Notes: generated from the letters alone by a model not told the origin. Shown: positions 1 through 64,000, numbered from the stretch's first letter. The stretch is 64,000 nt of DNA from an uncultured Chloroflexia bacterium (GCA_963712745.1 CAVQJC010000005.1:32001-96000); one strand, 5' to 3'. Numbers and translations: made by a program.

Positions 1-2137
1 GCGCCCCAGCCCCTTGGACGAGGTGAGGACCGCGCTGCTGTTCTTCGACGAGACGCTGTTCCAGGTCACCCCCTATCTCTACCGCACCGTGGACCGCGTG
101 CTCGACCTGGCCCCGTGGACGGGTGAAGGCGCAGCCGAAGGCGTATCCGGTCCGGCGCGGGATACCGGTCACACCGGCACCCGGCCCCCGGCCGTGCCGG
201 CCTACCTGCGCTGGGGCTCCTGGGTCGGTGCCGACCGGGACGGTCATCCGCGGGTAACCGCCGAGACCACGCGCGAAGCGGCGGCCACCGGCGCCGACCA
301 CGTCCTGCGCGGGCTCGAGCGAGTGGCCACGCGGCTGATGCACACCATCACGCCGACACACCTCGGAGACGACGTTTCGCCGCGCCTTCAGGCGCGGCTC
401 GATCTCGACCGCGATGAGCTGGGAAACGCTCATGACGAGATGGTGGAGCACTACCCGCACGAGCCCTACCGGCAGCGTTTCGGCGGCATCGCCGAGCGCC
501 TGCGCCAGACGCGCCATCGGCTGGTCGGTGGCCGAGGCCACGGCGCGGGCTACGCCACGCCGGCCGAACTGCTCGAGGAGATCGACGAGCTCCAGGCCGC
601 GCTCATCGATGACGGCATGCCCCGCGTCGCGTACGGCGAGCTGCAGGCCCTGCGCTGGCAGGTGGAGACGTTCGGCTTCCATGCCTTCTCACTGGAGGTC
701 CGCCAGCACAGCGAGGTCCACGAGGCCACGCTGTCAGCGCTGCGAGATGGCGTGGTGCTGGGCGAGCGGCTGGTGGCCAACGGGGTGACCGCGGCCGAGG
801 TGCTCGAAACGTACCGCGCCATCGCCGATATCCAGCGCCAGTTCGGGCCGGAGGCCTGCCACCGCTACGTCATCAGCTTCACGCGTGCGGCACAGGACGT
901 CTACAACGTGCTCGAGCTGGCCGACTACGCTGGCCTGAGACGGGAGGCCCTCGATGTGGTGCCGCTGCTCGAGACCGCGGACGCCCTCGACGGGGCTGAC
1001 CGCCTGCTCGATGACATCCTTAGCGATGCTACGTACCGCGAGCATGTCCGGCGGCGAGGCGACCACCAGGAAGTCATGCTCGGCTACTCCGACTCGACCA
1101 AGGAATCCGGCGCCATGGCCGCTGCGTGGCTCCTGCACGGCGCGGAGACGAAGCTGGTGGAGGCGGCCGCCCGGCACGGCATCAGGCTGACCCTGTTCCA
1201 CGGGCGGGGCGGCGCCATCGGCCGCGGTGGTGGACCCATGAGCCGCGCCATCCTCGCCAGCGCTCCCCATTCGCTCGACGGCACGCTCAAGATCACCGAG
1301 CAGGGCGAGGTCGTGGCCGACCGATATTCGAACTTCGACATCGCCATGCGCCATCTCGCACAGCTGACAAACGCCGTGCTCATCGCCTCATCGCCGGCGC
1401 ACGAGCAGCAAGCGAAGGAGGCCCAACTGCGCGGCCGCACCATCCTCGAGGAGCTGGCCGAGCGTTCCGCGCACGTCTATCGGTCGCTCGTCTGGGAGGA
1501 CCCGGCATTCGAGGCCTTCTACGTGGCGGCCACACCGATCGCGGAGTTGTCACGGCTGGCCATGGGCTCGCGGCCGGCGGCGCGCGGTGGAGGCGCCGTC
1601 TCGCTGGAGACGCTGAGGGCGATCCCCTGGGTCTTCTCGTGGGCGCAGGCACGCCTGTTCCTGCCGGCCTGGTACGGCCTGGGCACGGCTATCGAGGACT
1701 TCGAGGCCGAGCACGGGGCCGGCGCCACCGAGTCGCTGCAGGATCTGTACCGCGAATCGTCGTTCCTGATGGGAGTCATCGACGTCATGGAGATGGCCTT
1801 GGCCAAGGTGGACCTGTCGGTGGCGCGCCGTTACGCCGACCTCGCACCGCAGCCAGAGGCCGAACGCATCTGGGAACTCATCCGCTCCGAGTTCGAGCGC
1901 ACCGTGGCCGCGGTCCTGCGTATCAGCGGCCGTAGGGGGCTGCTCGACGCGGCCCCGTCCCTGCAGCGCTCGATCTCGCTGCGCAACCCGTACGTGGACT
2001 CGCTTTCCGAGCTCCAGGTGATGCTGCTGGCACGACTGCGCGCGATGGACGAGGACGATCCCGGACGTGGAGAACTACGCCGGCTCGTGCAGCTCACCGT
2101 CAGCGGCGTGGCCGCGGGCCTCCAGAACACGGGATAG
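1..2137 (+). CDS. ppc: Phosphoenolpyruvate carboxylase (5'-truncated by window edge)
   Basis: Motifs GADRDGHP, QEVMLGYSDSTKESG, FHGRGGAIGRGGG, LRAIPWVFSWAQ, RNPYVD and C-terminal AAGLQNTG. Confidence 0.97.
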   Translation, partial: RPSPLDEVRTALLFFDETLFQVTPYLYRTVDRVLDLAPWTGEGAAEGVSGPARDTGHTGTRPPAVPAYLRWGSWVGADRDGHPRVTAETTREAAATGADHVLRGLERVATRLMHTITPTHLGDDVSPRLQARLDLDRDELGNAHDEMVEHYPHEPYRQRFGGIAERLRQTRHRLVGGRGHGAGYATPAELLEEIDELQAALIDDGMPRVAYGELQALRWQVETFGFHAFSLEVRQHSEVHEATLSALRDGVVLGERLVANGVTAAEVLETYRAIADIQRQFGPEACHRYVISFTRAAQDVYNVLELADYAGLRREALDVVPLLETADALDGADRLLDDILSDATYREHVRRRGDHQEVMLGYSDSTKESGAMAAAWLLHGAETKLVEAAARHGIRLTLFHGRGGAIGRGGGPMSRAILASAPHSLDGTLKITEQGEVVADRYSNFDIAMRHLAQLTNAVLIASSPAHEQQAKEAQLRGRTILEELAERSAHVYRSLVWEDPAFEAFYVAATPIAELSRLAMGSRPAARGGGAVSLETLRAIPWVFSWAQARLFLPAWYGLGTAIEDFEAEHGAGATESLQDLYRESSFLMGVIDVMEMALAKVDLSVARRYADLAPQPEAERIWELIRSEFERTVAAVLRISGRRGLLDAAPSLQRSISLRNPYVDSLSELQVMLLARLRAMDEDDPGRGELRRLVQLTVSGVAAGLQNTG

Positions 2138-2191
2138 GCTTGGCAGCGCCGGCCTGGCCGCTGCTGGCCGTGGCGGTTCCCGGGCCATAGA

Positions 2192-2516
2192 CCACCTCGC
2201 GTGGCGCCGTTCCCGCTCAGGCCGCGGCGCGGTTCCCGCTCATGGCCACCTCGCGTGGCGCCGTTCCCGCTCGCCGCGCGTCGGCCGGCCTCGCGCGGCG
2301 CCGTTCCCGCTCAGGCCGCGGCGAGGTTCCCGCTCAACGGCACAACTCGACCGCTTCCCGACTCTGCCGACGCGCTGTGCCCGTTCAGCGGGAGAATCGG
2401 CGAGCTCGGGCTACGAGATGCGCAATTCTTCCCGCTGAACGAGAAAGACGGCGCAGCTCACGAGCAGACATCACCCAACTCCTGCCCCACTCGTCACGTT
2501 GTCCCGCTCAGCGAGA
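2192..2516. repeat. Cluster of GTTCCCGCTC direct repeats and imperfect palindromes CCCGYTSARCG(G/A)GA
   Basis: GTTCCCGCTC x5 in 2192-2335; palindromic copies at about 2327, 2379, 2429, 2501; same motif recurs at 11376-11536. Confidence 0.7.
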
Positions 2517-2552
2517 AGCGCCGATATAGCGCCCGGAGCCACGGTCCCACAA

Positions 2553-2739
2553 ACGGGCGGCACACTGCGGCCCCACGGGCGGCACACTGCGGCCCCACGG
2601 GCGGCACACTGCGGCCCCACGGGCGGCACACTGCGGCCCCACGGGCGGCACACTGCGGCCCCAGGGCGCACCGCGGCCACGCAGCACGCGGCGGCCCACG
2701 GGCGGCACACTGCGGCCCACGCAGCACGCGGCCCCACGG
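2553..2739. repeat. 22-bp tandem repeat ACGGGCGGCACACTGCGGCCCC
   Basis: Five perfect copies 2553-2662 followed by degenerate copies. Confidence 0.95.
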
Positions 2740-2788
2740 ATGGCCCATGCCCGATGTGCCGTTCAGCCCTCGCGGCGCTCTCCACGCT

Positions 2789-2835
2789 TGCTATAGTGCG
2801 ACATTAAGAAAGCAAACGTAAGCACTCGCAATCAT
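2789..2835 (+). promoter_or_regulatory. Putative extended -10 promoter (TG-C-TATAGT) of the sugar operon, with AT-rich possible operator
   Basis: TGCTATAGT at 2789-2797 in an AT-rich patch about 95 bp upstream of the ATG at 2893. Confidence 0.5.
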
Positions 2836-2892
2836 CGGCGCGTACACCGTGCGTCCAGATCTGCGCACCGCGTCCAGGAGGAGAGCACCCCC

Positions 2893-4098
2893 ATGGCGGC
2901 ACCAGGCCCGCGACTGGCCTTCAATACCCACTTGCACGTCCCGCCGAACTTCTCGGCCTTCACTACCGTCGAGGATGCCGTCGAGACGTCGGCGAAGGAG
3001 GGCGTGAAGGTCGTGGGCACCTCCAACTTCCACGACTTCGGCGTCTATGACCGTTTCGATGCGGCGGCCCGGCAGCACGGCCTGCACGCCCTCTTCGGGC
3101 TCGAGTTCATCTCCGTGCTCGACGAGGAGATGCGCGCTGGCATCACGGTGAATGACCCTGCCAACCCCGGCCGCGCCTACATCTGCGGCAAGGGCATCCC
3201 CGCACCCACCGCTCCGGATGCCGCCTCAAAGGCCTTCATCGACGCCGCCAAAGTCTCGAACGAGGCCCGTACCACGCAGATGGTCGACCTCGTCCGGGGC
3301 CTCTTCGTGGAAGCGGGCCTGGACATCGATGTCACCTACGCCTCCATCGTCGAGGGGGTGTCCCGGCGAGCCGAGGTCCCGGCCGAGTGGATCGTCCTCC
3401 AGGAGCGCCACGTCGCGCTTGGCTTCCAGGAGGCGCTCTTCGAGGCGCTGCCGGCGGACCAGCGATCGGCCTTCCTCGAGAAGGTCTACGACCAGACCCC
3501 CAGGGCCGCGGTCGACGACACGGTCGCGACCCAGGGTGAGCTACGCGCACGCCTGATGAAGGCCGGCTGCCCCGCGTTCGTCGATGAGACCGCCGTACCG
3601 TTCGAGGACGCGGTCGACTTCATCCGCGGCCTCGGCGCGATCGTGGTCTATCCCACCGTGGCCGACGGGGCCGACCCCGTCTGCGGCTACGAGGATCCCG
3701 TGGAGGACCTCATCGAGCGCCTCGGCAGCCACGACATCTACGGCGCCGAGCTGGTCACGGTGCGCAACACACCCGAGTGCGTGGATCGCTACGTGAAGGC
3801 CTGGCGTGACGCCGGCATCTTCGTGACCGCGGGCACCGAGCACAACACGCTCGAGCGCATCCCGGTCGAGCCGACCTGCCTGCGCGGTGTGCCCATCTCC
3901 GAGGAGTCGAAGGGCATCATGTGGGAGGGCGTCTGCGTGGTAGCCGCCCACCAACACCGCAAGCAGCAGGGCCAGCCCGGATATGTCGACCGCTGGGGCA
4001 AGCTCGACCCGGGCTTCCCCGACGCCGAGAGCCGCATCCGCTACTTCGCGGAGATGGGCGCGGAGCTCATCCATGAAGCCACGGGGACCGCCCGATGA
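2893..4098 (+). CDS. PHP-domain metal-dependent phosphoesterase-like protein
   Basis: N-terminal NTHLH, GTSNFHD, GLEF and late AGTEHN motifs; RBS AGGAGGAG. Confidence 0.75.
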   Translation: MAAPGPRLAFNTHLHVPPNFSAFTTVEDAVETSAKEGVKVVGTSNFHDFGVYDRFDAAARQHGLHALFGLEFISVLDEEMRAGITVNDPANPGRAYICGKGIPAPTAPDAASKAFIDAAKVSNEARTTQMVDLVRGLFVEAGLDIDVTYASIVEGVSRRAEVPAEWIVLQERHVALGFQEALFEALPADQRSAFLEKVYDQTPRAAVDDTVATQGELRARLMKAGCPAFVDETAVPFEDAVDFIRGLGAIVVYPTVADGADPVCGYEDPVEDLIERLGSHDIYGAELVTVRNTPECVDRYVKAWRDAGIFVTAGTEHNTLERIPVEPTCLRGVPISEESKGIMWEGVCVVAAHQHRKQQGQPGYVDRWGKLDPGFPDAESRIRYFAEMGAELIHEATGTAR

Positions 4099-6173
4099 CC
4101 GACCTTGCCGGCCTCCGGCTCCTGGCGCTCGACGACCAGCTCATCCGCGATGCCATCGAGATGTCGCAGCGCTTCGGCCGAGATCCCGAATACACGCGAG
4201 GCGGTGGCGGCAACTCGTCGGTCAAGCACGGCGGGGTCGTCTACATCAAGCCCAGCGGAGTCTCCCTCGCAGCCATCGAGGCGGACGACCTGGTGCCGCT
4301 GGCCACCGCTCCCCTCCTCGACCTGCTGCTCCACGGTGGCTCGGAAGAGGACGAAGCACGCATCCCCGGCGCACCCGATCCGGTCATGCGTGCGGCGGCC
4401 AGGGTGCGCATGGCCGAGGCCAAGGGCCGGCGCCCGTCGGTGGAGCTGATGTTCCACTCGTTGCTGCCGGAACGTTACGTGCTCCACACGCACGCCATCG
4501 TGCCTAACGCGGTGACCTGCAATCGCGACGGCCAGGCGCTCATGGGTGACCTCTTCGGTAACGACGCCCTGTGGGTGCCGTACACCGATCCGGGACTGCC
4601 GCTGGCGCGCAAGATCAACGAGCTGCGCGAGGCACACCAGGCCCGCACCAGCCAGCCTGCGCCGCGCATCACCTTCATGGGCGACCACGGCATCATCGTC
4701 TCGGCCGACACCATCGCCGAGATCGCCGAGCTCAACGAGCATGTCATGGGCACCGTCCGAGGCGCGCTGGAGAAGTCCGGCATCGCGGTGGGCAGCTCCG
4801 GGCGTGCCGTGGCCCGCATCGCCGCCGACGAGGCTCATGCCTCTGAGTTGGTCAAGGCCATCGCGCCCACCCTGCGCGCACTGCTCTCGGCCGAGGGCAG
4901 TCCCCTGAAGCTGGTCACCTACGACCCGGCCCTGACCGCCGCCGACTACCTCGAGTCCGAAGATGGCACCAACGCGGTCAGGGGCGGGCCCATGACACCC
5001 GACCAGATCGTCTACTCGGGCTCCTTTCCGCTGCTTTTCGACCCCCCGACCGACACCCCGCTCGAGGACGTGCCGGCGCTGCTTCGGGCGGCGCTCGAAG
5101 CCAACATCGAGGAACACGGAGCGGCCCCCATCATCACCGTCGTGCCCGGGCTGGGCATCTTCGCCGCCGGTGACACGTGGAAGGAGGTCGACACCGCTCG
5201 CGATGTCTACCTCGACTGCCTGCGTGTCTACCAGAGCGCCGACGCGATCGGCCGCGTGCGCGCGCTGACCGACGAGGAGCGCGGCTTCATCGAGCACTGG
5301 GAGGTCGAGGCATACCGCAAGAACGCGGCCGCATTCGGCAGATCGCCGGGGCGCTTCGCTGGCAGGGTCGCGCTCATCACCGGCGCTGCCCAGGGTTTCG
5401 GGCTGGGCATCGCCCAGGGCCTCGCGCGTGAGGGCGGCACGGTCATCCTGGCCGACCTCCAGGCCGGGCAGGCCGCGGCAGAAGCAGCCGCCATCGAGGC
5501 CGAGCACGGCGCTGGCCGGGCCTGGTCCGTGGCCATCGACGTGACCGACGAGGAGTCGGTCAGGGCAGCGGTCGGGGCGACGGTCGCCCGCTTCGGCGGC
5601 ATCGACCTGTTCGTCAGCAACGCCGGCGTCCTGCGCGCAGGGAGCGTGACCGAGCAACCCGTAGCGGACTTCGACTTCGTGACCCAGGTCAACTATCGCG
5701 GCTACTTCCTGGGCGTGCGGGCCGTGGCCCCCATCCTCGCCGCCCAGCACGCGGCTCGCCCCGACTATCTCGCCGACATCGTGGAGGTCAACTCCAAGTC
5801 GGGCCTCGTCGGCTCCAAGCGGAACTTCGCCTATGCCGGCTCCAAGTTCGGCGGCATCGGCCTGACCCAGTCCTTCGCCCTCGAGCTGGTGGAAGACGGC
5901 ATCAAGGTCAACGCCGTCTGCCCCGGCAACTACTACGAGGGCCCACTCTGGTCCGATCCCGAGACGGGGCTGTTCCAGCAGTACCTGCGCGAAGGCAAGA
6001 TCCCCGGCGCCACCACCGTCGAGGAGGTCCGCGCCGCCTACGAGGCCAAGGTCCCCATGGGCCGCGGCTGCAACCCCGATGACGTGGTCGAGGCCATCCT
6101 CTACCTCGTGTCCCAGCAATACGAGACCGGCCAGGCGTTGCCGGTCACCGGAGGCCAGGTGATGCTCTCATGA
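4095..6173 (+). CDS. Bifunctional class II aldolase / short-chain dehydrogenase (RhaD-like N-terminus, SrlD-like C-terminus)
   Basis: GGGGNSSVK, RPSVE, HTH, HG aldolase motifs; TGAAQGFG, NAG, NSKSG, YAGSK SDR motifs; ATGA overlap. Confidence 0.9.
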   Translation: MTDLAGLRLLALDDQLIRDAIEMSQRFGRDPEYTRGGGGNSSVKHGGVVYIKPSGVSLAAIEADDLVPLATAPLLDLLLHGGSEEDEARIPGAPDPVMRAAARVRMAEAKGRRPSVELMFHSLLPERYVLHTHAIVPNAVTCNRDGQALMGDLFGNDALWVPYTDPGLPLARKINELREAHQARTSQPAPRITFMGDHGIIVSADTIAEIAELNEHVMGTVRGALEKSGIAVGSSGRAVARIAADEAHASELVKAIAPTLRALLSAEGSPLKLVTYDPALTAADYLESEDGTNAVRGGPMTPDQIVYSGSFPLLFDPPTDTPLEDVPALLRAALEANIEEHGAAPIITVVPGLGIFAAGDTWKEVDTARDVYLDCLRVYQSADAIGRVRALTDEERGFIEHWEVEAYRKNAAAFGRSPGRFAGRVALITGAAQGFGLGIAQGLAREGGTVILADLQAGQAAAEAAAIEAEHGAGRAWSVAIDVTDEESVRAAVGATVARFGGIDLFVSNAGVLRAGSVTEQPVADFDFVTQVNYRGYFLGVRAVAPILAAQHAARPDYLADIVEVNSKSGLVGSKRNFAYAGSKFGGIGLTQSFALELVEDGIKVNAVCPGNYYEGPLWSDPETGLFQQYLREGKIPGATTVEEVRAAYEAKVPMGRGCNPDDVVEAILYLVSQQYETGQALPVTGGQVMLS

Positions 6174-7855
6174 CCACCATCCCAGAGACCCAGTACGCGG
6201 CCCAGCTCGTGGCCGCCGACACCATCGAGCTCAACACGGCCAAGCCGGTGCCGGAGCTGGGCCCTACCCAGATCCTCTGCCGCATCGAAGCCACGGGCAT
6301 CTGTTTCAGCGACACCAAGCTGATGCACGCGTTCACATCGCACCCGCGCAAGAGCGAGGTGTTGACGTTCCTTACGCCCGCGGAGCTGGCGACCATCCCC
6401 AGCTACGTGCCCGGCGAGGCTCCGACCGTGCCCGGCCACGAGGCCTGCGCCCGGGTCGTGGCCGTCGGCTCCGAGGTCACGCGCCACGAGGTCGGCGATC
6501 GCGCGCTGGTGCAGACCGATTACCGCCACATGCTCACCGCGGCCTCCAACGCCTCCTTCGGCTACAACTTCGAGGGCGCGCTCCAGCAGTACGTGGTCAT
6601 GGACGAACGCGTGATCGTCGATCCCGATACACAGGAGCGCTTCCTCATCCCCGTCAGCGAGGAGCCCAGTGCCTCGGCCGTGGGACTGCTGGAGCCGTGG
6701 GCCTGTGTCGAGCGGGCCTACGCCACCGAGGAGCGGGGCACGCTCAAGGCCGATGGCAAGCTGCTGGTCGTGGCAGAGGCCGGCCGCACTATCGCGGGCC
6801 TCAGCGAGCTCATCGATGTGGCAGCCCCGGGCTCGGTCAGCGCGGTGGTCGCGGACGGCTCGCAGCAGGCAGCGCTCGAAGCCACCGGCACGACCTTCGT
6901 GGGCTCCATCGACGAGCTCAAGGCCGGCACCTTCGATGACATCATCTACTTCGGCTCCGATCCCGACCGCGTGGAGGCCTTGCAGGCCCTGCTGGCGCTC
7001 AAGGGCGTCATCGACGTCGTGCTCGGTGGTGGGTCGCTGGGCCGGCCCGTCAACGTCGACGTCGGTCGCGTCCACTACGACCTCATCCGCTGGGTCGGCA
7101 CCAACGGGTCATCCGCCGCCGAGGGCTATGCCTGGGTACCCGCCAGCGGCGAGCTCCGCACCGGAGAGCAGGTCGTCGTCATCGGCGCCGCGGGTCCCAT
7201 GGGCTTCATGCACGTACTGCGAGCCTTGACCGCAGGAGTCGCCGGCGTGTCCGTGACCGCCGTCGACATCGACCAGGCGCGACTCGCCCACCTGGCCAAG
7301 ATCGCGGCACCCGTGGCCGAGGCCAAGGGTCTGGCCTTCGAAGCCCTGGACAGCAACGAGACGCAGCCGGCCGGTGGCTTCACGCGCATCGGCTGCATGG
7401 TTCCGGTCCCCGCGCTGGCAGCAGGCACGGTCGAGCTCGCGGCCGCGGGCGCCATCATCGACTTCTTCGCCGGCTTCGCCATCGGCACCACCGCACCGCT
7501 CGACCTCGACCAGATGATCACCAAGCACGTCTACATCCTGGGCACCAGCGGCTCGATGATCAGCGACATGAAGGCCGTGCTGGGCCGGCTCGAGGCGGGC
7601 ACGCTCGACACCAACATCAGCGTCTACGCCATCAGTGGCATGCAGGGCGTAGCCGATGCCCTCGAGGCCGTGAAGGCCCGCACGTCCGGCGGCAAGATCG
7701 TCATCTACCCGCAGCTGACGGAGCTGGGCTTGATCACCCTGGCCGAGCTGGAGGCACGGTTGCCGGAGGTGGCGGCGGCCCTCGACGATGGCCGCTGGAC
7801 CAAGGCAGCCGAGGAAGCACTGCTGAAAGCTGCCGGCGGAGGCGCGGTGGCATGA
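6170..7855 (+). CDS. Zn-type MDR dehydrogenase (L-sorbose-1-phosphate reductase-like, long form)
   Basis: GICFSD, PGHE, LLEPWACV, GAAGPMG motifs. Confidence 0.8.
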   Translation: MTTIPETQYAAQLVAADTIELNTAKPVPELGPTQILCRIEATGICFSDTKLMHAFTSHPRKSEVLTFLTPAELATIPSYVPGEAPTVPGHEACARVVAVGSEVTRHEVGDRALVQTDYRHMLTAASNASFGYNFEGALQQYVVMDERVIVDPDTQERFLIPVSEEPSASAVGLLEPWACVERAYATEERGTLKADGKLLVVAEAGRTIAGLSELIDVAAPGSVSAVVADGSQQAALEATGTTFVGSIDELKAGTFDDIIYFGSDPDRVEALQALLALKGVIDVVLGGGSLGRPVNVDVGRVHYDLIRWVGTNGSSAAEGYAWVPASGELRTGEQVVVIGAAGPMGFMHVLRALTAGVAGVSVTAVDIDQARLAHLAKIAAPVAEAKGLAFEALDSNETQPAGGFTRIGCMVPVPALAAGTVELAAAGAIIDFFAGFAIGTTAPLDLDQMITKHVYILGTSGSMISDMKAVLGRLEAGTLDTNISVYAISGMQGVADALEAVKARTSGGKIVIYPQLTELGLITLAELEARLPEVAAALDDGRWTKAAEEALLKAAGGGAVA

Positions 7856-8655
7856 CCGCCTCGCCCGCCTCGGTCGCGAGCGGCGCCTTCGCCAGCGAGC
7901 GGCAGATGGAGATCGGCCGCATCGTGGAGGAGCAGGGACGCGCGCGGGTGACGGAACTCGCCGAACGGCTGGGCGTGTCGGCGGTGACCATCCGCAAGGA
8001 CCTCGACACGCTGGCCGAGGCCGACCGCCTCATACGCACGCACGGTGGCGCCATCGCCCCCCGTATGCGGCGCGGTGACATCGCCTTCGACGTACGCGAC
8101 CGGCTGCAGCGGGAGGAGAAAGCCGCCATCGGCGTGCTCGCGGCAGCCCACGTCAGCCATGGCGAGTCGATCATCCTCGACGCCAGCACCACCGCCCTGT
8201 ACCTGGCGCAGGAGCTGCTCAAGCGCGAGACCTGGCATGGCCTCACGGTGGTGACCAACAGCATCCACGCCGCCACCGCCCTGGCCCCCCGCTCGGACAT
8301 CACGGTGCTGCTGATGGGCGGCCGCGTGCGCAGTTCGCTCTCGGTCGTGGGCGAGCTCGGCGACGCGGTGTTCGAGCGGATCAACGTCCAGAAGGCGTTC
8401 CTGGGATCGGCCGGGTTCTCTCTCGAGGAGGGCCTCACCGAGGCCCGGGAGGAAGAGGCGCAGATCAAGCGCGCGATGGTGGCCGCAGCCCACGAGATTT
8501 GCGCCATCATCGACCACAGCAAGTGGGGGCGAGTCGCCTCGGCCACGTTCTGCGGCGTCGAGGGCCTGACCCGGGTCTTCACCGACGCCGCGGCTCCGGC
8601 CGGCATGGTGGCCTCGCTCCAGGGCATGGGGATCGAGGTGACGCAGCATGGCTGA
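7852..8655 (+). CDS. DeoR/GlpR family transcriptional regulator
   Basis: VSAVTIRKDL, RTHGGA, LDASTT, DHSKWG. Confidence 0.95.
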   Translation: MTASPASVASGAFASERQMEIGRIVEEQGRARVTELAERLGVSAVTIRKDLDTLAEADRLIRTHGGAIAPRMRRGDIAFDVRDRLQREEKAAIGVLAAAHVSHGESIILDASTTALYLAQELLKRETWHGLTVVTNSIHAATALAPRSDITVLLMGGRVRSSLSVVGELGDAVFERINVQKAFLGSAGFSLEEGLTEAREEEAQIKRAMVAAAHEICAIIDHSKWGRVASATFCGVEGLTRVFTDAAAPAGMVASLQGMGIEVTQHG

Positions 8656-10132
8656 CCGGGGACTCCGATACGTAGCGCTGGATTTCGGCGCCGAGAGCGG
8701 CCGCACCATCGTGGGGCGCATCGACCACGACAGGCTCAGCGTCGAACCGGTGCATCGGTATGCCAATACGCCGGTGCGCATGGGCGGCACGCTCTACTGG
8801 GACTTCCCCAGGCAGTTCGGCGACATCCTGGCCGGCATGCAGCGCGCGGCAGCCGACGGCCCGGTGCACTCGGTCTCGGTCGACACCTGGGGCGTGGACT
8901 ACGGCTACATCGACGCGCGCGGGCGGCTCATCGGCAACCCCATCCACTACCGCGACACACGCCACGAGAAGATGCTCGAGGCGGCCTTCGAGATCGTCCC
9001 TCGAGAGGAGATCTACGGGGCCACGGGCATCCAGTTCATGTCCATCAACACGCTCTACCAGATGCTCAGCGAGGTCAAGGCGGAGGACCCCATCCTGGCC
9101 GCGGCGGACAAGATGCTGATGATGCCGGACATCTTCAACCACTTCCTCAGTGGCGTGAGCGTGTGCGAGTACACCGAGGCCAGCACTGGCCAGACGCTGG
9201 ACCCGTGGACCCGACAGTGGGCCACGCCGCTCCTCGACAAGCTGGGCATCCCCACCCACTTCCTGCCCGAGATCGTAGAGCCGGGCACGGTGCTGGGCTC
9301 GCTGCTCAACGAGGTCGCACATGCCACCGGCTGCACGGGGGCACAGGTCGTGGCGGGGGCCTCGCACGACACGCCCTCCGCCGTGGCGGGGGCTCCGCTG
9401 GCGGGGCCATCGACGGCCTACATCTCCTCGGGCACCTGGTCGCTGGTGGGCCTCGAAGTGCGCGAGCCGGTGGTGACCGAGGCCTCGCTGGCCGCGAACC
9501 TGACCAACGAGGGCGGCTACGACGGCACCATCACGCTGCTCAAGAACGTGATGGGCCTGTGGCTGGTCCAGCAGAGCCGCAAGGCGCTGTGGCCGGGCGA
9601 GGGTGCGCCGTCATACGACGAGATCTGTGACCTCGCCGAGACCGGCCCGCAGTGGAGCGCCTTCGTGGACCCCGACGATCCGCGCTTCCTGTGGCCGGGC
9701 GACATGCCCACGCGCATCCGGGAGTACTGCGAGGAGACCGGGCAGCCGGTGCCCTTCGAGACGGCCACGCTGTGGCGGGTCATCTTCGAGTCGCTGGCGC
9801 TGAAGTACGCCTGGATCATCGACCAGCTGGCGGCGGTGAGCGGACGCGAGATCGACCAGATCCACATCGTCGGCGGCGGCTCGCAGAACGAGCTGCTGTG
9901 CCAGATGACGGCCGATGCGGCCAAGCGCGAAGTCGTGGCCGGCCCGGTCGAGGCCACGGCCATCGGCAACATCGCCATCCAGGCCATCACCTCCGGCGAG
10001 CTGAGCGACCTGGCCCAGGCCCGCGAGCTCGTGGCCCGTTCCTTCCCCATGAAGACATACCAGCCCAAGGGCTTCTTCTGGCGGAAGGCCAACGAGCGCT
10101 TCGCCAAGCTGATGGAGCCGGATGACCGCTGA
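8648..10132 (+). CDS. rhaB: Rhamnulokinase family carbohydrate kinase
   Basis: DFGAESGR, DTWGVDY, HYRD, HDTPSA, SSGTWSL, NVMGLW, GGGSQN, GPVEATAIGN. Confidence 0.9.
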   Translation: MADRGLRYVALDFGAESGRTIVGRIDHDRLSVEPVHRYANTPVRMGGTLYWDFPRQFGDILAGMQRAAADGPVHSVSVDTWGVDYGYIDARGRLIGNPIHYRDTRHEKMLEAAFEIVPREEIYGATGIQFMSINTLYQMLSEVKAEDPILAAADKMLMMPDIFNHFLSGVSVCEYTEASTGQTLDPWTRQWATPLLDKLGIPTHFLPEIVEPGTVLGSLLNEVAHATGCTGAQVVAGASHDTPSAVAGAPLAGPSTAYISSGTWSLVGLEVREPVVTEASLAANLTNEGGYDGTITLLKNVMGLWLVQQSRKALWPGEGAPSYDEICDLAETGPQWSAFVDPDDPRFLWPGDMPTRIREYCEETGQPVPFETATLWRVIFESLALKYAWIIDQLAAVSGREIDQIHIVGGGSQNELLCQMTADAAKREVVAGPVEATAIGNIAIQAITSGELSDLAQARELVARSFPMKTYQPKGFFWRKANERFAKLMEPDDR

Positions 10133-10169
10133 CCCCACAGGCACCCACCTCGAAGGAGCGAGACAAGCG

Positions 10170-11270
10170 ATGAACTCACGCGAACGAGTCCTCCGAGCCC
10201 TCCGCCGCGATGGCCTGCCCGATCGCGTGCCGCTGGAGTTCGACCTCTCGCGGCCGCTGCTGGAGGCCTTCAGCCAGAAGCTGGACATCCCCATCGGCTG
10301 GCAGCCGAACTACTACGAGGACCTCAAGTACCGCACGTCGGGCGCCGAGATCAGGGTGGCCATGGGCAGCGACTGCGTGCTCGTCGGTGGCGGCGTGCCC
10401 CGGGGCTACGTGCCCGAGGAGACCGACGACGGCTGCATCGTCAACGAGTTCGGCATGAAGATGAAGATGGGCATCGCCTGGTACGACGTGGTGAAGGGCC
10501 CGCTGGAGTCCTGCACCACGGTGCAGGAAGTGCTGGACCTGCCCTTCCCGGACCCCTTCGACGAGGCCCGCTTCGAGGATGCCAGGCGCTACATCGAGAA
10601 GTACAAGGGCGAGTACTTCATCATCGGCGACGTCGAGCTGACGATGTTCGAGATGGCCTGGCACATGACCGGCCTGCAGAAGTTCATGACCGACATGGCC
10701 ATGGGCGAGGACTATGTCGAGGCGCTCATCGACCGCACCATGGGCTGGTCGGTCGCCATCGGCAAGCAGCTGGTGGAGCTCGGCGTCGACGGCATCTGGA
10801 CCGGCGACGACTTCGGGGCCCAGAACGGCATGATGATCTCGCCCGTCATGTGGCGCAAGATCTTCAAACCGCGCATGGCCGAGGTCTTCTCAGAGTTCCG
10901 CTCGGTCAACCCCGACGTGCTGGTCATGTATCACTGCGACGGCGCCATCGCGCCCATCCTGCCGGACCTCATCGAGATCGGGCTGGACGTCTTCAACCCG
11001 GTGCAGCCCAACGTGCCCGGCCACGAGCCGGCCGAGCTCAAGGCGCGGTTCGGCTCCGAGCTCTCGTTCTGGGGTGCCATCGACCAGCAGCAGCTACTGC
11101 CCATGGGCACACCCCAGGAGATCGAGGCCGACGTCAAGGCCAAGATCGAAGCACTGGGCCCGGGCGGCGGCTACATGGTCGCGCCGGCCCACATCCTCCA
11201 GGGCGACACGCCGGTCCAGAACGTGGAGGCGCTCATCGCCGCCGTCCAGAAGCACGGCGTCTACGCGTAG
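10170..11270 (+). CDS. Uroporphyrinogen decarboxylase / MtaA-CmuA methyltransferase family protein
   Basis: MNSRERV..PDRVP, GDDFG, HCDG, NPVQP, FWGAID, APAHILQ. Confidence 0.85.
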   Translation: MNSRERVLRALRRDGLPDRVPLEFDLSRPLLEAFSQKLDIPIGWQPNYYEDLKYRTSGAEIRVAMGSDCVLVGGGVPRGYVPEETDDGCIVNEFGMKMKMGIAWYDVVKGPLESCTTVQEVLDLPFPDPFDEARFEDARRYIEKYKGEYFIIGDVELTMFEMAWHMTGLQKFMTDMAMGEDYVEALIDRTMGWSVAIGKQLVELGVDGIWTGDDFGAQNGMMISPVMWRKIFKPRMAEVFSEFRSVNPDVLVMYHCDGAIAPILPDLIEIGLDVFNPVQPNVPGHEPAELKARFGSELSFWGAIDQQQLLPMGTPQEIEADVKAKIEALGPGGGYMVAPAHILQGDTPVQNVEALIAAVQKHGVYA

Positions 11271-11375
11271 CCGGCGCGGGGCACTCGGCAGCTAATGGGT
11301 CCCGATCGGCCCTGAGCGATCAGACTGGTCACCGAGCCGGGCCACCGGGTGAGCACCAGGGAGGGCCGATCAGGG

Positions 11376-11536
11376 TTCCCGCTCAGCGGGACAACGCCGC
11401 ATCTCGAACGCGGCCCGCCGCCAGGTCTGCGGGATTCGCGGCGTTGCTCGGGACAGATCGCCACCAAGTCCCGTTCAGCGGGACCTGCCAACAGACTGGG
11501 TGCCGAACCGGTCGCGTTGTCCCGCTGAGCGGGAAC
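11376..11536. repeat. Three palindromic TCCCGYTSAGCGGGA motifs (REP-like)
   Basis: Copies at about 11376, 11468 and 11519 between convergent genes. Confidence 0.7.
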
Positions 11537-11566
11537 TGCCTGGGCCGCGGCTTCTGGCCACAGAGA

Positions 11567-11598
11567 AGCCCCCGGTCCGCTCGAGCGGACCGGGGGCT
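11567..11598. terminator. GC-rich perfect palindrome between convergent operons
   Basis: AGCCCCCGGTCCGCTC|GAGCGGACCGGGGGCT. Confidence 0.7.
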
Positions 11599-11626
11599 CG
11601 ATGATCCCTTTGGGATCGCGTGTTGA

Positions 11627-12692
11627 CTAGCTGCCTGAGACGTTGTCAGCGGTGTAGACCGAGAACGGGCCCATCAGGACGCGGAGGGCGTCCACGTCGG
11701 GCCGGGTCGGGTCGGCTGTGATCTCGAAAGTGGTGTTGCCGCTGATGGGCCGACCCACTTCGAAGGTCTCACCAGCCACGCCCTCGATGGCGTCAGTGGC
11801 CAGCAGGTAGCCCACGTAGTAGGCCAGGTAGCCGAGGTCCACGAAGGACCACAGGGCGAACTCGGGCGCGCAACCGTCGAGCGTGTATGACTCCATCTCA
11901 GACGGCAGGCCCAGACCTGAGATCTTCGATCTGGTCGCAGAGGCCGTCGTCGGTGACGACCTTGGCCGCGGCCTTGATGCCCTCGGTGGTGGGGGCCATG
12001 ATCAGGGCCAGATCGGGCCACTGGTCGATCAGGCCGATCGCAGCCGCCTCGCTGTCGGCGATGTTGTCATTGCCGTAGACGATCTCGACGAGTTCGATGC
12101 CCTCGTACTTGGGATCCTGCAGCGCGACTTCCATGGCCGCGATCCAGGCGTTCTGGTTGGGCGACTCGGGCTTGGCCGAAAGCACAGCCATCTGCCCGCC
12201 GTCGGGCAGGATGTTGCGGGCCATGTCAGCCATGACCACGCCGGTCTCGTCGAAGTCGACCTGGGCGATGAAGACATCCTCACCGTTGCCCGAGGCGATG
12301 GGCGAGTCCCAGGTCACCACGCTGATGCCGGCCTCCTGTGCGGCGACGGCCGCATCGGCCATCTCCTCGCCGACGTTGTTCGAGATCAGGAGCACGTTGT
12401 ACTCCTGGGTGGGAGCGTTGACCACGAAGGCGACCTGGGCCGAACCGGTGTCGGTCGAGGCCGGTCCGACGAAGTCGGGCGCTGCGACGCCGAGCTCGGC
12501 AGCCGCTTCCATCGCGCCCTCGTTGGCCTGCTGGAAGACCTGGTTGTCCGTGAACTTGGGCAGCAGCATCACCTTCACGTCGGCGCCAGGCTCCGCCATC
12601 GCGGCGTCCTGCGCCAGTACCGCGCCACCGAGGCTGCCTACCGCCAGGGCGGCTGCCGTCAGGGTCGCGATCGTAGTGCGAGCCATCCTCAT
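11627..12692 (-). CDS. rhaS: Rhamnose-type sugar ABC transporter substrate-binding protein, frameshifted at about 11927
   Basis: Signal peptide, [18 protein letters not shown]; removing one base joins it to ...[14 protein letters not shown]...[10 protein letters not shown] in the second frame. Confidence 0.8.
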
Positions 12693-12841
12693 GAACTACT
12701 CCTCCTGCGCGGGCCCGCTGGACGGTCTCCTCGCGATGTTCGCGGACCGTCGGGCCACATGTGCAAAGGCATGGTATCCCAGCGGCGGGCCATGACAAGC
12801 CCAAACCCGCAAACCTTTGCAGGCGGCTCGCGAAGCCGCTG

Positions 12842-13840
12842 TCAGTCGGAGCTCGCGGCGGCCTTCGCGGCGCGTGTCCGCTGCGCCTCGATTCGGCTGC
12901 GGACGGAGGATCCGATGTTGGGCAGCAGCACCGAGAGGATGAGCAGCAGGCCGACGACGCCGATCTGCACGATGCCGTTGATGGACGCGAGGTCCATGCC
13001 GTTGCGCAAGTTCAGCACCAGCAGCGTGGCCAGGAACACGCCGATCATCGTGCCCGAGCCGCCGAAGATGCTCACGCCGCCGAGCAGGACCATGGTGATG
13101 ATCTCCAGCTCGAAGCCCTCGGCCGTGCTGCCGCGAACGGCACCGAACCGCGCGGAGATGATGACGCCGGCCACGGCGGCGGCGATGCCCGACATCATGA
13201 AGATGGCCATCTTGGTGCGCACGACGCGTACACCCGAGTAGAACGCGGCCTCCTTGTTGTTGCCGATGGCATAGACGTAGCGCCCGAACCCAGAGGCGTG
13301 GAGCAGGATCACGGCCCCGACCAGCAGGATGGCGTAGAAGAAGATGGACATCGGCGCGGGCCCGATGAACTCGGCCTGGGCGAAGTCCTTGAAGCTCTGC
13401 GGCAGGTCGTAGATGAACTCGCCCTCGATGAAGAAGAAGGCCAGGCCGCGGTAGCCGATGAGCCCGGCCAGCGTGACCGCCAGGGAAGGCAGCCCTACGA
13501 CCGCCACCCAGAAACCGTTGAAGAGACCGCACAGCGCCCCGACGAGGAGCGCCAGGACGACCGCCAGTTCGATGGGCAGGCCGTTCTGCCAGGTGACGGC
13601 CATGATCACCGCGGACAGGCCCATCACCGAGGCCACCGAGAGGTCGATCTCGCCGCTGATGATGACGAAGGCCATGGCCAGCGCCACGATGGCCTTCTCC
13701 AGGCTGAGCTCCAGCAGGTTGGACTGGTTGGTGAGCCCCAGGTAGCCGGGCACGACGGCGGCGTTGACCGCGATGACCACCAGCAGGATGAGCAGCAGCA
13801 GCGTCTCCCAGCGACGCAGGTAGGGCGCGATCCTATCCAT
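12842..13840 (-). CDS. Sugar ABC transporter permease (RhaQ-like)
   Basis: GEIDLSV, GRYVYAIGNN, GFELEIITMVLLGGVSIFGGSG. Confidence 0.93.
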   Translation of the reverse strand: MDRIAPYLRRWETLLLLILLVVIAVNAAVVPGYLGLTNQSNLLELSLEKAIVALAMAFVIISGEIDLSVASVMGLSAVIMAVTWQNGLPIELAVVLALLVGALCGLFNGFWVAVVGLPSLAVTLAGLIGYRGLAFFFIEGEFIYDLPQSFKDFAQAEFIGPAPMSIFFYAILLVGAVILLHASGFGRYVYAIGNNKEAAFYSGVRVVRTKMAIFMMSGIAAAVAGVIISARFGAVRGSTAEGFELEIITMVLLGGVSIFGGSGTMIGVFLATLLVLNLRNGMDLASINGIVQIGVVGLLLILSVLLPNIGSSVRSRIEAQRTRAAKAAASSD

Positions 13841-14897
13841 CGCCCGCTCCCGCCGGTGCGGGCCCGGCTCGCTCGCGTTCGTCCTTCAGTCGTGCCTCCC
13901 TGGTCCAGATGGCACGCAGCCGGTCAAGGATGATCTTGTCGGAGGCCACGGCCAGCAGGATGAGCAGGCCCAGGAGCGCGTCGCGGAGGAACTCGCTCAC
14001 CTCCGCCCAACGGATGAGGCCCTGGTCCAGGAAGACGATGAGCATCGCGCCCAGCACGACACCGATCATCGAGCCAGAGCCGCCGAAGATGTTGACACCG
14101 CCCACGACGACGGCCGCCACGACCGCGAGCTCCAGGCCCACTGCCGCCTGGGTGTTGACGTTGCCGAACCGGGCGATCCACATCCAGCCCGCCAGCCCGG
14201 CCAGGGCACCGCAGATGACGAAGGCGATGAAGACGTCTCGCTTCACGGGGAGTCCGGCCACGCGAGCCGCGTCGGGGTTGGAGCCGATGGCGAAGAGGCG
14301 TCGGCCGTAGCGGGCGTAGCTGATGATCAGCTGGAAGACGATGACGATGGCCAGCGCCAGGATCGGCAGGAGGCGGATCTGGAAGCCCTCGATCGTGCCG
14401 AGGTTGATGGAGTTGAGGTCGACGATCCAATCGGGCAGCTTGGCCACGGTCACCGGCTCGGCGCTGGCCGTGGTCGAGAGGATGGAGCGGTAGATGGCCA
14501 ACGTGCCCAATGTGGCCACGATGGCCGGTACACCTCCGTAGGCCACGATGAGGCCGTTGATGGCGCCCATGATCACGCCCAGGAGGATGCACAGGGCGAC
14601 GATGAACACGGGGTTCATGGTCGGATCGGTGATGAGGAACGTGCCCACGCCGTAGGCCACGACAGCCACCTGCGACCCGATCGACAGGTCGATGTTGCGG
14701 GTCAGGATGACCATGGTCAGGCCGACGCCGAGCACGACGATGATGGGCGTCGTCGTGGCCACCCTCGTGAACGTACGACCGGACGCGAAGCCCGGCACCT
14801 GCGTGGCGAAGAAGGCGATGACCACGACGATGATGACGAACAGCGCGATCTCGCGGATCTGCTCGGGTCGGACTCGCTTGAAGAACGCCGCTCTCAC
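13833..14897 (-). CDS. Sugar ABC transporter permease (RhaP-like)
   Basis: [39 protein letters not shown]. Confidence 0.93.
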
Positions 14898-16489
14898 GAG
14901 ACCGCCTCGACCTGGCCCATCGCATGCGTGAGGATCTGCTCTTGCGTGGCGCCCTCAGCATCCATCGTGGCCATCTGGCGGCCTTCGCGCATGACCAGGA
15001 TGCGGTCGCTCATCGGTAGCAGCTCGGGCAGGTCCGAGCTGATGAGGATGATGGCGATGCCCTGCTTGACGAGGTCGTCGACGAGGTGATGCACCTCGAC
15101 CTTGGCACCGACGTCGATGCCGCGCGTAGGCTCGTCGAGGATGAGGATCCTGGGCGTGGTCGCGAGCCACTTGCTGAGCACGACCTTCTGCTGATTGCCA
15201 CCTGAGAGCGATGAAGCGGGCGTGTTGACCGATGGCGCCCGGATGGAGAGGCGCTCCCGGAACGACTCCGCCATGGCACGCTCGGCCTTGCGCATGACCA
15301 GCCCGACGCGGTTCAGGTACTTCCCCAGCGAGGGCAGCGTGATGTTCGATGCGATGGACTGCGGGAAGATCAGGCCCAGACCTCTGCGGTCCTCGGTGGC
15401 GTAGGCGATCCCGAGCGACAGCGCCTGTTGCGGGCTCTTGATGGTGACGGGCTTGCCGTCGAGCAGGATCTCGCCCTCGTCGGCGGGCGCGATCCCGAAG
15501 AGTGCCAGCGCCACGTCGGTGCGCCGTGCGCCCACGAGCCCCGCGAAGCCCAGGACCTCTCCTTCGCGCAGATGGAATTCGATGCCCCTGAAGGCGCCCT
15601 GGCGGCCGAGACCCTTGACCTCGAGGATGGTCTGGCCAGGGTTCGACTGGGTCCGCGTGAAGAACTCCACGACCTCGCGGCCGACCATCTGGCGGATCGC
15701 CTCCGTCGGGGTCAGGTCCGACCGTGGCGTAGTCGAGATCCATTGGCCGTCACGCATCACGGTGATGCGATCGGCGACATGGAAGACCTCTTCGAGCCGG
15801 TGAGAGATGAAGAGGACAGCTACACCCTCGTCACGCAGGCGGTTGACGATCTTGAACAACTGAGCCACTTCGTGGGCCGAGAGCGACGCGGTGGGCTCGT
15901 CCATGATGAGGACGCGCACGTCGAGCGAGAGGGCCTTGACGATCTCGACCGTCTGCTGCTGCGCCAGGGTCAGGCCTCGCGCGGGCTGCATGACGTCCAT
16001 GTGCACGTCCAGGCGGGCCAGGACCTGCTCGGCCTCCTTGCGCATCTGGCCTCGGCGCGCGATGCGTCCGCGATCGCGATGGCCGATGAAGATGTTCTCC
16101 GCGACGCTCAGGTCGGGGAACACCATGGGCTCCTGGTAGATGGCCGCGACGGCGTAGGTCTGTGCGTCGAAGGCACTGGCGATGCGCACCTGTTTGCCAT
16201 CGATGTAGATGTCACCGATGTCGGGCTGGACCACGCCGGTCATGACCTTGATGAGCGTGGATTTGCCGGCGCCGTTCTCGCCGAGCAAGGCATGGATCTC
16301 GCCGGGGATCAGCTCGAGGGAGACATCATCCAGCGCCTGGATCTCTCCGTATCGCTTGGAGACGCCGCGCATCTCGAGGACCGGGGCCGCCCCCGAAGAA
16401 GCGGGCCGGTGCTCGACCGGTCCCGCTGCCGTCCCCGCTTCCGACACAGCCGCAGCCTGTGCCGGACCATCCTCCACGTGCTCGGGCAT
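14894..16489 (-). CDS. Sugar ABC transporter ATP-binding protein (two ABC domains, RhaT-like)
   Basis: Walker [36 protein letters not shown]; start uncertain. Confidence 0.95.
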
Positions 16490-16633
16490 GGCGACGAGCA
16501 TACCCGAGCGACACCGGGGCGCGGGGAGCCATCTCGTCCTGCTGTGGGCGGGCCATTTGCCACTGCGTCGGACCCTGTCGCGGACGACTGGCTACGATGG
16601 TGGAGCACTTCCCCCGCTGTGTATGGAGGCGAC

Positions 16634-17503
16634 GTGGGACGCATCCCGTTCATCGACACGCACGTCCACTTCTACGACCTGCAACACCCCTCGCTGGAGT
16701 ACGGCTGGCTGAAGCCTGGCGTCAAGCACCACATCCTCGAGGCGGTCGAGCCCATCCAGGCGCAGCGCTACTGGGCCGATGATTGGGTCGCCGAGTCGCG
16801 CTTCAGCAACGTGATCAAGTCGATCCACGTCGAGTGCGCGGTGGGCACGCCCGACCCGGTGCAAGAGACGCGCTGGCTGCAGGCCTTCGCGGACCGGCTG
16901 GGCCATCCTCACGGCATCGTGGCCGAGGTGCACCTCGCGCAGCCTGATGCAGAGGCCGTCATCGAGCGACACCTGGCCTTCGCCAACATGCGTGGTGTGC
17001 GCGATTTCGGCGAGGGCGACTATGAGCTCGACCCGGCCTGGCAACGCGGCTTCGCGCACCTCCGCAAGCATGGCCTCGTGGCCTGCCTGGACTCACGCCC
17101 AGAGCAATTCGCCAACGTGAAGTCCCTGGCGCAGGCATTCCCCGACACGCTCATCTCGCTCGATCATGCCGGTCTTCCGCTCAGACGCGACGAGGAGTAC
17201 CTGGCGCTGTGGCGGCGTGAGATCGCGAGCCTGGCTGAAGCCCCCAACATCATCGTCAAGGTCTCCGCCCTGGGTATGGGTGACCCCCGTTGGACGCTGG
17301 ACTCGATGCGGCCGCTGGTCCTCCACTGCATCGAGTCGTTCGGTCCCGAGCGGACGATCTTTGGCACCAACTGGCCGGTCGACCGCCTGTTCTCCTCCTA
17401 CCCCGACGTCATCGACGCCTACGCCGAGATCATCTCCGACTTCTCGCCCACGGAGCAGACGGCCATGTTCAGCGCCAACGCCGAGCGCTATTTCCGTATC
17501 TAG
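16634..17503 (+). CDS. Amidohydrolase_2 family protein (sugar lactonase-like)
   Basis: IDTHVH, LDHAG, FGTNWPV; GTG start after GGAGG. Confidence 0.88.
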   Translation: MGRIPFIDTHVHFYDLQHPSLEYGWLKPGVKHHILEAVEPIQAQRYWADDWVAESRFSNVIKSIHVECAVGTPDPVQETRWLQAFADRLGHPHGIVAEVHLAQPDAEAVIERHLAFANMRGVRDFGEGDYELDPAWQRGFAHLRKHGLVACLDSRPEQFANVKSLAQAFPDTLISLDHAGLPLRRDEEYLALWRREIASLAEAPNIIVKVSALGMGDPRWTLDSMRPLVLHCIESFGPERTIFGTNWPVDRLFSSYPDVIDAYAEIISDFSPTEQTAMFSANAERYFRI

Positions 17504-17511
17504 GGGGATCC

Positions 17512-18159
17512 ATGGAGCGCTGCCTGCACTACTTCCGCCTCTTGCCCGGCACAGAGACCAAGTTCGACCGGATGCACGCCGAGGTCGAGCCAGAGGTGGC
17601 CGCGGACATGGCTGCTGCCGGACTGCACGATGTCACCGTCTTCCGCCGCGGCACCGACGCCTGGCGCTACGCCCTCGCTGAGCCCGACCGGGAGACGGCC
17701 TACCGGCGCTACCTGGAACAGCCCTCGACCCAGGCCCGACGGCGCCATCTGCGGGGCATCGTGGCCGAGCTCGAGGCACCCGGCGGCGGGCTCATATGGT
17801 TCGACGAGGTCTTCCATACCGATGCCCCCGACCCTGGCGGCCCGTGGGCGCGAGGCTTCTTCACGATGGTCATCGATGTGGAGCACGCGGAGCTCTACGA
17901 CCGGCTCCACGCGGAGCCCTGGCCGGAGATGATCGAGGCCATCGCCGAGGCCGGCTACCGTGACTACACCGGCTTCCGCCGCGGAGCCCACGTCGTCTAC
18001 TACGGGCGCTACTACCCCGACTTCCAGACCGTCATCGACAGGATCAACGCCACCGACGTGGCGGCGCGCTGGGGTGCGGCGCTGGGAGACGCGATCACCA
18101 CCTTCACCGACGAGGACGGGCGCAACTTCAGCGCCACCGAGGTCTACCACGTCGACTGA
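17512..18159 (+). CDS. L-rhamnose mutarotase family protein with two tandem domains
   Basis: Two repeats of (F/Y)DRxHAE..PE...AAG..D.T.FRRG...EV(F/Y)HxD. Confidence 0.8.
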   Translation: MERCLHYFRLLPGTETKFDRMHAEVEPEVAADMAAAGLHDVTVFRRGTDAWRYALAEPDRETAYRRYLEQPSTQARRRHLRGIVAELEAPGGGLIWFDEVFHTDAPDPGGPWARGFFTMVIDVEHAELYDRLHAEPWPEMIEAIAEAGYRDYTGFRRGAHVVYYGRYYPDFQTVIDRINATDVAARWGAALGDAITTFTDEDGRNFSATEVYHVD

Positions 18160-18199
18160 CGGCGGGGCCTCCAGTTGCGACCACGGCCGGGAGCGCCGG

Positions 18200-19225
18200 T
18201 CAGCCCGGGACGGGCGCGTCTTCGCGCAGCAGGCCCTCGGCCTTGAGCTCGGCCCACAGGTCGGCCGGGATGGGGTGGCGGAAGGTGGCCACGTTGCGCT
18301 CCACCTGCGCGGCTGAAGCGGCGCCGGGGATGACCGCCGAGACGACCGGGTGGCCCATCACGAACTGCAGCGCGGCCGCCGCGATGGGCACGTCGTGCCG
18401 GGCGCAGACGGCCTCGATGCGCCGCACCCGCTGCAGCTCCGCCTCGCTGGCTGGGCGGTAGTCGCAGCGGGCACCGGGCACGGCACCGGTGGCCAGGATG
18501 CCCGACTGGTAGGGCGCGCCGATGACGACGCTGATGCCGCGCTCGGCACAGACGTCGAACTCGCCGTCGAGCATCTCCTGTCGCAGCAGCGTGTAGGGCA
18601 TGGCCACCAGCCAGAAGTCGGGCTCGCAGAAGGCCAGGAAGCGGTCGATCATGCCCAGCTCGTTGACCCCGGCCCCGACCGCCTTGAGCAGCCCGTCCCG
18701 GCGCAGCGCCTCGAGGGCCCGCCAGCCGCTCGACTCGAGCTGATCGAGGTAGTGCTGCACGCGCTCCTCGGTCTGGTGCGTCCAGAAGTCGAGGTCGTGG
18801 ATGACGCCCACGTCGTAGTGGGTCATGCCCAGGCGCAGCTGGCTCTGCTCGTAGCTGCGCATGATGCCGTCGTAGGTGTAGTCGTGGTAGTGCACGAAGG
18901 GCGCCGGGGCGACCCAGGGCGAGAGGTCCGGCTCGGAACCGGGCTTGGCCGCGTCGAAGCAGCGGCCCACCTTGGACGAGAGCACGTATTGGTCCCGCGG
19001 CCGGTAGCGCAGGCCGGCGCCGGTGCGCAGCTCCGAGAGGCCGCGGCCGTACCAGGGCGAGGTGTCGAAGTAGCGGATGCCGGCCGCCCAGGCCGCCTCG
19101 ATGGTGTCGAGTGCGTCCTGCTCGGTGACCACGCGGTAGATCGAACCGTACGAGGCCCCGCCCAGGCCCAGCTGGGTGACCTCCACGCCGCTCTTGCCCA
19201 GTGCTCGCTTGACGGTCGGGTCCAT
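18200..19225 (-). CDS. Aldo/keto reductase (D-threo-aldose/L-fucose dehydrogenase-like)
   Basis: YFDTSPWYGRGLSE, SSKVGR, DYTYDGIMRS, IHD, GAGVN. Confidence 0.9.
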   Translation of the reverse strand: MDPTVKRALGKSGVEVTQLGLGGASYGSIYRVVTEQDALDTIEAAWAAGIRYFDTSPWYGRGLSELRTGAGLRYRPRDQYVLSSKVGRCFDAAKPGSEPDLSPWVAPAPFVHYHDYTYDGIMRSYEQSQLRLGMTHYDVGVIHDLDFWTHQTEERVQHYLDQLESSGWRALEALRRDGLLKAVGAGVNELGMIDRFLAFCEPDFWLVAMPYTLLRQEMLDGEFDVCAERGISVVIGAPYQSGILATGAVPGARCDYRPASEAELQRVRRIEAVCARHDVPIAAAALQFVMGHPVVSAVIPGAASAAQVERNVATFRHPIPADLWAELKAEGLLREDAPVPG

Positions 19226-19236
19226 GGCCTTCCCTC

Positions 19237-20004
19237 CTAGTACATCAGGAAGCCGCCGGAGACGTTGATCGTTGCCCCCGTGATGTAGCGGGCATGGTCG
19301 GAGGCGAGGAAGACGACCGGCCCTGCCAGCTCTTGCGGCTGCGCCACGTAGCCCAGGGGCGTGCCCGCCTTCATCGACTCGTAGACAGCCGGATCGAGGT
19401 CGGTCAGGAGCATGGGGGTCTCGACCTGGCCGGGCGAGACGGCGTTGACGGTGATGCGGTGGGGCCCGTACGTCCGAGCCAGGCCGCGACACATCGAGGT
19501 CACGCCGCCCTTGGTGGCTGCGTACACGACCGAGCCTCCGTAGCCGCCCGTCCACCAGCCCTGCGAGGTGAAGAGGATGATGCGCCCGCCCCGGCCGGCC
19601 TGGACCATGGCGTCCGCGGCTGCCCTGGAGAGGAAGAAGGCGGCCTTGAGGTTGACGTCGTGCTGGAAGTCCCAGTCATCCTCGCTGACCTCGTCGACGC
19701 TGCCTCGCCGCCGCAGCACGGCCGCCAGGTTGGCCAGGACGTAGAAGTCGCCCAGCTCGCGTCGCGCACGCTCGACGAGGGCACCGTGGCCGGCGACGTC
19801 GCGGAGGTCGGCGGCAGCGCCTGCGTGGCCACTGCCTTGCAGGCCGGCCACCACGTCATCGACCGCGGCCGCGTCCAGGTCCACGGCCATGACCCGGGCG
19901 CCGGTCGTGGCGAATGCCTCCGCCACGGCTTTGCCGATGCCGCCCGCTGCGCCGGTGACGATGACGCCCCGGCCCTCAAGCCCGGCGCCGACGCTCCATG
20001 CCAT
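19237..20004 (-). CDS. SDR family oxidoreductase
   Basis: TGAAGGIG, YAATK, NAVSPG. Confidence 0.93.
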   Translation of the reverse strand: MAWSVGAGLEGRGVIVTGAAGGIGKAVAEAFATTGARVMAVDLDAAAVDDVVAGLQGSGHAGAAADLRDVAGHGALVERARRELGDFYVLANLAAVLRRRGSVDEVSEDDWDFQHDVNLKAAFFLSRAAADAMVQAGRGGRIILFTSQGWWTGGYGGSVVYAATKGGVTSMCRGLARTYGPHRITVNAVSPGQVETPMLLTDLDPAVYESMKAGTPLGYVAQPQELAGPVVFLASDHARYITGATINVSGGFLMY

Positions 20005-20013
20005 GGCTCCCCC

Positions 20014-21180
20014 CTAGGTCCTGGCTCCGACCGAGGACGGGTCGGCCAGCACCTTCTCCGAGCGATAGCGCTCGACCACCTCGTCGATGACCTCGATGCC
20101 CAGCCCCGGCGCCGTGGGCGGGTAGAGCCAGCCCGAGTCGTGATCGAGCGGCTCGGCCACCAGGTCGTGCTGCATGGGGTTGGGCAGCGGCTTCACCTCG
20201 ATGAGCCGCGCGCTGGTGGTGGCGAAGCTGATGGCCAGGCTGGCCGCGGTGACGATGGCCGAGGACCAGGCGTGGGCGTTCGACTGCCGTCGGTAGTGCT
20301 CGACGCGGTCGGTGACCCGGCGGAAGCCGGTGATGCCCTGGGCGCGTCCGGGGTCGACACCCACCACATCGACCGTGCCCGTGGCCAGCACCCGCTCATA
20401 GCCGGCGGGGTCCCACTCCTTCTCGCCGTAGGCGATGAGCGTCGACGTCCTGGCCCGCAGGTCGGCGTAGCCGCTCGGGTCCCAGGCGCCGAGGGGCTCC
20501 TCGATCCAGTGCAGGTCGTACTCCTCGAACGCCTGGATACGCCGCGTGGCGGTCTTCACGTCCCAGACCGTCTTCCAGCCGCAGTCGATCATGATCAGCT
20601 GCTCAGGCCCCAGCCCATCGCGCATGCGTCGCATGTATTCCACGTCGCGATCGTGCTCGTAGCCGAGGTGGGCATCGCCGCGCTTGCCGAAGCCGACCTT
20701 GACCCCGTGGAGGCCCGGCTCGACCCAGCCCTGGGCCTCTTCGACCATACGGCCGATGTCGGCGTGGTGGGCATGGCAGGAGGCCACGGCCGGGAGGCGT
20801 TCGTGCACGGCCCCGCCCAGCAGCTGGACCACCGGGGCGCCGAGCAGCTTGCCCTTGAGGTCCCACAGCGCGATGTCGATGGCCGCGATGGCGAACGAGG
20901 CCAGGCCGCCGCCGTAGCCATACCACCACGCGCGATCGTGCAGCGCGTGCCAGATGGCCACGTTGTCCAGAGGGTCGCGGTCCACCACCAGCTCGGCCAT
21001 GCCCTCGACCAGGGCCTTGGTGGCGAAGGTCGATTCGGGCCACATGGTGATGGCCTCGCCCCAGCCCACGACCCCGTCCCGCGTGGTGATGCGCACCAGA
21101 CAGAGGTGGCGCAGGGCATCGAAGTCGTTCGGCTCCGGGTACGAGACCGGGATGGCTTCCACCGTCGCGATCCTGTCCAT
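20014..21180 (-). CDS. Mandelate racemase / enolase superfamily sugar-acid dehydratase
   Basis: IDIALWDLKGK, KVG, MID, WIEEP, GE. Confidence 0.9.
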   Translation of the reverse strand: MDRIATVEAIPVSYPEPNDFDALRHLCLVRITTRDGVVGWGEAITMWPESTFATKALVEGMAELVVDRDPLDNVAIWHALHDRAWWYGYGGGLASFAIAAIDIALWDLKGKLLGAPVVQLLGGAVHERLPAVASCHAHHADIGRMVEEAQGWVEPGLHGVKVGFGKRGDAHLGYEHDRDVEYMRRMRDGLGPEQLIMIDCGWKTVWDVKTATRRIQAFEEYDLHWIEEPLGAWDPSGYADLRARTSTLIAYGEKEWDPAGYERVLATGTVDVVGVDPGRAQGITGFRRVTDRVEHYRRQSNAHAWSSAIVTAASLAISFATTSARLIEVKPLPNPMQHDLVAEPLDHDSGWLYPPTAPGLGIEVIDEVVERYRSEKVLADPSSVGART

Positions 21181-21277
21181 GCGCGTGGGTCCTCCTCCGG
21201 GTTCGGCAGGGCCGGCTGGCTGGCGTTCGCCGCTCGTGCCTCACGCTATCATCCGCTGGCCAGTGAGGAGGAGGCGA

Positions 21278-22363
21278 ATGGCGAAGCCGCGTGTGGGCGT
21301 GATCGGAGCGGGATCCTGGGCGGTGAGTTCGCACCTGCCCAACCTGGTCCGGCGACGCGACGCGGGCGAGATCGAGTTCGCCATCGTGAACCGGCGCAAT
21401 CCCGAGGTGCTCACGCGTATCAGGGACACGTTCGGCTTCGCGGAGGCTACGACCGACTGGCAGGAGGTCATCGAGGCCGCCCCGGACATCGTCATCGTCT
21501 CGAGCCCGCCCGGCGTGCATCATGAGCACGCCAAGGCAGCCCTCGAGGCCGGTGCGCACGTCATGTGTGAGAAGCCGTTCACCATCGACCCGGCCCAGGC
21601 CTGGGACCTGGACGCCACGGTCGAGCGCACGGGACGAGAGCTCTTCATCGCCTACGGCTGGAACTACCGGCCGATGGTGCTCGAGGCCAAGCGCCTCATG
21701 CAGCAAGACGGGGGCATCGGCGAGATCGAGCACGTGACCATGTACATGGACTCGGCCCTGCGCGAGCTGCTCTCCGAGACCGGGTCCTACTCCGACGCCG
21801 ATCCCGATCTCCTCCCCCACCCCGACACCTGGGCCCACCCCGACACCAGCGGCGGTGGCTACGCACAGGCGCAGCTCACGCACGTCTTGGGCTTGACGCT
21901 GTGGCTGACCGGCCTGCGCGGCGCGGCTGCCTTCGCGCTCATGAACCGCCCCGATGGAGCCCGCGTGGAGCTTCACGATGCGGTCGCGCTCCGCTTCGGC
22001 AACGGCGCCATCGGGACCATGGGCGGAGCCTCGTCGCACGCGGGCGCGGCCGGGAACCGGCATGGCGTGGAGCTACGCGCGGTGGGGGATCGAGGCATGC
22101 TCCGGATCGACCTGCGGGCCAATGTACTCTGGCGCTACCGCGGTGCCGGAGACGACATCAACGTGCCGCTTCCCGACGATGCGGGACAGTACGACTGCAT
22201 CGGACCCATCGATGCGGTGGTCGACGCGGCCCTCGGCCGCTCGCCGGCCAACAACTCACCAGCCGAGCTCGGCGCGCGGACGGTCGAGATCCTCGACGCC
22301 GCCTATCGCTCAGCCGAAAGCGGCATGATGGAGCCGATCGCCCAGTCCGGACCTCGACCATGA
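21278..22363 (+). CDS. Gfo/Idh/MocA family oxidoreductase
   Basis: GVIGAGSWA, HVMCEKP; RBS GAGGAGG. Confidence 0.92.
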   Translation: MAKPRVGVIGAGSWAVSSHLPNLVRRRDAGEIEFAIVNRRNPEVLTRIRDTFGFAEATTDWQEVIEAAPDIVIVSSPPGVHHEHAKAALEAGAHVMCEKPFTIDPAQAWDLDATVERTGRELFIAYGWNYRPMVLEAKRLMQQDGGIGEIEHVTMYMDSALRELLSETGSYSDADPDLLPHPDTWAHPDTSGGGYAQAQLTHVLGLTLWLTGLRGAAAFALMNRPDGARVELHDAVALRFGNGAIGTMGGASSHAGAAGNRHGVELRAVGDRGMLRIDLRANVLWRYRGAGDDINVPLPDDAGQYDCIGPIDAVVDAALGRSPANNSPAELGARTVEILDAAYRSAESGMMEPIAQSGPRP

Positions 22364-22425
22364 CCATGACCACCACCGCCCGACCCCACCGACGCCCACC
22401 ACCCCACCGGCCACGGAGGACCTAG

Positions 22426-23389
22426 ATGCCCGACCCCCACGACCCACGGCTCGAGTGGTACCGGCAGATGGTCCGCATCCGCGTCTTCGAGGACCGGGTC
22501 CAGCAGCTCTTCCTGAGCGGCCGCATCGAGGGCACGACCCATCTGTGCCAGGGCCAGGAGGCGGTCTCGGTGGGGGCCATCGCGGCCATGGCACCCGGGG
22601 ACGTCCAGACCAACACGTACCGCGGCCACGGCGAGGCACTGGCCCTGGGCATGTCCTTCGAGACGGCCATGGCCGAGCTCATGGGCAAGGCCAGCGGCGG
22701 CTCCAAGGGCCTCGGCGGCTCGATGCACCTCATCGACACCAGCAAGGGCAACATCGGGGCCAACGCCATCGTCGGCGCGGGCCTGCCCATCGCGGTCGGG
22801 GCGGCCATGGCCTTCCGGCTGCGGGCCGAGCCGCACGTGGCCCTCACCTTCGCCGGTGACGGGGCCACCAACATCGGCACCTTCCACGAGTCGCTGAACA
22901 TGGCCGCGGTCTGGGCGGCCCCGGTCGTCTTCATCATCACCAACAACCTCTACGGCGAGTACAGCCCGGTGCGCATGACCACGCCCATCGACGACCTCGC
23001 CCGGCGGGCCGAGCCCTACGACATGCCCGGGCGCATCGTCGACGGCCAGGATGTCGAGGCCGTCCATGCCGCGGTCACCGAGGCCGTGGCCCGGGCCCGC
23101 GCCGGGGACGGGTCCGAGCCTGCTCGAGATGAAGACGTACCGCTACCGCGGCCACAGCCGCTCCGACCCCGCCAAGTACCGTCCCGACGGGGAGCTCGAG
23201 GCCTGGCAGGCGCGCGATCCCATCGCCAGCCTCGGGGGGCGCCTCGCCGAGGAGGGCGCCCTGACCGAGGCCGAGCAGGCGGCCATCGCGGCCGCGGCCG
23301 AGGCCGACGTCGAGGCCGCCATCAGCGCCGCCGAGGCGGCCCCGTATCTGACCCTCGAGGAGGCCGCGCGCCATGTCTACGCCGACTGA
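22426..23389 (+). CDS. TPP-dependent dehydrogenase E1 alpha subunit (AcoA-like), frameshifted at about 23111
   Basis: HLCQGQEA, YRGHG, GGSMH, GDGA..NN; continues in another frame as GPSLLEMKTYRYRGHSRSDP. Confidence 0.88.
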
Positions 23390-24419
23390 GACCGCCGCCG
23401 TGGCCGCCGTGGCCGCCGCCGCCGATGCCGCCGTGGCCGCCGCCGAGCCGACCATGCTGTCGTACCGCGAGGCCGTCAACGCCGCCATCGACGACGCCCT
23501 CGCCGCCGATCCCGCGGTCGTCTTCCTGGGCGAGGACATCGCCAACGAGGGTGGTGTCTTCAAGACCAACGCCGGGCTGCCCGAGAAGTACGGCCAGCGC
23601 GTCCTCAACACGCCCATCTGCGAGAACGGCTTCACCGGCGTGGCCCTGGGCATGGCCGTGATGGGCCTGCGCCCCATCGTCGAGTTCATGTTCGCCGACT
23701 TCCTGCCCACCGCCGCCGACGCCATCGTCAACGAGCTGCCCAAGTACCGCTTCATGAGCGGCGGGGCCCTCAGCGTACCGGTCACGCTGCGCGTGATCAG
23801 CGGTGCCGGCGGCCGCTTCGGCACCCAGCACAGCGCCACCGGCGAGTCCTGGTTCATGGGCCAGCCGGGCCTGCGCGTGGCCGCCGCCGGCACCCCGGCC
23901 GCGGCCTACGAGCTCATCACCGCCGCCGTGCGCTCGGACGACCCGGTCATCGTCCATGAGCACAAGCTGCTCTACCTGCACCAGGGACCGGTGCGCCGCG
24001 GGGTCGCCGCCGAGCTGGGCCGCGCCTCCGTCGAGCGCGTGGGCGGCGACGTCACCATCGTGGCCACGCTGCACCTGGTCCAGCGCGCCCTGCAGGCCGC
24101 GTCCCTGCTCGCCGACGAGGGCATCGAGGCGGAGGTCATCGACCTGCGCTGGATCCGCCCACTCGACCTCGCCACCATCACCGAGTCGGTCGAGAAGACC
24201 GGGCGGCTGGTGGTGGCCGAGGAGCAGTGGCACGATGCCGGCTGGGGCGCCACGCTCATCAGCCGGCTGGCCATGAGCGGTGCCAGCATGAGTGCCCCGC
24301 CGCGAGCGGTGTCGCTGCCCCACGACATGCTCATCCCCTATGCCCCGCCGCTGGAGGACGCGGTCATCCCCTCGGCCGAGCGCATCGCCGAGGAGGCTCG
24401 GGCGAGCCTGTACTCGTGA
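23373..24419 (+). CDS. TPP-dependent dehydrogenase E1 beta subunit (AcoB-like)
   Basis: GEDI, TPICE, PIVEFMFADF, QHS, EVIDLRWIRPLD. Confidence 0.92.
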   Translation: MSTPTETAAVAAVAAAADAAVAAAEPTMLSYREAVNAAIDDALAADPAVVFLGEDIANEGGVFKTNAGLPEKYGQRVLNTPICENGFTGVALGMAVMGLRPIVEFMFADFLPTAADAIVNELPKYRFMSGGALSVPVTLRVISGAGGRFGTQHSATGESWFMGQPGLRVAAAGTPAAAYELITAAVRSDDPVIVHEHKLLYLHQGPVRRGVAAELGRASVERVGGDVTIVATLHLVQRALQAASLLADEGIEAEVIDLRWIRPLDLATITESVEKTGRLVVAEEQWHDAGWGATLISRLAMSGASMSAPPRAVSLPHDMLIPYAPPLEDAVIPSAERIAEEARASLYS

Positions 24420-24435
24420 CGGAGGAGACGGCCAC

Positions 24436-25593
24436 ATGACGGGGGAGACGGCCACGGCCCTCGACCGCAGCTCGCTGGTGATCGAGCGCATCGAGACGCT
24501 CGCGGTGCGCGCTCCGCTGGCCCGACGCTTCGAGGGCAGCGCCTACTCGATGGTCAACCGGGCCACCATCGTCACCCGTCTCTACACGCGTGACGGGGTC
24601 GTGGCCGAGGTCTACAACGGCGACACCGATGTCGAGCAACCCATCATCATCGACATCATCCACGAGGAGCTGGCCCCACGAGTCCTGGGCCGCAGCGCCA
24701 CCGACCCCGAGGGCGCATGGACGGCCATGGAGCCATCCACGAACGACATCCTGCGCGACCGTGGACTCGCGCTCCAGGCTATCGCCTGCCTGGACACCGC
24801 CATCTGGGATGCCCTCGCGCGGGCGCTCGGCGTGCCCCTGCACCGGCTCTGGGGCTCGGTCACCGACGTGCTGCCGATGAGCGTCATCGGAGGCTACTAC
24901 CACCTTGACGCGGCCCAGACCCAGGAGGTCGTGGCCGACTACGCCACGCGCTTCGCGGGCATGAAGTTCAAGGTCGGCGGCCGCTCACCGGCCGAGGATG
25001 CCGAGCGCGTGCGTCTGGCGCGCGAAGCGGCCGGGGCGGACTTCGTGCTCATGGTCGATGCAAACCAGGGTTACGAGCGTGCGGAGGCCGTCGAGTTCGG
25101 GCGCCTCGTGGCCGACCTCGACATCCGCTGGTTCGAGGAGCCATGCCGCTGGACCAACGATCGCCGCTGGATGCGCGACGTGCGCTACCAGACTGGACTG
25201 GCGGTGGCGGCCGGTCAGTCGGAGGTCACCCTCGGCGGCTTGCGTGACCTGGTCGTCGAGGGTGCCATCGACGTGAGCAACTTCGACGCCTCGTGGTCGG
25301 GCGGCCCCACCGTCTGGCGTCGGGCGGCCGGGCTGTGCAGCGCGTTCGGCGTGGAGATGGGACATCACGAGGAACCGCAGGTGTCGTCGCACCTGCTGGC
25401 CTCGGTCCCGCGCCATACGTTCGTGGAGTGCTTCGACGAGGAGCGCGATCCGTTCTTCTGGCAGCTATCGGACCTGTCCACGTTCCTGCGCGGCGGCAGT
25501 CTTCACCTGCCCGAGCGACCCGGTTTCGGGATCGAGTTCGACACCGACTATGTCGAGCGCTACACGCTCGACCGTCGCGTCACGAGCCGGTAG
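24436..25593 (+). CDS. Mandelate racemase / enolase superfamily protein
   Basis: LDTAIWD, KFKVG, MVDANQ, WFEEP, PGFG. Confidence 0.9.
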   Translation: MTGETATALDRSSLVIERIETLAVRAPLARRFEGSAYSMVNRATIVTRLYTRDGVVAEVYNGDTDVEQPIIIDIIHEELAPRVLGRSATDPEGAWTAMEPSTNDILRDRGLALQAIACLDTAIWDALARALGVPLHRLWGSVTDVLPMSVIGGYYHLDAAQTQEVVADYATRFAGMKFKVGGRSPAEDAERVRLAREAAGADFVLMVDANQGYERAEAVEFGRLVADLDIRWFEEPCRWTNDRRWMRDVRYQTGLAVAAGQSEVTLGGLRDLVVEGAIDVSNFDASWSGGPTVWRRAAGLCSAFGVEMGHHEEPQVSSHLLASVPRHTFVECFDEERDPFFWQLSDLSTFLRGGSLHLPERPGFGIEFDTDYVERYTLDRRVTSR

Positions 25594-25600
25594 GTCCGCC

Positions 25601-25797
25601 GGGTCCGAACGCCAGTTCCGCAGGATCTAACGCCAGTTCCGCAGGATCGAACGCCAGTTCCGCCGGGTCGAGCGCCAGTTCCGCTGGGTCGAGCGCTGCG
25701 TCCGCCGGGTCGAGCGCTGCGTCCGCTGGGTCGAGCGCTGCGTCCGCCGGGTCGAGCGCCAGTTCCGCCGGGTCGAGCGCCAGTTCCGCCGGGTCCG
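25601..25797. repeat. 21-bp tandem repeat (consensus GCCAGTTCCGCCGGGTCGAGC), about 9 copies
   Basis: Directly visible after the stop of the enolase-family gene. Confidence 0.93.
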
Positions 25798-26001
25798 CGG
25801 GGGCGGCACGGTCGCGGTTCATGGGCGGCCGGAACGTACCGCAATTCGCAATCATTGAACGATCCGGCCGATTCGGACGTCCCCGGGCCACACAACAGGC
25901 TCGAGAGGCGCCTCGCCATGCTGCAAGGCCGCTCGCCATGCCTGCAGGGACATGGCCGCGGGCTGGATCCGGCCGCCAGGCGCCGCTGCGGGCAACGATT
26001 C

Positions 26002-26071
26002 GGCCCTGGAGCCTTCGGCGTTCTTGGCCCTGGAGCCTTCGGCGTTCTTGGCCCTGGAGCCTTCAGCGTTC
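26002..26071. repeat. 24-bp tandem repeat GGCCCTGGAGCCTTCGGCGTTCTT, about 3 copies
   Basis: Two exact copies and one near-exact copy. Confidence 0.9.
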
Positions 26072-26179
26072 AATGATCGCGAAGAAGCGCAACTCTGGCC
26101 TGGCTCGCAGAGCCCGTAGTCAACGCAGTCACGCGAAAGGCGGGGTGCCTCGCCCACGCGAGAGCGGGAGGCGCCTCAA

Positions 26180-26333
26180 CGGACGGCTTCATCGGGTTCG
26201 GGGTGGCCAGGCCGACCACGGAAACGGTGCCGCACAGGTCAGCCTGGGTGACCGCGTCAGCAGCGGCCAAGGTGGCGATCGAGGTCACGGCCAGAAGGTC
26301 CTGGATGTCATCGCCGTTCTTGTCGAGGAGCGC
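26180..26333 (-). pseudogene. Remnant of a sugar ABC substrate-binding protein gene
   Basis: Translates as ALLDKNGDDIQDLLAVTSIATLAAADAVTQADLCGTVSVVGLATPNPMKP, resembling [34 protein letters not shown] of the RhaS-like protein. Confidence 0.6.
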
Positions 26334-27203
26334 TCAGCCCTGCGCGCTGGCCGCCTTGGCCATCTCCTGGCCCATGAAGCGGCGGGCCTGGACTGCCAGA
26401 TCCATGCTGTCGTCCCACATGTCGCGCCAGATGCGCAGGATGGTGGTGAGGTTCTCGTCGACGACCTTGGAGCTGAACGACTCGAAGGTGATGACGCCGT
26501 CGTACTCGGCATCGACGAGGGCCTTGAACAGCTCGGGGAAGTTCACGTGGCCCTGGCCCAGGTAGCCACGGTGGTTCTCACCGATGTGGACGTAGCCGAG
26601 CAGGTCACCGGCATCGAAGACCGGATCGCGGAAGTTCTTCTCCTCGATGTTCATGTGGTACGAGTCGAGGTGGACCACCAGGTTGTCCGAACCGATCTCG
26701 CGGATGTACTCGACCGTCTGCGTCGTGGTGTTGAGCAGGTTGGACTCGTAGCGGTTGACGAACTCGAGCCCGACGGTGATACCACTGGCCTTGGCCTTCT
26801 CGGCCAGGCGGCCGATGACGGCCTGGCTGTTCTCGCGGCCCTTGGCGGTGGGCAGCGTCATGTACGGGGCGAGCGCGCTGAAGATGACGCCGCCGAGGTA
26901 GGTCCCGCCGAGATCGCGCACCATGGCGAGGGCGTCGTTGAGCGTGGCCTCGCCGCGGGCGACCGAGTCGGGGTCCTCGCTGTTGATGTCGTTGTCGAAG
27001 CCGAGCCCCAGCGAGCAGGTGGCCTCGATGCCGTGGGTCTCGAGCGCGCGCTGGATGGCAGGGATGTCCATGGAGGCAGGCTCGAAGGCCGGCAGCTCGA
27101 TGATGTCGTAGCCGGCCTCCCTGGTGCTGCTGACCGCGTACTCGCACTCCTTCTCGCCCCAGCTGCCCGACCACACGAGGGCATGGACCCCGAACTTGTT
27201 CAT
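26334..27203 (-). CDS. Ketose 3-epimerase family (D-psicose/D-tagatose 3-epimerase-like)
   Basis: LEFVNRYE, HLDSYHMNIEE, HIGENHRG, ITFESF. Confidence 0.9.
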   Translation of the reverse strand: MNKFGVHALVWSGSWGEKECEYAVSSTREAGYDIIELPAFEPASMDIPAIQRALETHGIEATCSLGLGFDNDINSEDPDSVARGEATLNDALAMVRDLGGTYLGGVIFSALAPYMTLPTAKGRENSQAVIGRLAEKAKASGITVGLEFVNRYESNLLNTTTQTVEYIREIGSDNLVVHLDSYHMNIEEKNFRDPVFDAGDLLGYVHIGENHRGYLGQGHVNFPELFKALVDAEYDGVITFESFSSKVVDENLTTILRIWRDMWDDSMDLAVQARRFMGQEMAKAASAQG

Positions 27204-27321
27204 GGCTGTTCTGCTCCCTTTCCGCTCCTGGCCGATCCGGTACGGGCGGCCCGTCCCGCTGCCTGCTTGCTGCTCTCCATGAGCCGAGCGAATCGCTCGC
27301 TCACAAGGGCCTCGTCGAGTC

Positions 27322-28680
27322 TCATGCCCCAGCCGCCGTGGCAGGGGTCAATCGCCAATCGGCGCGACGGATCGCGACGGCCGCGATGAGCCCGACGAAA
27401 GCCAGCGCGATCGCTCCTGCGAGCATAGCCGCTCGCACTCCCAGCAGGTCCGCAAACCAGCCGGCGAGGATGGCCCCGAACAGGCTGGAGCCCTGGAAAG
27501 TCATGACCCAGACGCCCATGACCCGGCCACGCAGCTCGTCCGGCGTGGCCGAATGGACCGACACGAGCGCGTTCTGGGCGAGCGTGATCTGGGCCGCACC
27601 CAGCAGGAAGGCGAAGGCGAACACGAGCGTGGTCGACTGGGCCAAAGCGACTCCGGCCACGAGCGCCGCCATGGCCAGCAGGCCGGCCACCATCCACGGC
27701 CGCCGGTCGCCGTGGGCGAAAGCGGTCACCAGCAACGCGGCCGCAAGGGCGCCGGCCCCCGAGGCGCCAAGGAAGGCCCCGTAACCGTCGGCGCCGAGAC
27801 CCATCTCCTGCTGGGCATAGATCGGCGCCAGCGTGGTGAAGGTCGCCATACCGAACATGGCGGCCGCCCAGACGCTCACCAGTGACAGGCGCACCACCGG
27901 GCTGCGGGCCACGAACGAGAGTCCGCCGCGCAGGTCGGAGAGGATCGAGTGCGAACTGTCGGCTCGCTGACGTCCCTTCTCGCGGTAGCGATCCATCCAC
28001 AGGAACGAGGCTGCTACCAGCAGCGAGGCGATTGCGCCGAAGGCGAAGGGCGAGGCAGAGCCGAAGGCCGCGATCATGAGGCCAGCGACCACCGGCCCCA
28101 GCAGGCGCGTGGTATTCCAGGCCGTGGCATGCAGCGAAGCCGCGCTGGAGATATCCGACCTGGGCACCATCTCGGTCATGAACGCCTGGCGGACCGGCAC
28201 CTCCACCGCGATCAGCAGGCCGAACCCGAACGAGGCGGCCATCAGCATCGGCAGCGACTGGGTCCCGCTCACGACCAGCAGGAACACGGCGGCTGAGAGG
28301 ACCGCGGCGAATACCTGGGCGCCGACGAGCACGTTGCGCCGCTCGACGCGGTCGGCGAGCACGCCGCTCATCGGGCCCACGAAGAGGGTGGGCAGGAAGA
28401 AGGAGCCGGTGACCAGGCCGACCTGGGCCGGGGTCGCGCCCAGCTCGACGGCCAGCCAGGGAATGGCCACCAGGGGCATCCACATGGACAGGCCACGGAA
28501 CAGCATGCCCATGAAGTAGATGCGGAAGCCCCGCTGGCGGAATGCGCGGAAGCCGTGCAGGCGGCCGCGGCGCGCAGGGGCACCCTGACCGGTCGGCTGG
28601 GACTCGCCCTGCGGCGGCTCCGCTGATCCGGTCGCGTCCGTCGGCACCGGTTCGGTTGGAGTGGCGGGCGTAATCGTCAT
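27322..28680 (-). CDS. MFS transporter (MFS_3-like)
   Basis: About 12 hydrophobic segments, GVLADRVERR motif A, LRGRVMG. Confidence 0.9.
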   Translation of the reverse strand: MTITPATPTEPVPTDATGSAEPPQGESQPTGQGAPARRGRLHGFRAFRQRGFRIYFMGMLFRGLSMWMPLVAIPWLAVELGATPAQVGLVTGSFFLPTLFVGPMSGVLADRVERRNVLVGAQVFAAVLSAAVFLLVVSGTQSLPMLMAASFGFGLLIAVEVPVRQAFMTEMVPRSDISSAASLHATAWNTTRLLGPVVAGLMIAAFGSASPFAFGAIASLLVAASFLWMDRYREKGRQRADSSHSILSDLRGGLSFVARSPVVRLSLVSVWAAAMFGMATFTTLAPIYAQQEMGLGADGYGAFLGASGAGALAAALLVTAFAHGDRRPWMVAGLLAMAALVAGVALAQSTTLVFAFAFLLGAAQITLAQNALVSVHSATPDELRGRVMGVWVMTFQGSSLFGAILAGWFADLLGVRAAMLAGAIALAFVGLIAAVAIRRADWRLTPATAAGA

Positions 28681-28747
28681 CGAGTGCCCTAACTCTACGA
28701 CGGTTGCCGGTCGAAGGCATCGTGCCGAGCGGCCCGGGCTGGAGGGT

Positions 28748-29857
28748 CTACCTGCCCGGCCCGATCTCCACGGTCGTCTTGATGTGGTCCCCGGCACCGG
28801 CGAGATGCCGGGCGATGGCGTCCACGTCGAAGCCCTCGATGCGGTCGGTGATGAGCTCGGCCAGCCAGCCCCGGCTGTCTCCACGGGTCTCCGCCTGCCC
28901 GATGGTGGCGACCGCTTGCGCGTAGTCATCCCAGGAGGCAGCCGCGCTGCCCACGATGACCCGGTTGTAGAGCACTAGCGCCTGGTTGAGACGCGCCATG
29001 TCCACGGTCAGCGGCCGACTGCCGGGGGTGACGCTGAAAAGCGCCAGCACACCGTTGGGTGCGAGGGCAGCCACGGCGGACTCGATGAGCGCAGGGGCGC
29101 CCGAGCCCTCGAAGACGATGTCGAAGGGGCCGTCTCGCTCGACCAGGGCAGGCAGGTCGCCGTCGGCAGCGCTGGCATAGTGAGCGCCGACGCGCTCGAT
29201 GAGCGTCGAGTTGCGATACGGCGCGGGTCGGCGCGCGTAGGTCGTGACCTCCAGGCCCCGCAGGCGCAGCGCCAGCGTGGCCAACAGCCCGATGGTGGAG
29301 GCGCCGGTGACCAGCGCCCGTCTCGGCTCCCACAGCTCGAGGCGGCCCTGCACCTGGTCGGCCTGACGCAGAGACTTGGTGATACAGCTCAGCGGCTCGG
29401 TGAGGATGGCCACGTCCTCGAGCTCGTCGGGCACCGGCACCAGGTAGCGCGCGTCGGCCACGACCTCCTCGGCCATGAAGCCGTGGGCCCGGCTGATGCC
29501 GGTCTCGATGAAGACGGGGTCGGTCGAGAGGTCGGGTCGGTCGATGCGGTCGTGGGCACTGCCCCCGGGACGGCGGATGGTGACGACCACCGACTGGCCG
29601 ACGAAAGCGTCATCGACGGTGGGCCCCACCTCCTCCACCCGGCCCAGTGATTCGTGGCCCAGGACGAGGTAGTCGTCGCCCTCGGGAGCGACGCCGTATG
29701 CCCCCGCCGCGAGGTCGGCGTCGGTGCCGCAGAGCCCGGCGCGGATGATACGGACGCGCGCGCCTCGTCCGCCTGGAACCTGGCCCAGGGTCGGTCGGGG
29801 CACGTCGCGCAGATGCACCGAATCGGGCGTGCCGGGCCGGATGGCGATGGCCTTCAT
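28748..29857 (-). CDS. Zn-dependent glucose 1-dehydrogenase family protein
   Basis: GLCGTD, LGHESLG, RRPG, HGFMAE, LTEP. Confidence 0.85.
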   Translation of the reverse strand: MKAIAIRPGTPDSVHLRDVPRPTLGQVPGGRGARVRIIRAGLCGTDADLAAGAYGVAPEGDDYLVLGHESLGRVEEVGPTVDDAFVGQSVVVTIRRPGGSAHDRIDRPDLSTDPVFIETGISRAHGFMAEEVVADARYLVPVPDELEDVAILTEPLSCITKSLRQADQVQGRLELWEPRRALVTGASTIGLLATLALRLRGLEVTTYARRPAPYRNSTLIERVGAHYASAADGDLPALVERDGPFDIVFEGSGAPALIESAVAALAPNGVLALFSVTPGSRPLTVDMARLNQALVLYNRVIVGSAAASWDDYAQAVATIGQAETRGDSRGWLAELITDRIEGFDVDAIARHLAGAGDHIKTTVEIGPGR

Positions 29858-29946
29858 GGCCCCAGCCTAGCCAGTCAGAGGACGCGGCGGGCCGGTCACC
29901 GCATCGACCTCGCCCGGTCAAGCCACGGGTCGGCTGGTCCTCGCGA

Positions 29947-29987
29947 ATCGAACACGGGCGGTGGACCACCCACCGCCCGTGTTCGAT
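29947..29987 (-). terminator. Hairpin downstream of glnA
   Basis: ATCGAACACGGGCGGTGG-loop-CCACCGCCCGTGTTCGAT, 18-bp stem. Confidence 0.7.
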
Positions 29988-30048
29988 AGCTCCCAGGGCG
30001 CCTCACAGCCCCGGGAGTGCGACTCCCAGAAGGATGCGCGTCAGTTCG

Positions 30049-31431
30049 CTAGTAAGCCTCGAGGTATCGGTCCAGCTCCCACTCGGTGATCTGCTGGTTG
30101 TAGGCGTCCCACTCCTCTTGCTTGGCCTCGACGTAGTGGCTGAAGACGTGATCGCCGAGGGCCTCCGCGATGACCTCGTCCTGCTTCAGGGCCTCGATGG
30201 CCTCGCCGAGCGATCCGGGCATCTCGGTGATGCCCTTCTCAAGGACGCGCTCCGGGGTCATCTCGAAGAGGGATTCCTCCACCGGGTCGGCCAGCTTCAT
30301 GCCCTTCTCGATGCCGTCCAGGCCGGCCGCCAGCATGGCTGCGAAGGCGAGGTAGGTGTTGGCCGTGGGGTCGGGGCAGCGGACCTCGACGCGGGTGGCT
30401 TCCACCGAGCGGCCCGGTGAGACCTTGGGCACGCGGATGAGCGCGGACCGGTTGGTGCGACCCCAGGTCAGGTAGGTCGGCGCCTCGTAGCCGGGCACCA
30501 GGCGCTTGTAGCTGTTTACGATCGGGGCCAGCAGCGCGCTCATGCCACGGGCGTGCGCGAGGACGCCGGCCATGTAGGCCTGCGCCAGCTTGGACAGGCC
30601 GTACTTGCTGCGTGGCTCGGCGAAGGCGTTCTTCTGATCTTCGATGGAGAACAGGCTCTGGTGCGTGTGCATGCCGGAGCCGTTGATGCCCTCGATGGGC
30701 TTGGGCATGAACGTGGCATACAGGCCGTGCAGGTTGGCGATGGCCTTGAGCGTGAACTTGAAGGTGATGGCGTTGTCAGCGGTGGTCAGGCCATCGCTGT
30801 ACTGGAAGTCGATCTCGTGCTGGCCGTAGGCGACCTCGTGGTGCGCAGCCTCGACGCGGATGCCGAACGCCTCCAGCGCGTTGACCATGTCGCGCCGGAC
30901 GGACTGGGCCAGGTCGGTCGAGAAGTCGAAGTAGCCACCCTGGTCGTGGGGCAGCGGGGCGATGTTGCCGTCCGCATCCTTGCGGAAGAGGAAGAACTCC
31001 AGCTCGGGGCCGGCGTTCCAGATGTAGCCCATGTCCTCGGCGCGCTGGAGCTGCTTCTTGAGCACGCCGCGGGGGTCGCCCACGAAGGGCTGACCGTCAG
31101 GTGTCATGACATCGCAGATGACGCGGGCCGTGCCGCGAGAGCCGAGCGGGCCCGCAGACAGGTCACCACCCTGCCAGGGAATCTCGGCGAACGTGTTCAT
31201 GTCCGGAGCCAGCCACTGGTCCGACTCTGCGATACGGGTGAAGCCCTCGATCGACGAACCGTCGAACCAGGTGCCGTGCTCGAGCGACTCCTCGAGGCGG
31301 TAGAGCGGGATGGTGATGCCCTTGACGATGCCGAGCAGGTCCGTGAACTGCAGCTCCACGAACCGGATGTCCCGGTCCTTGGCAGCCTGGATCTTGTCGA
31401 GCGGATCGTTCGACGCTACTTCGATGACCAA
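30049..31431 (-). CDS. glnA: Glutamine synthetase type I
   Basis: FDGSSIEG, HHEVAYGQHEI, FMPKP..NGSGMHTHQS, YKRLVPGYEAP, NRSALIR; TTG start after AGAGGAG. Confidence 0.95.
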   Translation of the reverse strand: MVIEVASNDPLDKIQAAKDRDIRFVELQFTDLLGIVKGITIPLYRLEESLEHGTWFDGSSIEGFTRIAESDQWLAPDMNTFAEIPWQGGDLSAGPLGSRGTARVICDVMTPDGQPFVGDPRGVLKKQLQRAEDMGYIWNAGPELEFFLFRKDADGNIAPLPHDQGGYFDFSTDLAQSVRRDMVNALEAFGIRVEAAHHEVAYGQHEIDFQYSDGLTTADNAITFKFTLKAIANLHGLYATFMPKPIEGINGSGMHTHQSLFSIEDQKNAFAEPRSKYGLSKLAQAYMAGVLAHARGMSALLAPIVNSYKRLVPGYEAPTYLTWGRTNRSALIRVPKVSPGRSVEATRVEVRCPDPTANTYLAFAAMLAAGLDGIEKGMKLADPVEESLFEMTPERVLEKGITEMPGSLGEAIEALKQDEVIAEALGDHVFSHYVEAKQEEWDAYNQQITEWELDRYLEAY

Positions 31432-31604
31432 CGGTCTCTCCTCTTCTGCCGTGCGCTGGGCCCAGGAACCACGTACGGGCACACAGTGAGGCGGCACGGC
31501 CGATTCCGAGGGTAGACCGCGGCCTGCCGAGATAGGTTGCCCCCCGGTTACGCATGGGAGCCGGTCCTCGGACGTTTCCCGGATGGGGGTCCCGAAACGC
31601 ACGA

Positions 31605-31650
31605 GAGGGGTGCCGATCGGGCCTGCAAGAGGACCCGAGCGGCACCCCTC
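31605..31650 (-). terminator. Hairpin between the beta-helix gene and glnA
   Basis: GAGGGGTGCCG...CGGCACCCCTC inverted repeat. Confidence 0.55.
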
Positions 31651-31670
31651 GGTGTCTCAGGGATCAGGGC

Positions 31671-33158
31671 CTATTCGGCCGGCTCGATCCCATCGGGGCA
31701 GATCTGGTTCTCGCCGACCACGGGATCGGCCCCCTCCACGACGAAGAGGTTGGACCTCCCGGAGCCGCAGACCGTGTTGCCCTCCAGTGTCGGCCGTGCT
31801 GGGACATCGATCACCATGCCCCATGAGCTGGCACCCTCGACGGTGTTGTCGACGACGGACGGGTCCCCAGCGACGATCTCGATGCCGATCCCCCCTTCAC
31901 GTACGGCGTTCCCGTCGATGGCGCCGGTCTCCGTGCTGCTCCACTGGATGGCCACATCGTTGCCGATGAGGTCGTTGCCCTCGACCGTCGCCACTGCTCC
32001 ATCGCTGACACTGATGCCGACGACGGAGCCGGTGACGGTGTTGCCGACGATGTGACCACTGCTGCCAGGCTCCCAGACCGCGATGGCTGCCTCACCTCTC
32101 CCGGACCGCGTGTCACGAACGACGTTGTCCTTCACGGTCATCGAGCTACCCGCGCCGATGCCGATGGACGCGTTAGTCAGATCGTTGCTCTCGATGATGC
32201 CCGTGAGGTCGAAGTCAAGGTGGAGGATGGCGCCATCGGGGAACGTGTTCCCGCGCACGACGGCCTCACCGGGACCATCCAGCGCCATGACGCTGCTGGT
32301 GATGGTGTTGCCTTCGAACGTGGGCGACGATCCGCCGCTGTGCAGGAAGCCGGTCCATGAGCTGTCCCGAACGACCGGGCTCGATCCCTCCTTGAACTGG
32401 AACGGGTACATGAAAAGCGCATCGCGGTAGGTTCCCGAGATCTCGGCGTCTGGATGGGGGACGACCGAGAGGTCGGCCAGCTCGGGTGCACCTCCGTCCA
32501 CTAGAACGCCGCCGCCCGCGAGCGGAACCACGATGGTGAGACCACGCAGGACCGCGTCGGCGCCTTGCAGGACGATGGGGAAGGAGATCTCCTCGTCCTC
32601 GTCATCGTCACTCAGGAAGACCTGCGCTGGGCCGCCGTCGGGGAACTCCACCACGATCTCTTCGCGCGGGCCGTCGCCGGCGAGCGTGATGTCCTTGTCG
32701 ATGAGCAGGTACTCGGTGTAGGTGCCGGCTGCGACGAGGATGGTGTCACCCTCCTCGGCCGCCGCCAGGGCATCGTTGATGGTCTGGTAGTCGCCGCTGC
32801 CGTCGGCTGCGACGCGATGGGTGGCGCCGCCTGCCGCGGGAACGGGGAGGGGCTCGCCGGCCCCCTGCGGGATCACGAGCATCGCCGCGAGCGCGAGCGC
32901 CGCCACGCTGGCGGCCACTGCCGTAGCACTGAACATGAGTCGGTTCCTCCGGTCGCTGCTATCGGGTGAGGTGTCGCCGCGCTCGGCGCTACGCGTCGCG
33001 CCGGACCGGCGACCGAACAACCGCCTCAGCCACCGGTGCTGCTGAGAGGTCCGTCCTGCTCGAGCCAGCGCCGAATCCAGGCTGCCGTGCGGCGGTGCGG
33101 CCGCGCGGTCGTCCAGCCAGTCGCTGACGATGCGCTCGAGCTCCTTGTTGGTGTTCAT
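31671..33158 (-). CDS. Membrane-anchored right-handed beta-helix (NosD/pectin-lyase-like) protein, putative anti-sigma factor
   Basis: Short N-terminal cytoplasmic region, one TM segment, VAADGSGDYQTINDAL, repeated GN(T/D) beta-helix coils; ATGA-coupled to the ECF sigma. Confidence 0.75.
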   Translation of the reverse strand: MNTNKELERIVSDWLDDRAAAPPHGSLDSALARAGRTSQQHRWLRRLFGRRSGATRSAERGDTSPDSSDRRNRLMFSATAVAASVAALALAAMLVIPQGAGEPLPVPAAGGATHRVAADGSGDYQTINDALAAAEEGDTILVAAGTYTEYLLIDKDITLAGDGPREEIVVEFPDGGPAQVFLSDDDEDEEISFPIVLQGADAVLRGLTIVVPLAGGGVLVDGGAPELADLSVVPHPDAEISGTYRDALFMYPFQFKEGSSPVVRDSSWTGFLHSGGSSPTFEGNTITSSVMALDGPGEAVVRGNTFPDGAILHLDFDLTGIIESNDLTNASIGIGAGSSMTVKDNVVRDTRSGRGEAAIAVWEPGSSGHIVGNTVTGSVVGISVSDGAVATVEGNDLIGNDVAIQWSSTETGAIDGNAVREGGIGIEIVAGDPSVVDNTVEGASSWGMVIDVPARPTLEGNTVCGSGRSNLFVVEGADPVVGENQICPDGIEPAE

Positions 33159-33715
33159 CGCGCCTTCTCCGGTGAGACTTCCCCATCGGGAAGTCGGGCG
33201 TCGGCCTCGAGAGCGGCGCGCAGGCCGGCCATGGCCCGATGGAGCCGTGAGTGGGCGGTGCCCTGCGGGATGCCCAGCACGTCGGCGACCTCGTGGAGCG
33301 GCAATCCCAGGTAGTGGTGCAGCACCACCACGGCGCGCTGCTCGATGGGCAGTCGGCAGAAGCCCCGCTCCAGCTGGTCCCGGTAGACCACGCCGGTGAT
33401 CGCTTCGGCCGCGCCCACGTCTTCGTCGCGCTCCGAGATGGGCGCGGGCAGCCAGCGCCGGGCCTTGCGTGCCTCGGCGTAGCAGGCATTCACCAGGATG
33501 CGGTACGACCAGGCCTCGAAGCGCCGCGCCTCTCGAAGCTGGGGCAGCTTGCGCCAGATGTCCACGACCGCCTGTTGCGAAGCGTCGTCGGCTCGGTCGA
33601 CATCGCCAAGGATGCTGTGCGCGACCCGGAACAAGCGGCTGTAGGTGCCCCTCGCGATCGACGCGAAGGCCTCGCGATCACCATCCTGTGCACGGACCAC
33701 GAGCTCGGCGTCCAT
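33155..33715 (-). CDS. ECF sigma-70 factor
   Basis: AQDGDREAF, region 2 WSYRILVN, region 4 EVADVLGIPQGTAHSRLHRA. Confidence 0.95.
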   Translation of the reverse strand: MDAELVVRAQDGDREAFASIARGTYSRLFRVAHSILGDVDRADDASQQAVVDIWRKLPQLREARRFEAWSYRILVNACYAEARKARRWLPAPISERDEDVGAAEAITGVVYRDQLERGFCRLPIEQRAVVVLHHYLGLPLHEVADVLGIPQGTAHSRLHRAMAGLRAALEADARLPDGEVSPEKAR

Positions 33716-33790
33716 CCCCCCGGTCTCTCCGACTGCCGTTCATGCAACGCCTTGGGGCGTCTCACACATAGATGAGTCGGCTCAGGCGCG

Positions 33791-35206
33791 CTATCTGTCC
33801 GTTTCTTCCCCGATTCTCCCGCGCGTGGCCAGCCGCACCGCCTCGGCCAGGCGTCCGAACTCGCGGTCGGCATCCACGTAGCGGTCGGCCACGAAGGCCA
33901 GCTCCACGCGCGCCCCGCTGATGCGGGCCCAGACCCGGCGGCGCGGGAAGTAGAAGGTCAGCACCAGGCCCGCGATGAGCAGGCCGAAGGCGATCCAGAT
34001 GACCGGTTGGCCCGGGTCATTCTTGATGACCATGCCCGACCAGCTGCCAACGCCGTCCCAGGTGATGGACTGGCCGGCCGTGACCTCGGGATCGGTGGTC
34101 ACGCCCATGGGGATGGCCGCCAGGAAGAGCGTCTCGTTCTGGCCGGCTTCGACATCGGCGGGACCGACCCCCTGCAGCACCAGCTGCGGCGTTCCGGCCG
34201 CGTCCTCGTTGAGCACGGCCACCAGTCCCACCTCCGCGCCGGGGACGGTCATGAAGCCCTGCGGGCGACCGAGCAGTTCGTCGTCGAGCAGCAGCGGTCC
34301 GCGCCAGACCAGGGCCCCGGAGGCATCGTGGATGGTGAGCTCGGCCGTGGGCCCGAAGGTGTTCTGGTGGAAGGCGAAGCCGTCGACGTTGAGCGGCTCA
34401 TTGACGCGGATGGTCTGGCGCGCGATCTCCTCGCCGTCACGATAGACCGAGAGGTCGGTTCGGAAGTCCTTGAACGTGCCGTCCGCGCGACGCGGTGCGA
34501 AGAAGGCGTTGTTCTTGACCAGCAGGTTGCCGGGCGTGCCCACCGCTCGCACCGGCGCGGTCTCGCCCTCGCCCACGAAGACGACGGTCTCGAAGCCGGC
34601 CGCGACGGTCACGGCTCCCCCGAGGAGGAAGAGCACCAGGCCGGCGTGGGTCAGCAGCGTGGCCAGCTTCTGGAACTGGTTGCGATCGCCGTAGAGGATG
34701 GTGGCGCCCTCGACATCGGCCGAGCGCTGGCGCCGGAAGTGACGCTTGCGGAACGCACCGCGCACCGCTTCGACGGCCCCCTCCCCGGCACCTTCGATGA
34801 CGGCGCGATGGCTGCGGCCGGGATCGAAGAACGCCGCCGGCTGCCCGAGGCGGAGGTGGCTGACGCTGCGCCAGAGCCGGGGTGTGCGGTCGAGCGTGCA
34901 GCAGATGATGGAGATGACCAGCACGGTCATGAGCAGCAGGAACCAGGGCGTGGAGAAGACGCTGAAGAGCCCCAGCGTGTCGAAGGCAGCCACGATGAAG
35001 GCACCCGCCGGCAGCGGATCCCAGGCCGCGTGCATGGTCGCCAGCTCGGCCGCGTAGCGGGCCGGGTCGTCGGCCGCGGTCACGGGGAACTGGCGCACGA
35101 GCATGCCCACCAGACCGGACAGGGCGAGCAGCGTGATGAGCAGGACGGCGAAGCGGACGTCGGTCAGCAGGCGCCAGGCAGCCGCCCCCATCCGCGCCAG
35201 GATCAT
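33791..35206 (-). CDS. resB: Cytochrome c biogenesis protein ResB/Ccs1
   Basis: VFSTPWF, IICCTLDR, conserved His in LLTHAGL, IRVNEPL, NDPG..TM..FYFPRRRVW. Confidence 0.85.
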   Translation of the reverse strand: MILARMGAAAWRLLTDVRFAVLLITLLALSGLVGMLVRQFPVTAADDPARYAAELATMHAAWDPLPAGAFIVAAFDTLGLFSVFSTPWFLLLMTVLVISIICCTLDRTPRLWRSVSHLRLGQPAAFFDPGRSHRAVIEGAGEGAVEAVRGAFRKRHFRRQRSADVEGATILYGDRNQFQKLATLLTHAGLVLFLLGGAVTVAAGFETVVFVGEGETAPVRAVGTPGNLLVKNNAFFAPRRADGTFKDFRTDLSVYRDGEEIARQTIRVNEPLNVDGFAFHQNTFGPTAELTIHDASGALVWRGPLLLDDELLGRPQGFMTVPGAEVGLVAVLNEDAAGTPQLVLQGVGPADVEAGQNETLFLAAIPMGVTTDPEVTAGQSITWDGVGSWSGMVIKNDPGQPVIWIAFGLLIAGLVLTFYFPRRRVWARISGARVELAFVADRYVDADREFGRLAEAVRLATRGRIGEETDR

Positions 35207-35208
35207 GG

Positions 35209-36417
35209 TCAGCTGCCGAGGCCGGCCTCGGCAGCAGCGACGAGCGCGGTGGCCATGTCGGCCAGCAGGTCGTCCACATCCTCCAGTCCGACCGAGATGC
35301 GCACCATGCCGGGCGGGATGCCGGCCGCCAGCAGCTGCTCCTCGTCGAGCTGCCGATGCGTGGCCGTCGGCGGATGGACCGCGTAGGTCACGACGCTGCC
35401 GAGCGTGGCCGTGACCGGCGGGATGGCAAGGCCGTCGATGAAGGCCGCGGCGGCGTCACGAGTGGCCAGCTGGAGCGCGAGCATGCCGCCGCCGGCTCGC
35501 AGCTCACGCTGGGCGATCTCGGCCTGCGGATGACTGAGCAGGCCGGGGTAGACCACGCTCGATACGCCCGGCGCACGCTCGAGCTGCTGGGCCAGCGCCA
35601 GCGCGGAGGCGGAGTGGCGGTCCATGCGCACGTGGAGCGTCTGCATCCCGCGCAGCACCAGGAAGGCACTGAAGGGTGCGGCGATGCCGCCGGTGTCGAT
35701 GGCCACGTCGCGCACCCGCTCGACCCAGGCCCGGCTTCCGGCCACGGCCCCGGCCAAGACGTCGGAGTGGCCGCTGAGCCACTTGGTGGCCGACTCGACG
35801 ACGATATCGGCCCCCAGCTCGAGGGGCCGGCAGAGGTACGGCGAGGCGAACGTGTTGTCCACCACCAGGAGGGCGTCGTGGCCATGGGCGAGCTCGGCCA
35901 GGCGTTCGAGGTCGGCCACCACGATGGTGGGGTTGGAGATGGTCTCGGCATAGAGCACGCGGGCGGGCGCGACCGCCAGCTCCTGCTCCACTGCCTCGAG
36001 GTCGGTGGGATCGACGAAGGTGACCTCCACGCCCAGCGGCCGCAGCACCCGCTCCATCAGTGCCCGCGTGCTGCCATACACCGCCTGGGTGCAGACGATG
36101 CGGTCGCCGGCGCGGACCAGCGAGAAGAGCGCAGCATGGATGGCACCCATGCCCGAGCCGAAGGCGAACCCGGCCTCCGCCCCGTGCATCTCGGCGAAGG
36201 CCGCGGCCATGGCATCGGCAGTGGGGTTCTCGATGCGCGCGTAGGTGTAGCCGGGCTTCTCGAAGCCGATCAGCGCGGCATAGTCGTCGACATCCTGGGC
36301 GTGGAACGTGGCCGACTGGTAGATGGGCACCGCGGCCGGCTGCTGCTCCACGCGTGGAGCACGGGTGGCGGCCTTGATGGCGCGCGTGCCGAAGCCGAGA
36401 TGCTGCTCGTCCATCAC
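35209..36417 (-). CDS. Cys/Met metabolism PLP-dependent enzyme (methionine gamma-lyase / cystathionine gamma-synthase family)
   Basis: PIYQSATF, YARIENPT, SGMGA, VDNTFASP, SATKWLSGHSD. Confidence 0.93.
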   Translation of the reverse strand: MMDEQHLGFGTRAIKAATRAPRVEQQPAAVPIYQSATFHAQDVDDYAALIGFEKPGYTYARIENPTADAMAAAFAEMHGAEAGFAFGSGMGAIHAALFSLVRAGDRIVCTQAVYGSTRALMERVLRPLGVEVTFVDPTDLEAVEQELAVAPARVLYAETISNPTIVVADLERLAELAHGHDALLVVDNTFASPYLCRPLELGADIVVESATKWLSGHSDVLAGAVAGSRAWVERVRDVAIDTGGIAAPFSAFLVLRGMQTLHVRMDRHSASALALAQQLERAPGVSSVVYPGLLSHPQAEIAQRELRAGGGMLALQLATRDAAAAFIDGLAIPPVTATLGSVVTYAVHPPTATHRQLDEEQLLAAGIPPGMVRISVGLEDVDDLLADMATALVAAAEAGLGS

Positions 36418-37541
36418 AGCCCGCCCCGCCCCGGCCGGATCTCCTCGATCGATTCCATGTCGCAGACGACCTCGTCTTCCTCGGATGAGCGCACCAGCGC
36501 GATGGGGCGAGGTGGTGGCGTGGGCGCGCCCGTCGCACCCGCCGTCCCCTCGCTGGCGTCGGCCACGGCCACCGAGCCGACTCCCACGGTGGTGTAGTGG
36601 CGCAGGAACGCCTGCATCGCCAGGAACACGCCCTCGCGGCTGATGTCGCGCAGGTCATCACCGTAGAAGCGGCCCTGCGCATGCTGCCCGGTGATCATCT
36701 CGTAGGAGGGGAAGTAGTCGACCCTCTCGTGGCTGTCCACGATCGACTGCACGGCCACGCGCAGGACGCTCTTGCTGTAGGTAGTCGAGACCAGCACGTG
36801 GCGCGGCTCGAAGGTGGCGATGAGGGGCACCGGTGAGACGGTCAGGATGACGCGGCTGGCGGGGTTGATGGCTCGCAGGTCGGCCAGGAATGCCCGCAGG
36901 TCCTCCTCGACCTCGGCCACGCTGACGTTGACGAACTCGTGCTCCCCGGGGTCGTAGGAGCCGCCGGCCACGCCCGGCGCCAGCGGGTAGACCGTACCCT
37001 CCCGTCGCGAGCGCCAGGTCTCGGTCAGGCCCAGGGTGAAGACGAAGATGTCGAGCTCCTCGAACATGCGGCGGACATGGGCGAGGTGTCGGGCGCGGGC
37101 CTCGAGCATCTCGGCCTGCGTGGCGAACCCCGCAGGCTCGACCAGCGGCCGCAGCGGGTCGACCACCCGGCCGTCCTCCCTGCGCCATTCCGCGCCGTGG
37201 TCCGGATTGCGGCGACCGGTGGCCTCGAGCAGCAGCTGGCGCAGCTGGCGCACGGTGTAGATGTTGCCGTAGCGGCAGGAGAAGACCCCGAAGTTGCGCT
37301 TCCGCGCCTCCTCGTCACCGAGGCCTTCAGGGGCCGCCTCGACGACCCAGTAGTCGAGGCCCGAGGCCATCAGCGAGCGCGAGATGTGCTGGGCGAAGCA
37401 CGAGCCGGCGGTGGCCACGCGGTCGCCGGGGCCGATGACGAACGAAGGGGGTCCCACGGGATCCACGGCGAAGAGCTCCATGCGCGCCATCGACCGACGC
37501 CAGAAGCGCTCGTCGGGAAGGCCACGATAGGGGTTCGTCAT
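36414..37541 (-). CDS. GSCFA domain-containing protein
   Basis: AGSCFAQHI, FTLGLTETW, TVSPVPL, SKSVLR, YFPSYE. Confidence 0.9.
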   Translation of the reverse strand: MTNPYRGLPDERFWRRSMARMELFAVDPVGPPSFVIGPGDRVATAGSCFAQHISRSLMASGLDYWVVEAAPEGLGDEEARKRNFGVFSCRYGNIYTVRQLRQLLLEATGRRNPDHGAEWRREDGRVVDPLRPLVEPAGFATQAEMLEARARHLAHVRRMFEELDIFVFTLGLTETWRSRREGTVYPLAPGVAGGSYDPGEHEFVNVSVAEVEEDLRAFLADLRAINPASRVILTVSPVPLIATFEPRHVLVSTTYSKSVLRVAVQSIVDSHERVDYFPSYEMITGQHAQGRFYGDDLRDISREGVFLAMQAFLRHYTTVGVGSVAVADASEGTAGATGAPTPPPRPIALVRSSEEDEVVCDMESIEEIRPGRGGL

Positions 37542-38386
37542 CGCCATTCTCCGATCGTGGCCAGGACCCGCTGTTCACGCTCCTGGAGGTGCTCCAGCAC
37601 GATCGTGTCCGGCGGGATCGAACGGTATGCCTGGTAGCTCCGGTGGACCAGCTCGTCCAGCTCCCAGTGGTGCGTCTCCCTCGATGGCTTGAAGCGGAAT
37701 GCACCCGGCAGGCCGAGCCGATCGGCGATGCCGGGATAGGGCGAGATCACCACGGCCTTGGCCAGGTTGTCCGGCAGGTCGGCCGCCACTCGTGACCATT
37801 CGGCGCCGATCGAGCCCAGCGCGGCGCGGGCGACATCGGCCAGGACCCAGATCTTGGGGTGGTTGTGCGTGTGCATGAAGACGCCGCGACGGACCCACCC
37901 ATAGAAGCGGTCCACCAGCGGCAGGCCCGTCTCGTCGAACCGGCCAAAGAGGATCTCCCGTGACGCCGACCACACGTCGAGGTAACCCGCCTGCGCGAAG
38001 AAGCGCGCGTCGTACAGCCGGAGCGCCTCCTCCTCGCTGAGGCCGCTGCGGAAGGCTGCGAACGCGATGAGCGAGTGGTAGTCACCCAGCGGCCCCGTGA
38101 CATTGGTGGAGCCACTCTTGAGGTAGACGATATCGGGGTGGAACCCCCAGAACGTGACGATCGGGACGAGCGAGATCCTCTCCGGGGGTAGCAGGCCCTC
38201 CAGCCCGGGCGCCACCGAGGTGATGGCGAAGACGTGCTCGTAGTCCCGTTTGAGGCGCTCCTTGATGGTCCGGTCCTGCTGGAGCTCGGGCAAGGTGAAG
38301 GCGTCACAAGACACGCCCACGCCCACGTTCTCGATGGAATTGGCCAGACCGAACGCCTGGCAGTTGGAAACGACGGCGACGCGCAT
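37538..38386 (-). CDS. WcbI-like polysaccharide biosynthesis protein
   Basis: SNCQA, FWGFHPD, DYHS, FMHTHNHP. Confidence 0.75.
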   Translation of the reverse strand: MRVAVVSNCQAFGLANSIENVGVGVSCDAFTLPELQQDRTIKERLKRDYEHVFAITSVAPGLEGLLPPERISLVPIVTFWGFHPDIVYLKSGSTNVTGPLGDYHSLIAFAAFRSGLSEEEALRLYDARFFAQAGYLDVWSASREILFGRFDETGLPLVDRFYGWVRRGVFMHTHNHPKIWVLADVARAALGSIGAEWSRVAADLPDNLAKAVVISPYPGIADRLGLPGAFRFKPSRETHHWELDELVHRSYQAYRSIPPDTIVLEHLQEREQRVLATIGEWR

Positions 38387-38454
38387 CAGCAGCTCACGGT
38401 CCCTCAGGTTGGGGTCGAGGCATCAAGCCTGCCACAGTCCGCGCCGGCGCAGCG

Positions 38455-40299
38455 CTAGCGAGTCGTTCGCGGCGGTTCCTCGTCGGGCTCGATGGGCAGG
38501 GCGATCCAGGGCCGCTCCTCGCCACCACGCAGCTCCTCGGTGCGACTGATGCCGTCCTTGGTGCTGCGATCGCTTGCACCACGGCCGGCCGCGGTGCCGC
38601 GGTCGGTACGCAGCTCAGGCGCCGGGCGCCCGCGGGCGCCATCGTCTACTTCCGAGCCGGGGCGAGGCGGTTCGGGCGTCCAACCCTCGGTCCTGGTGAG
38701 CCAGGGCTGGTCGGGCGCTTCCACCGCCGTCCGCAGGCGGCTCGGTGGCTCGGGTGGCTCGTCGGTCGGGCGACTGTCGGTTCGCGGGCGCGGCTCGGGC
38801 CAGGCTGTCGGGGTCGTCTCGGTGGCCCAGGGTGTGGTGACGTCCTCGTCGAACTCGACGTGGATGGCTGAACGGTCGGATCGCCGGCGTGACGAGGATG
38901 AGGAGCTCGGATCGGCCGGTGGGGCCTCCGGCTGGCGGCCAGCACCTTCGCTCGCCCCCCAGGGGACGGGATCGCCGCCGGTGCGGACGTCCTCCGCGGG
39001 TGCCAGCTGTACGAGCTGGCTCGACTCGGCGTCGATGGCTGTGGCCACCCGCTCGGTGCGTGTCTGGTAGCCGACGATGCGGTTCTTGCCCCGGCGCTTG
39101 GACTCGTACATGGCTACGTCCGCGGCGGCCACGAGCTGCTCGATGGTGCTGCCGTCGTCGGGGTAGGTCACCAGGCCGATCGAAACGGAGGAACGCACGT
39201 TGCGGTCAGCCGCGTTGAGGGTGAGGGAGTAGATGTCGCGGCGCAGCTTCTCAGCCACCACGTAGCCGCCGGCCGTGTCTGTCTCGGGCAGCAGGATCAC
39301 GAACTCGTCGCCACCGTAGCGAGCAGCGGCGTCGGTGAAGCGGACGGTGCGGCGGATGGTGTCGGCGATGCCCTTGAGCAGCCGGTCGCCCCACTGGTGC
39401 CCGAACGTGTCGTTGACCGGCTTGAGGTCGTCGAGGTCGAGCATGAGCATGGTGAAGCCGCGGCCCATGCGGTCCGAGCGGCGGATCTCCTGCTCCATGG
39501 TGGTGAAGAAGAAGGCTCGGTTGTAGAGCCCGGTCAGGGCGTCGAAGCGAGACGCACGCAGGGCCTCGTCGCGGGCATGGCGCTGAGAACGTGCGGCGGC
39601 GGTGGCGATGTCGGCGAGCAGGATGAGCGAGACCGCGTTGATGCCGATCCAGGCCAGCGACTCGGGCGCGATGGGCGCGTCGATGGCGTCGATGAGCCCG
39701 ACCACCGCGATGGTGGCGGCACCCACCACGGCCACGGCCAGCGGGGCGCGCCCCTCGGTCGAGAGCGCAGTGCCGGCCACGACCAGGAAGAAGCCCACCA
39801 GGAAGGGGCTGCCGGCACCACCGGTGAGGGCCATGAGCAGGCCCAGGAACACCAGCGCGCCGATGCCCTCGGCCGGGCGCCGGTAGCGGCCCAGCGCGGA
39901 CGGCGGGACCATGTCCATGAACAGGACGACCAGGAGCATGCCCGCGGCCACCAAGGTGAAGATGGCTGCTTCGCTGTCCGGCCAGGCGTCGGTGAGCGCC
40001 ACCACCACGGCAGTGGCCGCGAGGAACAGGAAGGCCACGACGCGCGCGACCTGGCGGGTGCTGGCGGGCGTGATGAACGAGGTGCTGGTGCGCATGGGGT
40101 TGCCCGCGCCGGCCTGGCTGTTGGCGAGACCGGGGTCGGCGGGATCGTCGTCGCGTTCACGGTTGCCGGGGGGGTCCGGCCCGGCGAGGGGGCGGTCAGA
40201 GCCGCGTGCGACCTGCGCGGTCGCATAGGCCACCGTCACCGCGACCCCGGCGATGACGATAAGCCCGACGACGAGCAGGATGATCTGGTCTGCGGACAC
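38455..40299 (-). CDS. Membrane-bound diguanylate cyclase with low-complexity C-terminal tail
   Basis: Multiple TM segments, DALTGLYNR, DLDDLKPVND, RYGGDEF, ADVAMYESK. Confidence 0.93.
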   Translation of the reverse strand: MSADQIILLVVGLIVIAGVAVTVAYATAQVARGSDRPLAGPDPPGNRERDDDPADPGLANSQAGAGNPMRTSTSFITPASTRQVARVVAFLFLAATAVVVALTDAWPDSEAAIFTLVAAGMLLVVLFMDMVPPSALGRYRRPAEGIGALVFLGLLMALTGGAGSPFLVGFFLVVAGTALSTEGRAPLAVAVVGAATIAVVGLIDAIDAPIAPESLAWIGINAVSLILLADIATAAARSQRHARDEALRASRFDALTGLYNRAFFFTTMEQEIRRSDRMGRGFTMLMLDLDDLKPVNDTFGHQWGDRLLKGIADTIRRTVRFTDAAARYGGDEFVILLPETDTAGGYVVAEKLRRDIYSLTLNAADRNVRSSVSIGLVTYPDDGSTIEQLVAAADVAMYESKRRGKNRIVGYQTRTERVATAIDAESSQLVQLAPAEDVRTGGDPVPWGASEGAGRQPEAPPADPSSSSSSRRRSDRSAIHVEFDEDVTTPWATETTPTAWPEPRPRTDSRPTDEPPEPPSRLRTAVEAPDQPWLTRTEGWTPEPPRPGSEVDDGARGRPAPELRTDRGTAAGRGASDRSTKDGISRTEELRGGEERPWIALPIEPDEEPPRTTR

Positions 40300-40465
40300 G
40301 CACTACTCCGCTACCCGCGCTCGCAGGCTGGTCGTGGTGAGGCAGGCAGGGCCACCACAAGTACTCCCTTCACGCTGGCCGAATGGTACTGCCCTGGCGT
40401 GAGTCGCCGCGCCACCTCGAGGCTGCTAGTGTGGACCACAGGCAACGTCACGCGCTGAGGAAGTC

Positions 40466-40765
40466 ATGAGCGAACAAGCCCGATCCGAACAGGCCTGCCC
40501 CGTCTGCTCGCAGCACACGCTGGCCCTAGACACACCACCTGAGATCGACGTCATGGGCGTCCAGCAGTACAGCGACATGCTGGGTATGGGCGACCTCCAG
40601 AACGAGGGTGCGGTGGGCATCGTCTGCCTCAACTGCCAGACGCACTGGCGTGACAAGGGCGCCTTCGACCGAGGCGAGCCGGACCCGGACGTTGGCACGG
40701 ACATGGGCTCGGAGGTCGAGCTCGAGGACGGCGAGGGCGGCGGGGAGGCCGGCGGCGGGGAGTAA
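40466..40765 (+). CDS. Small acidic protein with two CxxC motifs (zinc-ribbon-like)
   Basis: CPVC...CLNC; RBS GAGGA. Confidence 0.7.
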   Translation: MSEQARSEQACPVCSQHTLALDTPPEIDVMGVQQYSDMLGMGDLQNEGAVGIVCLNCQTHWRDKGAFDRGEPDPDVGTDMGSEVELEDGEGGGEAGGGE

Positions 40766-40785
40766 CCTCGGGGGCTCTGCCGACT

Positions 40786-41139
40786 CTAGGCTCCGCGCTG
40801 CCCCCAGAAGAACATCAGGCCGAGACTGATCATCACAGCCAGCCCGAAGAGGATGGCCAGGATCCAGCTCACCGCGAAGCCGAAGGCGAGCGCACCGGCG
40901 AACCAGATGACGAGTTCGACCACCAGCCGGAGCGGATCGTCGAGTCGGCGTGAGGCCTTGGGGGCCACCAACAGGCCCCAGACGACCATCACGGCCAGGG
41001 GCATGCCCAGGGCCAGGATCAGCTGGATGGCCAGGCTGTCTGATAGCGACATGCCCAAGAGGAAGAGCGCCAGCAGCACAAGCATCTCGAGGATGAAGCG
41101 GAAGGCGAGATTCAGGTTCTTCATCGATCGCTCATTCAT
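40786..41139 (-). CDS. YrdB/DUF2568-like membrane protein
   Basis: NLAFRFILE, WGLLVAPKA, LRLVVEL. Confidence 0.8.
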   Translation of the reverse strand: MNERSMKNLNLAFRFILEMLVLLALFLLGMSLSDSLAIQLILALGMPLAVMVVWGLLVAPKASRRLDDPLRLVVELVIWFAGALAFGFAVSWILAILFGLAVMISLGLMFFWGQRGA

Positions 41140-41635
41140 GGGCATCCTCCCTCCGAGCCAGCTCGGCCAGTCGCTCGGCCTCCTCGCGCTCTTCCGTCGC
41201 GCGGGTCTCGGCTTCCAGCTTGAGGAGCTGCACGAGGGCGTCGAGGACTCGTTGCAGGCGTTCCTGCATCCGGCGTCGCACCAATCGAACGGCGAGGCCG
41301 GTCATCTCGGCGCGGACGGCGACGCGGGTCCCGGCCGAGCCGGACGCGAGGTTCCACGTCTGGCGCTCACCGAACACAAGGACGCGACCCTTCCATGAAA
41401 GCGTCCTGGGCGCGTCGACCTCGGTGATGCGGCACTTGAGCGTGCCGATCTCGGTCGAGAAGCGGAACCCGGCGCCGACCTCGAGCTCAGCGTCGAAGAC
41501 GGCGTGTCGCACCGCGGGGTTCCAGGTAGGCCACGAGGCGATGTCGGCGATGACCGTCCAGACCTCGCGGTCCGGCGCCGCGATGTCTATCTCCGCGAAC
41601 GCGCTCACGGGTGCTGACGACCGGGTCTGCTCCAC
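41132..41635 (-). CDS. SRPBCC (polyketide cyclase-like) protein
   Basis: IDIAAPDREVWTVIADIASWPTWNP. Confidence 0.85.
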   Translation of the reverse strand: MEQTRSSAPVSAFAEIDIAAPDREVWTVIADIASWPTWNPAVRHAVFDAELEVGAGFRFSTEIGTLKCRITEVDAPRTLSWKGRVLVFGERQTWNLASGSAGTRVAVRAEMTGLAVRLVRRRMQERLQRVLDALVQLLKLEAETRATEEREEAERLAELARREDAHE

Positions 41636-41678
41636 CGGCCGATGCTACCGCGGCCGCGGGCGGGCCGGTGCGAGAAGG

Positions 41679-41753
41679 TGGTCGGGGTGGCGGGGATCGA
41701 ACCCGCGACCTCATGCTCCCAAAGCATGTGCGCTACCTCTGCGCTACACCCCG
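41679..41753 (-). tRNA. tRNA-Pro (anticodon TGG), intact with encoded CCA
   Basis: CGGGGTG/CACCCCG acceptor stem, GCGC D-stem, CATGC-TTTGGGA-GCATG anticodon arm, GCGGG-TTCGATC-CCCGC T arm, ACCA end; 75 nt. Confidence 0.98.
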
Positions 41754-41829
41754 ATGGTGTTCGTGCGTGGATAGGGTACACAGCGCGGCTCGATGACGAC
41801 ACCGATGGGGCCTACACGGCTCGAACCGC
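41754..41829 (-). promoter_or_regulatory. tRNA upstream region, equal to the right arm of the array repeat; -10-like TACCCT at 41773-41778
   Basis: Homologous to the right arm of the array repeats; -10-like hexamer 19 nt upstream of the mature tRNA 5' end. Confidence 0.7.
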
Positions 41830-41883
41830 GGTATCGTCGGGCAGCCTGCGCGCGATGGAAATGCCGGAGTGGGCAGCCACAGA

Positions 41884-42777
41884 TCAACCTCTGCCGATGA
41901 ACTCGAGGATGTCCGGGCAGAGGCGCTCGTCCGAGATGGCCTGCATATGGTCCTTGCCTTCGTAGACACACAGGGTGCAGTCAGGGATCAGGCTGGCGGT
42001 CTCGTCGAGATATCCCTCGGGGAACATGAAGTCGGCATCGCCGCCGATGAGCAGCACCGGGACACCGATCTCGGGCAGGACGGGTCGCGCGTCGAAGGCC
42101 ACCTCGGCCTCGCCCTCGATCAGCACGTCGCTGGCGAACTCGGGGTGCCCGCCGCGGAACCCAATCCGTCCCATCACCTGGCCGAACAGCCAGGCCAGGC
42201 CGGGAACACGAACCTGCGGGAAGTAGTCTTCGAACATCCCCCTGGCGGCTTCGACCGGTCGACCTTTGCTGAGGCGCTCGGCGAACCGGTAGTCGATGTG
42301 TTTGCCGCGCTCGCTCACCTCGTAGCCAGCCAAGGCGATGACGATGTGGTCGAAGCGATCGGGGTGGCGAGCCGCCAGATAGAAGCCGATGATTCCGCCG
42401 TATGACGTCCCGAGCGCCACGTCCACCTTGCCGCCCAATTCCGACTCGATGAACTCAGCGTAGTCGTCGGCCATGTCGGCGATGGAATGCCCCTGCGGCA
42501 TGCCCTGCTTGCGCATGACGTACCAGATCGTGTAGCCCTCGTCGATGAACCGGCGGAACGGGCGAAGCATCATCCGGAGACTGATACCAGCGGGGGCGAA
42601 GTTGCCCGGACCACCGGGCATGAGCAGGAGCGTCTTCGCTCCCTCGCCCCATCGCGCGTACGCCATGCGACTCTTGGACATGCCGGTGACCGGCCTCGGT
42701 GCTCCCATCCAGACCGCCCGGCGTCCGGCGAGGATGGCCACGCCAGCCACGAAGAACAGTGCGATGAGTCGTCTCAT
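41884..42777 (-). CDS. Alpha/beta hydrolase (module 1)
   Basis: PGGPG, nucleophile elbow GTSYGG, GGDAD, KDH. Confidence 0.88.
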   Translation of the reverse strand: MRRLIALFFVAGVAILAGRRAVWMGAPRPVTGMSKSRMAYARWGEGAKTLLLMPGGPGNFAPAGISLRMMLRPFRRFIDEGYTIWYVMRKQGMPQGHSIADMADDYAEFIESELGGKVDVALGTSYGGIIGFYLAARHPDRFDHIVIALAGYEVSERGKHIDYRFAERLSKGRPVEAARGMFEDYFPQVRVPGLAWLFGQVMGRIGFRGGHPEFASDVLIEGEAEVAFDARPVLPEIGVPVLLIGGDADFMFPEGYLDETASLIPDCTLCVYEGKDHMQAISDERLCPDILEFIGRG

Positions 42778-42779
42778 GA

Positions 42780-43628
42780 TCAAACCCCTCTTTCGACTCG
42801 GACGGCGGCTTCCTCGGCTCGCGGCCTGGCGATCGCTCGCACCCGTACCGCCTCGGGCGAGGGAGTGGGCTCCCGACGGAGTTCGGTCGGCAGTTCCTGG
42901 CCGCCGACCCAGGCCTCAATCGTGCGGATGTGCAGGTCGGGTGCCTGTCTTTGCCAGCAGTGGTCAAGGCCGGGCGCGTACCAGGCCTCGCCGTGGGGCA
43001 TGAGCGCGGCAAGGGCCGCGTTGGACGGCCGGTACCAGGCCTCTTGCTCACCTGCGACGAGCAGCGTCGGGTTCGACGTCTCGGCGAGCGGCGGGAGGCG
43101 TTCCATGCTTCCCACGAAGGCACGCCAGAACGCGAGGCGTGACGCATCGCGCAGGTCAGCCTCATCCATGACATTCCCGAATAGCGCTCGGAACCACCGA
43201 GCGTGCTTGAAGGGCAGTGCCGCGGTCAGCACGTACAGCAGAGGAAGCCTCGACGCTCGCGGCCAGTGGATGGGCGTGCCGTCCGCGATCACCCGATCGA
43301 CCAGTTCCGGATGGCGACTCAGCAAGGTAAGCGCGAGTGTCGCCCCCCAGGAGAGTCCCACCACGTGGACCAGCTGCCCTGGGACCCTCGATCCGATGAG
43401 CTCGGCCAGCAGCGCGACGATATGCCCGTTCGATGACGGTGCAAGGTGGTTGCTGCGTCCGAACCCCGGCAGGTCGGGGGCCAGGCAGTGGAAGTGGCTG
43501 AGCTTGGTCATGTGCCCTTGCCAGATGCGCCCGCTCTGACCCATCCCGTGGATGAAGAGGATGTCCGGTGAGCCCGGTGTCCCTGACTCCTCCACGTACA
43601 TGCCACCCAGGTACTTGGGGTGGCTCAT
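42780..43628 (-). CDS. Alpha/beta hydrolase (module 1)
   Basis: FIHG, PDLPGFGRS, GLSWG, GLDHCW. Confidence 0.88.
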   Translation of the reverse strand: MSHPKYLGGMYVEESGTPGSPDILFIHGMGQSGRIWQGHMTKLSHFHCLAPDLPGFGRSNHLAPSSNGHIVALLAELIGSRVPGQLVHVVGLSWGATLALTLLSRHPELVDRVIADGTPIHWPRASRLPLLYVLTAALPFKHARWFRALFGNVMDEADLRDASRLAFWRAFVGSMERLPPLAETSNPTLLVAGEQEAWYRPSNAALAALMPHGEAWYAPGLDHCWQRQAPDLHIRTIEAWVGGQELPTELRREPTPSPEAVRVRAIARPRAEEAAVRVERGV

Positions 43629-44137
43629 CTCGTCACCCCGACGGTGTCCTCTTCGGAGTCAGACCGCGGTTCCAGGACCACGACCGCCATCTCGCGCGAC
43701 AGCCTGGCGGCATCACTGTCGATGTCGCACATGAAGCCCACGCCGGACCGCTTGCCGAAGTCGCGCCACAGGGCCCACAGGCGCTTCCGTTCATCGCCCT
43801 CCGCCGCCCGTGCCCGAACGGGATGGATCCCATCTTTCAGCCGGACGACGGCATCGGGGCAAGCCTGGAGGTTGAGCCACCACGCAGGGTCCGCGTCGGA
43901 CCACCCGTTGAACGGGATGATGACGAGGTTCGCGCCATCCTCCAGGTAGCCGATGATCGCGCTCCGCTCCCTGCCCGAGTGGCGACCGACCGTCATGAGA
44001 CACATCTCTCCCCAACGATCGGATCTCGGGCGTGATAATGCGAGGCGCCCTCCCGAGAGCCGATGGACGGTGCGCTGGGCAGTCCCGAACCCACGGAAGA
44101 ACCAGGGAGGAGGCAGGCGCCGACGCTCGCTGCTCAT
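43625..44137 (-). CDS. Nitroreductase family deazaflavin (F420)-dependent oxidoreductase (module 1)
   Basis: TVGRHSGRER, NG..DPAWWLNLQA, VVVLEPR; ATGA coupling. Confidence 0.85.
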   Translation of the reverse strand: MSSERRRLPPPWFFRGFGTAQRTVHRLSGGRLALSRPRSDRWGEMCLMTVGRHSGRERSAIIGYLEDGANLVIIPFNGWSDADPAWWLNLQACPDAVVRLKDGIHPVRARAAEGDERKRLWALWRDFGKRSGVGFMCDIDSDAARLSREMAVVVLEPRSDSEEDTVGVTR

Positions 44138-44778
44138 GCCGACGCATCTGCCGGCTTCGTGCCTCGGGCGAGCAGCGCCTTCGAGAACACCGGCATCACC
44201 GAGACGGTGACATCGCCGAAGCCGGCCTCCTCCACCAGCCGCTGTGCGGCGTCGTCGGTCCACTGCCACTGGCCCCACTTGTCGACCACGCCCTCGGTCG
44301 CGCCGGCCGGCGCCTCCCCTGCCTCACCCAGGGTGACTGCCAGCCGACCGCCCGGACGCAGGACCCGGTGCATCTCCTTCAGCGCCGCCAGCGGATCGGG
44401 GAAGAACTTCATGGCGTTGACGGAGGTAGCGACGGTGAAGCGGCCGTCGTCCCAGGGCAGATGGTCGGCATCGCCCTCGACGATCTCCGCGGTGCCCGCG
44501 GTGATGCGCTCGGCCAGGCGGCGCCGGGCCGCCTCGAGCTGCAGCGCCGAGGCGTCGAGACCAGCGACGTAGCGCACACCTCCCGCGTGGTCGACGAACA
44601 GCGTCGCCGAGCCACATCCGACGTCGAGCAGCTCATCGTCGGGCTGCAGGTCCAACTCCGCGGCGATCGCCTCGTGGAATGGACGGCTGCTTCTCGGCAT
44701 CAGCCTGACGCCGAGTCGTCCGGGCAGGCCGTGCGGTACTCCGAAGAATGACATCCACCAACTTCGGCGCAGACCCAT
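44134..44778 (-). CDS. Class I SAM-dependent methyltransferase (module 1)
   Basis: LLDVGCGS, GDADHLPW, EMHRVLRPGG. Confidence 0.92.
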   Translation of the reverse strand: MGLRRSWWMSFFGVPHGLPGRLGVRLMPRSSRPFHEAIAAELDLQPDDELLDVGCGSATLFVDHAGGVRYVAGLDASALQLEAARRRLAERITAGTAEIVEGDADHLPWDDGRFTVATSVNAMKFFPDPLAALKEMHRVLRPGGRLAVTLGEAGEAPAGATEGVVDKWGQWQWTDDAAQRLVEEAGFGDVTVSVMPVFSKALLARGTKPADASA

Positions 44779-44799
44779 CGCACGTCCCCCCATGCACAC

Positions 44800-44902
44800 G
44801 GGCCGGGTTCGCCAGTGGCTCGGCGCGGTCCTCAGCGGCCATGATCGACGGGCCGCGCGTCCTCGCCTCCCGCTAGGTCCGATTATCCCGTGGCAGCCAA
44901 GC
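44800..44902 (-). repeat. Leader motif B, copy 1
   Basis: GGGTTCGCCAGTGGCTC...CAGCGGCCATG...GCCTCCCGCTA...ATTATCCCGTGGCAGCCAAG; shared with 50654, 56783, 59634, 63010. Confidence 0.8.
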
Positions 44903-44962
44903 CCGATGTCTGGAAGGGGCGGCTAATCGGGCAGCTATGCCGCCATCATCTGGCGTCGACCG

Positions 44963-45171
44963 GATCACGCTCGCGAACCGCACAATAATCGACGCCTTCG
45001 CCGCTCGGGGCGCCACGCTCACAACCCCCGCAGCCTTCGCCGCTCGAGCCTGAAAGGCTCCCAAAGCATGTGCGCTACCGCTGCGCTACACCCCGACGTG
45101 GTTCGTGCGTGATTAAGGGTACACAGCGCGCCTCGATAGCGACGCCGATGGGCCTACAGCACTCGAACCGC
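44963..45171 (-). repeat. Array repeat R1 (tRNA-Pro 5' half at 45057-45095)
   Basis: CACGCTCGCGAACCGCAC...GCTCCCAAAGCATGTGCGCTACCGCTGCGCTACACCCCG...AGGGTACAC...CTCGAACCGC. Confidence 0.95.
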
Positions 45172-45312
45172 GCGATATGCCGAACGGGTCAGTCTCGCGC
45201 CATGGGCCTCGATCCGGAGCATGCCAAGGTCGTATCCATGGGCCCCAGGTCGGCGCTGTGCGACTCGAGGCGACGCTGCCGCCAGCCGGACGCTCGTCGT
45301 TCCTCCGCCAGG

Positions 45313-46500
45313 CTACTCGCGACCCGACTGCCGTGCGAGGTCGCGCTTGAACTCATCGATCTCGGGGACCGAGATGACCGACTCGCTGAGCCAATCGGGC
45401 AATCCACCCACCGCAGCGAGGTCGACGTTCGAGCCACCCATGCGCTGGACGTACGCTGGATCGGTCACGATGAACTCCCAGGGATGGACCTCCGCCATAC
45501 GGGTCACGATCTGCTCCGCCGTGATGTTCACGACGGTGTAGTCCTGGGCTAGCGTGAACGGGCCGCGGTAGCCGGTGCGGAGACCATCGAGAATCGGCTG
45601 CGGCGTCCCCGGAGCGATCATCGCGTGATAGCCCATGGCCATGCCCGGCTTGGTCGCCTCGAAGACCTTCGCGGCGGCCTGCGGTGCGGTGTGCATCGTC
45701 CAGGCGACGGTCCTCGCGATGAGCTCGGGCCAGCCCATCTTCTCCATGTACATCTCCGGCGGATTGAAGATCTCATGGATGAGGAGATCGACGCCCTTGG
45801 CATTCTCGACGGTGAAGGTCGATGGTTCGCAATCGCCGGCGTACACCAGCGACAGCCCCGCGTAGTCCAGGCGGTAGCCGACCGCACCGAAGATGGAATG
45901 TGGCACCGGGAACGCGCGGATGGCGACGCCGTCCTCTTCGTAGATGAGGGTCGCCTCATCCGCCGCGAAACGATGCGGCGTGATCTCGTACACGCGCGGA
46001 TCCAGCCCGGCCTTGGCGCGATCATGCCAGGTCGCCAGACGCTTGATGGCGTCCACGACAGCCTCGGTGGACTCACCCTCGCCGCTGCCGTCGGGTCCGT
46101 GGATGTGCATCGGCTCGAGCCGCCCGTTCGTCTGGCCGAAGTCGTAGTAGACGGGCAGGTCGGCGATGTGATCGAGGTGGAAGTGGGTGATGAAGAACCG
46201 TGTCGCCTTCCAATACGGCAGTCGCAGCGTGTTGAAGGCCATGTTCGTGCCCGGGCCGGCATCGAAGATGAAGCTCTGTCCGTTGCCGCACTCCACGAGC
46301 CAGCCGGCGCAGCCCTGGCCCCGCCGTGCCGGATAGCCGGTGCCCAGGGCGGTGACGCGGACCTCCGCCCTCGCCAACTCCTCGGACTCGGGCGTATAGC
46401 GGTCCGGATAGGTACGTCGCTCAGCAGACTCGTCCTTCACCACGACCGGATGCGTCGTCAGCGGCACGCTGTGGTACGGCTCGGGTAGTCGCTCAGCCAT
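45313..46500 (-). CDS. MBL-fold metallohydrolase (RNase Z / AtsA-like) (module 2)
   Basis: ALGTG, FDAGPG, THFHLDH, VPH, YAGD, LIHE. Confidence 0.9.
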   Translation of the reverse strand: MAERLPEPYHSVPLTTHPVVVKDESAERRTYPDRYTPESEELARAEVRVTALGTGYPARRGQGCAGWLVECGNGQSFIFDAGPGTNMAFNTLRLPYWKATRFFITHFHLDHIADLPVYYDFGQTNGRLEPMHIHGPDGSGEGESTEAVVDAIKRLATWHDRAKAGLDPRVYEITPHRFAADEATLIYEEDGVAIRAFPVPHSIFGAVGYRLDYAGLSLVYAGDCEPSTFTVENAKGVDLLIHEIFNPPEMYMEKMGWPELIARTVAWTMHTAPQAAAKVFEATKPGMAMGYHAMIAPGTPQPILDGLRTGYRGPFTLAQDYTVVNITAEQIVTRMAEVHPWEFIVTDPAYVQRMGGSNVDLAAVGGLPDWLSESVISVPEIDEFKRDLARQSGRE

Positions 46501-46664
46501 CTTCGTGCCTCCCTTGGGCTGTGGTTGAACCTGCTCGACATCGACGGTACCGGGTTTGGCCAGGGTCGACGCGGCAGAGGTTCCCCGGCAGCGTGCAACC
46601 GATGCAGGCAATCGCTACGGTAAGGCCCACCGGCCTCACGTCGCAGCCATACAGAGGTACATGT

Positions 46665-49001
46665 ATGCCAGAGCACGATCCAGTCGTGGATGGATCTACG
46701 CTTCCGTTTCCCAAGCCCAAGTCTGGCAGCGTGGCCGGCCGCACGATGCAAGAGTCCATCTACGACCCGGCGCCCCCACCACAGCGGCTGCCGGCTGATG
46801 CGCCGAACATCCTGATCATCCTGATCGACGATGCCGGGCCAGCGCTGCCGGAAGCGCTGGGCGGTGTCGTGCACACCCCGACGCTGGAGCGAGTCCTCTC
46901 GGAGGGGATCGGGTTCAACCGCTTCCACACGACAGCCATGTGCTCGCCCACCAGGGCCTCGTTGTTGACGGGCCGCAACCACCACCGGGTCGGCAGCGGC
47001 GTGATGACCGAGTTCGCCAACGACTGGGATGGCTACTCGGGCGTCATCCCCCGCAGTAGCGCCCTCCAGGCCGAGGTGCTGCGACAGTACGGCTACGCCA
47101 CCGCCGCGTTCGGCAAGTGGCACAACACCCCTGGGATCGAGACGTCGGCGGCCGGGCCGTTCGACAATTGGCCGGCTCGCATCGGGTTCGAGTACTTCTA
47201 TGGGTTCCTCTCGGGTGAAGCCTCACAGTACGAACCGAACCTCGTCCGCAATACGACCCCGGTCCTGCCGCCGAAGACGCCGGAGGAGGGATATCACCTG
47301 AGCGAGGACCTCGCCGAAGACGCGGTCCGCTGGCTCCAGACGCACAAGGCGGTGCAGCCCGACAAGCCCTTCTACCTGTACTGGGCGAGTGGAGCCGTCC
47401 ATGGCCCCCACCACGTTCACAAGCAGTGGGCTGACAAGTACCGTGGCATGTTCGACGACGGCTGGGACGCCTATCGTGAGCAAGCGTTCGAAGGCGCCAA
47501 GGCGAAGGGCTGGATCCCGGAGACCGCCGAGTTGACGCCCCGGCATCCGACGATGCCGGCGTGGGACGATCTCCCAGAGGACCAGAAGCCGTTCCAGCGC
47601 CGCCTGATGGAAGTGTTCGCCGGCTTCGGCGAGCACGCCGACGTACAGGCGGGCAAGGTCATCGATGAGATCGAACGCCTCGGCTACGGGGATAACACCC
47701 TGGTCGTCTACATCTGGGGTGACAACGGATCATCGGGCGAGGGCCAGCAAGGAACCATCAGCGAGTTGATGGCGGTGAACGGTATCCCCTCCACGGTCGA
47801 GCAGCACATCGAGGCCCTCGACACGCTCGGCGGGCTCGATGTGCTTGGCTCACCGCTCGTCGACAACATGTACCACGCTGGGTGGGCGTGGGCGGGCAGC
47901 GCCCCCTACCAGGGCATGAAGCTGCTCGGATCGCACTTCGGTGGAACCCGGAACCCGATGGCCATCCGATGGCCCGCGAGGATCACACCCGACGCGAGAC
48001 CGCGATCGCAGTTCCACCACTGCAACGACCTCGTGCCCACTATCTACGAGCTGCTTGGCATCACGCCGCCGCAGACCGTGAATGGAGCCCCCCAGGACCA
48101 GATCGATGGGGTGAGCCTGGCCTACACCTTCGATGACCCTGACGCCGAAGGGCGCCTTCGCACGCAGTACTTCGACATCATGGGTAGCCGGGCGATCTAT
48201 CACGACGGCTGGATGGCCTCCGCCATCGGGCCACGGCTGCCCTGGGTCCCAGGTCTCGACCCGAAGATGTTCGAGTGGACACCCGACAAGGACGTCTGGG
48301 AGCTCTACAACCTCGAGGAGGACTGGTCGCAGGCCCATGACCTCGCCGGGGCGATGCCCGAGAAGCTGGCGCAGATGAAGGAGGTCTTCCTCATCGAAGC
48401 GGCCAGGAACAAGGCCCTGCCGATCGGCGGCGGGCTATGGATCCCCTTCCATCCTGAGTTCCGTGCCGCATCGCCGCAGACCGAATGGACCTTCGCAGGC
48501 GACCTCGTTCGCATCCCGGAGCCCGTCGCGCCGGGGCTGGGCAACAGGCCCAACGTCGTCACCATCCTCGCGGACGTGCCCAGCGACGCCACCGGTGTGC
48601 TCTACAAGCTTGGTGCTGGCTCTTCTGGCGTCACGCTGTTCGTCGAGGACGGCCACCTGGTCTACGAGTACAACCTGTTCATCATCCAGCGAACCCAGAT
48701 CCGTTCCGCCACCAAGCTTCCGGTCGGCAAGGTGGAGATCCGAGTGACGACCCTGCCGGTCGAACCGCGCCCCTCGGGTCCCCTGCAGGTGATGCTCGAG
48801 GTCAACGGCGACGCCGTGGGCGAAGGCACCGTCCCGGTCAGCATCCGTACGAGCTTCACGGCCAACGACTGCCTGGACATCGGGCAGGCGCTCGGCTCTC
48901 CAGTCTCGCTCGACTACCGTGACCGGGCACCGTTCAAGTTCAACGGCACGATCGAGCAGGTCCAGGTGAGGTACCTACCACCGGCGCAGCCGTCAGCGTA
49001 G
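46665..49001 (+). CDS. Arylsulfatase (formylglycine-dependent) (module 2)
   Basis: IDDAG, CSPTRASLLTGR, FGKWH, GDNG; RBS AGAGG. Confidence 0.95.
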   Translation: MPEHDPVVDGSTLPFPKPKSGSVAGRTMQESIYDPAPPPQRLPADAPNILIILIDDAGPALPEALGGVVHTPTLERVLSEGIGFNRFHTTAMCSPTRASLLTGRNHHRVGSGVMTEFANDWDGYSGVIPRSSALQAEVLRQYGYATAAFGKWHNTPGIETSAAGPFDNWPARIGFEYFYGFLSGEASQYEPNLVRNTTPVLPPKTPEEGYHLSEDLAEDAVRWLQTHKAVQPDKPFYLYWASGAVHGPHHVHKQWADKYRGMFDDGWDAYREQAFEGAKAKGWIPETAELTPRHPTMPAWDDLPEDQKPFQRRLMEVFAGFGEHADVQAGKVIDEIERLGYGDNTLVVYIWGDNGSSGEGQQGTISELMAVNGIPSTVEQHIEALDTLGGLDVLGSPLVDNMYHAGWAWAGSAPYQGMKLLGSHFGGTRNPMAIRWPARITPDARPRSQFHHCNDLVPTIYELLGITPPQTVNGAPQDQIDGVSLAYTFDDPDAEGRLRTQYFDIMGSRAIYHDGWMASAIGPRLPWVPGLDPKMFEWTPDKDVWELYNLEEDWSQAHDLAGAMPEKLAQMKEVFLIEAARNKALPIGGGLWIPFHPEFRAASPQTEWTFAGDLVRIPEPVAPGLGNRPNVVTILADVPSDATGVLYKLGAGSSGVTLFVEDGHLVYEYNLFIIQRTQIRSATKLPVGKVEIRVTTLPVEPRPSGPLQVMLEVNGDAVGEGTVPVSIRTSFTANDCLDIGQALGSPVSLDYRDRAPFKFNGTIEQVQVRYLPPAQPSA

Positions 49002-49066
49002 CCGAGGTCGTAGCCCGACCGCGTCGAATCGGGCTACAGGAGCAGGCGTGAGTTGCTCAAGGCCGG

Positions 49067-49277
49067 CACGCTCGCGAACCGCACAATAATCGAGGCCTTC
49101 ACCGCTCAGCTCGCCACGCTCGAAGCCCCGGAGCCTTCACCGCAAACCCCTCCTAGGCTCCCAAAGCATGTGCGCTACCGCTGCGCTACACCCCGATGGC
49201 GTCTGTGCACGGATAGGGTACACAGCAGGGCTCGATAGCGACACCAGAGAGCCTACAGCGCTCGAACCGCACAATAA
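49067..49277 (-). repeat. Array repeat R2 (tRNA-Pro 5' half at 49157-49195)
   Basis: Same architecture as R1; GAACCGCACAATAA at both ends. Confidence 0.95.
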
Positions 49278-49429
49278 CGGCTGCAGAGCGCAAGTGCTCA
49301 TCCCGCGACTGGGGTGTGACGGGCGTGGTCGCCAGATGCCCTTCCATACCGTCGTGACCAAGCACCATCACAGGCGGACGGGGAACCCGGGTCCTCGGCT
49401 TGGGCCGAGGACCCGATCCGGCAAGTCAG

Positions 49430-50629
49430 CTACTCGGGAGGTTCAGGCGGAGCACCTTCGAAGATGACACCTTCGAGATCGGTCATGCCGTTGGGTGCGT
49501 GCGTCCAATCGACCATGTACGTCAAGCCCTCGTAGGCGCCCGTGCCTTCGAGGACGGCGAAGCTGTGTCCTGAGCCGTCCATCGCACGCGTGCCGTTGCG
49601 CGGCCCGACCCATGAGCCGTCTGGGCCCTCGAGTTCATAGGTGCCCCAGGTCGGTGACCCGATCCCGTACTGGCAGTCGCAGCTCCAGACCGTGGTCGCC
49701 CGGCCCGTCACCCGCGGGTCACTGGCGGTGTCGCGGCACGACATGGTCAGCCCGTCGATGGCCCAGATGCCGTCATGGAAGGTGACCCGGGGCGGAGCGC
49801 TCCAGTCCGGCGTGCAGGGACTGATCGACCCGGTCACCCAGGCACCAGCGTCGGGCGCCGGTGACATCGCGCCGTCGTCCCACCCTTGGATCGCCTCCCA
49901 GGCGACGCGCTGGAGGTACGCGGCCTCCTCCTCGCTCACACCCTCGGGCCGGTAGGTCAGGCCCTCGGGACTGTGCCCGTAGACCGTGGCGTAGATGACC
50001 GCCGCCGCGAGGTACAGGCCGTGGACGCTTGGGTGGCTCATGTCGGGACCGAGCATGTCGAGCTCTGGTCGCTCGATGAGCGAATCGATCATCGCCATCG
50101 CGACGGGGGCGATGTCGGCGTCCAGCTCGTCCTCGATCTGACGGTGCGCAGCCTCGATGCCCGCATGGCCCATCCAGTCCGCGAGGATGAAAGGCCAGGT
50201 CATGTAGTAGACCGGCCGTGCACCGCCGTCACGTACCGCTTGATCGAGAGTGCGGGCGCTCTCGAGGAACGTCTCGACCGCCGTCTCAGGGTCGTAGTTC
50301 TCCGGGATGTCGCCCTGGAGCACGACAACGTCAGGTCCCCTCTCTCGAACCCGCTCGGCCGAGACTCTACTCACGAAGGACTTCAGTGGCGCACCACCCG
50401 CCGTGATCGAGTCCACTTCGATCGTCCGAGGTGGGTCCTCCGACGCGGCCAGCCCTGCGACGTGGGACCACACCCCATCGTCCCAGAACGAGAAGCTGTT
50501 CCCGACGAAGAGCAGGCTGTCGGGGCTGGCTGGCAGTTCCTCGCTCTCCGTGGCGGCCGCCGTACCTCCCAGTCCGCTGAGCAGCGCCAGGATGATCGCC
50601 CCGACCAGAGTCAGCCGCTGCGTGCCCAT
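49430..50629 (-). CDS. Secreted SGNH/GDSL-like hydrolase with extra C-terminal domain (module 3)
   Basis: Signal peptide, LFVGNSF, VVVLQ, DMSHPS. Confidence 0.75.
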   Translation of the reverse strand: MGTQRLTLVGAIILALLSGLGGTAAATESEELPASPDSLLFVGNSFSFWDDGVWSHVAGLAASEDPPRTIEVDSITAGGAPLKSFVSRVSAERVRERGPDVVVLQGDIPENYDPETAVETFLESARTLDQAVRDGGARPVYYMTWPFILADWMGHAGIEAAHRQIEDELDADIAPVAMAMIDSLIERPELDMLGPDMSHPSVHGLYLAAAVIYATVYGHSPEGLTYRPEGVSEEEAAYLQRVAWEAIQGWDDGAMSPAPDAGAWVTGSISPCTPDWSAPPRVTFHDGIWAIDGLTMSCRDTASDPRVTGRATTVWSCDCQYGIGSPTWGTYELEGPDGSWVGPRNGTRAMDGSGHSFAVLEGTGAYEGLTYMVDWTHAPNGMTDLEGVIFEGAPPEPPE

Positions 50630-50653
50630 AGCATTCCCCCATCTGGTTCGCGG

Positions 50654-50752
50654 GGCGGGTTCGCCAGTGGCTCGACACGGTCCAGGCGGCCAGTTCTGGG
50701 GCTGTGCCTCATCGCCTCCCGTTACCACTGATTATCGCGCGGCCGCCAAGCC
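50654..50752 (-). repeat. Leader motif B, copy 2
   Basis: GGGTTCGCCAGTGGCTC...GCCTCCCGTTA...ATTATCGCGCGGCCGCCAAG. Confidence 0.8.
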
Positions 50753-50825
50753 GAGTCGTGGTGGCTCGGATCCACCGCCTTGGTCGGACATCGGGCAGAA
50801 CTCCGGCGCCGAAGACAAGCCCGCA

Positions 50826-51025
50826 GATCACGCTCGCGAACCGCACAATAATCGAGGCCTTCGCCGCTCTGGCTATCGTGCGTGGAACCCCGGAGCCTTC
50901 ACCGCAAACCCCTCGTAGGCCCCCAAAACATGTGCGCTACCTCTGCGCTACACCCCGACGAGTTCGTGCGTGACTAGGGTACACGGCACTCGTCTGAAGC
51001 GACAGCAGAGGGCCTGCAGCGCTCG
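50826..51025 (-). repeat. Array repeat R3 (tRNA-Pro 5' half at 50919-50957)
   Basis: Same architecture; two substitutions around the anticodon loop; D-loop identical to the intact tRNA. Confidence 0.93.
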
Positions 51026-52008
51026 CTGTCTAGTCCCTGTCGCATCGAGATCACGGTCGTTCCCTGGGCATGCCCGTCCGCGACGTGCCCGACGGCGCTC
51101 GCCCCTTCGTCCAGCGTGGATGCCAAGTCGATGACCGGACTGAGCCTGCCGGCCTCCACCAGTTCCGCAAGGGCGATCAAGTCGCTTGCGCGGTAGGCAT
51201 GGACGACGGGTCGAGCCTGCTGACGTACGACCCACGAGGACACGAGCACTCGGATGATCCGCCCCAAGGGCCTGGTCCAGCCGCCGGCAGGCGCTCCGTT
51301 GGACAGGAGGAGCCCGTTGGTGTCGAGGGCGCGCCTGATATCAGACAACGAACGGGTCCCCACGTTGTCGAGGATGAGGTCGTACCGTTGCTCGCCCTGG
51401 GTGAAGTCATCCTGGGTGTAGTCGATCACGTGGTCGGCGCCGATCGATCTCACGAGTTCGAGGTTCCGTGTGCTGCAGACAGCCGTCACTTCAGCCTCGA
51501 ACGCCTTGGCGAGCTGTACCGCGAACGTGCCCACACCGCCGGAGGCACCGTTGATGAGGACTCGCTGACCCGGTTGGACATTCCCAGCGTCGCGCAGAGC
51601 CTGAAGAGCGACCATCGCTGAGACCCCGAGGGCGGCGGCGTATTCGAACGAGGTTGCAGCAGGCTTCGGGGCCAACTTGTCCGCCGATGTCACGACGTAC
51701 TCAGCGAAGGCGCTCTTGCACCAACCGAACACCTGATCGCCCGGCGCGAGCTTCGTCACGTTTGGGCCGACGGCCTCGACCGTGCCCGCGATGTCCGTTC
51801 CCGGGATCCGTGCCTTGGGCCCGCGCAGCCCGTAGATAGGACGGAACAGGTATGGCACCCCCCGGATGCCGTGGACATCGCCAATGTGGATCGATGCGGC
51901 GCGGACGCGGATGAGCACCTCGTCGTCGTCGGGCGTCGGTTGAGGGACCTCGCCGACGCCTAGGACATCCCGCGGTTCTCCGTAGTCCTCCTGGATGAGT
52001 GCCCTCAC
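50974..52008 (-). CDS. NAD(P)-dependent MDR oxidoreductase (quinone reductase-like) (module 4)
   Basis: PGTDIAGTV, NGASGGVG, GADHVIDY; C-terminus reads into the right arm of R3. Confidence 0.92.
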   Translation of the reverse strand: MRALIQEDYGEPRDVLGVGEVPQPTPDDDEVLIRVRAASIHIGDVHGIRGVPYLFRPIYGLRGPKARIPGTDIAGTVEAVGPNVTKLAPGDQVFGWCKSAFAEYVVTSADKLAPKPAATSFEYAAALGVSAMVALQALRDAGNVQPGQRVLINGASGGVGTFAVQLAKAFEAEVTAVCSTRNLELVRSIGADHVIDYTQDDFTQGEQRYDLILDNVGTRSLSDIRRALDTNGLLLSNGAPAGGWTRPLGRIIRVLVSSWVVRQQARPVVHAYRASDLIALAELVEAGRLSPVIDLASTLDEGASAVGHVADGHAQGTTVISMRQGLDSERCRPSAVASDECRVP

Positions 52009-52110
52009 TGATGCCTCCGCAGGGGTACCTTGATGCTCCAAGGCACGGTGTCGCCGCTGTGTGCCTGATCCAAGGGCCATAGGACACCTAGCCCGGAGGA
52101 GACTCAGACG

Positions 52111-52479
52111 ATGGATGAGACGAGGATCGTGCTCGCAGGGCTGTGGGTGGCCCTGATGCTGACGTACCTCCTGGGCGACGTGCTCCGGATATTCGCGGGC
52201 GACGTCGAGCCCGGCAAGCTAGCCGGCGGCGTCCAGGGAAGGCCAGTCATGTGGCTGGGTATCGCGGTCATCATGCTGATCCCGATCGTCATGATCGTGT
52301 TGACCCTGACAGTCGACTATCCCGTGATCCAATGGCTGAACATCGTTGCCGCTGCTGGCCTGGTGGTGTTCAACCTCGTCGGCCTGCCCTACAAGGGCGC
52401 CTACGACAACTTCCTGATCATCGTCAGCCTCGTCTTCAATGCACTGACGATCTGGTACGCATGGAACTGGGTCGCCTAG
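52111..52479 (+). CDS. Small membrane protein (DUF6326-like) (module 4)
   Basis: LWVALMLTYLLGDVL, four hydrophobic segments; RBS GGAGGAG. Confidence 0.75.
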   Translation: MDETRIVLAGLWVALMLTYLLGDVLRIFAGDVEPGKLAGGVQGRPVMWLGIAVIMLIPIVMIVLTLTVDYPVIQWLNIVAAAGLVVFNLVGLPYKGAYDNFLIIVSLVFNALTIWYAWNWVA

Positions 52480-52532
52480 AGCCCTGCGTGTGAGGGCGAG
52501 CTCGAGGTGTGGCATGGGGTGCACAACCGAGC

Positions 52533-52746
52533 CACGCTCCCGAACCGCACAATCATCGACGCCTACACCGCTCCGCGCGCCACGCTCAAGACCCCGAAGC
52601 CTTCGCCGCTCGAGCCCGAAAGGCTCCCAAAGCATGTGCGCTGCCGCTGCGCTACACCCCGACGAGGATCGTGCGTGGATAGGGTACGCAGCGCGGCGCT
52701 CAGGCGGTATCCGAGGGTCTACAGCGCTCGAATCGTGCGATGATCG
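52533..52746 (-). repeat. Array repeat R4 (tRNA-Pro 5' half at 52623-52661)
   Basis: Same architecture as R1. Confidence 0.93.
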
Positions 52747-52849
52747 TGGCTTCGCCCGAGACCCCGCCTGGGCCCCGAAGGTTGAGCGGTACTTCGACGC
52801 TCACTCGCACATTCAATCTGTTGCCCAGTCGCGACCGCTTTCCCGAGTG

Positions 52850-53146
52850 CTATCTGCTACGGAGCCAGCGCTCCAGATCGGCTCGGTCGACGATGCCGAG
52901 TACCAGGACCACGTGGTCGGCGTCGATGACGTCGTACATCACGCGGTAGTCGCCGATGCGCAACCGGTGGAAGGTGTCGTCGGCACCATGGATGGTCTTC
53001 ACGGACTTGCCTGCGACGCGTCCGGGGCGAGCAACGTTATGCGCGAGTCGCTCAAGTGCTCGGCGGATGCGATCACGATCAGCGTCACCGAGCTTCTTGA
53101 ACTGACGGGCCGCCGACCGCGAGAGCCGGACCTCGTAGGCGGTCAG
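52850..53146 (-). CDS. RelE/ParE family type II toxin (CTG start; absent from ORF track) (module 5)
   Basis: Manual translation (L)TAYEVRLSRSAARQFKKL...FHRLRIGDYRVMYDVIDADHVVLVLGIVDRADLERWLRSR; CTG overlaps antitoxin TGA, GGAGG 7 nt upstream. Confidence 0.88.
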   Translation of the reverse strand: MTAYEVRLSRSAARQFKKLGDADRDRIRRALERLAHNVARPGRVAGKSVKTIHGADDTFHRLRIGDYRVMYDVIDADHVVLVLGIVDRADLERWLRSR

Positions 53147-53379
53147 TCCAGATCCTCCAGCCTGACCGTCCGCCGCTTGGCGTGGTCGGCGCGGGCGAGT
53201 CGACGCTGGCGGACGAACTCGTCGGCATTGGCAAGGACGAGGTCCTCGGCCTCCTCGACCGGCAACAGGACCGCGGCAGGGCGGCCGCGCCGCGTGACGA
53301 CGTAGGCGGAGCCGCTCTCGACCTCGTCGATGACCGATGAGGCGGTCGCCTTCAGTTCCTTGATCCCGATCTCCGCCAT
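53143..53379 (-). CDS. Phd/YefM family antitoxin (module 5)
   Basis: MAEIGIKELKATASSVIDEV...YVVTRRGRPAAVLLP. Confidence 0.9.
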   Translation of the reverse strand: MAEIGIKELKATASSVIDEVESGSAYVVTRRGRPAAVLLPVEEAEDLVLANADEFVRQRRLARADHAKRRTVRLEDLD

Positions 53380-53484
53380 GTCGTACCTCCTGCCCAAGTG
53401 GTCACCGAGGTGGTCACCTTAGCACAGGGGACGAGCGTGCCCAGGACCTTCGCAATTCGTGGAGGCAGGTCCCTGGGCTCGAGC

Positions 53485-53685
53485 CACGCTCCCGAACCGC
53501 ACGATGATCGAGGCCTTCACCGCTCGGCCCGTCACGCTCGGGGCACCGGAGCCTTCACCGCTCGAGCTTGGAAGGCTCCCAAAGCATGTGCGCTGCCGCT
53601 GCACTACACCCCGACGAGGTCCGTACGTAGATAGGGTACACAGCGCGCGTCCGAAGCGACCGCGAAGGGCCTACGGCGCTCGAAC
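53485..53685 (-). repeat. Array repeat R5 (tRNA-Pro 5' half at 53575-53613)
   Basis: Same architecture as R1. Confidence 0.93.
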
Positions 53686-53717
53686 TCAGCTGTGGCTGGA
53701 GCCTCCGGTGGAGGGCG

Positions 53718-54896
53718 CTACTCCGACGACAGCATCTCGGCGAACGGGGCGAACACCGGGTCGATCGCCCCCAGCGCCTTCGCGACCACCCCGAGGTCCG
53801 AGCAGGTGGTCGTGAAGACGACCGCGCTCAGGCCGCTATCGGGGTCTTGACCGACCAAGCCCTCCCAGCCGATGGCTTCTCCTTCGTGACCGACCAGGTC
53901 GCCGAGCTTCATGATGCCGAGGCCGTACTGCAGATCGAGCCCGCCTGTCTCCGAACGGAGCCGCGCGTTCACGGCTTCCTCAGACAGGAGCGCGTTGCCG
54001 CTCATGGATGCCGCCCAGATACCGAGGTCTCCGATCGTGGAATGCATCCCGCCGCCAGCCTGGCCGTAGCTGGCATTCCAGTCGGTCAGGTCCGTGCCCG
54101 GTGGCACCGGATCCGCGCCGTCGCCCAGGAGCTCGCCGACGCAGGGTTGGCTCATATAGCCGTGGGCGACCGGCTCGGGCAGCGCGGTGTCCTCGTTGGG
54201 CGGCAGGGCGGTATCGGCCATGCCCAGCGGCTCGGTGACGCGCTCGCGGATGAGTTCCTGGATGGTCTGGCCGGTGAGTGTCTCGGCGATCTCCTGGAGG
54301 GCGATGTAGTTGGTCGTGCTGTAGCCGCTGGTACCCGGCGGTTCGACCTCGCCGTCGGCACCGAAACCGATGAGCTGATCGGACGACCACGCGGTGTCCG
54401 GAGCCTGGACGTGGGCAGCGACGGCCGCATCAGGCACGTTCATGTAGTCGGGAATGCCGCTGGTCATACCCAGCAGCTGCTCGATGGTGATGCCCGCCAG
54501 GTTGGGGTGTCGCTCGGCAAGGTCGGGGTCGACATCGGCCACGGTGTCAGCAAGTGCGAGCTTGCCCTCATCGATGAGCTGGAGCATGACCGTGGCCATG
54601 AACGTCTTGCTGACGCTGCCGATGCGGAAGTGGTCGTCGATCGACGCAGGACGTCCCGCGGCGACGTCGGCGAGGCCATACGCCTGCTGGTACACGCCGC
54701 GTTCAGGGTCCCAGACGCCGATGTAGATGGCCGGCACCTCAGGGTGCTGTTCCATGACGGCGGCGATGTCGGTATCGATGGCAGCGGTGTCCTCGGCGGA
54801 CATGGGCTCGCTCGGCAGCTCGACGTCCGCAGCAGCGACCGGAGCGGCCAGGGTCAGGGCGAGGAAGGTGGTCGTGAGCAGCGTGACTCGGGACAA
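53718..54896 (-). CDS. Secreted serine hydrolase, beta-lactamase / D-Ala-D-Ala peptidase family (module 6)
   Basis: Signal peptide, FRIGSVSK (SxxK), LLGMTSG, YSTTNY, GHEG; TTG start after AAGGAG. Confidence 0.9.
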   Translation of the reverse strand: MSRVTLLTTTFLALTLAAPVAAADVELPSEPMSAEDTAAIDTDIAAVMEQHPEVPAIYIGVWDPERGVYQQAYGLADVAAGRPASIDDHFRIGSVSKTFMATVMLQLIDEGKLALADTVADVDPDLAERHPNLAGITIEQLLGMTSGIPDYMNVPDAAVAAHVQAPDTAWSSDQLIGFGADGEVEPPGTSGYSTTNYIALQEIAETLTGQTIQELIRERVTEPLGMADTALPPNEDTALPEPVAHGYMSQPCVGELLGDGADPVPPGTDLTDWNASYGQAGGGMHSTIGDLGIWAASMSGNALLSEEAVNARLRSETGGLDLQYGLGIMKLGDLVGHEGEAIGWEGLVGQDPDSGLSAVVFTTTCSDLGVVAKALGAIDPVFAPFAEMLSSE

Positions 54897-54995
54897 CTGG
54901 GTCTCCTTGGGAAGGGCGAATTGCGAGCCGATGATGCCAGACCCCATCCGATGCGGCCATCGATCACGCGACCGCCCTGATGGTCAACGACGTGT

Positions 54996-55155
54996 CGCGC
55001 TCCCGAACCGCACGATGATCGAGGCCTTGGCCGCAAACCCCTCGCAAGCTCCCAAAGCTGTGCGCTAGCGCTGCGCTACACCCCGACGTGGTTCGTGCGT
55101 GACTGGGGTACACGGGAGGGCTCGATGGCGATACCAAGGGGCCTCACAGCGCGCG
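54996..55155 (-). repeat. Array repeat R6, internally deleted (tRNA-Pro 5' half at 55048-55085)
   Basis: Left arm lacks the roughly 40 bp between the two GCCTTCRCCGC direct repeats; 1-nt deletion in the anticodon stem. Confidence 0.9.
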
Positions 55156-55202
55156 GGAAAACAGGCCTGCCCCCGGCGGTGCGTCGAGCTGAGCTCCTGG
55201 TA

Positions 55203-56072
55203 CTACGTGGGGAGATCTGAGCGTCGCAGCCGCTCGACGGTGACTGGTGACGGCGCGGCTTCGGGTCGCAGCTCCGTCGGCAGTTCCTGTCCGGTCAGCC
55301 AGGCCTCGACCATGCGGACGTGCAGGTCGGGTGCCGTGAGCTGCCAGCAATGCCCCAGACCGGGCGCGTACCACGCCTCGGCGTCCTGCATGACGGCCGC
55401 CAGTGCCGCATTGGAGGCTCGGACGCCGAGTCCGTCGAGGTCATCGGTCTCCGCCTCCCCGGCGACGAGGAGCGTCGGGCACGAGGCGCCGGTCGCGGCA
55501 TAGGACCGGAAGGCGTCGGCGACTGTGCCCAGGTACGCCCGGCGCGACGCGGCGCGCACATCCTCCTCGCCCAGGAGTTCACCGAGCCTCCTGACCACTG
55601 GCCGGGTGTGAAGGAACGGCGTCACCATGACGGTGGCCAGGAGCGTCAGGGCACGCGCGCCCCTCGGGACGATGACTGGGACGCCATCGGTGATCGCCCG
55701 CTGGACGCGGTCGGGGTGGCGGTCCAGCAGGGCATGGATGACCACGCCACCCGAGCAGAGACCGACCACGCTCGCGCGACCCGAAGGGACGTGCGACCCG
55801 ATGAGCGCGGCCACGATGTCCGCCGTCTTCCGCAGCGACGCTGCGGGCAGGTGATTGCTGCGCCCGAACCCAGGCAGATCCGGGGCCAGGCAGTAGAAGT
55901 CGGTGAGGCCCGTCATGTGCGTTCGCCAGAACCGGGCACTCTGGCCGGCCCCGTGGAGGAAGACGACAGCTGGGGACTTCGGGTCGCCAGACGCCTCCAC
56001 GTACATGCCATGGGGCCCGGGCTCCGCCTTGCGGACCGTGGCGGAGTGGTCGAGCACCTCGGGCGCGTTCAT
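55203..56072 (-). CDS. Alpha/beta hydrolase, paralog of 42780-43628 (module 7)
   Basis: GMYVEASG, FLHGAGQS, PDLPGFGRSNHL, WYAPGLGHCWQ. Confidence 0.88.
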   Translation of the reverse strand: MNAPEVLDHSATVRKAEPGPHGMYVEASGDPKSPAVVFLHGAGQSARFWRTHMTGLTDFYCLAPDLPGFGRSNHLPAASLRKTADIVAALIGSHVPSGRASVVGLCSGGVVIHALLDRHPDRVQRAITDGVPVIVPRGARALTLLATVMVTPFLHTRPVVRRLGELLGEEDVRAASRRAYLGTVADAFRSYAATGASCPTLLVAGEAETDDLDGLGVRASNAALAAVMQDAEAWYAPGLGHCWQLTAPDLHVRMVEAWLTGQELPTELRPEAAPSPVTVERLRRSDLPT

Positions 56073-56764
56073 GCCACGGACGCCTTGACGGGCATCTGTC
56101 GCTCTGGGGCGCTGGCCACCGCGGTGGATGCCGGTTTGACAGCCCGGACGAGCTGGGACTTGGAGGGCACCGGCAGGACCGTGACGCTGATGTCGGTGAA
56201 GCCTGCCTCCTCGACAAGCCTGGCCGCGTCGACGTCGCTCCAGAACCAGACGCCCCAAGCGTCGCGCGTACCCGACTTGTCGGTCCGCCCCAAGAGGGCC
56301 TTCGTGTTGTCGCCCATGGTGAAGACGGCGCGTCCACCGGGTCGCAGGACGCGGTGCATCTCAGCCAGCGCCCCTCCCGGGTCGGACGTGAACTTCATGG
56401 CGTCGAGGGAGGTGACGACGCCGAAGCGGGAGTCCTCCCAGGGCAGGTCCGCAGCATCGCCGAGGACGATCTCGGCCGTCCCCGCGGCGATGCGTTCGGC
56501 CAGACGCTTTCGGGCCATCTCGATCTGGAGCTCCGAGGCATCGATGCCGGCCACGTAGCGGACGTGAGCGGCGTGCTCGGCGAAGAGCACCGCCGATCCG
56601 CAGCCGACGTCGAGCAACTCGTCGTCGGCCTGGAGGTCGAGCTCGGCGGCCATGGCGCGATGGTACTTGCCCTTCATCGACGCCAGCAGCCGGGCACCGA
56701 TCCAGCCGAGCGGACCGTGGGGCACTCCCAGCAACGCGTAGTCGAACGATCTGCGCAGACCCAT
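56069..56764 (-). CDS. Class I SAM-dependent methyltransferase, paralog of 44134-44778 (module 7)
   Basis: MGLRRS, LLDVGCGS, GDAADLPW, EMHRVLRPGG. Confidence 0.92.
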   Translation of the reverse strand: MGLRRSFDYALLGVPHGPLGWIGARLLASMKGKYHRAMAAELDLQADDELLDVGCGSAVLFAEHAAHVRYVAGIDASELQIEMARKRLAERIAAGTAEIVLGDAADLPWEDSRFGVVTSLDAMKFTSDPGGALAEMHRVLRPGGRAVFTMGDNTKALLGRTDKSGTRDAWGVWFWSDVDAARLVEEAGFTDISVTVLPVPSKSQLVRAVKPASTAVASAPERQMPVKASVA

Positions 56765-56782
56765 CGCACGTCCCCCTTGCGC

Positions 56783-56883
56783 GGGCCGGGTTCGCCAGTG
56801 GCTCAGCGCGGTCCTCAGCGGCCATGGTCACGGACCGTGCGTCGGAGCCTCCCGCTACCCACCATTCTCGCGCGGCCGCCAAG
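56783..56883 (-). repeat. Leader motif B, copy 3
   Basis: GGGTTCGCCAGTGGCTC...CAGCGGCCATG...GCCTCCCGCTA...ATTCTCGCGCGGCCGCCAAG. Confidence 0.8.
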
Positions 56884-56947
56884 ACCATGGTGCGGTCGGA
56901 ACCTATCAGCCGGGCGGCAACGAGTGAGCATCATGCAGGCTGCCACG

Positions 56948-57165
56948 GATCACGCTCGCGAACCGCACGATGATCGAGGCTTTCGCCGCTTCCCCGGCCA
57001 CGCTCACGCCCCCGGAGCCTTCGCCGCTCGAGCCTAGAAGGCTCCCAAAGTATGTGCGCAACCGCTGCGCTACACCCCGACGAGGTTCGTGCCTGACTAG
57101 GGTACACAGCGGAGCTCGACAGCGACATCTGAAGGCCTGCAGCGCTCGAACCACACGATGATCGA
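56948..57165 (-). repeat. Array repeat R7 (tRNA-Pro 5' half at 57041-57079)
   Basis: Same architecture; GAACC(G/A)CACGATGATCGA at both ends. Confidence 0.95.
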
Positions 57166-57176
57166 CGGCGGGCGGT

Positions 57177-57704
57177 CTACTCGGGCGCGGACCTCCTGGT
57201 GAGACGACGGAGCAACGTCATCAGATCGGTGCGTGCGTTGAAGCTCGCCTCGGGCAATCGGTCGGGGGTGCTTCCCTCCCGTGGGACGAGTCCGATTCTG
57301 CCGCGCGAACGCAAGCCCATCGAGACAGATGGTGTTGTGCACGAGTCGACGGTCCTAGAAGGACATGACGTCACTGCCGCGGAACTCGACTCGTCGGCCG
57401 GTGGGGTGTCTGCCCTGGAAGGACCCGCCCGAGAACGTCCCCGTTCCCTGCCACTCGACCACAGCCATGTCGCCCTCAGCAACGACGCCGAGGACCTCGC
57501 TCCTGAAGTCCGGGAACGCCGCGGACCACTCGGTGAAGAACGCTTGGACGGCCTCGCGGCCATTCCAGGACGCCGACCGGCACGGAGTTCGTCCACGAGG
57601 TCCGGAGCGTAGTTGGCCTTCATGGCCTCGAGGTCGTGACGCGAGACCGCATCCATGAGCGCCCGAGTTCGTTCTGCGATAGATGTGCTGGCGTCGATAG
57701 ACAT
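57177..57704 (-). pseudogene. SnoaL-like ester cyclase, disrupted (module 8)
   Basis: N-terminus MSIDAS...YAPDLVDE, frameshift to AVQAFFTEWSAAFPDF...VVEWQGTGTFSG...PTGRRVEFRG, internal TAG near 57355, second frameshift. Confidence 0.75.
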
Positions 57705-57753
57705 CAAGGACAACCCTCGGCTGGACGGCTCATCTGGACAACGAGCAACGGGT

Positions 57754-58194
57754 TCAGCTCCCAGCTTCGGCTTCCTTCGGCGCGATGATCTTCGCCAGCA
57801 GCGGCTGGTCGATGATGTAGTCCTTCGCTGAGCGTGCCTTGCCACCCTCGACCACGAACGCCGTCACACCGGTGAGCTGGGAGCAATGGCCATCGTGATC
57901 ACCCTCTTCGAGGTCCCACTCCACGTGCACGACGTTGGAGTTCGAGACCGCCCAGACGTTCTCGACCGAGACGTGTCGAACGGTGAAGCGCGTCACCGGC
58001 ATCGTCTCGAACCAGTTCGCGAACCACTCACGGTTGGCCTCGCGTCCCTCGAAGCGGCCGCTCCTGACGGTCTCGCCCGGGAACTCGAAGACAGCATCCT
58101 CGTGGAACAGCTCGGCCACCGCGTCAGGGTCCCGTCCGTTGACCGTCGCGTAGCCCTGTCGCACCGCTCGCTGCATCAAGACCGCACCGATCAT
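57754..58194 (-). CDS. NTF2/SnoaL-like protein (module 8)
   Basis: FHEDAVFEFPG..SGRFEGRE..WFANWF, VHVEW; RBS AGGAGG. Confidence 0.85.
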   Translation of the reverse strand: MIGAVLMQRAVRQGYATVNGRDPDAVAELFHEDAVFEFPGETVRSGRFEGREANREWFANWFETMPVTRFTVRHVSVENVWAVSNSNVVHVEWDLEEGDHDGHCSQLTGVTAFVVEGGKARSAKDYIIDQPLLAKIIAPKEAEAGS

Positions 58195-58210
58195 GTCGTC
58201 CCTCCTTTGG

Positions 58211-59575
58211 CTAGGCTCGTACCCCGTAGCCGACCTGCAAATCGTCGCTCGGCGAGTGGACCTCGACCGCATCGAAGCCGGCATCGTGCAGTAGCTGCGC
58301 AAGCTCCTCGTCGCTGTAGAGCGTGGCCTTGTGCAGGAACCAGCCCACGGCACGAGTGCCGACGTCCTCGCGCTTCGGCTTGGGCATGGTCACGACCACG
58401 AAGCGACCGCCGGGCTTCAGGACCCTGACGGCCTCGTGCAGGACCCTTGGCGGGTCGGCGGCGAGGAAGAGTGCCGCCAGATTGGACTCCGCGTCGAAGG
58501 TGGCGTCGTCCCAGGGCAGCGCGGTGGCGTCACCGAGGCGCACCTCGAGGCGGCCCTCGGCCACTGCCCGAGCGTTGTTCTCCCGTGTCAACTCGACCAT
58601 ATCCGGGCTGTGGTCGATGCCGGCAGCCTGGTCGACCGTCTCGAGTGCCTGCGACAGGAACGTCCCGCCACCGCAGCCGACGTCAAGCAGATGGTCCGTT
58701 GGCGCCAGAGCGAGCTTCTCGTGGCAGGCGCGCCAGCCCTCGCCGTGCATCGAGGTCGCGTCTCGGTAGAGCATCCGGCCGATGGGTCCGCTGGGCCGCG
58801 AGATCGCCATATCCGTCAGCCGATCGACGATGTCACGACCTCGCAGCATGAGCAGCGCCGCACCGGCCACAGCCGCGCCAGCGAGCGCGAGGAGGAATCG
58901 ACGCCTAGCCACCAAGCCCATGAGTCCGACGATGGCTGCGACCGGCCAGACCCATATCAGATCGAGCGGGAGTGGCGCCGGCCCGGGCTCGTCGACCGGG
59001 TCGAGACGGACGACGTGGATGCGCTCGATGTCCCGGGCGAATCCCTCGGGGCTGTCCTCGACCCCCAGGTCAGCGAGGTACTCGTGGAACCGGCGACGGA
59101 CGCCGTGTTCGAGTATCGCGTACTGTGCGACCGCCTCGTCATGGTCGGTGGGATGGGCCGCGCGGGCCGTCCAGGTGCCGTGGGCATCCTGGATGGTGAC
59201 GATGGGGTCGGCCACCAGGTTGCGATACCAGTGGGCCCGGTCTCCATAGGGGTTCCATAGGTACCTGCGGCCCTCGATCTGGGCCCCGCCAATGACGATC
59301 CGTCGGGGCAGCCCGCTCGCTCGACCCGTGGTGGTGAGGACGACGTCACCCTCGATCCGGCCCAGCCCGAGCCTCCACAGGAGCATCGGAGCCCGGTGCG
59401 CGAGGCGGACCAGGAGTGTGTCCGGGTAGGCGGCGAGTCGGTCTTCGATGCGATCGTAGAGCTGGTGCAGCCGCGAGCCCATACGGTCGGCTGGCGTCAC
59501 GCCGGGCAGTCCAGCCGTGCCGGTGTCGGCATCCTGCTCCAGCCGTGATGCACTGGTCGGGGCGGTGGCGACCAT
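58211..59575 (-). CDS. Fusion: deazaflavin-dependent nitroreductase domain + TM segment + SAM methyltransferase (module 8)
   Basis: LTTTGRASGLPR, WYRNLVADP; hydrophobic linker; LLDVGCGGG, GDATALPW, RVLKPGG. Confidence 0.85.
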   Translation of the reverse strand: MVATAPTSASRLEQDADTGTAGLPGVTPADRMGSRLHQLYDRIEDRLAAYPDTLLVRLAHRAPMLLWRLGLGRIEGDVVLTTTGRASGLPRRIVIGGAQIEGRRYLWNPYGDRAHWYRNLVADPIVTIQDAHGTWTARAAHPTDHDEAVAQYAILEHGVRRRFHEYLADLGVEDSPEGFARDIERIHVVRLDPVDEPGPAPLPLDLIWVWPVAAIVGLMGLVARRRFLLALAGAAVAGAALLMLRGRDIVDRLTDMAISRPSGPIGRMLYRDATSMHGEGWRACHEKLALAPTDHLLDVGCGGGTFLSQALETVDQAAGIDHSPDMVELTRENNARAVAEGRLEVRLGDATALPWDDATFDAESNLAALFLAADPPRVLHEAVRVLKPGGRFVVVTMPKPKREDVGTRAVGWFLHKATLYSDEELAQLLHDAGFDAVEVHSPSDDLQVGYGVRA

Positions 59576-59633
59576 CGGCTCCCCCTGCTCGAAGCGGGTC
59601 GCGAGCGCCCGCACCAGCCGGTGGCGTTCACCG

Positions 59634-59671
59634 TCCCCGCTGACCTTGATTCTCTCGCGGCCGACAAGCCG
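59634..59671 (-). repeat. Leader motif B, partial copy 4
   Basis: CCCCGCTGACCTTGATTCTCTCGCGGCCGACAAGCC. Confidence 0.55.
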
Positions 59672-59746
59672 GGTGCGCCTGGCTCAGCTGGGCGGGACCG
59701 TTGGGGTGCCGGGCAGTCCGCCGAAGCGACGAAGCGGCCGGCATTT

Positions 59747-59957
59747 CACGCTCGCGAACCGCACGATAATCGAGGCCTTCGCCGCTCCCCCGGCCACGCT
59801 CACGCCCCCGGAGCCTTCGCCGCTCGAGCCTGAAAGGCTCCCAAAGCATGTGCGCTACCGCTGCGCTACACCCCGACGAGGTTCGTGCCTAGAGAGGGTA
59901 CACAGCACGCCCCTATAGCGACACAAAGGGACCCACAGCGCTCGAACCGAACACGAT
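59747..59957 (-). repeat. Array repeat R8 (tRNA-Pro 5' half at 59837-59875)
   Basis: Same architecture as R1. Confidence 0.95.
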
Positions 59958-60081
59958 CTGGTCCACGAACGCTGGGTCGTCATCACTGAACGTTGGCCAC
60001 GCTCTCGTACCGCACAATGATGTGGGTAGCGGCGGCTCGGGGCACCGGGCAGGTCCGCAGAAGCAGCGAGGAGCCGATGCC

Positions 60082-61137
60082 ATGACATCGTCACCGCCAC
60101 CGCCACGGCCGATGCCTTCGAGCCTGACGCCCGTCGGCAAGCTCGGCTTCCGCGGACGCGCGGCCACACCCGAGGAGCGGGCCCGCATCTTCGACGCACT
60201 GTTCTTCGAGGGCGCGCAACGGATCCCCTACCTGCAGCAGTACTTCGTGCTCATGTTGCTCTCGGCCGCGATCGCCGCCTTCGGGATCGTCAACGACAGC
60301 GCCGCAGTGGTCATCGGGGCCATGCTCGTGGCACCGCTGATGACGCCCATCCTCGCGGTCGCTGCGGCGATCGTTCATGGCTGGGGCCGCCGGGCCCTCG
60401 AGTCGCTGCTCATCGTGGCTGCCGGTGCCCTCGCCGGGATCGGCGTCGGCATCGCGGTCGGATGGCTGGTCCCGAACGTGAACACGGGCCTGCCGTTGCC
60501 GGGTGAGCTCCTCGCGCGCACGAGCCCGAACCTCGTCGACCTGTTCATCGCGCTCGCCGCCGGTAGCGCGGCCGGCTTCGTGACGGTGCGGACCGAGGCT
60601 AGCGGTGCCTTGCCGGGCGTGGGCATCGCGGTAGCGCTGGTGCCACCGCTCGCGACCATCGGCATCACCATCGGCCTTGGAGACTGGGGACTCGCCTGGG
60701 GGGCGCTGTTGCTGTTCGCGACGAACCTCGTGGCCATCGTCCTCGCGGCTGGCGCGGTGCTCCTCGCGGCCGGGTTCGCGGCGTTCCGTGACCTCGAGGG
60801 CGCCCGTAGTGCCTCGCTCGCCACCAAGCTCGTCTGGATCGGCCTCCTCATCGTCGCCGTCCCGCTCGCGTTCCAGTCGTGGGCCCGCTACCAGGAGAGC
60901 GTGGCGCGCGGGCACATCGTCGAGGCCATCGAGACCTGGGCTGCCGACCTCAGAATCCGCGACGTGCACATCGACCGCTCGGCCGACCCGGTCCTCGTCG
61001 AGGTCACGGTCGTGGGACCCGAGGAACCGCCGCCGCCAGGCAGGCTGGCCGAACTCACGGCAGAGGATCTCGGACGACCGGTGCGGCTGGAGGTGACCTG
61101 GGCACCGATGACGGCGGTCGAAGCCCCGGCTCCCTAG
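60082..61137 (+). CDS. DUF389-like membrane protein (module 9)
   Basis: DSAAVVIGAMLVAPLMTPI, ELLARTSPNLVDL, LPGVGIAVALVPP, LLFATN. Confidence 0.88.
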   Translation: MTSSPPPPRPMPSSLTPVGKLGFRGRAATPEERARIFDALFFEGAQRIPYLQQYFVLMLLSAAIAAFGIVNDSAAVVIGAMLVAPLMTPILAVAAAIVHGWGRRALESLLIVAAGALAGIGVGIAVGWLVPNVNTGLPLPGELLARTSPNLVDLFIALAAGSAAGFVTVRTEASGALPGVGIAVALVPPLATIGITIGLGDWGLAWGALLLFATNLVAIVLAAGAVLLAAGFAAFRDLEGARSASLATKLVWIGLLIVAVPLAFQSWARYQESVARGHIVEAIETWAADLRIRDVHIDRSADPVLVEVTVVGPEEPPPPGRLAELTAEDLGRPVRLEVTWAPMTAVEAPAP

Positions 61138-61273
61138 GCTGGGCCCGACGGTGCGCACGGGCGATAGCCAACGGCGCCGCACGAACGCGTCTATCGATCG
61201 AGAACGTGTGCGCCCGTCTGGGTTCGCGATCCGGACCGCTGGCGACAACCGGGGCCTCTGCTCGAGGCGTGAC

Positions 61274-61485
61274 CGTGCTCGCGAACCGCACGATGATCGA
61301 GGCCTTCACCGCTCGGGCCATCTCGCTCAGGACCCCTGAGCCTTCGCCGCTCGAGCCTGGAAGCCTCCCGAAGCATGTGCGCTACCGCTGCGCTACACCC
61401 CGACGGAGTTCGTGCCTGGCTACGGGTACACAGCGGGCCTCGATAGCGACAACGACGGGCCTACAGCGCTCGAACCGCACGATGA
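61274..61485 (-). repeat. Array repeat R9 (tRNA-Pro 5' half at 61364-61402, anticodon variant CGG)
   Basis: Same architecture; loop reads TTCGGGA on the minus strand. Confidence 0.93.
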
Positions 61486-61632
61486 CCCCGAACCGCTCGA
61501 AGTCGTGGACGTTGGACTCCGGTCGCAACAGGCAGACTCAGGGCCCGTGGCCGAATCCGGGTCCCGCGGTGAGGCACGGGTGGACTTGGGCGGTCAGCTC
61601 GCACCCATCCGCAGCTGTCTCGTCGGCGTCGC

Positions 61633-62229
61633 TCAGCGTGGCAGCGGGTTCGGGCCGGTCGCGGTCACGAGCCGCTGTGGCATCCAGTCGTCGACGTGGT
61701 GGAACCCGTCCTCGAACTGACGACCATCGAGCTCGACTGATGCTCGCAGCGAAAGTCGATAGAACTTCACGTGCGTGAAGTCCTCGAACAGGATGTAGAC
61801 GGGGTCGGGTGTGCTGTTCGGGCCTTGGAACTGCTGGCCCGTCAGGACGGGCTTGTGGACTTCGACGAACGTGTCGAACGTGTCGCCCACGACGACGCCG
61901 AGGTGTTCCAGGCCCATCTTGTAGACGCGCTGATGGACCGGGGGAATGAGCTCGATCATCGGAACCTCCTTGTCGTCAAGCGCCTCTAGCGGCTCGGCGG
62001 GAAGGATCAACGAGATCGGCCGACCGTTCCAGAGGTTCTCGAGGTTCGAGGTCGCGTGGCGCTCCAGGAGCGTCCGGACGTGGACGTACTGGTCCCACTC
62101 GGGCACGCGGAACGCAAGGTGGCTAAGCGCGTATGGGGCGATGTCGATGCCGCGCTCCAGTAGGCGGTCGCGCTGTTGGGCCGCGAAGGCTCGGTAGTCC
62201 CCGATGATGTCGCCTACCGGATCGGCCAT
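61633..62229 (-). CDS. VOC family (YecM-like) protein (module 10)
   Basis: SHLAFR, NLWNGRPI, IELIPP, GLEHLGVV, VKF; RBS GAGGAGG. Confidence 0.8.
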   Translation of the reverse strand: MADPVGDIIGDYRAFAAQQRDRLLERGIDIAPYALSHLAFRVPEWDQYVHVRTLLERHATSNLENLWNGRPISLILPAEPLEALDDKEVPMIELIPPVHQRVYKMGLEHLGVVVGDTFDTFVEVHKPVLTGQQFQGPNSTPDPVYILFEDFTHVKFYRLSLRASVELDGRQFEDGFHHVDDWMPQRLVTATGPNPLPR

Positions 62230-62334
62230 CGCCTCCTCCTCTCGGTCGCCATCGTACGATACTGTGCAGCGAATCTGGAAGCTCAGCGGCATCACGCCCA
62301 TCGGCTAGGCAGCCCGTCGCCCGGTGCGGTATGC

Positions 62335-62481
62335 CACGCGCGCGAACCGCACAATGATCGAGGCGTTCGCCGCTCGCGCCGCCGCGCTCAGGACCCCGTC
62401 GCCTTCGCCGCTCGGGCCTGAAGGGCCCCCAAAGCATGCGCGCTGCCGCTGCGCTACACCCCGACGAGATTCGTGCGTGGA
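62335..62481 (-). repeat. Array repeat R10: left arm plus tRNA 5' half (62425-62463), right arm missing here
   Basis: Similarity stops after TCGTGCGTGGA. Confidence 0.9.
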
Positions 62482-62788
62482 GGGGAATTGAGCGACTGAT
62501 CGACCGGGAGTGTCCGCCGGCACTGCTTCCATCCGTTGCATCCAGGGCTCACCGAGGACCTGCCCGATTCGCAGCGATTGGCGGACACGGACCATCCGTA
62601 GCTCCCGCCGAGCGTCGAGCGCCCCGAATGACAGCCCTTACAGCTTGCCTGGCCGGCTCGCCTGAGGCATCGTGTGTGCTGCAAGAGCGCAGGCTGACGG
62701 CATGCAGGGGAAGCTGCGCGGGAGGAACCCAGATGAACGCTCCCGACCCCCAACCGCGTGTCGGTGACATAGGCGGAGGTGGGGGCTC

Positions 62789-63000
62789 ATGATCTTGTTG
62801 GCGTTGCTGGCGGTGCTCGGGATCCCGATCTGGCTGGTCGTCGGGGTCCTCATCGCCGTTTGGCAGATCCGGCGCGCGGTGAAGCAACAGCCAGGCGTGT
62901 TCGAGATCCTGGTGCGAGCGGAGGACACGGACAAGTGGCCGCGAGAGCTGAGCTATGGCCGCGTCGTTCGTGATGTCCTCGTAGACAAGCAGGAGGTCGC
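62789..63000 (+). pseudogene. Truncated membrane-anchored hypothetical protein
   Basis: MILLALLAVLGIPIWLVVG... with RBS; the frame runs into leader motif B at about 63010 and loses protein-like composition. Confidence 0.5.
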
Positions 63001-63009
63001 TGACGCGGA

Positions 63010-63082
63010 CCAGCGGCCATGGTCCGCGAGCCGCGCGTCGTCGCCCCCCGCTACCCTCGATTATCCCGTGGCCGCCAAGCCG
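63010..63082 (-). repeat. Leader motif B, copy 5 (truncated)
   Basis: CAGCGGCCATGG...CCCCGCTACCCTCGATTATCCCGTGGCCGCCAAGCC. Confidence 0.75.
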
Positions 63083-63142
63083 GGAGTCAGAGTCAGGCGG
63101 CTCGCTCGAGCAGCCAGGCCACCAGCGTCTGGACCCTGCCGC

Positions 63143-63219
63143 GCGTAGATAGGGTACACATCGGGCGGCCCGCCGGCGGTAGCGGAGGGGCCTACAGCGC
63201 TCGAAGCGCACGATAGTCG
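63143..63219 (-). repeat. Orphan right arm of the array repeat
   Basis: GCGTAGATAGGGTACAC...GGCCTACAGCGCTCGAAGCGCACGATAGTCG without tRNA half or left arm. Confidence 0.85.
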
Positions 63220-63250
63220 GCCTTCGCTCGACCGCAATGGTTCCGTCTTG

Positions 63251-63859
63251 TCACATGGCCAGGCCTTCCGCTCGGTCGCGGATAGTGAGCATCTGCTTCC
63301 GCACCATCAGGAGCACGACGAGCCCGATCACCCGCATGGCGGCCGCACTCACGCGACGCGGGAGGGCCGGACGAGACCGGATGCGCTCGACGAGACGGGA
63401 CCGCCGGCCGCCCTCCATCGGCTCGAGGATGAAGGCCCAGCTCCAGCTGCCGGCGATGTCGCTGTAGAGGACCAGTGTCCGCTCGGGCTCGAGCTCGCGT
63501 ACGACCCACTCGTTGATGGGGTCGCCCACCGTCAGGTCCTGCCACTCGGGCACGATGCGGTCGGCCCCTTTGCGGTGCGGGAGGCCGAACACCGAGTAGC
63601 TGTACTCGCCACCCCGGTCATCGCCCATCTGCACGAGCCACGGCCAGACGGCCGACGGCGGGGCCGCGATCTCGAGGGTTCGCGTGTCGACGGCGACCGG
63701 GTCCACCACGAGGTCATCACCGGGTAGCGCACTGGCACTCAAGACGGGATCGATACCCCACGAGACCATGCGCTCCCAGATGCCGCTGAGATGCAGCGCC
63801 GTCGCCGCCGTCCCTACCACGCCGACGGTCGCCAAGCCGATCGCCAGCACCTTGCCCAT
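63251..63859 (-). CDS. SRPBCC-like protein
   Basis: LPGDDLV, IAAPPSAVWPWLVQMG..RGGEYSY, ADRIVPEWQDL, SWAFIL. Confidence 0.85.
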   Translation of the reverse strand: MGKVLAIGLATVGVVGTAATALHLSGIWERMVSWGIDPVLSASALPGDDLVVDPVAVDTRTLEIAAPPSAVWPWLVQMGDDRGGEYSYSVFGLPHRKGADRIVPEWQDLTVGDPINEWVVRELEPERTLVLYSDIAGSWSWAFILEPMEGGRRSRLVERIRSRPALPRRVSAAAMRVIGLVVLLMVRKQMLTIRDRAEGLAM

Positions 63860-64000
63860 GGGCCACCTCCCTTCGAATCGGTCGGGCGATCCGTTGAGCG
63901 TCGCTCAGGTGACGACCACCTCTCGGTGATTCCGTTGCCTCGCTCGCATCCCCCGCCGCAGATGCGGCCGGCTTGGTGGCGTGCACCAGCCTGGACTTGT

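Follow-up and report, generated by a model that had tools for sequence, protein, structure and literature searches.

A candidate integron-like array of small gene cassettes at the tRNA-Pro(TGG) gene of soil Chloroflexota

At the locus described here, a soil Chloroflexota genome seems to gather genes beside a tRNA gene in a new manner that resembles an integron. In our preferred reading, to which we give a probability of about 0.65, the locus arose as one unit after another integrated site-specifically at the anticodon loop. These units would be non-autonomous cassettes that bear att sites and rely on a Xer-like integrase of relatives, acting in trans or in cis. Small, non-autonomous integrative cassettes would have accreted into an array beside the genome's single tRNA-Pro(TGG) gene. 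A circular cassette would carry a ~210-bp attP-like site in which a right arm, copied from the region upstream of the tRNA, is followed by the tRNA's first 39 nt and then by a left arm. A Xer-like tyrosine integrase, supplied by sibling autonomous elements using the same site, would cross over in the anticodon loop. The incoming right arm and 5' half would be joined to the resident 3' half, so that the sole tRNA-Pro(TGG) stays intact, and the earlier 5' half with its upstream region would be pushed away, fused to the newcomer's left arm. Repeated rounds would produce a row of cassettes separated by attP-like repeats, the newest beside the tRNA, and such arrays could outlast the departed integrase element, like CALINs among integrons.

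The window, that is, the whole 64-kb stretch of DNA that was analysed, contains one tRNA gene, tRNA-Pro(TGG) (Table 1), the only gene for this Pro isoacceptor among the 47 tRNAs of the assembly. A repeat search of the window recovered a 10-copy family, the tRNA itself counted as a member, at spacings of 3342, 4100, 3466 (equal to 1762 plus 1704; compare family D2), 952, 1472, 1994, 2796, 1527 and 1061; the core-to-core spacings listed in a preliminary description of this DNA (3342, 4100, 1762, 1704, 952, 1473, 1993, 2796, 1527 and 1061) are thereby reproduced to within 1 nt. A profile made from the ten ~210-bp repeats, R1-R10, and used on the contig, the rest of the genome and relatives, matches each of them (E 1e-40 to 1e-66) and agrees with the repeat search that they lie upstream of the intact tRNA, as that description had it. 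Each holds a 39-nt tRNA 5' half, which on inspection of the sequence starts at the acceptor 5' end and stops 2 nt beyond the anticodon loop, again as described; beyond it the tRNA continues with AT and the repeats with CT. The intact tRNA aligns to the profile only from position 105 on, over the tRNA half and the right arm, which bears out the earlier remark that it has the right arm only. The count of ten copies holds for full repeats, to which two partial copies in the window must be added. Nor does the array end at the window edge, as had been supposed: 21 profile matches, all in one orientation, span ~49 kb of the contig, from 41713 to about 90600 in window numbering, and the array extends past the window by at least 14 kb judged by full repeats and by up to 26.6 kb including remnants. 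It comprises 17 or more modules, most of them with full repeats at their boundaries.

Array genes mostly follow the tRNA, with 22 of the 26 Pfam-matched ORFs on its strand. None of 40 array ORFs scanned with Pfam (20 in the window, 20 beyond) matches an integrase, resolvase or transposase family, consistent with the claim that the modules carry no recombinase, and conjugation genes were likewise not found among the array ORFs scanned. Module 7 is a paralogue of Module 1, ~75% identical (repeat families D10, D13 and D15), and the start of the Module 3 ORF was probably called too far upstream, because its 5' end overlaps an aptamer match. The two ORFs of Module 5 are read as a toxin-antitoxin-like pair, an assignment made from layout alone and not from a family-library scan. 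The displaced tRNA 5' fragments all lie upstream of tRNA-Pro and all share its orientation, the arrangement described by the Islander fragment criterion. We regard as supported both the array and the view that it grows on one side, at the tRNA; in the preferred reading every insertion would have used the intact tRNA.

Table 1. Features of the tRNA-Pro(TGG) array in the window (positions counted from the first nucleotide of the window)
Feature	Position	Strand	Basis
Intact tRNA-Pro(TGG), proposed attB/attR end of array	41679..41753	-	ARAGORN
Right arm abutting intact tRNA, homologous to right arm of all repeats	41754..41834	-	profile, alignment
Module 1: two alpha/beta hydrolases, F420H2-quinone-reductase-like ORF, Methyltransf_11 gene	41884..44879	-	Pfam
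c-di-GMP-II-GAG-type aptamer preceding Methyltransf_11 gene of Module 1	44792-44879	-	aptamer match
R1: left arm, 39-nt tRNA 5' half, right arm	44957..45178	-	repeat search, profile
Module 2: metallo-beta-lactamase-fold ORF (minus), 826-aa sulfatase (plus)	45313..49001	mixed	Pfam
R2; core-adjacent left arm is 'type B' variant	49060..49277	-	profile
Module 3: 432-aa ORF, weak DUF4886 match	49430..50728	-	Pfam
c-di-GMP-II-GCG-type aptamer match, overlapping 5' end of Module 3 ORF	50644-50728	-	aptamer match
R3 (type B)	50821..51028	-	profile
Module 4: zinc-type alcohol dehydrogenase (minus), DUF6326 (plus)	50974..52479	mixed	Pfam
R4	52524..52745	-	profile
Module 5: two small overlapping ORFs, 50 and 84 aa	52850..53397	-	ORF calls
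R5	53478..53695	-	profile
Module 6: serine beta-lactamase-fold (PF00144) protein	53718..54947	-	Pfam
R6 (type B); internal deletion in left arm	54984..55157	-	profile
Module 7: alpha/beta hydrolase and Methyltransf_11	55203..56861	-	Pfam
c-di-GMP-II-GAG-type aptamer in Module 7	56775-56861	-	aptamer match
R7	56941..57163	-	profile
Module 8: SnoaL-like protein; ORF with F420H2-quinone-reductase-like and methyltransferase domains	57754..59614	-	Pfam
R8	59738..59955	-	profile
Partial copy, left-arm start only	59990..60021	-	profile
Module 9: DUF389 membrane protein	60022..61137	+	Pfam
R9	61268..61486	-	profile
Module 10: YecM-like protein	61633..62301	-	Pfam
R10; divergent right arm	62326..62539	-	profile
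Partial copy, right arm only	63140..63217	-	profile
Start of further modules, continuing past window end	63251..64000	-	ORF calls, Pfam
586-aa ORF: alpha/beta hydrolase fused to methyltransferase	from 63717 onwards	-	Pfam

The right arm is a candidate promoter. A TACCCT hexamer (TANNNT-type) is conserved in it, 22-27 nt before the tRNA 5' end, and a consensus promoter was not found in the repeat arms. Displaced tRNA promoters may drive the mostly co-oriented cassette genes. The arms are conserved at the sequence level and give no RNA-structure signal in an RNAalifold analysis of 29 repeats (covariation term -1.06; double change in 1 of 31 pairs).

How far do such arrays differ from genome to genome? 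Across 17 related Chloroflexota (Limnocylindrales-type) genomes, compared with one another and with the source genome (G000), arrays vary family-wide between conserved flanks. The tRNA-Pro lies next to the same flank genes in all 17, 15 have at least one further repeat, and copy number, spacing and content all differ; the distal flank is also common to G010, G001 and x41, with 6.4, 4.3 and 2.9 kb between the flanks. Comparing cassette content and order at this tRNA, as the preliminary description had advised, thus reveals different and not identical module orders. Shared cassettes are far more alike than the flanks: 98.1% (792 bp) versus 72.6% between G021 and x38, 92.3% versus 70.9% between G021 and G024, 95.4% versus 74.3% between G009 and G021, 94.9% versus 75.1% between G000 and G009, and 89.6% (3550 bp) versus 73.8% between G000 and x44. 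The two-ORF cassette of Module 5 occupies array position 1, 2, 4 or 5 in nine genomes including the source genome, at least eight relatives having it at position 1, 2 or 4. Because common cassettes sit at differing positions and far exceed flank identity, they move horizontally, and the comparison shows that integrase-less cassettes spread individually.

Between G021 and x38 the 98% block begins exactly at GCTCCCAAAGC, and left of GCTCCCAAAGC one genome has the tRNA 3' half and the other a left arm; between G013 and G014 identity rises from 84-88% in the left arm to 98-100% from the core onward. In these two comparisons, where each copy is internal or one of the pair is the tRNA gene, the identity breakpoints fall in the anticodon loop or close to it. 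On the distal side, the high-identity blocks stop ~75 nt short of the next left arm (G021/x38), ~20-30 nt inside it (G013/G014) and at about profile position 65 (G021/G024). They miss the next core, contrary to the prediction of the simple model, and this counts against our preferred reading.

In some relatives integrase elements do exist beside the tRNA-Pro 5' end, and they displace 5' halves. In G008, 120 nt separate tRNA-Pro from an upstream, divergent gene for a 312-aa tyrosine recombinase, and the 5.9-kb module that holds this gene ends on the far side in a left arm and part of a 5' half. Homologues 61-77% identical have the same placement at five tRNA-Pro(TGG) and four tRNA-Val(GAC) loci. 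Integrase-bearing sibling elements occur in G008, L104-L107 and L109; 5' halves with 0-1 mismatch mark the ends of integrase elements in L105 (two copies), L109 and L110, and displaced 3'-half copies were found in none of the 10 loci examined. In L105 the integrase element is followed by two repeat-bounded modules. We infer that the site-linked integrase moves cassettes, either in trans or, through joint excision, in cis. Its best NCBIfam matches are XerC, XerD and XerA (140-163 bits, all under the cut-off). Assignment to IntI is rejected: with the TIGR02249 cut-off at 265 bits, the relatives' integrases reach 58, 46 and 36. Of the 151 genomes sampled in the taxonomic family, 72 carry this integrase family, which is absent from the G000, G009, G010, G007 and G171 assemblies searched. 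The tyrosine recombinase that the preliminary description proposed to look for is therefore found next to the tRNA in some relatives and not in the source assembly, which is 84.6% complete. The short Xer-like integrase also has no recognisable arm-binding domain, despite the ~100-bp conserved arms; this and the absence of an integrase from the source genome both count against our preferred reading. The core of the earlier proposal nevertheless survived the tests run: serial anticodon-loop insertion of integrase-less cassettes, each supplied with a tRNA 5' half and upstream region of its own and served by an integrase from elsewhere, is supported by the varying arrays, the mobile cassettes, the core breakpoints and the relatives' integrase.

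Partial copies, copies outside the array, the missing consensus promoter and the lack of any sign of current mobility count against it as well. Six genomes together have nine copies reduced to the initial ~30-75 nt of the left arm (eight copies in five relatives and one in the window); unrelated DNA comes next, and a displaced 5' half is missing. In the x41 array the repeats are nearly gone between known cassettes. Eight of the 29 profile copies in the source genome lie outside the array, on five other contigs, three of these outside copies being fused at the anticodon-loop edge to another repeat family; in G022, too, copies occur outside the array, as secondary clusters. A search for circles closed at a repeat, another check proposed earlier, came back empty: neither circles nor excision joints were seen, and none of 13 junction-bearing metagenome contigs is circular.

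Could the array instead be a relic? Its modules would then be decayed autonomous integrase elements, CIMEs in the strict sense, and the shuffling and inter-genome exchange of today would be the work not of an integrase acting on cassettes but of homologous recombination that follows DNA uptake and uses the ~210-bp repeats or the flanks. The variable distal block ends, in or before the left arm, the frequent truncation or loss of repeats and the failure to find an integrase in the source genome, G009 or G010 all suit this explanation, and CIMEs formed by decay and accretion are already described (PMC5704250, in the extract used here). Nine integrases compared by tblastn with the 17 arrays matched G008's own gene and otherwise only a weak 17-24-aa scrap in G014 (E 0.05-0.65) and, at chance level, G000 (E 0.9); the G014 scrap, which resembles the integrase N-terminus and directly follows a right arm, also suits the relic explanation. 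We nonetheless consider a relic unlikely, given proximal breakpoints at the anticodon-loop core in both of the comparisons named above, 0.87-0.95-kb cassettes with full-length arms and no integrase trace that recur in nine genomes, and a 98% block that starts at the core against 73% flanks, which flank-guided homologous recombination would hardly yield.

IMEX elements at dif are moved by host XerC/XerD, and if host recombinases of this type moved the present cassettes, a foreign integrase would not be needed. The Xer-like scores of the element integrase fit this idea, as do the two strong Xer-type genes in every genome checked and the arrays of G009, where only those two were found, and G010, where one below-cut-off match accompanies them. 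It becomes quite improbable in view of a dedicated integrase family physically linked to precisely this site, where it displaces precisely the tRNA half in question, the host genes being merely 28-34% identical to the element integrase. Barely credible, finally, is a MITE- or REP-like intergenic repeat that derives from the tRNA-Pro upstream region, spreads by itself and merely punctuates an ordinary variable region. The stray copies on other contigs, the secondary clusters of G022 and the recurring partial copies would agree with it; yet 21 of the 29 copies form a single array, in one orientation, at the tRNA, and the arrays of all 17 relatives lie at the same tRNA, so that the genome-wide dispersal named in the preliminary description as a case against itself is not what we see. 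The horizontal-identity blocks moreover start at the core, the same arms bound integrase-carrying elements, and the 40 scanned array ORFs include no transposase.

Integrons and CALINs are rows of small co-oriented cassettes, their arrays can be kept without a resident integrase, and chromosomal integrons hold toxin-antitoxin cassettes. The tRNA-Pro arrays resemble them in having cassettes of one to four genes, mostly co-oriented and each bounded by a conserved recombination site, in doing without a resident integrase, in their toxin-antitoxin-like cassettes and in content that varies between close relatives. The label 'integron-like' fits the way of working and not membership: the linked integrase is not IntI, no integrase was found in the source array, and the sites would be ~210-bp double-stranded attP-like units with a tRNA half and no structure signal in RNAalifold, in place of folded attC sites. 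Insertion takes place within an essential tRNA gene, and each cassette carries the tRNA upstream region, a candidate promoter, in contrast to the single shared Pc of integrons. More tentatively, and at somewhat less than even odds, this could be a second, independently evolved integron-like capture system of soil and sediment Chloroflexota, with the tRNA-Pro(TGG) anticodon loop as insertion site and dedicated non-autonomous circles that each carry a ~210-bp attP holding the tRNA 5' half and the tRNA promoter. A short Xer-like integrase from transient siblings would insert and excise them, and displaced promoters would be re-used for the cassette behind, some via c-di-GMP-II-like riboswitch variants. 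If so, the array would keep accessory enzymes and toxin-antitoxin pairs as a standing library that is expressed and that species share.

Several ingredients are already in print: 5'-tDNA-displacing islands (PMC4383910), CIME accretion (PMC5704250) and tycheposon-built tRNA islands (10.1101/2020.12.28.424599). The earlier statement that this is not a described system should accordingly be softened. Islander islands share the specificity for a tRNA gene, the restoration of that gene by the element and the displaced fragment marking the far end. In the Islander extract, 2083 of 3919 islands have the anticodon-centred sublocation, one of two common ones, just 159 displace a 5' fragment, and tandems number 125 with two or more islands and four with three or more, members being called only if each has an integrase (PMC4383910). 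The tRNA-Pro array differs from most of these islands in displacing the 5' half, which means that the element must bring the upstream region, and from the tandems in its 17 or more modules; the modules have no integrase, whereas the sibling elements each have one.

Tycheposons of Prochlorococcus, as the extract presents them, have tyrosine recombinases specific for single tRNA genes, tRNA-Pro(TGG) included, and build islands that grow on the tRNA-proximal side by repeated integration and decay, with partial tRNAs flanking the elements and degenerated elements plus flanking material making up the remainder (10.1101/2020.12.28.424599). Cargo at tRNA-Pro(TGG), partial tRNAs at the flanks and tRNA-proximal growth are common to both. 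Each tycheposon has an integrase, a tyrosine or large serine recombinase, and mostly a replication module, whereas the cassettes of the tRNA-Pro array have neither in the ORFs scanned and form a regular row bounded by att sites. CIMEs, too, are integrase-less, keep attL and attR and can be mobilised in cis by a neighbour's integrase (ICESt1/ICESt3-type; PMC5704250), and most of the present modules likewise have both att sites and stand in tandem at a place that functional elements occupy in relatives. Described cases involve a single decayed ICE or IME, or two, located at a gene's 3' end and moved by conjugation. At tRNA-Pro, by contrast, replacement affects the tRNA 5' half, the scanned ORFs include no conjugation genes, and the array consists of 17 or more very small cassettes, many of which recur as such in several genomes.

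The tRNA-Pro(TGG) gene of this uncultured Limnocylindrales genome (G000), the sole tRNA gene of the window and the only one of its kind among the 47 tRNA genes of the assembly, heads an array that is both real and striking. A repeat search of the window returned a family of ten copies, the intact tRNA itself being one, and the spacings between copies, with family D2 included (3342, 4100, 1762, 1704, 952, 1472, 1994, 2796, 1527 and 1061), agree to within 1 nt with those of the preliminary description, which had claimed an integron-like array of ten repeats served by an integrase in trans. The array is present as claimed and about twice as long as could be seen there: a profile of the ten ~210-bp repeats (R1-R10), run over the whole assembly (4.2 Mb, 20 contigs), gave 29 matches, 8 on five other contigs and 21 on contig C5 (the window being C5:32001-96000), the latter in a single orientation from the tRNA to ~49 kb upstream, with full-length copies as far as C5:108887 and remnants as far as C5:122598. 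Each repeat joins a left arm, a tRNA-Pro 5' half (the core) and a right arm. The tRNA stretch common to the repeats is 39 nt long and ends 2 nt past the anticodon loop, and the intact tRNA aligns from profile position 105 onward only, that is, over 5' half and right arm. The D-loop reads AGAGG in the intact tRNA (window 41713-41753) and in R3, AGCGG in the other displaced 5' halves, and both forms occur in relatives, a variation that would fit each cassette supplying its own 5' half.

Read in the direction of the tRNA, the repeat runs through conserved blocks GTGCGGTTCGAGCGCTGTAGGCC and GCTGTGTACCCTAT, the tRNA half, a fourth block next to the core in two variants (TTTCAGGCTCGAGCGG or TACGAGGGGTTTGCGG), GAGCGG(C/T)GAAGGC twice and then GTGCGGTTCGCGAGCGTG, with a GTGCGGTTCG..GAGCG motif at both outer ends. 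We considered and rejected a structured RNA: for 29 repeats RNAalifold gave a covariation term of -1.06, with a double change in 1 of 31 pairs. At Rfam gathering thresholds only the tRNA and riboswitch-like aptamers were matched, and the arms were without a match. A possible -10 element is the hexamer TACCCT, which stands 22-27 nt ahead of the tRNA; consensus scans of 41601-61600, uninformative in both cases, gave no promoter-like site against 1.8 expected and 4 terminator-like sites against 4.6.

The cassettes between the repeats carry accessory enzymes and small modules. Forty ORFs, chosen by third-position GC and scanned against Pfam, include alpha/beta hydrolases, Methyltransf_11 methyltransferases, F420H2-quinone-reductase-like proteins, one sulfatase, one metallo-beta-lactamase-fold protein, two PF00144 proteins, a zinc alcohol dehydrogenase, a short-chain dehydrogenase, a PIN-domain protein, and SnoaL, DUF389, YecM, DUF1254/DUF1214 and DUF5661 families. 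None of the 40 matches an integrase, resolvase or transposase family in Pfam, which bears out the claim that the modules lack a recombinase, and 22 of the 26 Pfam-matched array ORFs share the strand of the tRNA. Several methyltransferase modules, modules 1 and 7 included, are mutually paralogous at 67-77%; notwithstanding these paralogues, we rejected tandem duplication as the origin of the array because most modules carry unrelated genes. Riboswitch variants c-di-GMP-II-GAG and c-di-GMP-II-GCG, with six matches above gathering score, are carried along on cassettes, and the genes just downstream encode Methyltransf_11 proteins in three cases, a weaker methyltransferase-like ORF, a DUF4886-like ORF and a 4Fe-4S protein. 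A PIN-domain cassette (94.9% identical between G000 and the relative G009) and a two-ORF cassette belong to the group of modules shared most widely. We read both as toxin-antitoxin-like, with a Pfam match for the PIN domain only, and in this they resemble the toxin-antitoxin cassettes present in chromosomal integrons.

Coordinates of the array and of related features (L001, the stretch of C5 beyond the window end; G022, a related genome; other contigs belong to G000)
Feature	Sequence	Position	Strand
tRNA-Pro(TGG)	window	41679-41753	-
c-di-GMP-II-variant aptamer	window	44792-44879	-
c-di-GMP-II-variant aptamer	window	50644-50728	-
c-di-GMP-II-variant aptamer	window	56775-56861	-
c-di-GMP-II-variant aptamer	L001	2049-2135	-
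c-di-GMP-II-variant aptamer	L001	5486-5572	-
c-di-GMP-II-variant aptamer	L001	16507-16590	-
Two-ORF cassette	window	52850-53397	
PIN-domain cassette	L001	7911-8342 (C5:103911-104342)	-
58-aa integrase scrap	C17	373739-373912	-
tRNA-Lys(TTT)	C17	374074-374149	+
Secondary repeat cluster	C8	96154-98255	
Secondary repeat cluster	C20	31173-32204	
Secondary repeat cluster	G022 C12	142058-147617	
Secondary repeat cluster	G022 C1	457200-457926	
Second repeat family	C10	7128-7250	
Second repeat family	C17	5248-5370	
Second repeat family	C17	27991	
Second repeat family	C4	4719	
Second repeat family	C8	94378	
Second repeat family	C9	6883	-
Second repeat family	C20	35320	-
tRNA-Pro 5' part + right arm joined to second family	C8	96154	
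tRNA-Pro 5' part + right arm joined to second family	C10	7254	
tRNA-Pro 5' part + right arm joined to second family	C17	5374	

Comparison of tRNA-Pro regions from 17 related genomes places the array at a fixed site with variable contents. The tRNA adjoins the same downstream genes in all 17, and at least one further repeat lies upstream of it in 15, with module number, spacing and content varying among them; in three (G010, G001 and x41) the distal flank is also conserved, at 6.4, 4.3 and 2.9 kb from the tRNA, respectively. The repeat is present in 14 of 24 sampled genomes of the genus (1 to 11 matches each), and in other genera of the taxonomic family left arm and core are found at 69-76% identity, in at least 24 of 151 genomes and at least 11 of 49 genera, both counts being lower bounds because five candidates were scored per genome. 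Modules held in common are well above the chromosomal flank in identity in the pairs compared, and the two-ORF cassette stands at array position 1 in three relatives, at 2 in two, at 4 in two and at 5 in G000. Single integrase-less modules have thus spread horizontally and module order is not fixed, whereas an identical order in all relatives would, by the preliminary description, have spoken against it.

Nucleotide identity of shared cassettes and of chromosomal flanks in pairs of genomes
Pair	Cassette	Flank
G021/x38	98.1% over 792 bp	72.6%
G021/G024	92.3%	70.9%
G009/G021	95.4%	74.3%
G009/G024	93.8%	70.9%
G000/G009	94.9%	75.1%
G000/x44	89.6% over 3550 bp	73.8%
G010/x44	89.1%	83.7%

How would cassettes without a recombinase come to be stacked at a tRNA? 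We propose that a cassette circle, carrying right arm, 5' half and left arm, would recombine with the intact tRNA at the anticodon loop, so that the tRNA would be rebuilt from the 5' half of the cassette and the resident 3' half, while the previous 5' half, together with the DNA upstream of it, would be pushed outward and fused to the newcomer's left arm, again forming an attP-like unit; the tRNA promoters displaced in this way may be re-used to express cassette genes. The integrase would be supplied by a sibling element that occupies this site, acting in trans, or in cis through joint excision of neighbours as in CIMEs (integrase-less elements keeping both att sites), and the array would persist once the integrase element had left; growth would thus proceed from the tRNA outward. 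We class the array as tRNA-targeting tyrosine-integrase elements with accreted non-autonomous members, organised like an integron, and give this mechanism as a whole a probability of about 65%; the interpretation in the preliminary description is, taken together, largely supported.

If the proposal is right, the left arm should go with the neighbour nearer the tRNA, and 5' half and right arm with the cassette. The two-ORF cassette adjoins the intact tRNA in G021 and is the second module in x38, and the block of 98% identity between them starts exactly at GCTCCCAAAGC in the anticodon loop (plus strand), preceded by the tRNA 3' half in G021 and by a left arm in x38. For G013 and G014, with an internal copy in each, the left arms are 84-88% identical, and from the core through right arm and gene the figure is 98-100%. 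In both pairs the step at the core is as predicted by crossover in the anticodon loop. A rival explanation is that today's shuffling is done by homologous recombination, and its main support is as follows: the distal ends of the blocks vary, falling ~75 nt before the next left arm in G021/x38, ~20-30 nt into it in G013/G014 and near profile position 65 in G021/G024; nine copies in six genomes have the first part of the left arm only, followed by unrelated DNA; and in x41 hardly any repeats are left between cassettes that can still be recognised. We take this untidiness as decay and recombination between repeats, superimposed on a site-specific process.

A candidate source of the integrase is found in the relative G008, where the module adjoining the tRNA encodes a 312-aa tyrosine recombinase (PF00589, 103 bits; SAM-like N-domain) that starts 120 nt upstream of tRNA-Pro and is transcribed away from it; the module is 5.9 kb long, and its far end consists of a left arm and part of a 5' half. 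A recombinase linked to other copies of the repeat, for which the preliminary description proposed to look, is found in G008, and none lies near the G000 array. The PF00589 matches in G000 are two Xer-type genes, a protein of 586 aa on C12 and, weakly, a sequence on C17, all away from the array; G009 has two Xer-type genes only, and G010 those two and one match below cut-off. The G008-type integrase has no match at E<=1e-20 in G000, G009, G010, G007 or G171. In NCBIfam the protein resembles Xer recombinases (163 bits for XerC, under the cut-off), and with 58 bits against a cut-off of 265 for the integron integrase model it is not an integron integrase; no arm-binding domain is recognisable in it. 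When nine integrases were compared by tblastn with the 17 arrays, only G008's own gene was found, besides weak matches in G014 (a 17-24-aa scrap directly after a right arm, E 0.05-0.65) and G000 (one at chance level, E 0.9).

The integrase family occurs in 72 of the 151 sampled genomes of the taxonomic family, a count that includes one unpublished genome (G120). Among 16 loci compared, homologues occupy a G008-like position at tRNA-Pro(TGG) in five (65-77% identity), at tRNA-Val(GAC) in four and at tRNA-Arg(TCG) in one; three more distant homologues lie at the usual place, past the 3' end of tRNA-Gly or tRNA-Gln, and three loci have no tRNA in the fetched stretch. At the tRNA-Arg(TCG) and tRNA-Val(GAC) loci L108, L110, L112 (G153 C15), L113 and L115, the integrases lie upstream of the tRNA and divergent from it. 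Displaced 5' halves with 0-1 mismatch terminate the elements in L105, L109 (~9 kb) and L110 (tRNA-Val, ~9.9 kb, an exact copy), L105 having two such copies and two repeat-bounded modules behind its integrase element, and 3'-half copies are found in none of ten loci. There exists, then, an integrase clade whose elements replace the tRNA 5' half and bear cassette-type arms, and this replacement seems to be a trait of the clade over several tRNA targets. In G000, tblastn picked up only the Xer-type genes, at 28-34% identity, and a scrap of 58 aa that matches the N-terminus of the family at 41% identity. The scrap lies upstream of and divergent from tRNA-Lys(TTT), arranged as the intact elements are, and probably represents a decayed relative at another tRNA.

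Present-day mobility was sought in public data. The best public runs hold at most 0.47 of the sampled words, as short Logan contigs only; four runs from four studies were matched to 41001-61000 at 93% likeness. Most of the joints listed have sides of 21-35 nt, and those checked against the map fall in repeats or in paralogous riboswitch/methyltransferase segments and so are indistinguishable from cross-matches. Neither a circle nor a clean core-to-core deletion, both raised in the preliminary description, appears among the joints of the four runs (short contigs). The attP-type junction of 5' half and left arm has no exact match in viral contigs and matches 13 metagenome contigs (1.2-15 kb), none with a terminal overlap or the integrase; several have two or three repeats and are therefore arrays, not circles.

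Integrons are the textbook platform that stacks small cassettes without recombinases. Integrases that target tRNA genes are much commoner, their islands normally each bear an integrase and replace the 3' end of the tRNA, and we know of no comparable cassette stacking described for them. Integrons and CALINs (attC arrays without integrase) are nearest in how the system works, although the array does not count as one, the integrase of the sibling elements not being of the integron type. Should the array work as proposed, ordinary att recombination would have produced cassette stacking for a second time, and the process would account for much of what varies among the accessory genes of a soil and sediment lineage that is abundant though uncultured. 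It would also be a natural case in which every insertion rebuilds an essential tRNA gene, giving it a foreign 5' half and promoter, and would provide a compact pair of integrase and site, with identity over a 39-bp block, that is directly testable in a laboratory host. Our literature search, which covered sources other than subscription journals and supplements, found no account of integrase-less cassette arrays bounded by tRNA 5' halves, nor of such elements in Limnocylindria.

Excerpts of the Islander paper (PMC4383910) give a 5' fragment in 159 of 3919 islands, so that 5'-half replacement is, on these figures, known but rare. Tandems of at least two islands number 125 there and those of at least three only 4, every member being required to have an integrase, and a run of at least 17 integrase-less members falls far outside this picture. 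The tycheposons of Prochlorococcus, in excerpts of their description (bioRxiv 10.1101/2020.12.28.424599), build islands seeded at tRNAs, tRNA-Pro(TGG) included, by integrating again and again at the end next to the tRNA; in that account they bear their own integrase, whereas the array cassettes have none. Mobilisation in cis by joint excision of neighbours is how the excerpted definition of CIMEs (PMC5704250) has them move.

Repeats also occur away from tRNA-Pro. Secondary clusters of two or three copies with cassette-like genes are present in G000 and in G022, and the stretches examined around the G022 clusters contain no tRNA. Dispersed in G000 is a second repeat family with units of ~125 nt; the four copies that were run against Rfam gave no match. 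Three members of the family are joined to the tRNA-Pro 5' part and right arm. Comparison of occupied and unoccupied copies at these fusions (C8, C10 and C17) gave no clear pseudo-att site. The 5' edge of the anticodon loop is the exact position of the joint (...GGATGTG|GCATGTGCGC); a loose end in public run X1 shows this fusion too, and such fusions may represent secondary insertion sites.

Follow-up and report, generated by a model that had tools for sequence, protein, structure and literature searches.

The locus described here raises the question of why the 5' half of a tRNA gene should be repeated, on the same strand, upstream of the one intact gene. The window (the whole stretch of DNA that was analyzed, 64,000 nt) comes from the MAG of an uncultured Chloroflexota bacterium (G000; 4.2 Mb, 84.5% complete), and the source has been described as a soil or sediment bacterium. 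The answer that we favor, with considerable confidence, is that the locus is a tandem array of small integrase-less integrative cassettes at a single tRNA-Pro(UGG) gene, to which they donate a promoter and a 5' half.

The live tRNA gene and its displaced 5' halves

One tRNA is found in the window (ARAGORN, Rfam), a tRNA-Pro(UGG) encoded by the single UGG isoacceptor gene in the MAG. Genes for an SRPBCC protein, a DUF2568 protein and a GGDEF protein adjoin it.

41679..41753, minus: live tRNA-Pro(UGG), 75 nt (ARAGORN; Rfam tRNA model, 71.5 bits)
41754..41833, minus: upstream (P) arm of the live gene (nhmmer match to model positions 23-142; alignment)

The P arm of the live gene features the conserved blocks GGTTCGAGC..TAGGCCC and CTGTGTACCCTA. 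It is presumed to be the tRNA promoter and has no match to the sigma-70 consensus.

The window was searched for the 39-nt 5' part of this gene with at most 3 mismatches, with 100 shuffles as the control. Ten ungapped matches were found, all on the minus strand, from 41715-41753 to 62425-62463, and 0 were expected from the shuffles. This ungapped set includes the live gene and agrees with the ten copies counted in the initial annotation; an 11th copy at about 55048, which has a 1-nt deletion, brings the total to the live gene and 10 displaced copies. The acceptor strand CGGGGTG, claimed to be perfect in 10 of 10, is so in all 11. Also borne out is the observation that similarity stops at the same anticodon-loop position throughout: in 10 of 10 displaced copies, tRNA identity is lost after TTTGGGAGC (i.e., ...CATGC TTTGGGA GC), 2 nt into the 3' strand of the anticodon stem, and past this point the displaced copies share a non-tRNA sequence, CTTTCAGGCTCGAGCGGCGAAGGC or the CTACGAGGGGTTTGC variant. 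The D-loop reads AGCGGTA in the copies at 45057, 49157, 59837 and 61364, the same four (repeats 1, 2, 8 and 9) for which it had been reported, and five further copies are also of the C type; the live gene and the copy at 50919 have AGAGGTA instead.

Anatomy of the repeats and their cargo

Each displaced copy is embedded in a repeat of 215-230 nt that is made up of an upstream (P) arm, the tRNA 5' half (positions 1-40 of the live gene are common to all repeats) and a conserved downstream (P') arm. These repeats are spaced 0.95-4.1 kb apart and partition the cargo into cassettes of 1-4 kb.

41884..44799, minus: cassette 1 cargo, two alpha/beta hydrolases, an F420H2-dependent quinone-reductase-like protein and a SAM methyltransferase (Pfam)
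44792..44879, minus: c-di-GMP-II-GAG riboswitch-like element between repeat 1 and the methyltransferase gene (Rfam, 55.5 bits vs gathering score 40)
44954..45186, minus: repeat 1, P arm, half 45057-45095, P' arm
45313..49001: cassette 2 cargo, metallo-beta-lactamase-fold protein (45313-46611, minus) and sulfatase (46521-49001, plus) (Pfam)
49054..49288, minus: repeat 2, half 49157-49195
49430..50728, minus: cassette 3 cargo, 432-aa protein with a weak DUF4886 match; c-di-GMP-II-GCG riboswitch-like leader (50644-50728)
50817..51026, minus: repeat 3, half 50919-50957, AGAGGTA D-loop as in the live gene
50974..52479: cassette 4 cargo, zinc-type alcohol dehydrogenase (50974-52080, minus) and DUF6326 protein (52111-52479, plus) (Pfam)
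52519..52754, minus: repeat 4, half 52623-52661
53143..53397, minus: cassette 5 cargo, Phd/YefM antitoxin (Pfam)
53476..53700, minus: repeat 5, half 53575-53613
53718..54947, minus: cassette 6 cargo, serine beta-lactamase-fold (PF00144) protein (Pfam)
54979..55161, minus: repeat 6, decayed (1-nt anticodon-stem deletion and internal P' arm deletion); chimera not called tRNA-Pro
55203..56861, minus: cassette 7 cargo, alpha/beta hydrolase and methyltransferase; c-di-GMP-II-GAG riboswitch-like leader (56775-56861)
56937..57168, minus: repeat 7, half 57041-57079
57754..59614, minus: cassette 8 cargo, SnoaL-like protein and fused methyltransferase/F420H2 quinone-reductase-like protein (Pfam)
59736..59965, minus: repeat 8, half 59837-59875
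60022..61137, plus: cassette 9 cargo, DUF389 membrane protein (Pfam)
61266..61497, minus: repeat 9, half 61364-61402, loop TTCGGGA, so that its anticodon would read CGG
61633..62301, minus: cassette 10 cargo, YecM-like protein (Pfam)
62325..62554, minus: repeat 10, half 62425-62463
63141..63221, minus: partial repeat, P arm alone (model positions 15-92), without a tRNA half

The cassettes are att-flanked and carry no integration or transfer genes, as in cis-mobilizable elements (CIMEs). Among array genes with Pfam support, 22 of 26 are oriented as the tRNA; cassette 7 is paralogous to cassette 1, and toxin-antitoxin cassettes (Phd, PIN and MazF) are present. The displaced halves lie upstream of the tRNA gene and on its strand, as expected of a tDNA island; the contig has 16 of them, of which 10 fall in the window. 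The span of 41715-62463 given initially holds inside the window, which covers the tRNA-proximal 21 kb of the array, but not for the array as a whole, which extends over at least 36.5 kb and reaches G000:C5:110188, a would-be window position of 78188 (nhmmer repeat profile). At several outer boundaries there is only a truncated P' end (model positions about 181-241) and no old tRNA half. The repeats are sequence-conserved direct repeats: the RNAalifold covariation term is -0.71 kcal/mol, and in the hairpin/covariation test the repeat pair counts were not above those of shuffles (373 of 500 reach the observed score).

Conservation of the halves

The halves had been proposed to be kept fit to rebuild a working tRNA, and their conservation supports this. 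Mean pairwise identity is 0.95 in the half vs 0.68 in the P arm and 0.76 in the P' arm, and the non-consensus fraction is 2.4% vs 19% and 16.5%, respectively, with metagenome copies biasing positions 19-41. Invariance sets in sharply at tRNA position +1, the one common polymorphism being D-loop position 16, and some blocks in both arms equal the half in invariance. Of 16 in silico chimeras of a displaced half and the live 3' part, 15 were called tRNA-Pro (12 UGG, 2 CGG and 1 GGG), and thus the tDNA fragment borne on the attP-type site is predicted to restore a functional gene.

Halves farther from the tRNA diverge more from the consensus (Spearman rho 0.52, n = 40 non-independent copies). This decay, together with the partial repeats and internal deletions noted above, is what would be expected if the array were an immobile fossil pile-up, in which the cassettes are decayed stumps of integrase-bearing elements that lost their integrase by deletion. 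We consider this unlikely. All ten in-window repeats keep both arms and have sharp common ends, which argues against it, and further evidence on either side comes from the integrase and from related genomes.

A candidate integrase in related genomes

No recombinase gene was found in the array, as PF00589, PF00239 and PF07508 have no match inside that of G000. PF00589 is likewise absent inside the arrays of G009, G010, G014, G021, G022 and G031, and PF00239 and PF07508 inside those of G009, G010, G021 and G031. None of the 4 PF00589 matches in G000 is on the array contig, and its two strong tyrosine recombinases score as XerC/XerD, far under the integron-integrase cut-offs (NCBIfam, a typing that covers this pair only). 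G009 and G010 have only two strong PF00589 matches each, with Xer-type score and spacing. A search for a free or viral copy of the site found none.

In relatives, a tyrosine recombinase is found directly at the tRNA gene. That of G257 (327-349 aa) starts 84 nt from tRNA position +1, head-to-head, with a loop-plus-P' junction 13.4 kb upstream. In G008 (same genus), a 312-aa homologue with 68% identity is separated from the tRNA by 122 nt, and 5.9 kb upstream there is a displaced half with P' arm. Among 16 loci fetched for homologues with at least 58% identity, 10 are head-to-head with tRNA-Pro(UGG), 4 are head-to-head with tRNA-Val(GAC) and 2 are cut by contig ends, i.e., 10 of the 14 complete loci have the tRNA-Pro(UGG) arrangement. 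The protein features PF00589 and a SAM-like N-terminal domain and is without an arm-binding domain, so that the arm blocks about 100 nt from the core lack an explanation. From its genomic position, this integrase is likely the cognate enzyme of the repeats. The initial annotation had no recombinase to offer; the candidate now comes from relatives.

In G257, the P arm is the integrase-tRNA intergenic region and ends exactly at the integrase gene start, as would be seen if the cassettes were stumps of such elements. Against that origin, no integrase remnant was found anywhere in G000, where tblastn with the G008/G257-type integrase (E < 1e-5) yields only XerC/D-like genes.

It is far less probable still that the recombinase is a split large-serine-recombinase-like gene beside tRNA-Pro(CGG). 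This gene is on the array contig in G000, G009, G013, G022, G027, G031 and G034 and is 92-99% identical among several species. The system would then be like the DsiA/DsiB serine-recombinase module of the Dehalococcoides ssrA islands, a Chloroflexota precedent at a small-RNA gene in the part of the literature drawn on here (PMC3146451). Yet that module lies at att, whereas the gene lies 36-75 kb downstream of the array, where its 3' end overlaps that of tRNA-Pro(CGG); neither this tRNA gene nor the position within it is that of the array. It is also often broken by stops and present in array-less genomes (e.g., G007 and G017), and it is the tyrosine integrase that is placed directly at the site.

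Arrays and cassettes across genomes

All nine relatives fetched have an array upstream of tRNA-Pro(UGG), on the same strand, with 1 to about 10 repeats and differing content, and the junction of half and P' arm is present in 54 metagenome stretches. The claim that the live tRNA is a chimera, with its 5' half and promoter taken from the nearest cassette, is supported by two pairs of loci. The live 5' half of G021, its upstream arm and the adjoining cassette match a displaced copy and its cassette in a metagenome contig (L087) with 99.2% identity over 1002 nt, and the L070/L066 pair shows the same live vs displaced correspondence with 98.1% over 1507 nt. In G021/L087 and L066/L070, homology ends at ...TTTGGGAGC, the shared block ending within tRNA halves on both sides, and the cassette is terminal (beside the live 3' half) in one locus and internal in the other. 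Consistent with the same claim, ten array-bearing genomes have identical 3' parts but vary in the upstream arm and at D-loop position 16, which is A in 3 and C in 7; the live gene of G009 is without a canonical P arm.

Cassettes also recur in other species in different order and position. Between G000 and G009, identity is 94.9% for a PIN-toxin cassette vs 74-87% for flanking core DNA, which we take as a sign of transfer. This reappearance, and the finding of one cassette in terminal or internal position at 98-99% identity, which points to recent events, speak against a pile-up of immobile remnants.

The 7-nt loop is at most a candidate for the crossover overlap: the identity block is 41 nt long, and the crossover cannot be placed within it. 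Aberrant junctions of two kinds favor the 5' edge of the loop, and the crossover may well lie in or beside the anticodon loop.

A block of this length is also enough for homologous exchange. It is conceivable, but quite improbable, that after one ancient site-specific event the cassettes were excised in circular form, re-inserted or exchanged with incoming DNA by RecA-type recombination in the almost invariant 39-41-nt half and the conserved arm blocks, with no dedicated integrase today. Every cassette boundary lies inside the identity block, and the repeats are fine-scale mosaics: beyond 20 nt in either direction, linkage disequilibrium is at background level, and the junction does not stand out as a break. 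Between species, the link of arms to cargo is loose (for one shared cassette, P' identity ranks 6th, 26th and 22nd of 42), and no cognate integrase was found in G000 or, at E <= 1e-40, in G001, G009 and G010 (which have arrays or a cassette and are 90-91% complete). Homology alone, however, does not require arm blocks as invariant as the tRNA half, and it does not account for the aberrant junction at C5:101759, which begins exactly at the loop, for integrase elements bounded by the same repeats, or for an integrase family that is head-to-head with tRNA-Pro(UGG) at most of its complete loci.

A model for growth of the array

In the integrative model that we favor, each repeat would be a hybrid attP-type site consisting of a P arm (the tRNA upstream promoter region), tRNA positions 1-40 and a P' arm. 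A circular element with these three parts would undergo site-specific recombination with the tRNA gene of the chromosome, at or next to the anticodon loop. The incoming promoter and 5' half would join the resident 3' half and rebuild the gene, and the old promoter and 5' half would be shifted upstream and fused to the P' arm of the newcomer. Repeated insertion would give an array whose newest cassette is nearest the tRNA. A tyrosine integrase from the family found head-to-head with the tRNA-Pro(UGG) 5' end is the most likely enzyme; in related genomes, it sits in an element delimited by a displaced half of this type. As G000 lacks this integrase, its cassettes would behave as cis- or trans-mobilizable att-flanked modules or may now be fixed; it is plausible that they are mobilized, in the manner of CIMEs, by the cognate integrase of a neighboring or incoming element, for which G008, G257 and much of the family offer a candidate. 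What the analysis shows is the anatomy, the conservation of the halves, the modularity of cassettes between genomes and the linkage of integrase and tRNA in relatives; integrase action on the repeats, the point of crossover, activity of the P arms as promoters and mobility today are inferred from these. Each displaced P arm points into the next cassette and therefore probably drives the genes of that cassette. Several observations given above count against the model: the integrase was found neither in G000 nor in three array- or cassette-bearing relatives, the site was not found in free or viral form, arms and cargo are loosely linked, linkage disequilibrium has no break at the junction, some outer boundaries and the P arm of G009 are irregular, and the integrase is without an arm-binding domain.

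Comparison with known systems

The array appears to be a variant of tRNA-targeting islands with an integron-like pile-up, and the variant itself seems to be new. Like chromosomal integrons, it is a long array with one fixed insertion end, in which mostly one- to few-gene, co-oriented cassettes lie between recombination sites at short spacing, toxin-antitoxin cassettes among them. Such cassettes stabilize large integron arrays. Unlike integrons, it has no intI beside the insertion point (tRNA neighbors and recombinase typing), its sites are 215-nt direct repeats without covariation instead of attC hairpins, each site has its own promoter-like arm in place of one common promoter, and the insertion point is inside an essential tRNA gene. 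A bolder reading, which we offer tentatively and with less than even confidence, is that one Chloroflexota family has a second, independently evolved integron-like gene-capture platform. Integrase-less cassettes, each with its own tRNA promoter and 5' half, would be captured and reshuffled at the tRNA-Pro(UGG) anticodon loop by a trans-acting tyrosine integrase from transient elements; displaced promoters would drive the next cassette, sometimes via a riboswitch, and toxin-antitoxin cassettes would hold the array together. If so, every capture would give an essential tRNA a new promoter and 5' half, and translation would therefore police site quality.

The tyrosine-integrase islands at tRNA and tmRNA genes catalogued by Islander, in the portions of that account drawn on here, share much with the array: an intact tDNA, displaced fragments in direct orientation that mark element ends, an attP-sized att (about 250 bp) with a gene-restoring tDNA fragment, a crossover centered on the anticodon, and tandem arrays (PMC4383910). 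In the same account, a 3' fragment is left by 3760 islands and a 5' fragment by only 159 of 3919, only 4 tandems have at least 3 members, and each island is required to be at least 2 kb and to have its own integrase (PMC4383910). Here, in contrast, the 5' half and promoter are replaced, 16 halves stand in a row, and the 1-4-kb units are all without an integrase, which is found only in the related elements of G008 and G257.

CIMEs and the ssrA islands of Dehalococcoides, in the same phylum, are likewise att-flanked tandems at one essential small-RNA gene. As far as the part of the report used here goes, fifteen of the ssrA islands are without an integration module and are proposed to move by accretion with their neighbors (PMC3146451). 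They and CIMEs are larger than the cassettes and without promoter replacement. The tycheposons of Prochlorococcus are similar in that cargo elements enter island-proximal tRNA genes, push older ones inwards and leave partial tRNAs and degenerate elements (bioRxiv 10.1101/2020.12.28.424599). The sections of the tycheposon account considered here describe 1-2 elements per genome on average, with their own tyrosine recombinase, rather than replacement of the 5' half and promoter or dense arrays of integrase-less cassettes (bioRxiv 10.1101/2020.12.28.424599).

Organization of the Repeat Array

The gene for tRNA-Pro(UGG), at 41679-41753 on the minus strand, is the only tRNA gene in the window and the single gene for the UGG isoacceptor across the whole Chloroflexota MAG (G000; 4.2 Mb, 20 contigs, 84.5% complete, 5% contamination). 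The GC content is 65-72%. The first 39 nt of this tRNA occur 10 times with at most three mismatches between 41715 and 62463, all on the minus strand, where none would be expected by chance, and an additional half copy carries a 1-nt deletion. In every displaced copy, meaning the extra 5' halves upstream of the live gene, the tRNA match runs through CATGC TTTGGGA GC and is followed by common non-tRNA sequence. The perfect acceptor strand CGGGGTG and the D-loop variants described in the initial annotation are correct for the window copies. A profile search of the whole contig (C5, CAVQJC010000005.1) recovered the live junction followed by 16 displaced copies holding a half, one copy with only the downstream arm and one with only the upstream arm, up to C5:110188. 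Because the matches reach that point, the array spans at least 36.5 kb, and the window (C5:32001-96000) contains its tRNA-proximal 21 kb. Two more partial repeat copies were found at C5:120907 and C5:122516. Elsewhere in the MAG, one and the same series of tRNA genes (Ala-Ile-Ser-Ser-Arg-Ser) appears on contigs C1 and C2. Two related strains may be partly represented in the bin, and the array of the second strain may be the source of the repeat copies found on C8, C16, C17, and C20.

The profile, built from the window copies, describes a repeat of 215-230 nt with the tRNA half in the middle.

Elements of the repeat
P arm, model positions 21-101: tRNA upstream region and presumed promoter, with invariant blocks GGTTCGAGCGCTGTAGGCCC and CTGTGTACCCTA..CACGCACGA
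tRNA 5' part, model positions 102-140
P' arm, model positions 141-232: downstream non-tRNA sequence containing GAGCGGYGAAGGC twice and ending in CTCGATYATYGTGCGGTTCGCGAGCGTG, with invariant block GAGCGGYGAAGGCCTCGATYATYGTGCGGTTCGCGAGCG

The closing CTCGATYATYGTGCGGTTCGCGAGCGTG of the P' arm matches, in direct orientation, a motif at the P arm's outer end. A sigma-70 promoter scan of 41600-53800 gave no matches, and the promoter role of the P arm is thus argued solely from position and conservation. No consistent ORF was found in the tRNA sense of the conserved DR2 block. Its antisense frame encodes a recurrent peptide, LANRT[IM]IEAF, preceded by 0-156 aa without a common start, and this variable length and lack of a shared start led us to read the block as non-coding. 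RNAalifold folds of the P' arm reached -11 to -12 kcal/mol and showed hardly any covariation; two hand-drawn helices, paired in 81% of cells, were equalled by shuffles, and a GGTCC..GGACC hairpin seen in single-sequence folds was unsupported by pair counts. Three array-free relatives (G015, G016, and G017) have weak nhmmer matches to the P arm that start at model positions 36-54. The notion that array-free relatives lack the P arm was therefore dropped, as its proximal part resembles their native tRNA-Pro upstream region. An "ancestral promoter" at the distal end of the array was also rejected, since the likeness of G000:C5:110072-110188 to the live upstream region of the relative G009 (74.5% over 110 nt) is too weak.

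Conservation of the tRNA Halves

The displaced halves had been suggested to be kept in a state that can rebuild a working tRNA, and two comparisons agree with this. In the ten MAG arrays, the halves share a mean pairwise identity of 0.95, compared with 0.68 for the P arm and 0.76 for the P' arm, and of the 16 chimeras built in silico from a displaced half and the live 3' part, 15 were called as tRNA-Pro (12 UGG, 2 CGG, and 1 GGG), the remaining one being broken by a deletion. The non-consensus fraction across 89 non-identical displaced copies is 2.4% in the half and 19% and 16.5% in the arms; the metagenome copies among them had been selected by an exact match to positions 19-41. Invariance begins at tRNA position +1, and the sole common polymorphism in the half is at D-loop position 16 (C/A 52/37). 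Divergence from the consensus rises with distance from the tRNA (rho 0.52 for 40 copies that are not independent), a trend that fits selection while a half is in use and decay thereafter. Invariance equal to that of the half is also seen in blocks within the arms, so recombination or transcription, and not tRNA function, may account for part of the conservation.

Arrays in Relatives and Modularity of Cassettes

All nine same-genus relatives that were fetched have repeats upstream of tRNA-Pro(UGG) and on its strand, in 1 to about 10 copies. The DNA downstream of the tRNA is syntenic among them at 74-87% identity, while the content and order of the arrays vary, and some cassettes (the cargo between repeats) are more similar than the core, with the PIN cassette of G000 and G009 at 94.9%. 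P'-arm-like sequence was present in 12 of 91 other same-family genomes sampled, from 7 genera, and in none of the 209 genomes that represent the remaining families of the class. A 23-nt pattern spanning the junction between half and P' arm retrieved 54 stretches from public metagenome contigs, mostly short array fragments broken at repeats.

Comparing all arrays for near-identical blocks gave two cases in which one cassette occupies different positions. A Phd-type cassette that adjoins the live tRNA in one relative (G021) is internal in a metagenome contig (L087), where the same block (99.2% over 1002 nt) precedes a P' arm and a further cassette; similarly, a terminal cassette (L070) and an internal one (L066) are 98.1% identical over 1507 nt. 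The homology between G021 and L087 extends on the tRNA side through the P arm and half, ending at ...TTTGGGAGC, and on the distal side through the cargo, P' arm, and upstream half, ending at the 5' end of that half. Because homology stops at both halves, the shared unit is exactly one cassette (P' arm, cargo, P arm, and half). This bears out the proposal that the tRNA 5' half covaries with the adjacent cassette, in that promoter and 5' half travel with the cargo upstream of them. Across 10 array-bearing genomes, the 3' parts of the tRNA are identical, whereas D-loop position 16 (3 A, 7 C) and the P arms vary. When the P arm of each live copy was compared with those of other genomes or contigs, a displaced copy supplied the closest match, or tied with the best live one, in 12 of 15 cases.

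The linkage of arms to cargo between species is weak, and the repeats are fine-scale mosaics, with r2 at background beyond 20 nt on either side of the loop in an LD-decay test aimed at a recombination hotspot there. Some outer boundaries are truncated P' ends, and the live upstream arm of G009 is non-canonical. Homologous recombination within repeats probably adds to the reshuffling. Public sequencing runs were read as Logan contigs, which are short and broken at repeats. In two DNA runs from separate studies (X1 and X2), a joint of 53519 to 59986, with 32 letters on its shorter side, fuses a P'-arm-like stretch to a DUF389 cassette and skips 6.5 kb; it may reflect another cassette order in other populations or a misplacement on a similar P' arm.

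A Candidate Integrase Family

No tyrosine or serine recombinase was found inside the G000 array. A Pfam scan of 45 candidate ORFs in and around it returned only cargo, 10 ORFs on long metagenome contigs (L039, L060, and L078) included no recombinase, and the Y1 HUH transposase (PF01797) was found in none of five genomes. The MAG has four PF00589 matches, none on C5, and the two strong ones score as XerC/XerD. The relatives G009 and G010 each have only two strong PF00589 matches, with Xer-type score and spacing; XerC/D was considered as the enzyme only because these two genomes offer nothing else, and no dif-like site was recognized.

Extending the search to the family yielded a candidate in two other relatives. 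In G257, a PF00589 match lies 12 kb from the P' matches, and the integrase ORF (327 aa from the first start codon) starts 84 nt from tRNA-Pro(UGG) +1 in head-to-head orientation. The intergenic region between them corresponds exactly to the P arm of the profile (model positions 18-101), and a loop-plus-P' junction is located 13.4 kb upstream. This element additionally encodes a Replic_Relax protein. In G008, which belongs to the genus of the window, a 312-aa homologue with 68% identity lies 122 nt from the tRNA, and a displaced half with a P' arm is found 5.9 kb upstream. Such a head-to-head arrangement with the tRNA 5' end is expected for an element that donates promoter and 5' half. Both proteins consist of a catalytic domain and a SAM-like N-terminal domain; an arm-binding domain is absent, yet invariant blocks sit about 100 nt from the core. 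A search at E <= 1e-40 detected homologues in 75 of the 201 genomes of the family; two of these genomes are unpublished and underlie no other result here. Of 16 loci fetched (58-77% identity), 10 are head-to-head with tRNA-Pro(UGG), 4 with tRNA-Val(GAC), and 2 are cut by contig ends.

Val-type sister group of the integrase
L122, L126, L128, and L129 (genomes G158, G218, G204, and G322): 59-64% identity, head-to-head with tRNA-Val(GAC) in the same geometry

Integration on the 5' side may thus be a trait of the whole family. The placement of the integrase genes argues that the repeats are probable att sites of the G008/G257-type integrase family. No homologue or remnant was found in G000, and G001, G009, and G010 have no homologue at E <= 1e-40. 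Free forms of the site were found neither in IMG/VR (two patterns) nor in phage or plasmid collections.

The G008 tRNA (L096:5721-5795) has a T6-G67 wobble in the acceptor stem, where array-bearing genomes have T6-A67 and several array-free relatives C6-G67. This wobble may be a trace left when an imported 5' half was joined to the 3' half already in place.

A separate large-serine-recombinase-like gene lies outside the window at G000:C5:7455-8971 (L019:2456-3972), in two overlapping frames in G000 and G031. Its 3' end overlaps that of tRNA-Pro(CGG) in G000, and in G009 the tRNA is in the same locus. Several species share the gene at 92-99% identity. Stops often interrupt it, and G024 has as many as 15 fragments. 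The locus has the look of an independent serine-recombinase element that targets a tRNA gene.

Crossover Point and Proposed Mechanism

The possible crossover sites span the whole 41-nt identity block. Hints at the 5' edge of the loop come from two types of aberrant junction. One is the P'-only copy at C5:101759, which begins at (GC)TTGGGAGCC; the other is seen in three ectopic copies (C8:96162, C10:7262, and C17:5382) in which the P arm and a half ending in ...CATGC are fused to an unrelated conserved leader.

Ectopic fusions of P arm and half outside the array; the half ends before the loop
G000:C8:96130-96245
G000:C10:6951-7309
G000:C17:5116-5490

About 260 nt long, the ectopic leader continues into a small hydrophobic ORF (MSPLELV...); it is found without a tRNA part as well, at C20:35196, C9:6770, C8:94280, and C4:4719. 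The same fusion is present in a contig of public run X1.

These sequence comparisons are best read as the result of successive site-specific insertions in or next to the anticodon loop, in which the integrase-less cassettes would behave as modules that could be mobilized in cis or in trans. A newcomer element would donate its promoter and 5' half to the resident tRNA 3' half.

Relation to Known Integrative Elements

Previous work has described islands that target tRNA genes, att sites centred on the anticodon, tandem arrays, and att-flanked elements that lack an integrase (PMC4383910; PMC3146451; bioRxiv 10.1101/2020.12.28.424599). The Islander study lists 159 of 3919 islands as replacing the 5' end and four tandems of at least three members (PMC4383910). 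Against these figures, the present array combines the rare 5'-side geometry with at least 16 repeats at one gene. It is also unusual in that its units are small, lack integrases, and have a promoter-bearing site before each cassette, and in that the content of the array is integron-like, including toxin-antitoxin cassettes. Word searches of open-access full texts found no description of this system, which does not prove that none exists.

Islands that replace the 5' end must carry in a working promoter. In this uncultured, widespread lineage of soil and sediment, the outcome is a 36-kb reservoir that combines accessory enzymes with toxin-antitoxin genes and riboswitch-led operons. It offers a testable natural case of an essential RNA gene with a horizontally exchangeable front half and promoter, of small att-flanked cassettes reliant on an integrase in trans, and of an integron-like architecture arising from an ordinary tRNA-targeting integrase. 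Such arrays would be missed by island finders that demand an integrase per island and a minimum of 2 kb.

Cargo of the Array

Array units are 0.95-4.1 kb long and carry hydrolases, methyltransferases, F420-type reductases, a sulfatase, beta-lactamase-fold proteins, dehydrogenases, and toxin-antitoxin genes (Phd, PIN, and MazF); 22 of 26 Pfam-supported array genes are co-oriented with the tRNA.

Cargo features of the G000 array
44792-44879, 50644-50728, and 56775-56861, all minus strand: c-di-GMP-II-GAG or -GCG riboswitch-like elements (Rfam, above gathering score)
53143-53397: Phd antitoxin
G000:C5:103911-104348: PIN toxin
G000:C5:113954-114512: MazF/PemK toxin
41884-44799, 55203-56764, 57754-59614, G000:C5:95717-97597, and G000:C5:98512-101552: methyltransferase/alpha-beta hydrolase/F420H2-reductase-like set

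The toxin-antitoxin genes are among the most widely shared cassettes, with inter-species identity of up to 95% against 74-87% for core DNA. At least five cassettes of the G000 array contain versions of the methyltransferase/hydrolase/F420H2-reductase-like set, which are paralogues that have diverged to 66-75% DNA identity. RNA-library contigs from a public run (X18) map to 42200-43833 and 60229-60975, where DNA carry-over is possible. Three cassettes have their riboswitch-like element in the interval that separates the repeat from the first gene, immediately preceding a methyltransferase or DUF4886-like gene. A GGDEF (diguanylate cyclase) gene is located at 38455-40299, about 1.4 kb downstream of the tRNA, and sequence resembling the riboswitch leader was found again beside repeats in relatives.

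Follow-up and report, generated by a model that had tools for sequence, protein, structure and literature searches.

Putative promoters copied from a tRNA-Pro(UGG) gene into an integrase-less cassette array: probably tRNA-rebuilding parts rather than principal drivers of cargo

Does a promoter that is copied together with a piece of a tRNA gene go on to drive the genes next to which it comes to lie? The question is raised by a stretch of 64,000 nucleotides, here called the window, from a bacterium of the Chloroflexota (Ca. Limnocylindrales type), in which cassettes are separated by copies of half a tRNA gene and the DNA in front of it. The original prediction had noticed a -10-like TACCCT upstream of the tRNA and of most of its partial copies. 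It proposed that each junction could fire a transcript headed by a half-tRNA into the neighbouring cassette. In our reading, which we hold with a probability of roughly 55%, the locus is an integrase-less cassette array at tRNA-Pro(UGG), whose copied promoters are parts for rebuilding the tRNA gene and not the principal drivers of cargo.

The single tRNA that ARAGORN detects in the window is a tRNA-Pro(tgg). Its first 39 nt recur in a unit of about 225 bp, together with a left arm and some 95 nt of tRNA-upstream DNA. The pieces are listed below; TACCCT on the tRNA strand reads AGGGTA on the plus strand, and distances run from the hexamer to the tRNA or half-tRNA.

41679..41753, minus strand: live tRNA-Pro(UGG) gene, sharing its 5' 39 nt with the repeats; identity stops in the anticodon loop
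41754..41839, minus strand: right arm of the array type in front of the live tRNA, with TACCCT at 41778-41773
44957..45189, minus strand: R1, with left arm, tRNA 5' half (45057-45095) and right arm; intact hexamer 45116-45121, 20 nt
49055..49294, minus strand: R2; hexamer 49215-49220, 19 nt; left-hand neighbour on the plus strand, a sulfatase (46731-49001)
50819..51035, minus strand: R3; hexamer 50976-50981, 18 nt
52525..52753, minus strand: R4; hexamer 52681-52686, 19 nt; left-hand neighbour on the plus strand, DUF6326 (52111-52479)
53478..53701, minus strand: R5; hexamer 53633-53638, 19 nt
54987..55153, minus strand: R6, left arm shortened; degenerate hexamer 55105-55110 (GGGGTA on the plus strand, TACCCC)
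56940..57172, minus strand: R7; hexamer 57099-57104, 19 nt
59738..59966, minus strand: R8; hexamer 59895-59900, 19 nt
61269..61497, minus strand: R9; degenerate hexamer 61423-61428 (CGGGTA on the plus strand, TACCCG); left-hand neighbour on the plus strand, DUF389 (60112-61137)
62328..62485, minus strand: R10, left arm and tRNA half (62425-62463)
63140..63225, minus strand: orphan right arm; intact hexamer 63151-63156

The hexamer of the live gene (41773-41778) occupies -25 to -20 relative to the mature tRNA 5' end, 19 nt away from it. It is kept in the orphan arm and, at a distance of 18-20 nt from the half-tRNA, in R1-R5, R7 and R8; R6 and R9 have degenerate versions. Mapping of the positions bears out the prediction in these respects. 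R10, a tenth half-tRNA copy absent from the earlier list, has no hexamer because its right arm is lost. AGGGTA occurs ten times on the plus strand of the whole window, once in the first 41 kb and nine times beyond position 41000; its recurrence therefore belongs to the repeat and is not a matter of chance.

The array runs beyond the window: one live and 18 displaced units or fragments lie on contig C5 (73713-110179), and eight further unit matches are found on other contigs of this genome. It recurs in MAGs of one Chloroflexota genus (Ca. Limnocylindrales), with unit matches in 21 of the 36 genus genomes sampled. In all eight relatives first examined it starts at tRNA-Pro(tgg), and in every genome compared the live gene and the unit cease to be identical within the anticodon loop. 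The cassettes measure 1-4 kb and mostly hold one to four genes; the same cassettes occupy different array positions in different genomes.

A PF00589 profile search of the genome gave matches on contigs C4 (two), C12 and C17 and none on C5, and a recombinase is absent among the 27 + 25 ORFs scanned within and beyond the array. Nor is one found near any array; in two array genomes that are 90-91% complete, only a Xer-like pair exceeded the family cut-off. A separate integrase + DUF3987 pair resides on contig C12, away from any unit.

The unit itself is made of conserved boxes with variable stretches between them (mean column identity 75%). Linkage of its segments to neighbouring cargo weakens inwards from the outer box on either side, and at cargo-level identity no link to either neighbouring cargo is seen for the inner unit (tRNA half, leader, -10, mid). 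Among four right-shared pairs, identity is 0.83-1.00 in the outer right box and at the background of 0.77-0.79 in the -10 segment; in the alignment, the break falls at the outer box. The single tRNA-Pro(UGG) gene would have received the array in its anticodon loop, presumably through a tyrosine integrase supplied in trans and then through homologous exchange between units.

Is TACCCT the -10 element of a promoter? It is the best PWM site within 110 nt upstream of the live gene, but scores 3.5 bits versus 5.6-18.3 for the 21 training sites. A TAnnnT beginning between -26 and -11 precedes 22 of the 47 tRNA genes of this genome, versus 5 of 47 in a control window; the position of TACCCT (-25) fits the tRNA -10 range but is farther out than the mode (-17). 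The bases preceding it, GTG, are neither a TGn extension, with which a -10 can dispense with its -35, nor the TGC of this genome's other tRNA promoters. A consensus promoter scan of 41600-61500 yielded no sites and hence no -35, which would be due 16-18 nt upstream of TACCCT, and the -35 zone among live genes comprises at least two unrelated sequence types.

The array-type upstream arm is present at the live tRNA-Pro(UGG), a single-copy gene, in 15 of 18 genomes. TAnnnT is kept in all 15, the only live variant (TACTCT, in G001) being changed at a middle base. The three other live genes (G008, G009, G034) have a different arm, in which the motif is absent. A divergent member of the genus that lacks the array has an unrelated upstream region with a canonical GGTATGAT at -14 to -9, which means that the arm is borne by the element. 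Since 15 of 18 live genes draw their 5' half and upstream DNA from the unit, the latter either carries a working promoter or is read through. Judged by its sequence, TACCCT is a weak -10 candidate but the best one of the unit, and most likely belongs to a portable, -35-independent tRNA promoter in the unit's upstream part.

Of course, the conserved block CTGTGTACCCTA might not be a promoter at all. It could be the site of a recombinase or an accessory protein in an attP-like unit of repeated boxes, the tRNA being transcribed from elsewhere or by read-through from upstream cargo; the gene upstream of the live tRNA (41884-42783) is indeed co-oriented with it. The boxed build of the whole 225-bp unit would suit such a role, and in its degree of conservation the motif block does not surpass the outer boxes, the leader block or the tRNA half. 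A second conserved box (GCGCTGT..CCC), 45 nt farther upstream, looks similar, and because of this likeness the block could be a protein-binding site. The block resembles GCGCTGTAGGCCC in the outer right arm, and outer boxes CGCTCG(C)GAACCGCAC are repeated on both arms. The middle CCC, not needed by a TAnnnT -10, is as conserved as T, A and T. The low PWM score, the absent -35 and the three live genes that dispense with the motif point the same way. Yet T, A and T are the bases that every array-type live arm retains, and the sole live variant hits the middle. Only displaced copies are changed at the key positions, if the variant arms without the block are set aside, and the location is within the tRNA -10 range of this genome. 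Without a known recombinase, moreover, there is no footprint with which the block could be compared. We consider a mere binding site unlikely, though it deserves attention.

What becomes of the hexamer after displacement? TAnnnT is kept in 31 of 43 displaced copies versus 15 of 15 array-type live arms (Fisher p=0.025). The displaced copies show 11 changes at T-12, A-11 and T-7 versus 5 at the three middle positions. In this genome, 8 of the first 10 displaced copies have an intact hexamer; among the 8 distal copies or fragments, with the orphan arm counted, it is intact in only 2. Displaced hexamers are thus under relaxed constraint and not maintained. A unit that recombines with the live gene has to give an essential tRNA back both its 5' half and its expression, and this would be why TACCCT is conserved there; a displaced copy, freed of that selection, would slowly decay.

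Motif retention could also be due to nothing but concerted evolution, through recent copying of units and gene conversion between them, the displaced copies being silent relics. The inner unit, unlinked as it is to neighbouring cargo and with the break at the outer box, would be in line with such exchange, as would the decay of the distal copies. However, a copy that includes the start region of an active promoter, its first 39 transcribed bases and some 95 nt of what lies upstream should, from what holds for bacterial promoters in general, be expected to fire, and the unit has no sign of silencing. That all copies are silent is very unlikely in our opinion. If they are spare parts of the tRNA gene, as we prefer to think, the intact ones probably still initiate some transcription, and co-oriented cargo may gain read-through transcripts with a half-tRNA leader. 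As far as the sequence can tell, read-through from the junctions into cargo is possible.

A farther-reaching claim makes the displaced tRNA promoters the main source of expression for promoterless cargo, spread over the array in place of the Pc promoter of integrons; tRNA-half small RNAs would be a further product. The claim had been based in part on 17 of 21 cargo genes lying on the minus strand. Between 41754 and 63859, our home-made codon-usage caller finds 15 minus and 3 plus cargo genes, and Pfam-supported ORFs, counted separately, give 14 and 3. The proportion (81-83%) stands; the exact number of genes varies with short unsupported ORFs. In this genome's entire array, 24 of 28 cargo genes are co-oriented, and the ratio of 24:4 exceeds that of its own flanks (11:9, p=0.025), in agreement with the idea. 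The 15 related arrays, by contrast, hold 53 minus and 41 plus cargo genes, and the gene adjoining their left arm is on the minus strand in 19 cases and on the plus strand in 16. Over all 16 arrays, the 77:45 of the cargo matches the 144:70 of the flanking genes (Fisher p=0.47), so the strand bias is not general. Plus-strand cargo must in any event possess promoters of its own.

The claim can further invoke the hexamer's retention in 8 of 11 displaced right arms of the window. Terminators are not in excess (4 in a consensus scan, 4.7 expected) and RNAalifold sees no conserved hairpin in the left arm; nothing obvious would therefore stop read-through. Contigs assembled from three RNA libraries, which show neither starts nor strand, cover the left arm and half-tRNA of units (44975-45110 and 49072-49196, ~91% alike) and also cargo. 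These contigs are, however, of low depth and unstranded, they may stem from DNA carry-over, and one of them extends past the predicted start.

Against junction promoters as main drivers speak the cassettes themselves, whose leaders of 100-200 nt carry their own signals:

44792..44879, minus strand: c-di-GMP-II-GAG riboswitch-like aptamer in the leader of a methyltransferase cassette (RF03169, 55.5 bits, gathering 40)
50644..50728, minus strand: c-di-GMP-II-GCG riboswitch-like aptamer ahead of the 49430-50629 gene (RF03170, 57.1 bits, gathering 47.9)
56775..56861, minus strand: c-di-GMP-II-GAG riboswitch-like aptamer ahead of a methyltransferase/hydrolase cassette (52.5 bits)
53412..53429, minus strand: candidate own promoter of a Phd-antitoxin cassette, TGCTAAGGT, an extended -10 (TAAGGT 53421-53416)

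Covariance models gave nine such aptamers above gathering score, three in the window and six in L001, L003 and L011. All share the strand of the cargo and, except for one copy outside any array, are placed between a left arm and a start codon. A conserved box marks the 5' end of all nine, even of the copy without an upstream unit; the one abutting 44792..44879 ends in GATAATC. Downstream of TGCTAAGGT, AGGAGG and then an ATG at 53379 can be read directly in the sequence. In 4 of 13 minus-strand cassettes the own leader has a -10 score above the 95th percentile of random 150-nt segments. Among the five co-oriented cassettes that lie beside an intact hexamer in the window, three have a riboswitch-like leader and a fourth has the canonical extended -10. 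The only two cassettes with leaders of <=50 nt are found below R6 with its degenerate hexamer (53718-54947, beginning 40-50 nt from the arm) and below R10 without one (YecM-like, 61633-62301, 27-35 nt from the arm).

What survives of the junction-promoter idea is that the motif lies in copied tRNA-upstream DNA and is the best -10 candidate there, preserved throughout the array-type live arms. The lack of a general strand bias, the decay of displaced hexamers at key positions and the cassettes' own leaders tell against the rest, and we judge it distinctly unlikely that displaced promoters are the main drivers. Because the cassettes own leaders and promoters and many face the other way, the copies would be neither designed nor principal drivers.

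A compromise is conceivable: the unit rebuilds the tRNA gene and, once displaced, serves as a constitutive promoter whose transcripts, headed by the half-tRNA, run through the left arm and on into cassettes of matching orientation, with the riboswitch-like leaders gating the output. We regard this dual use as rather unlikely, albeit plausible enough to be spelled out. If true, we would face a tRNA-anchored, integrase-less platform in which every cassette has a promoter, in place of a single Pc. Had the copies kept their activity, each junction would be a fixed constitutive start point, and the array would offer a natural experiment on the ways in which mobile cassettes are shielded from neighbouring transcription or make use of it. 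The evidence says that the copies are best viewed as spare parts of a tRNA gene and that the cargo handles its own expression. This moves the focus to the missing recombinase and to the orphan riboswitch-like leaders ahead of methyltransferase cassettes.

Integrative elements that target tDNA in reversed orientation, with the 5' fragment displaced, were reportedly described by Zhao & Williams in 2002. The Islander data comprise 159 islands with a 5' tDNA fragment versus 3760 with a 3' fragment (PMC4383910). Elements seldom insert into the 5' side of a tRNA gene, since they then have to supply a promoter as well as the missing half of the gene. Like the 5'-fragment islands, our locus has an intact tRNA gene and co-oriented displaced fragments that bound the inserts (the Islander criterion), with identity ending in the anticodon loop. 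Here too, inserted DNA must replace the 5' part of the tRNA and its upstream region, and repeated use of one site drives older inserts outward. The Islander text reports only 4 tandems of three or more in 2168 genomes, with an integrase in each member (PMC4383910). The present locus differs in its 18 displaced units or fragments and its small cassettes (1-4 kb), and no array has an integrase inside it or nearby; the 5'-side solution was reused repeatedly, which places the locus among the longest tRNA-anchored arrays compared.

In the tycheposons of Prochlorococcus, serial integration at tRNA genes likewise pushes earlier elements into an island, in which partial tRNAs are scattered, and the elements carry cargo (bioRxiv 10.1101/2020.12.28.424599). 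They encode tyrosine recombinases, the preprint having screened for integrase-carrying elements, and the word "promoter" is absent from its main text (bioRxiv 10.1101/2020.12.28.424599). We rejected a tycheposon identity, since a tyrosine recombinase with replication or packaging modules is absent from the array; the phylum is different, and every cassette here is without a recombinase.

Islands specific for dusA also swap the 5' end of their target for their own sequence, and putative -10/-35 elements are then found upstream, which implies that the element supplies expression signals (PMC4482086). Their target is protein-coding, however, and they are single large islands with a dedicated integrase and form no array; no claim is made that a displaced native promoter drives island genes (PMC4482086).

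With integrons, sedentary chromosomal integrons and CALINs (integrase-less attC clusters) the array shares the row of small cassettes parted by a recurring site, and cassettes common to several genomes in different order. An integron has the tyrosine recombinase gene intI beside its array, together with attI and Pc. Its attC sites are imperfect palindromes, conserved in structure and variable in sequence, and its cassettes are nearly all co-oriented and mostly promoterless. We rejected an integron identity for want of intI and of a single Pc. The recurring site is not an attC either, as the 225-bp unit is conserved in sequence and contains a tRNA half, and 0 of 33 pairs predicted by RNAalifold show compensatory change. 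Unlike in integrons, the orientation of cargo is mixed, and the long leaders bring their own signals. A minor likeness is an IS110-family element inserted in the recurring site; IS1111-attC elements likewise insert in attC.

The window holds a single tRNA gene, tRNA-Pro(tgg), here called the live gene. Its first 39 nucleotides recur many times to the right, together with about 95 nt of upstream DNA, and a left arm of about 90 nt stands before each copy. These junction units are numbered R1 to R10, and the genes between them are the cargo. The original prediction had seen in the upstream DNA a -10-like hexamer, TACCCT, and its description of the motif is borne out. The hexamer is retained in R1-R5, R7 and R8, 18-20 nt from the half-tRNA, and in a lone right arm (the orphan arm); R6 (TACCCC) and R9 (TACCCG) are degenerate, as claimed. 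A tenth half-tRNA copy was absent from the earlier list.

41679-41753, minus strand: tRNA-Pro(tgg), the live gene
41773-41778, minus strand: TACCCT of the live gene, 19 nt from the tRNA 5' end
62425-62463: tenth half-tRNA copy (R10), without a right arm
63151-63156: TACCCT of the orphan arm

Read on the plus strand, the hexamer is AGGGTA, which occurs nine times beyond position 41000 and once in the preceding 41 kb. A profile of the unit, run against the studied genome, gave 18 displaced units or fragments besides the live copy on C5, the contig of which the window covers 32001-96000; they reach up to 110179, two more fragments lie farther along it, and eight matches are on other contigs. A stretch of 481 nt that includes a DUF5661 gene occurs twice, at 99.4% identity (C5:109073-109363 and 121235-121525); one copy lies at the far end of the array, the other 12 kb beyond, near the unit fragments at 120908 and 122515. 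A full unit is also found at C17:74718-74912 (L062 3718-3912) with no tRNA gene near. It is flanked by two SRPBCC (Polyketide_cyc2) genes, the family to which the gene left of the live tRNA-Pro (window 41132-41635) also belongs. Three relatives carry units that have lost their centre, G009 (L007), G021 (L010 418-550) and G001 (L016 11388-11568): profile positions of about 63-80 are joined straight to about 126-170, so that the half-tRNA and the -10 block are deleted and the outer parts are left.

That TACCCT is the -10 element of the unit's tRNA promoter has, in our estimate, a probability of roughly 0.6. A TAnnnT motif, i.e., T-12, A-11 and T-7 of a -10 element, starts between -26 and -11 in 22 of the 47 tRNA genes of this genome, as compared to 5 of 47 in a control window farther upstream; the majority of these have the form TGCTAnnnT, and the modal position is -17. 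No other site in the 110 nt upstream of the live gene scores as high on a position weight matrix as TACCCT at -25. Its score is 3.5 bits, the 21 training sites range from 5.6 to 18.3, and about 0.19% of random genome positions score as high. The TGC extension is missing. A consensus scan of 41600-61500 yielded no -35/-10 pair and nothing above shuffles, and the -35 zone of the live genes comprises at least two unrelated sequence types. In a divergent member of the genus without an array, the region upstream of the tRNA is unrelated and has a canonical GGTATGAT at -14 to -9; the array-type arm is therefore DNA of outside origin, which had to supply a replacement promoter for a tRNA gene present in one copy. 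This arm is present in 15 of 18 live genes, and T, A and T are kept in all 15, the lone variant (TACTCT) being changed at a middle base only. The live genes of G008, G009 and G034 have another type of arm, from which the motif is absent. As the -10 of a portable tRNA promoter, TACCCT is a reasonable candidate, though a weak one.

An active promoter copied with its entire upstream arm, its start region and its first 39 transcribed bases would be expected to fire even when displaced. Neither the terminator scan nor the structure test of the unit revealed anything that would block read-through: terminator-like sites occur at chance level (4 versus 4.7 expected in a consensus scan), and none of 33 predicted pairs shows covariation (RNAalifold, 29 units). 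A conserved terminator or an attC-like fold in the unit is not supported. Contigs of three RNA libraries (depth 2-6; 32 of 685 pieces listed), with one DNA run likewise compared, cover cargo of both strands at 42200-43833, 46813-48591, 49735-50462 and 52339-52513 with 0-3 differences each; they are unstranded, lack ends and may reflect DNA carry-over. Others match the left arm and half-tRNA of units at about 91%, equally unstranded and open to DNA carry-over, and one RNA contig extends beyond the predicted start. Among the 32 of 685 pieces listed from the three RNA libraries and the DNA run, none bridges.

The further claim, that displaced promoters drive the cargo, is a fair hypothesis, but it is weakened by four results, which argue against displaced copies being kept for driving cargo: the strand statistics, the decay at key positions, the cassettes' own leaders, and the location of cassettes with short leaders. 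Of the eight intact displaced hexamers in the window, five (R1, R3, R5, R7, R8) have a co-oriented gene next to them; for R2 and R4 the adjacent gene is on the plus strand, and the orphan arm faces an unsupported ORF.

The cargo itself is of ordinary kinds, accessory metabolism and toxin-antitoxin genes: alpha/beta hydrolases, SAM methyltransferases, F420H2-dependent reductase-like proteins, metallo-beta-lactamase fold proteins, a sulfatase, the serine beta-lactamase family, SDR, Phd, PIN and others. Its minus-strand share, put at 17 of 21 by the original prediction, holds as a proportion, with 15 minus to 3 plus by our own codon-usage caller and 14 to 3 for Pfam-supported ORFs. The bias, however, is local to this array. 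Cargo is 24:4 in the studied genome versus 53:41 in 15 related arrays, and the sum, 77:45, is no different from the 144:70 of the flanking genes (Fisher p=0.47). Next to the left arm, the gene is on the minus strand in 13 of 17 intervals here, as opposed to 19 of 35 among the relatives. All of these are rough figures, since the caller is home-made and cassettes are common to several relatives; loci with fewer than two unit hits, four in number, are not counted.

Decay in the displaced copies strikes the positions at which a -10 ought to be protected. Of 43 such copies, 31 retain TAnnnT, compared with all 15 of the array-type live arms (p=0.025), and the changes in displaced copies amount to 11 at T-12, A-11 and T-7 versus 5 at the middle bases. 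In the studied genome, the decayed copies are mostly distal ones. Moreover, the cassettes most in need of an outside promoter are without one: the two with leaders of 50 nt or less sit below R6, with its TACCCC, and R10, which has no arm.

Cassettes possess leaders of their own. The Phd cassette carries TGCTAAGGT, followed by AGGAGG and then ATG, and in 4 of 13 minus-strand cassettes a site in the cassette's own leader exceeds the 95th percentile of random 150-nt segments. Nine riboswitch-like aptamers of the c-di-GMP-II-GAG or -GCG type were detected (Rfam, all above gathering score), mostly upstream of cargo of the SAM-methyltransferase type; the three in the window all lie between left arm and start codon.

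44792-44879, cargo strand: riboswitch-like aptamer
50644-50728, cargo strand: riboswitch-like aptamer
56775-56861, cargo strand: riboswitch-like aptamer
L001 (fetched locus) 2049-2135, 5486-5572 and 16507-16590: further aptamers
L003 16125-16213: further aptamer
L011 12322-12409 and 18006-18091: further aptamers

A conserved box outside the Rfam model, GGCTTGGCGGCC..GAKAATC, ending GA(T/G)AAT, precedes all nine; the aptamer at L001 16507-16590 keeps it though no unit lies upstream. For similar boxes at window 59619-59671 and 63030-63082, Rfam gave nothing up to E = 1. Since a riboswitch does not show where its transcript begins, these cassettes could also receive transcripts from the units.

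As to the origin of the array, we favour serial insertion by a tyrosine integrase that would be supplied in trans, because identity between live gene and units ends in the anticodon loop and the unit matches a complex attP in size, its two arms both having repeated boxes. Searches for PF00589, PF00239 and PF07508 in the studied genome, and for PF00589 in five relatives, disclosed no recombinase in or beside the array. The four PF00589 matches of this genome lie on C4 (two), C12 and C17. The C4 pair, 40 kb apart and Xer-like, is the sole one present in every relative searched, and two relatives of 90-91% completeness that carry arrays have only this pair above the family cut-off. The C12 integrase with its DUF3987 partner has no unit nearby and could not be linked to the array. 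Nor could a 526-aa ORF outside the window (L029 3391-4971) with a weak Recombinase-domain match of 22.4 bits; it ends inside or beside tRNA-Pro(CGG) at C5:8950-9026, about 23 kb before the window.

A fixed crossover found no confirmation in a linkage test on shared cassettes. On either arm, the outer box goes with the adjacent cargo: in four pairs with a common right-hand cassette, the outer right box is 0.83-1.00 identical. Linkage fades toward the centre, the mid segment being weakly linked (0.55-0.76 versus a background of 0.59) and the -10 segment of right-sharing pairs staying at background identity (0.77-0.79). A fixed site followed by gene conversion between units would explain this pattern, and so would crossing-over within the outer boxes or simple homologous exchange. 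Shared blocks that begin at the anticodon loop are uninformative here, because a live gene is always one partner. Whichever applies, a given motif copy is no stable partner of a given cargo. In DNA run X1, a joint leads back over 1323 nt, from window 61308 in the left arm of R9 to 59986, immediately to the right of R8, and 7 extra letters separate the two ends; a related strain in which the DUF389 cassette is present as a tandem copy or as a circle would account for this.

Unit matches were found in 21 of 36 genomes drawn from the genus, and the array starts at tRNA-Pro(tgg) in all eight relatives first fetched. The same cassettes recur in different genomes at differing array positions. An exact 24-mer across the joint of half-tRNA and left arm matched 25 times in a pattern scan of the genome contigs of the species collection, and all the matches lie in MAGs of uncultured Chloroflexia or Ca. 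Limnocylindrales; scans of viral and of metagenome contigs for free elements with the unit gave zero matches each.

The Islander report (PMC4383910) lists 159 islands with a 5' tDNA fragment versus 3760 with a 3' fragment, and four tandems with at least three members, all of which carry an integrase of their own; its commonest tDNA sublocation is the anticodon loop, where the identity of unit and live gene also ends. Recombination distal to the 5' end is described as considerably less frequent in PMC6563490. Tycheposons, according to the preprint (bioRxiv 10.1101/2020.12.28.424599), integrate serially, scatter partial tRNAs and bear integrases, in contrast to the present array with no recombinase in or beside it; the word "promoter" is absent from its main text. 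In dusA-specific islands, PMC4482086 states, the 5' end of the target is replaced and putative -10/-35 regions remain upstream. Literature searches of main texts returned no account of the present array and none of displaced tRNA promoters proposed as cargo drivers.

Apart from the regular units, a second junction type exists, in which the half-tRNA copy is cut at the 5' edge of the anticodon loop.

C8:96154 (L059 about 4288-6153): second junction type
C10:7254: second junction type
C17:5374: second junction type
Window 45066, in DNA run X1: second junction type

A different tRNA 3' half was considered and ruled out; the adjoining DNA is the end of an IS110-family element. To the left of the C8 junction lies an IS110-family transposase in two ORFs (DEDD_Tnp_IS110, Transposase_20). 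The C10 and C17 junctions show the element's end only, and the same end abuts R1 in run X1. An IS110-family element therefore seems to have the junction unit as its target, much as the attC sites of integrons are targets of IS1111-attC elements.
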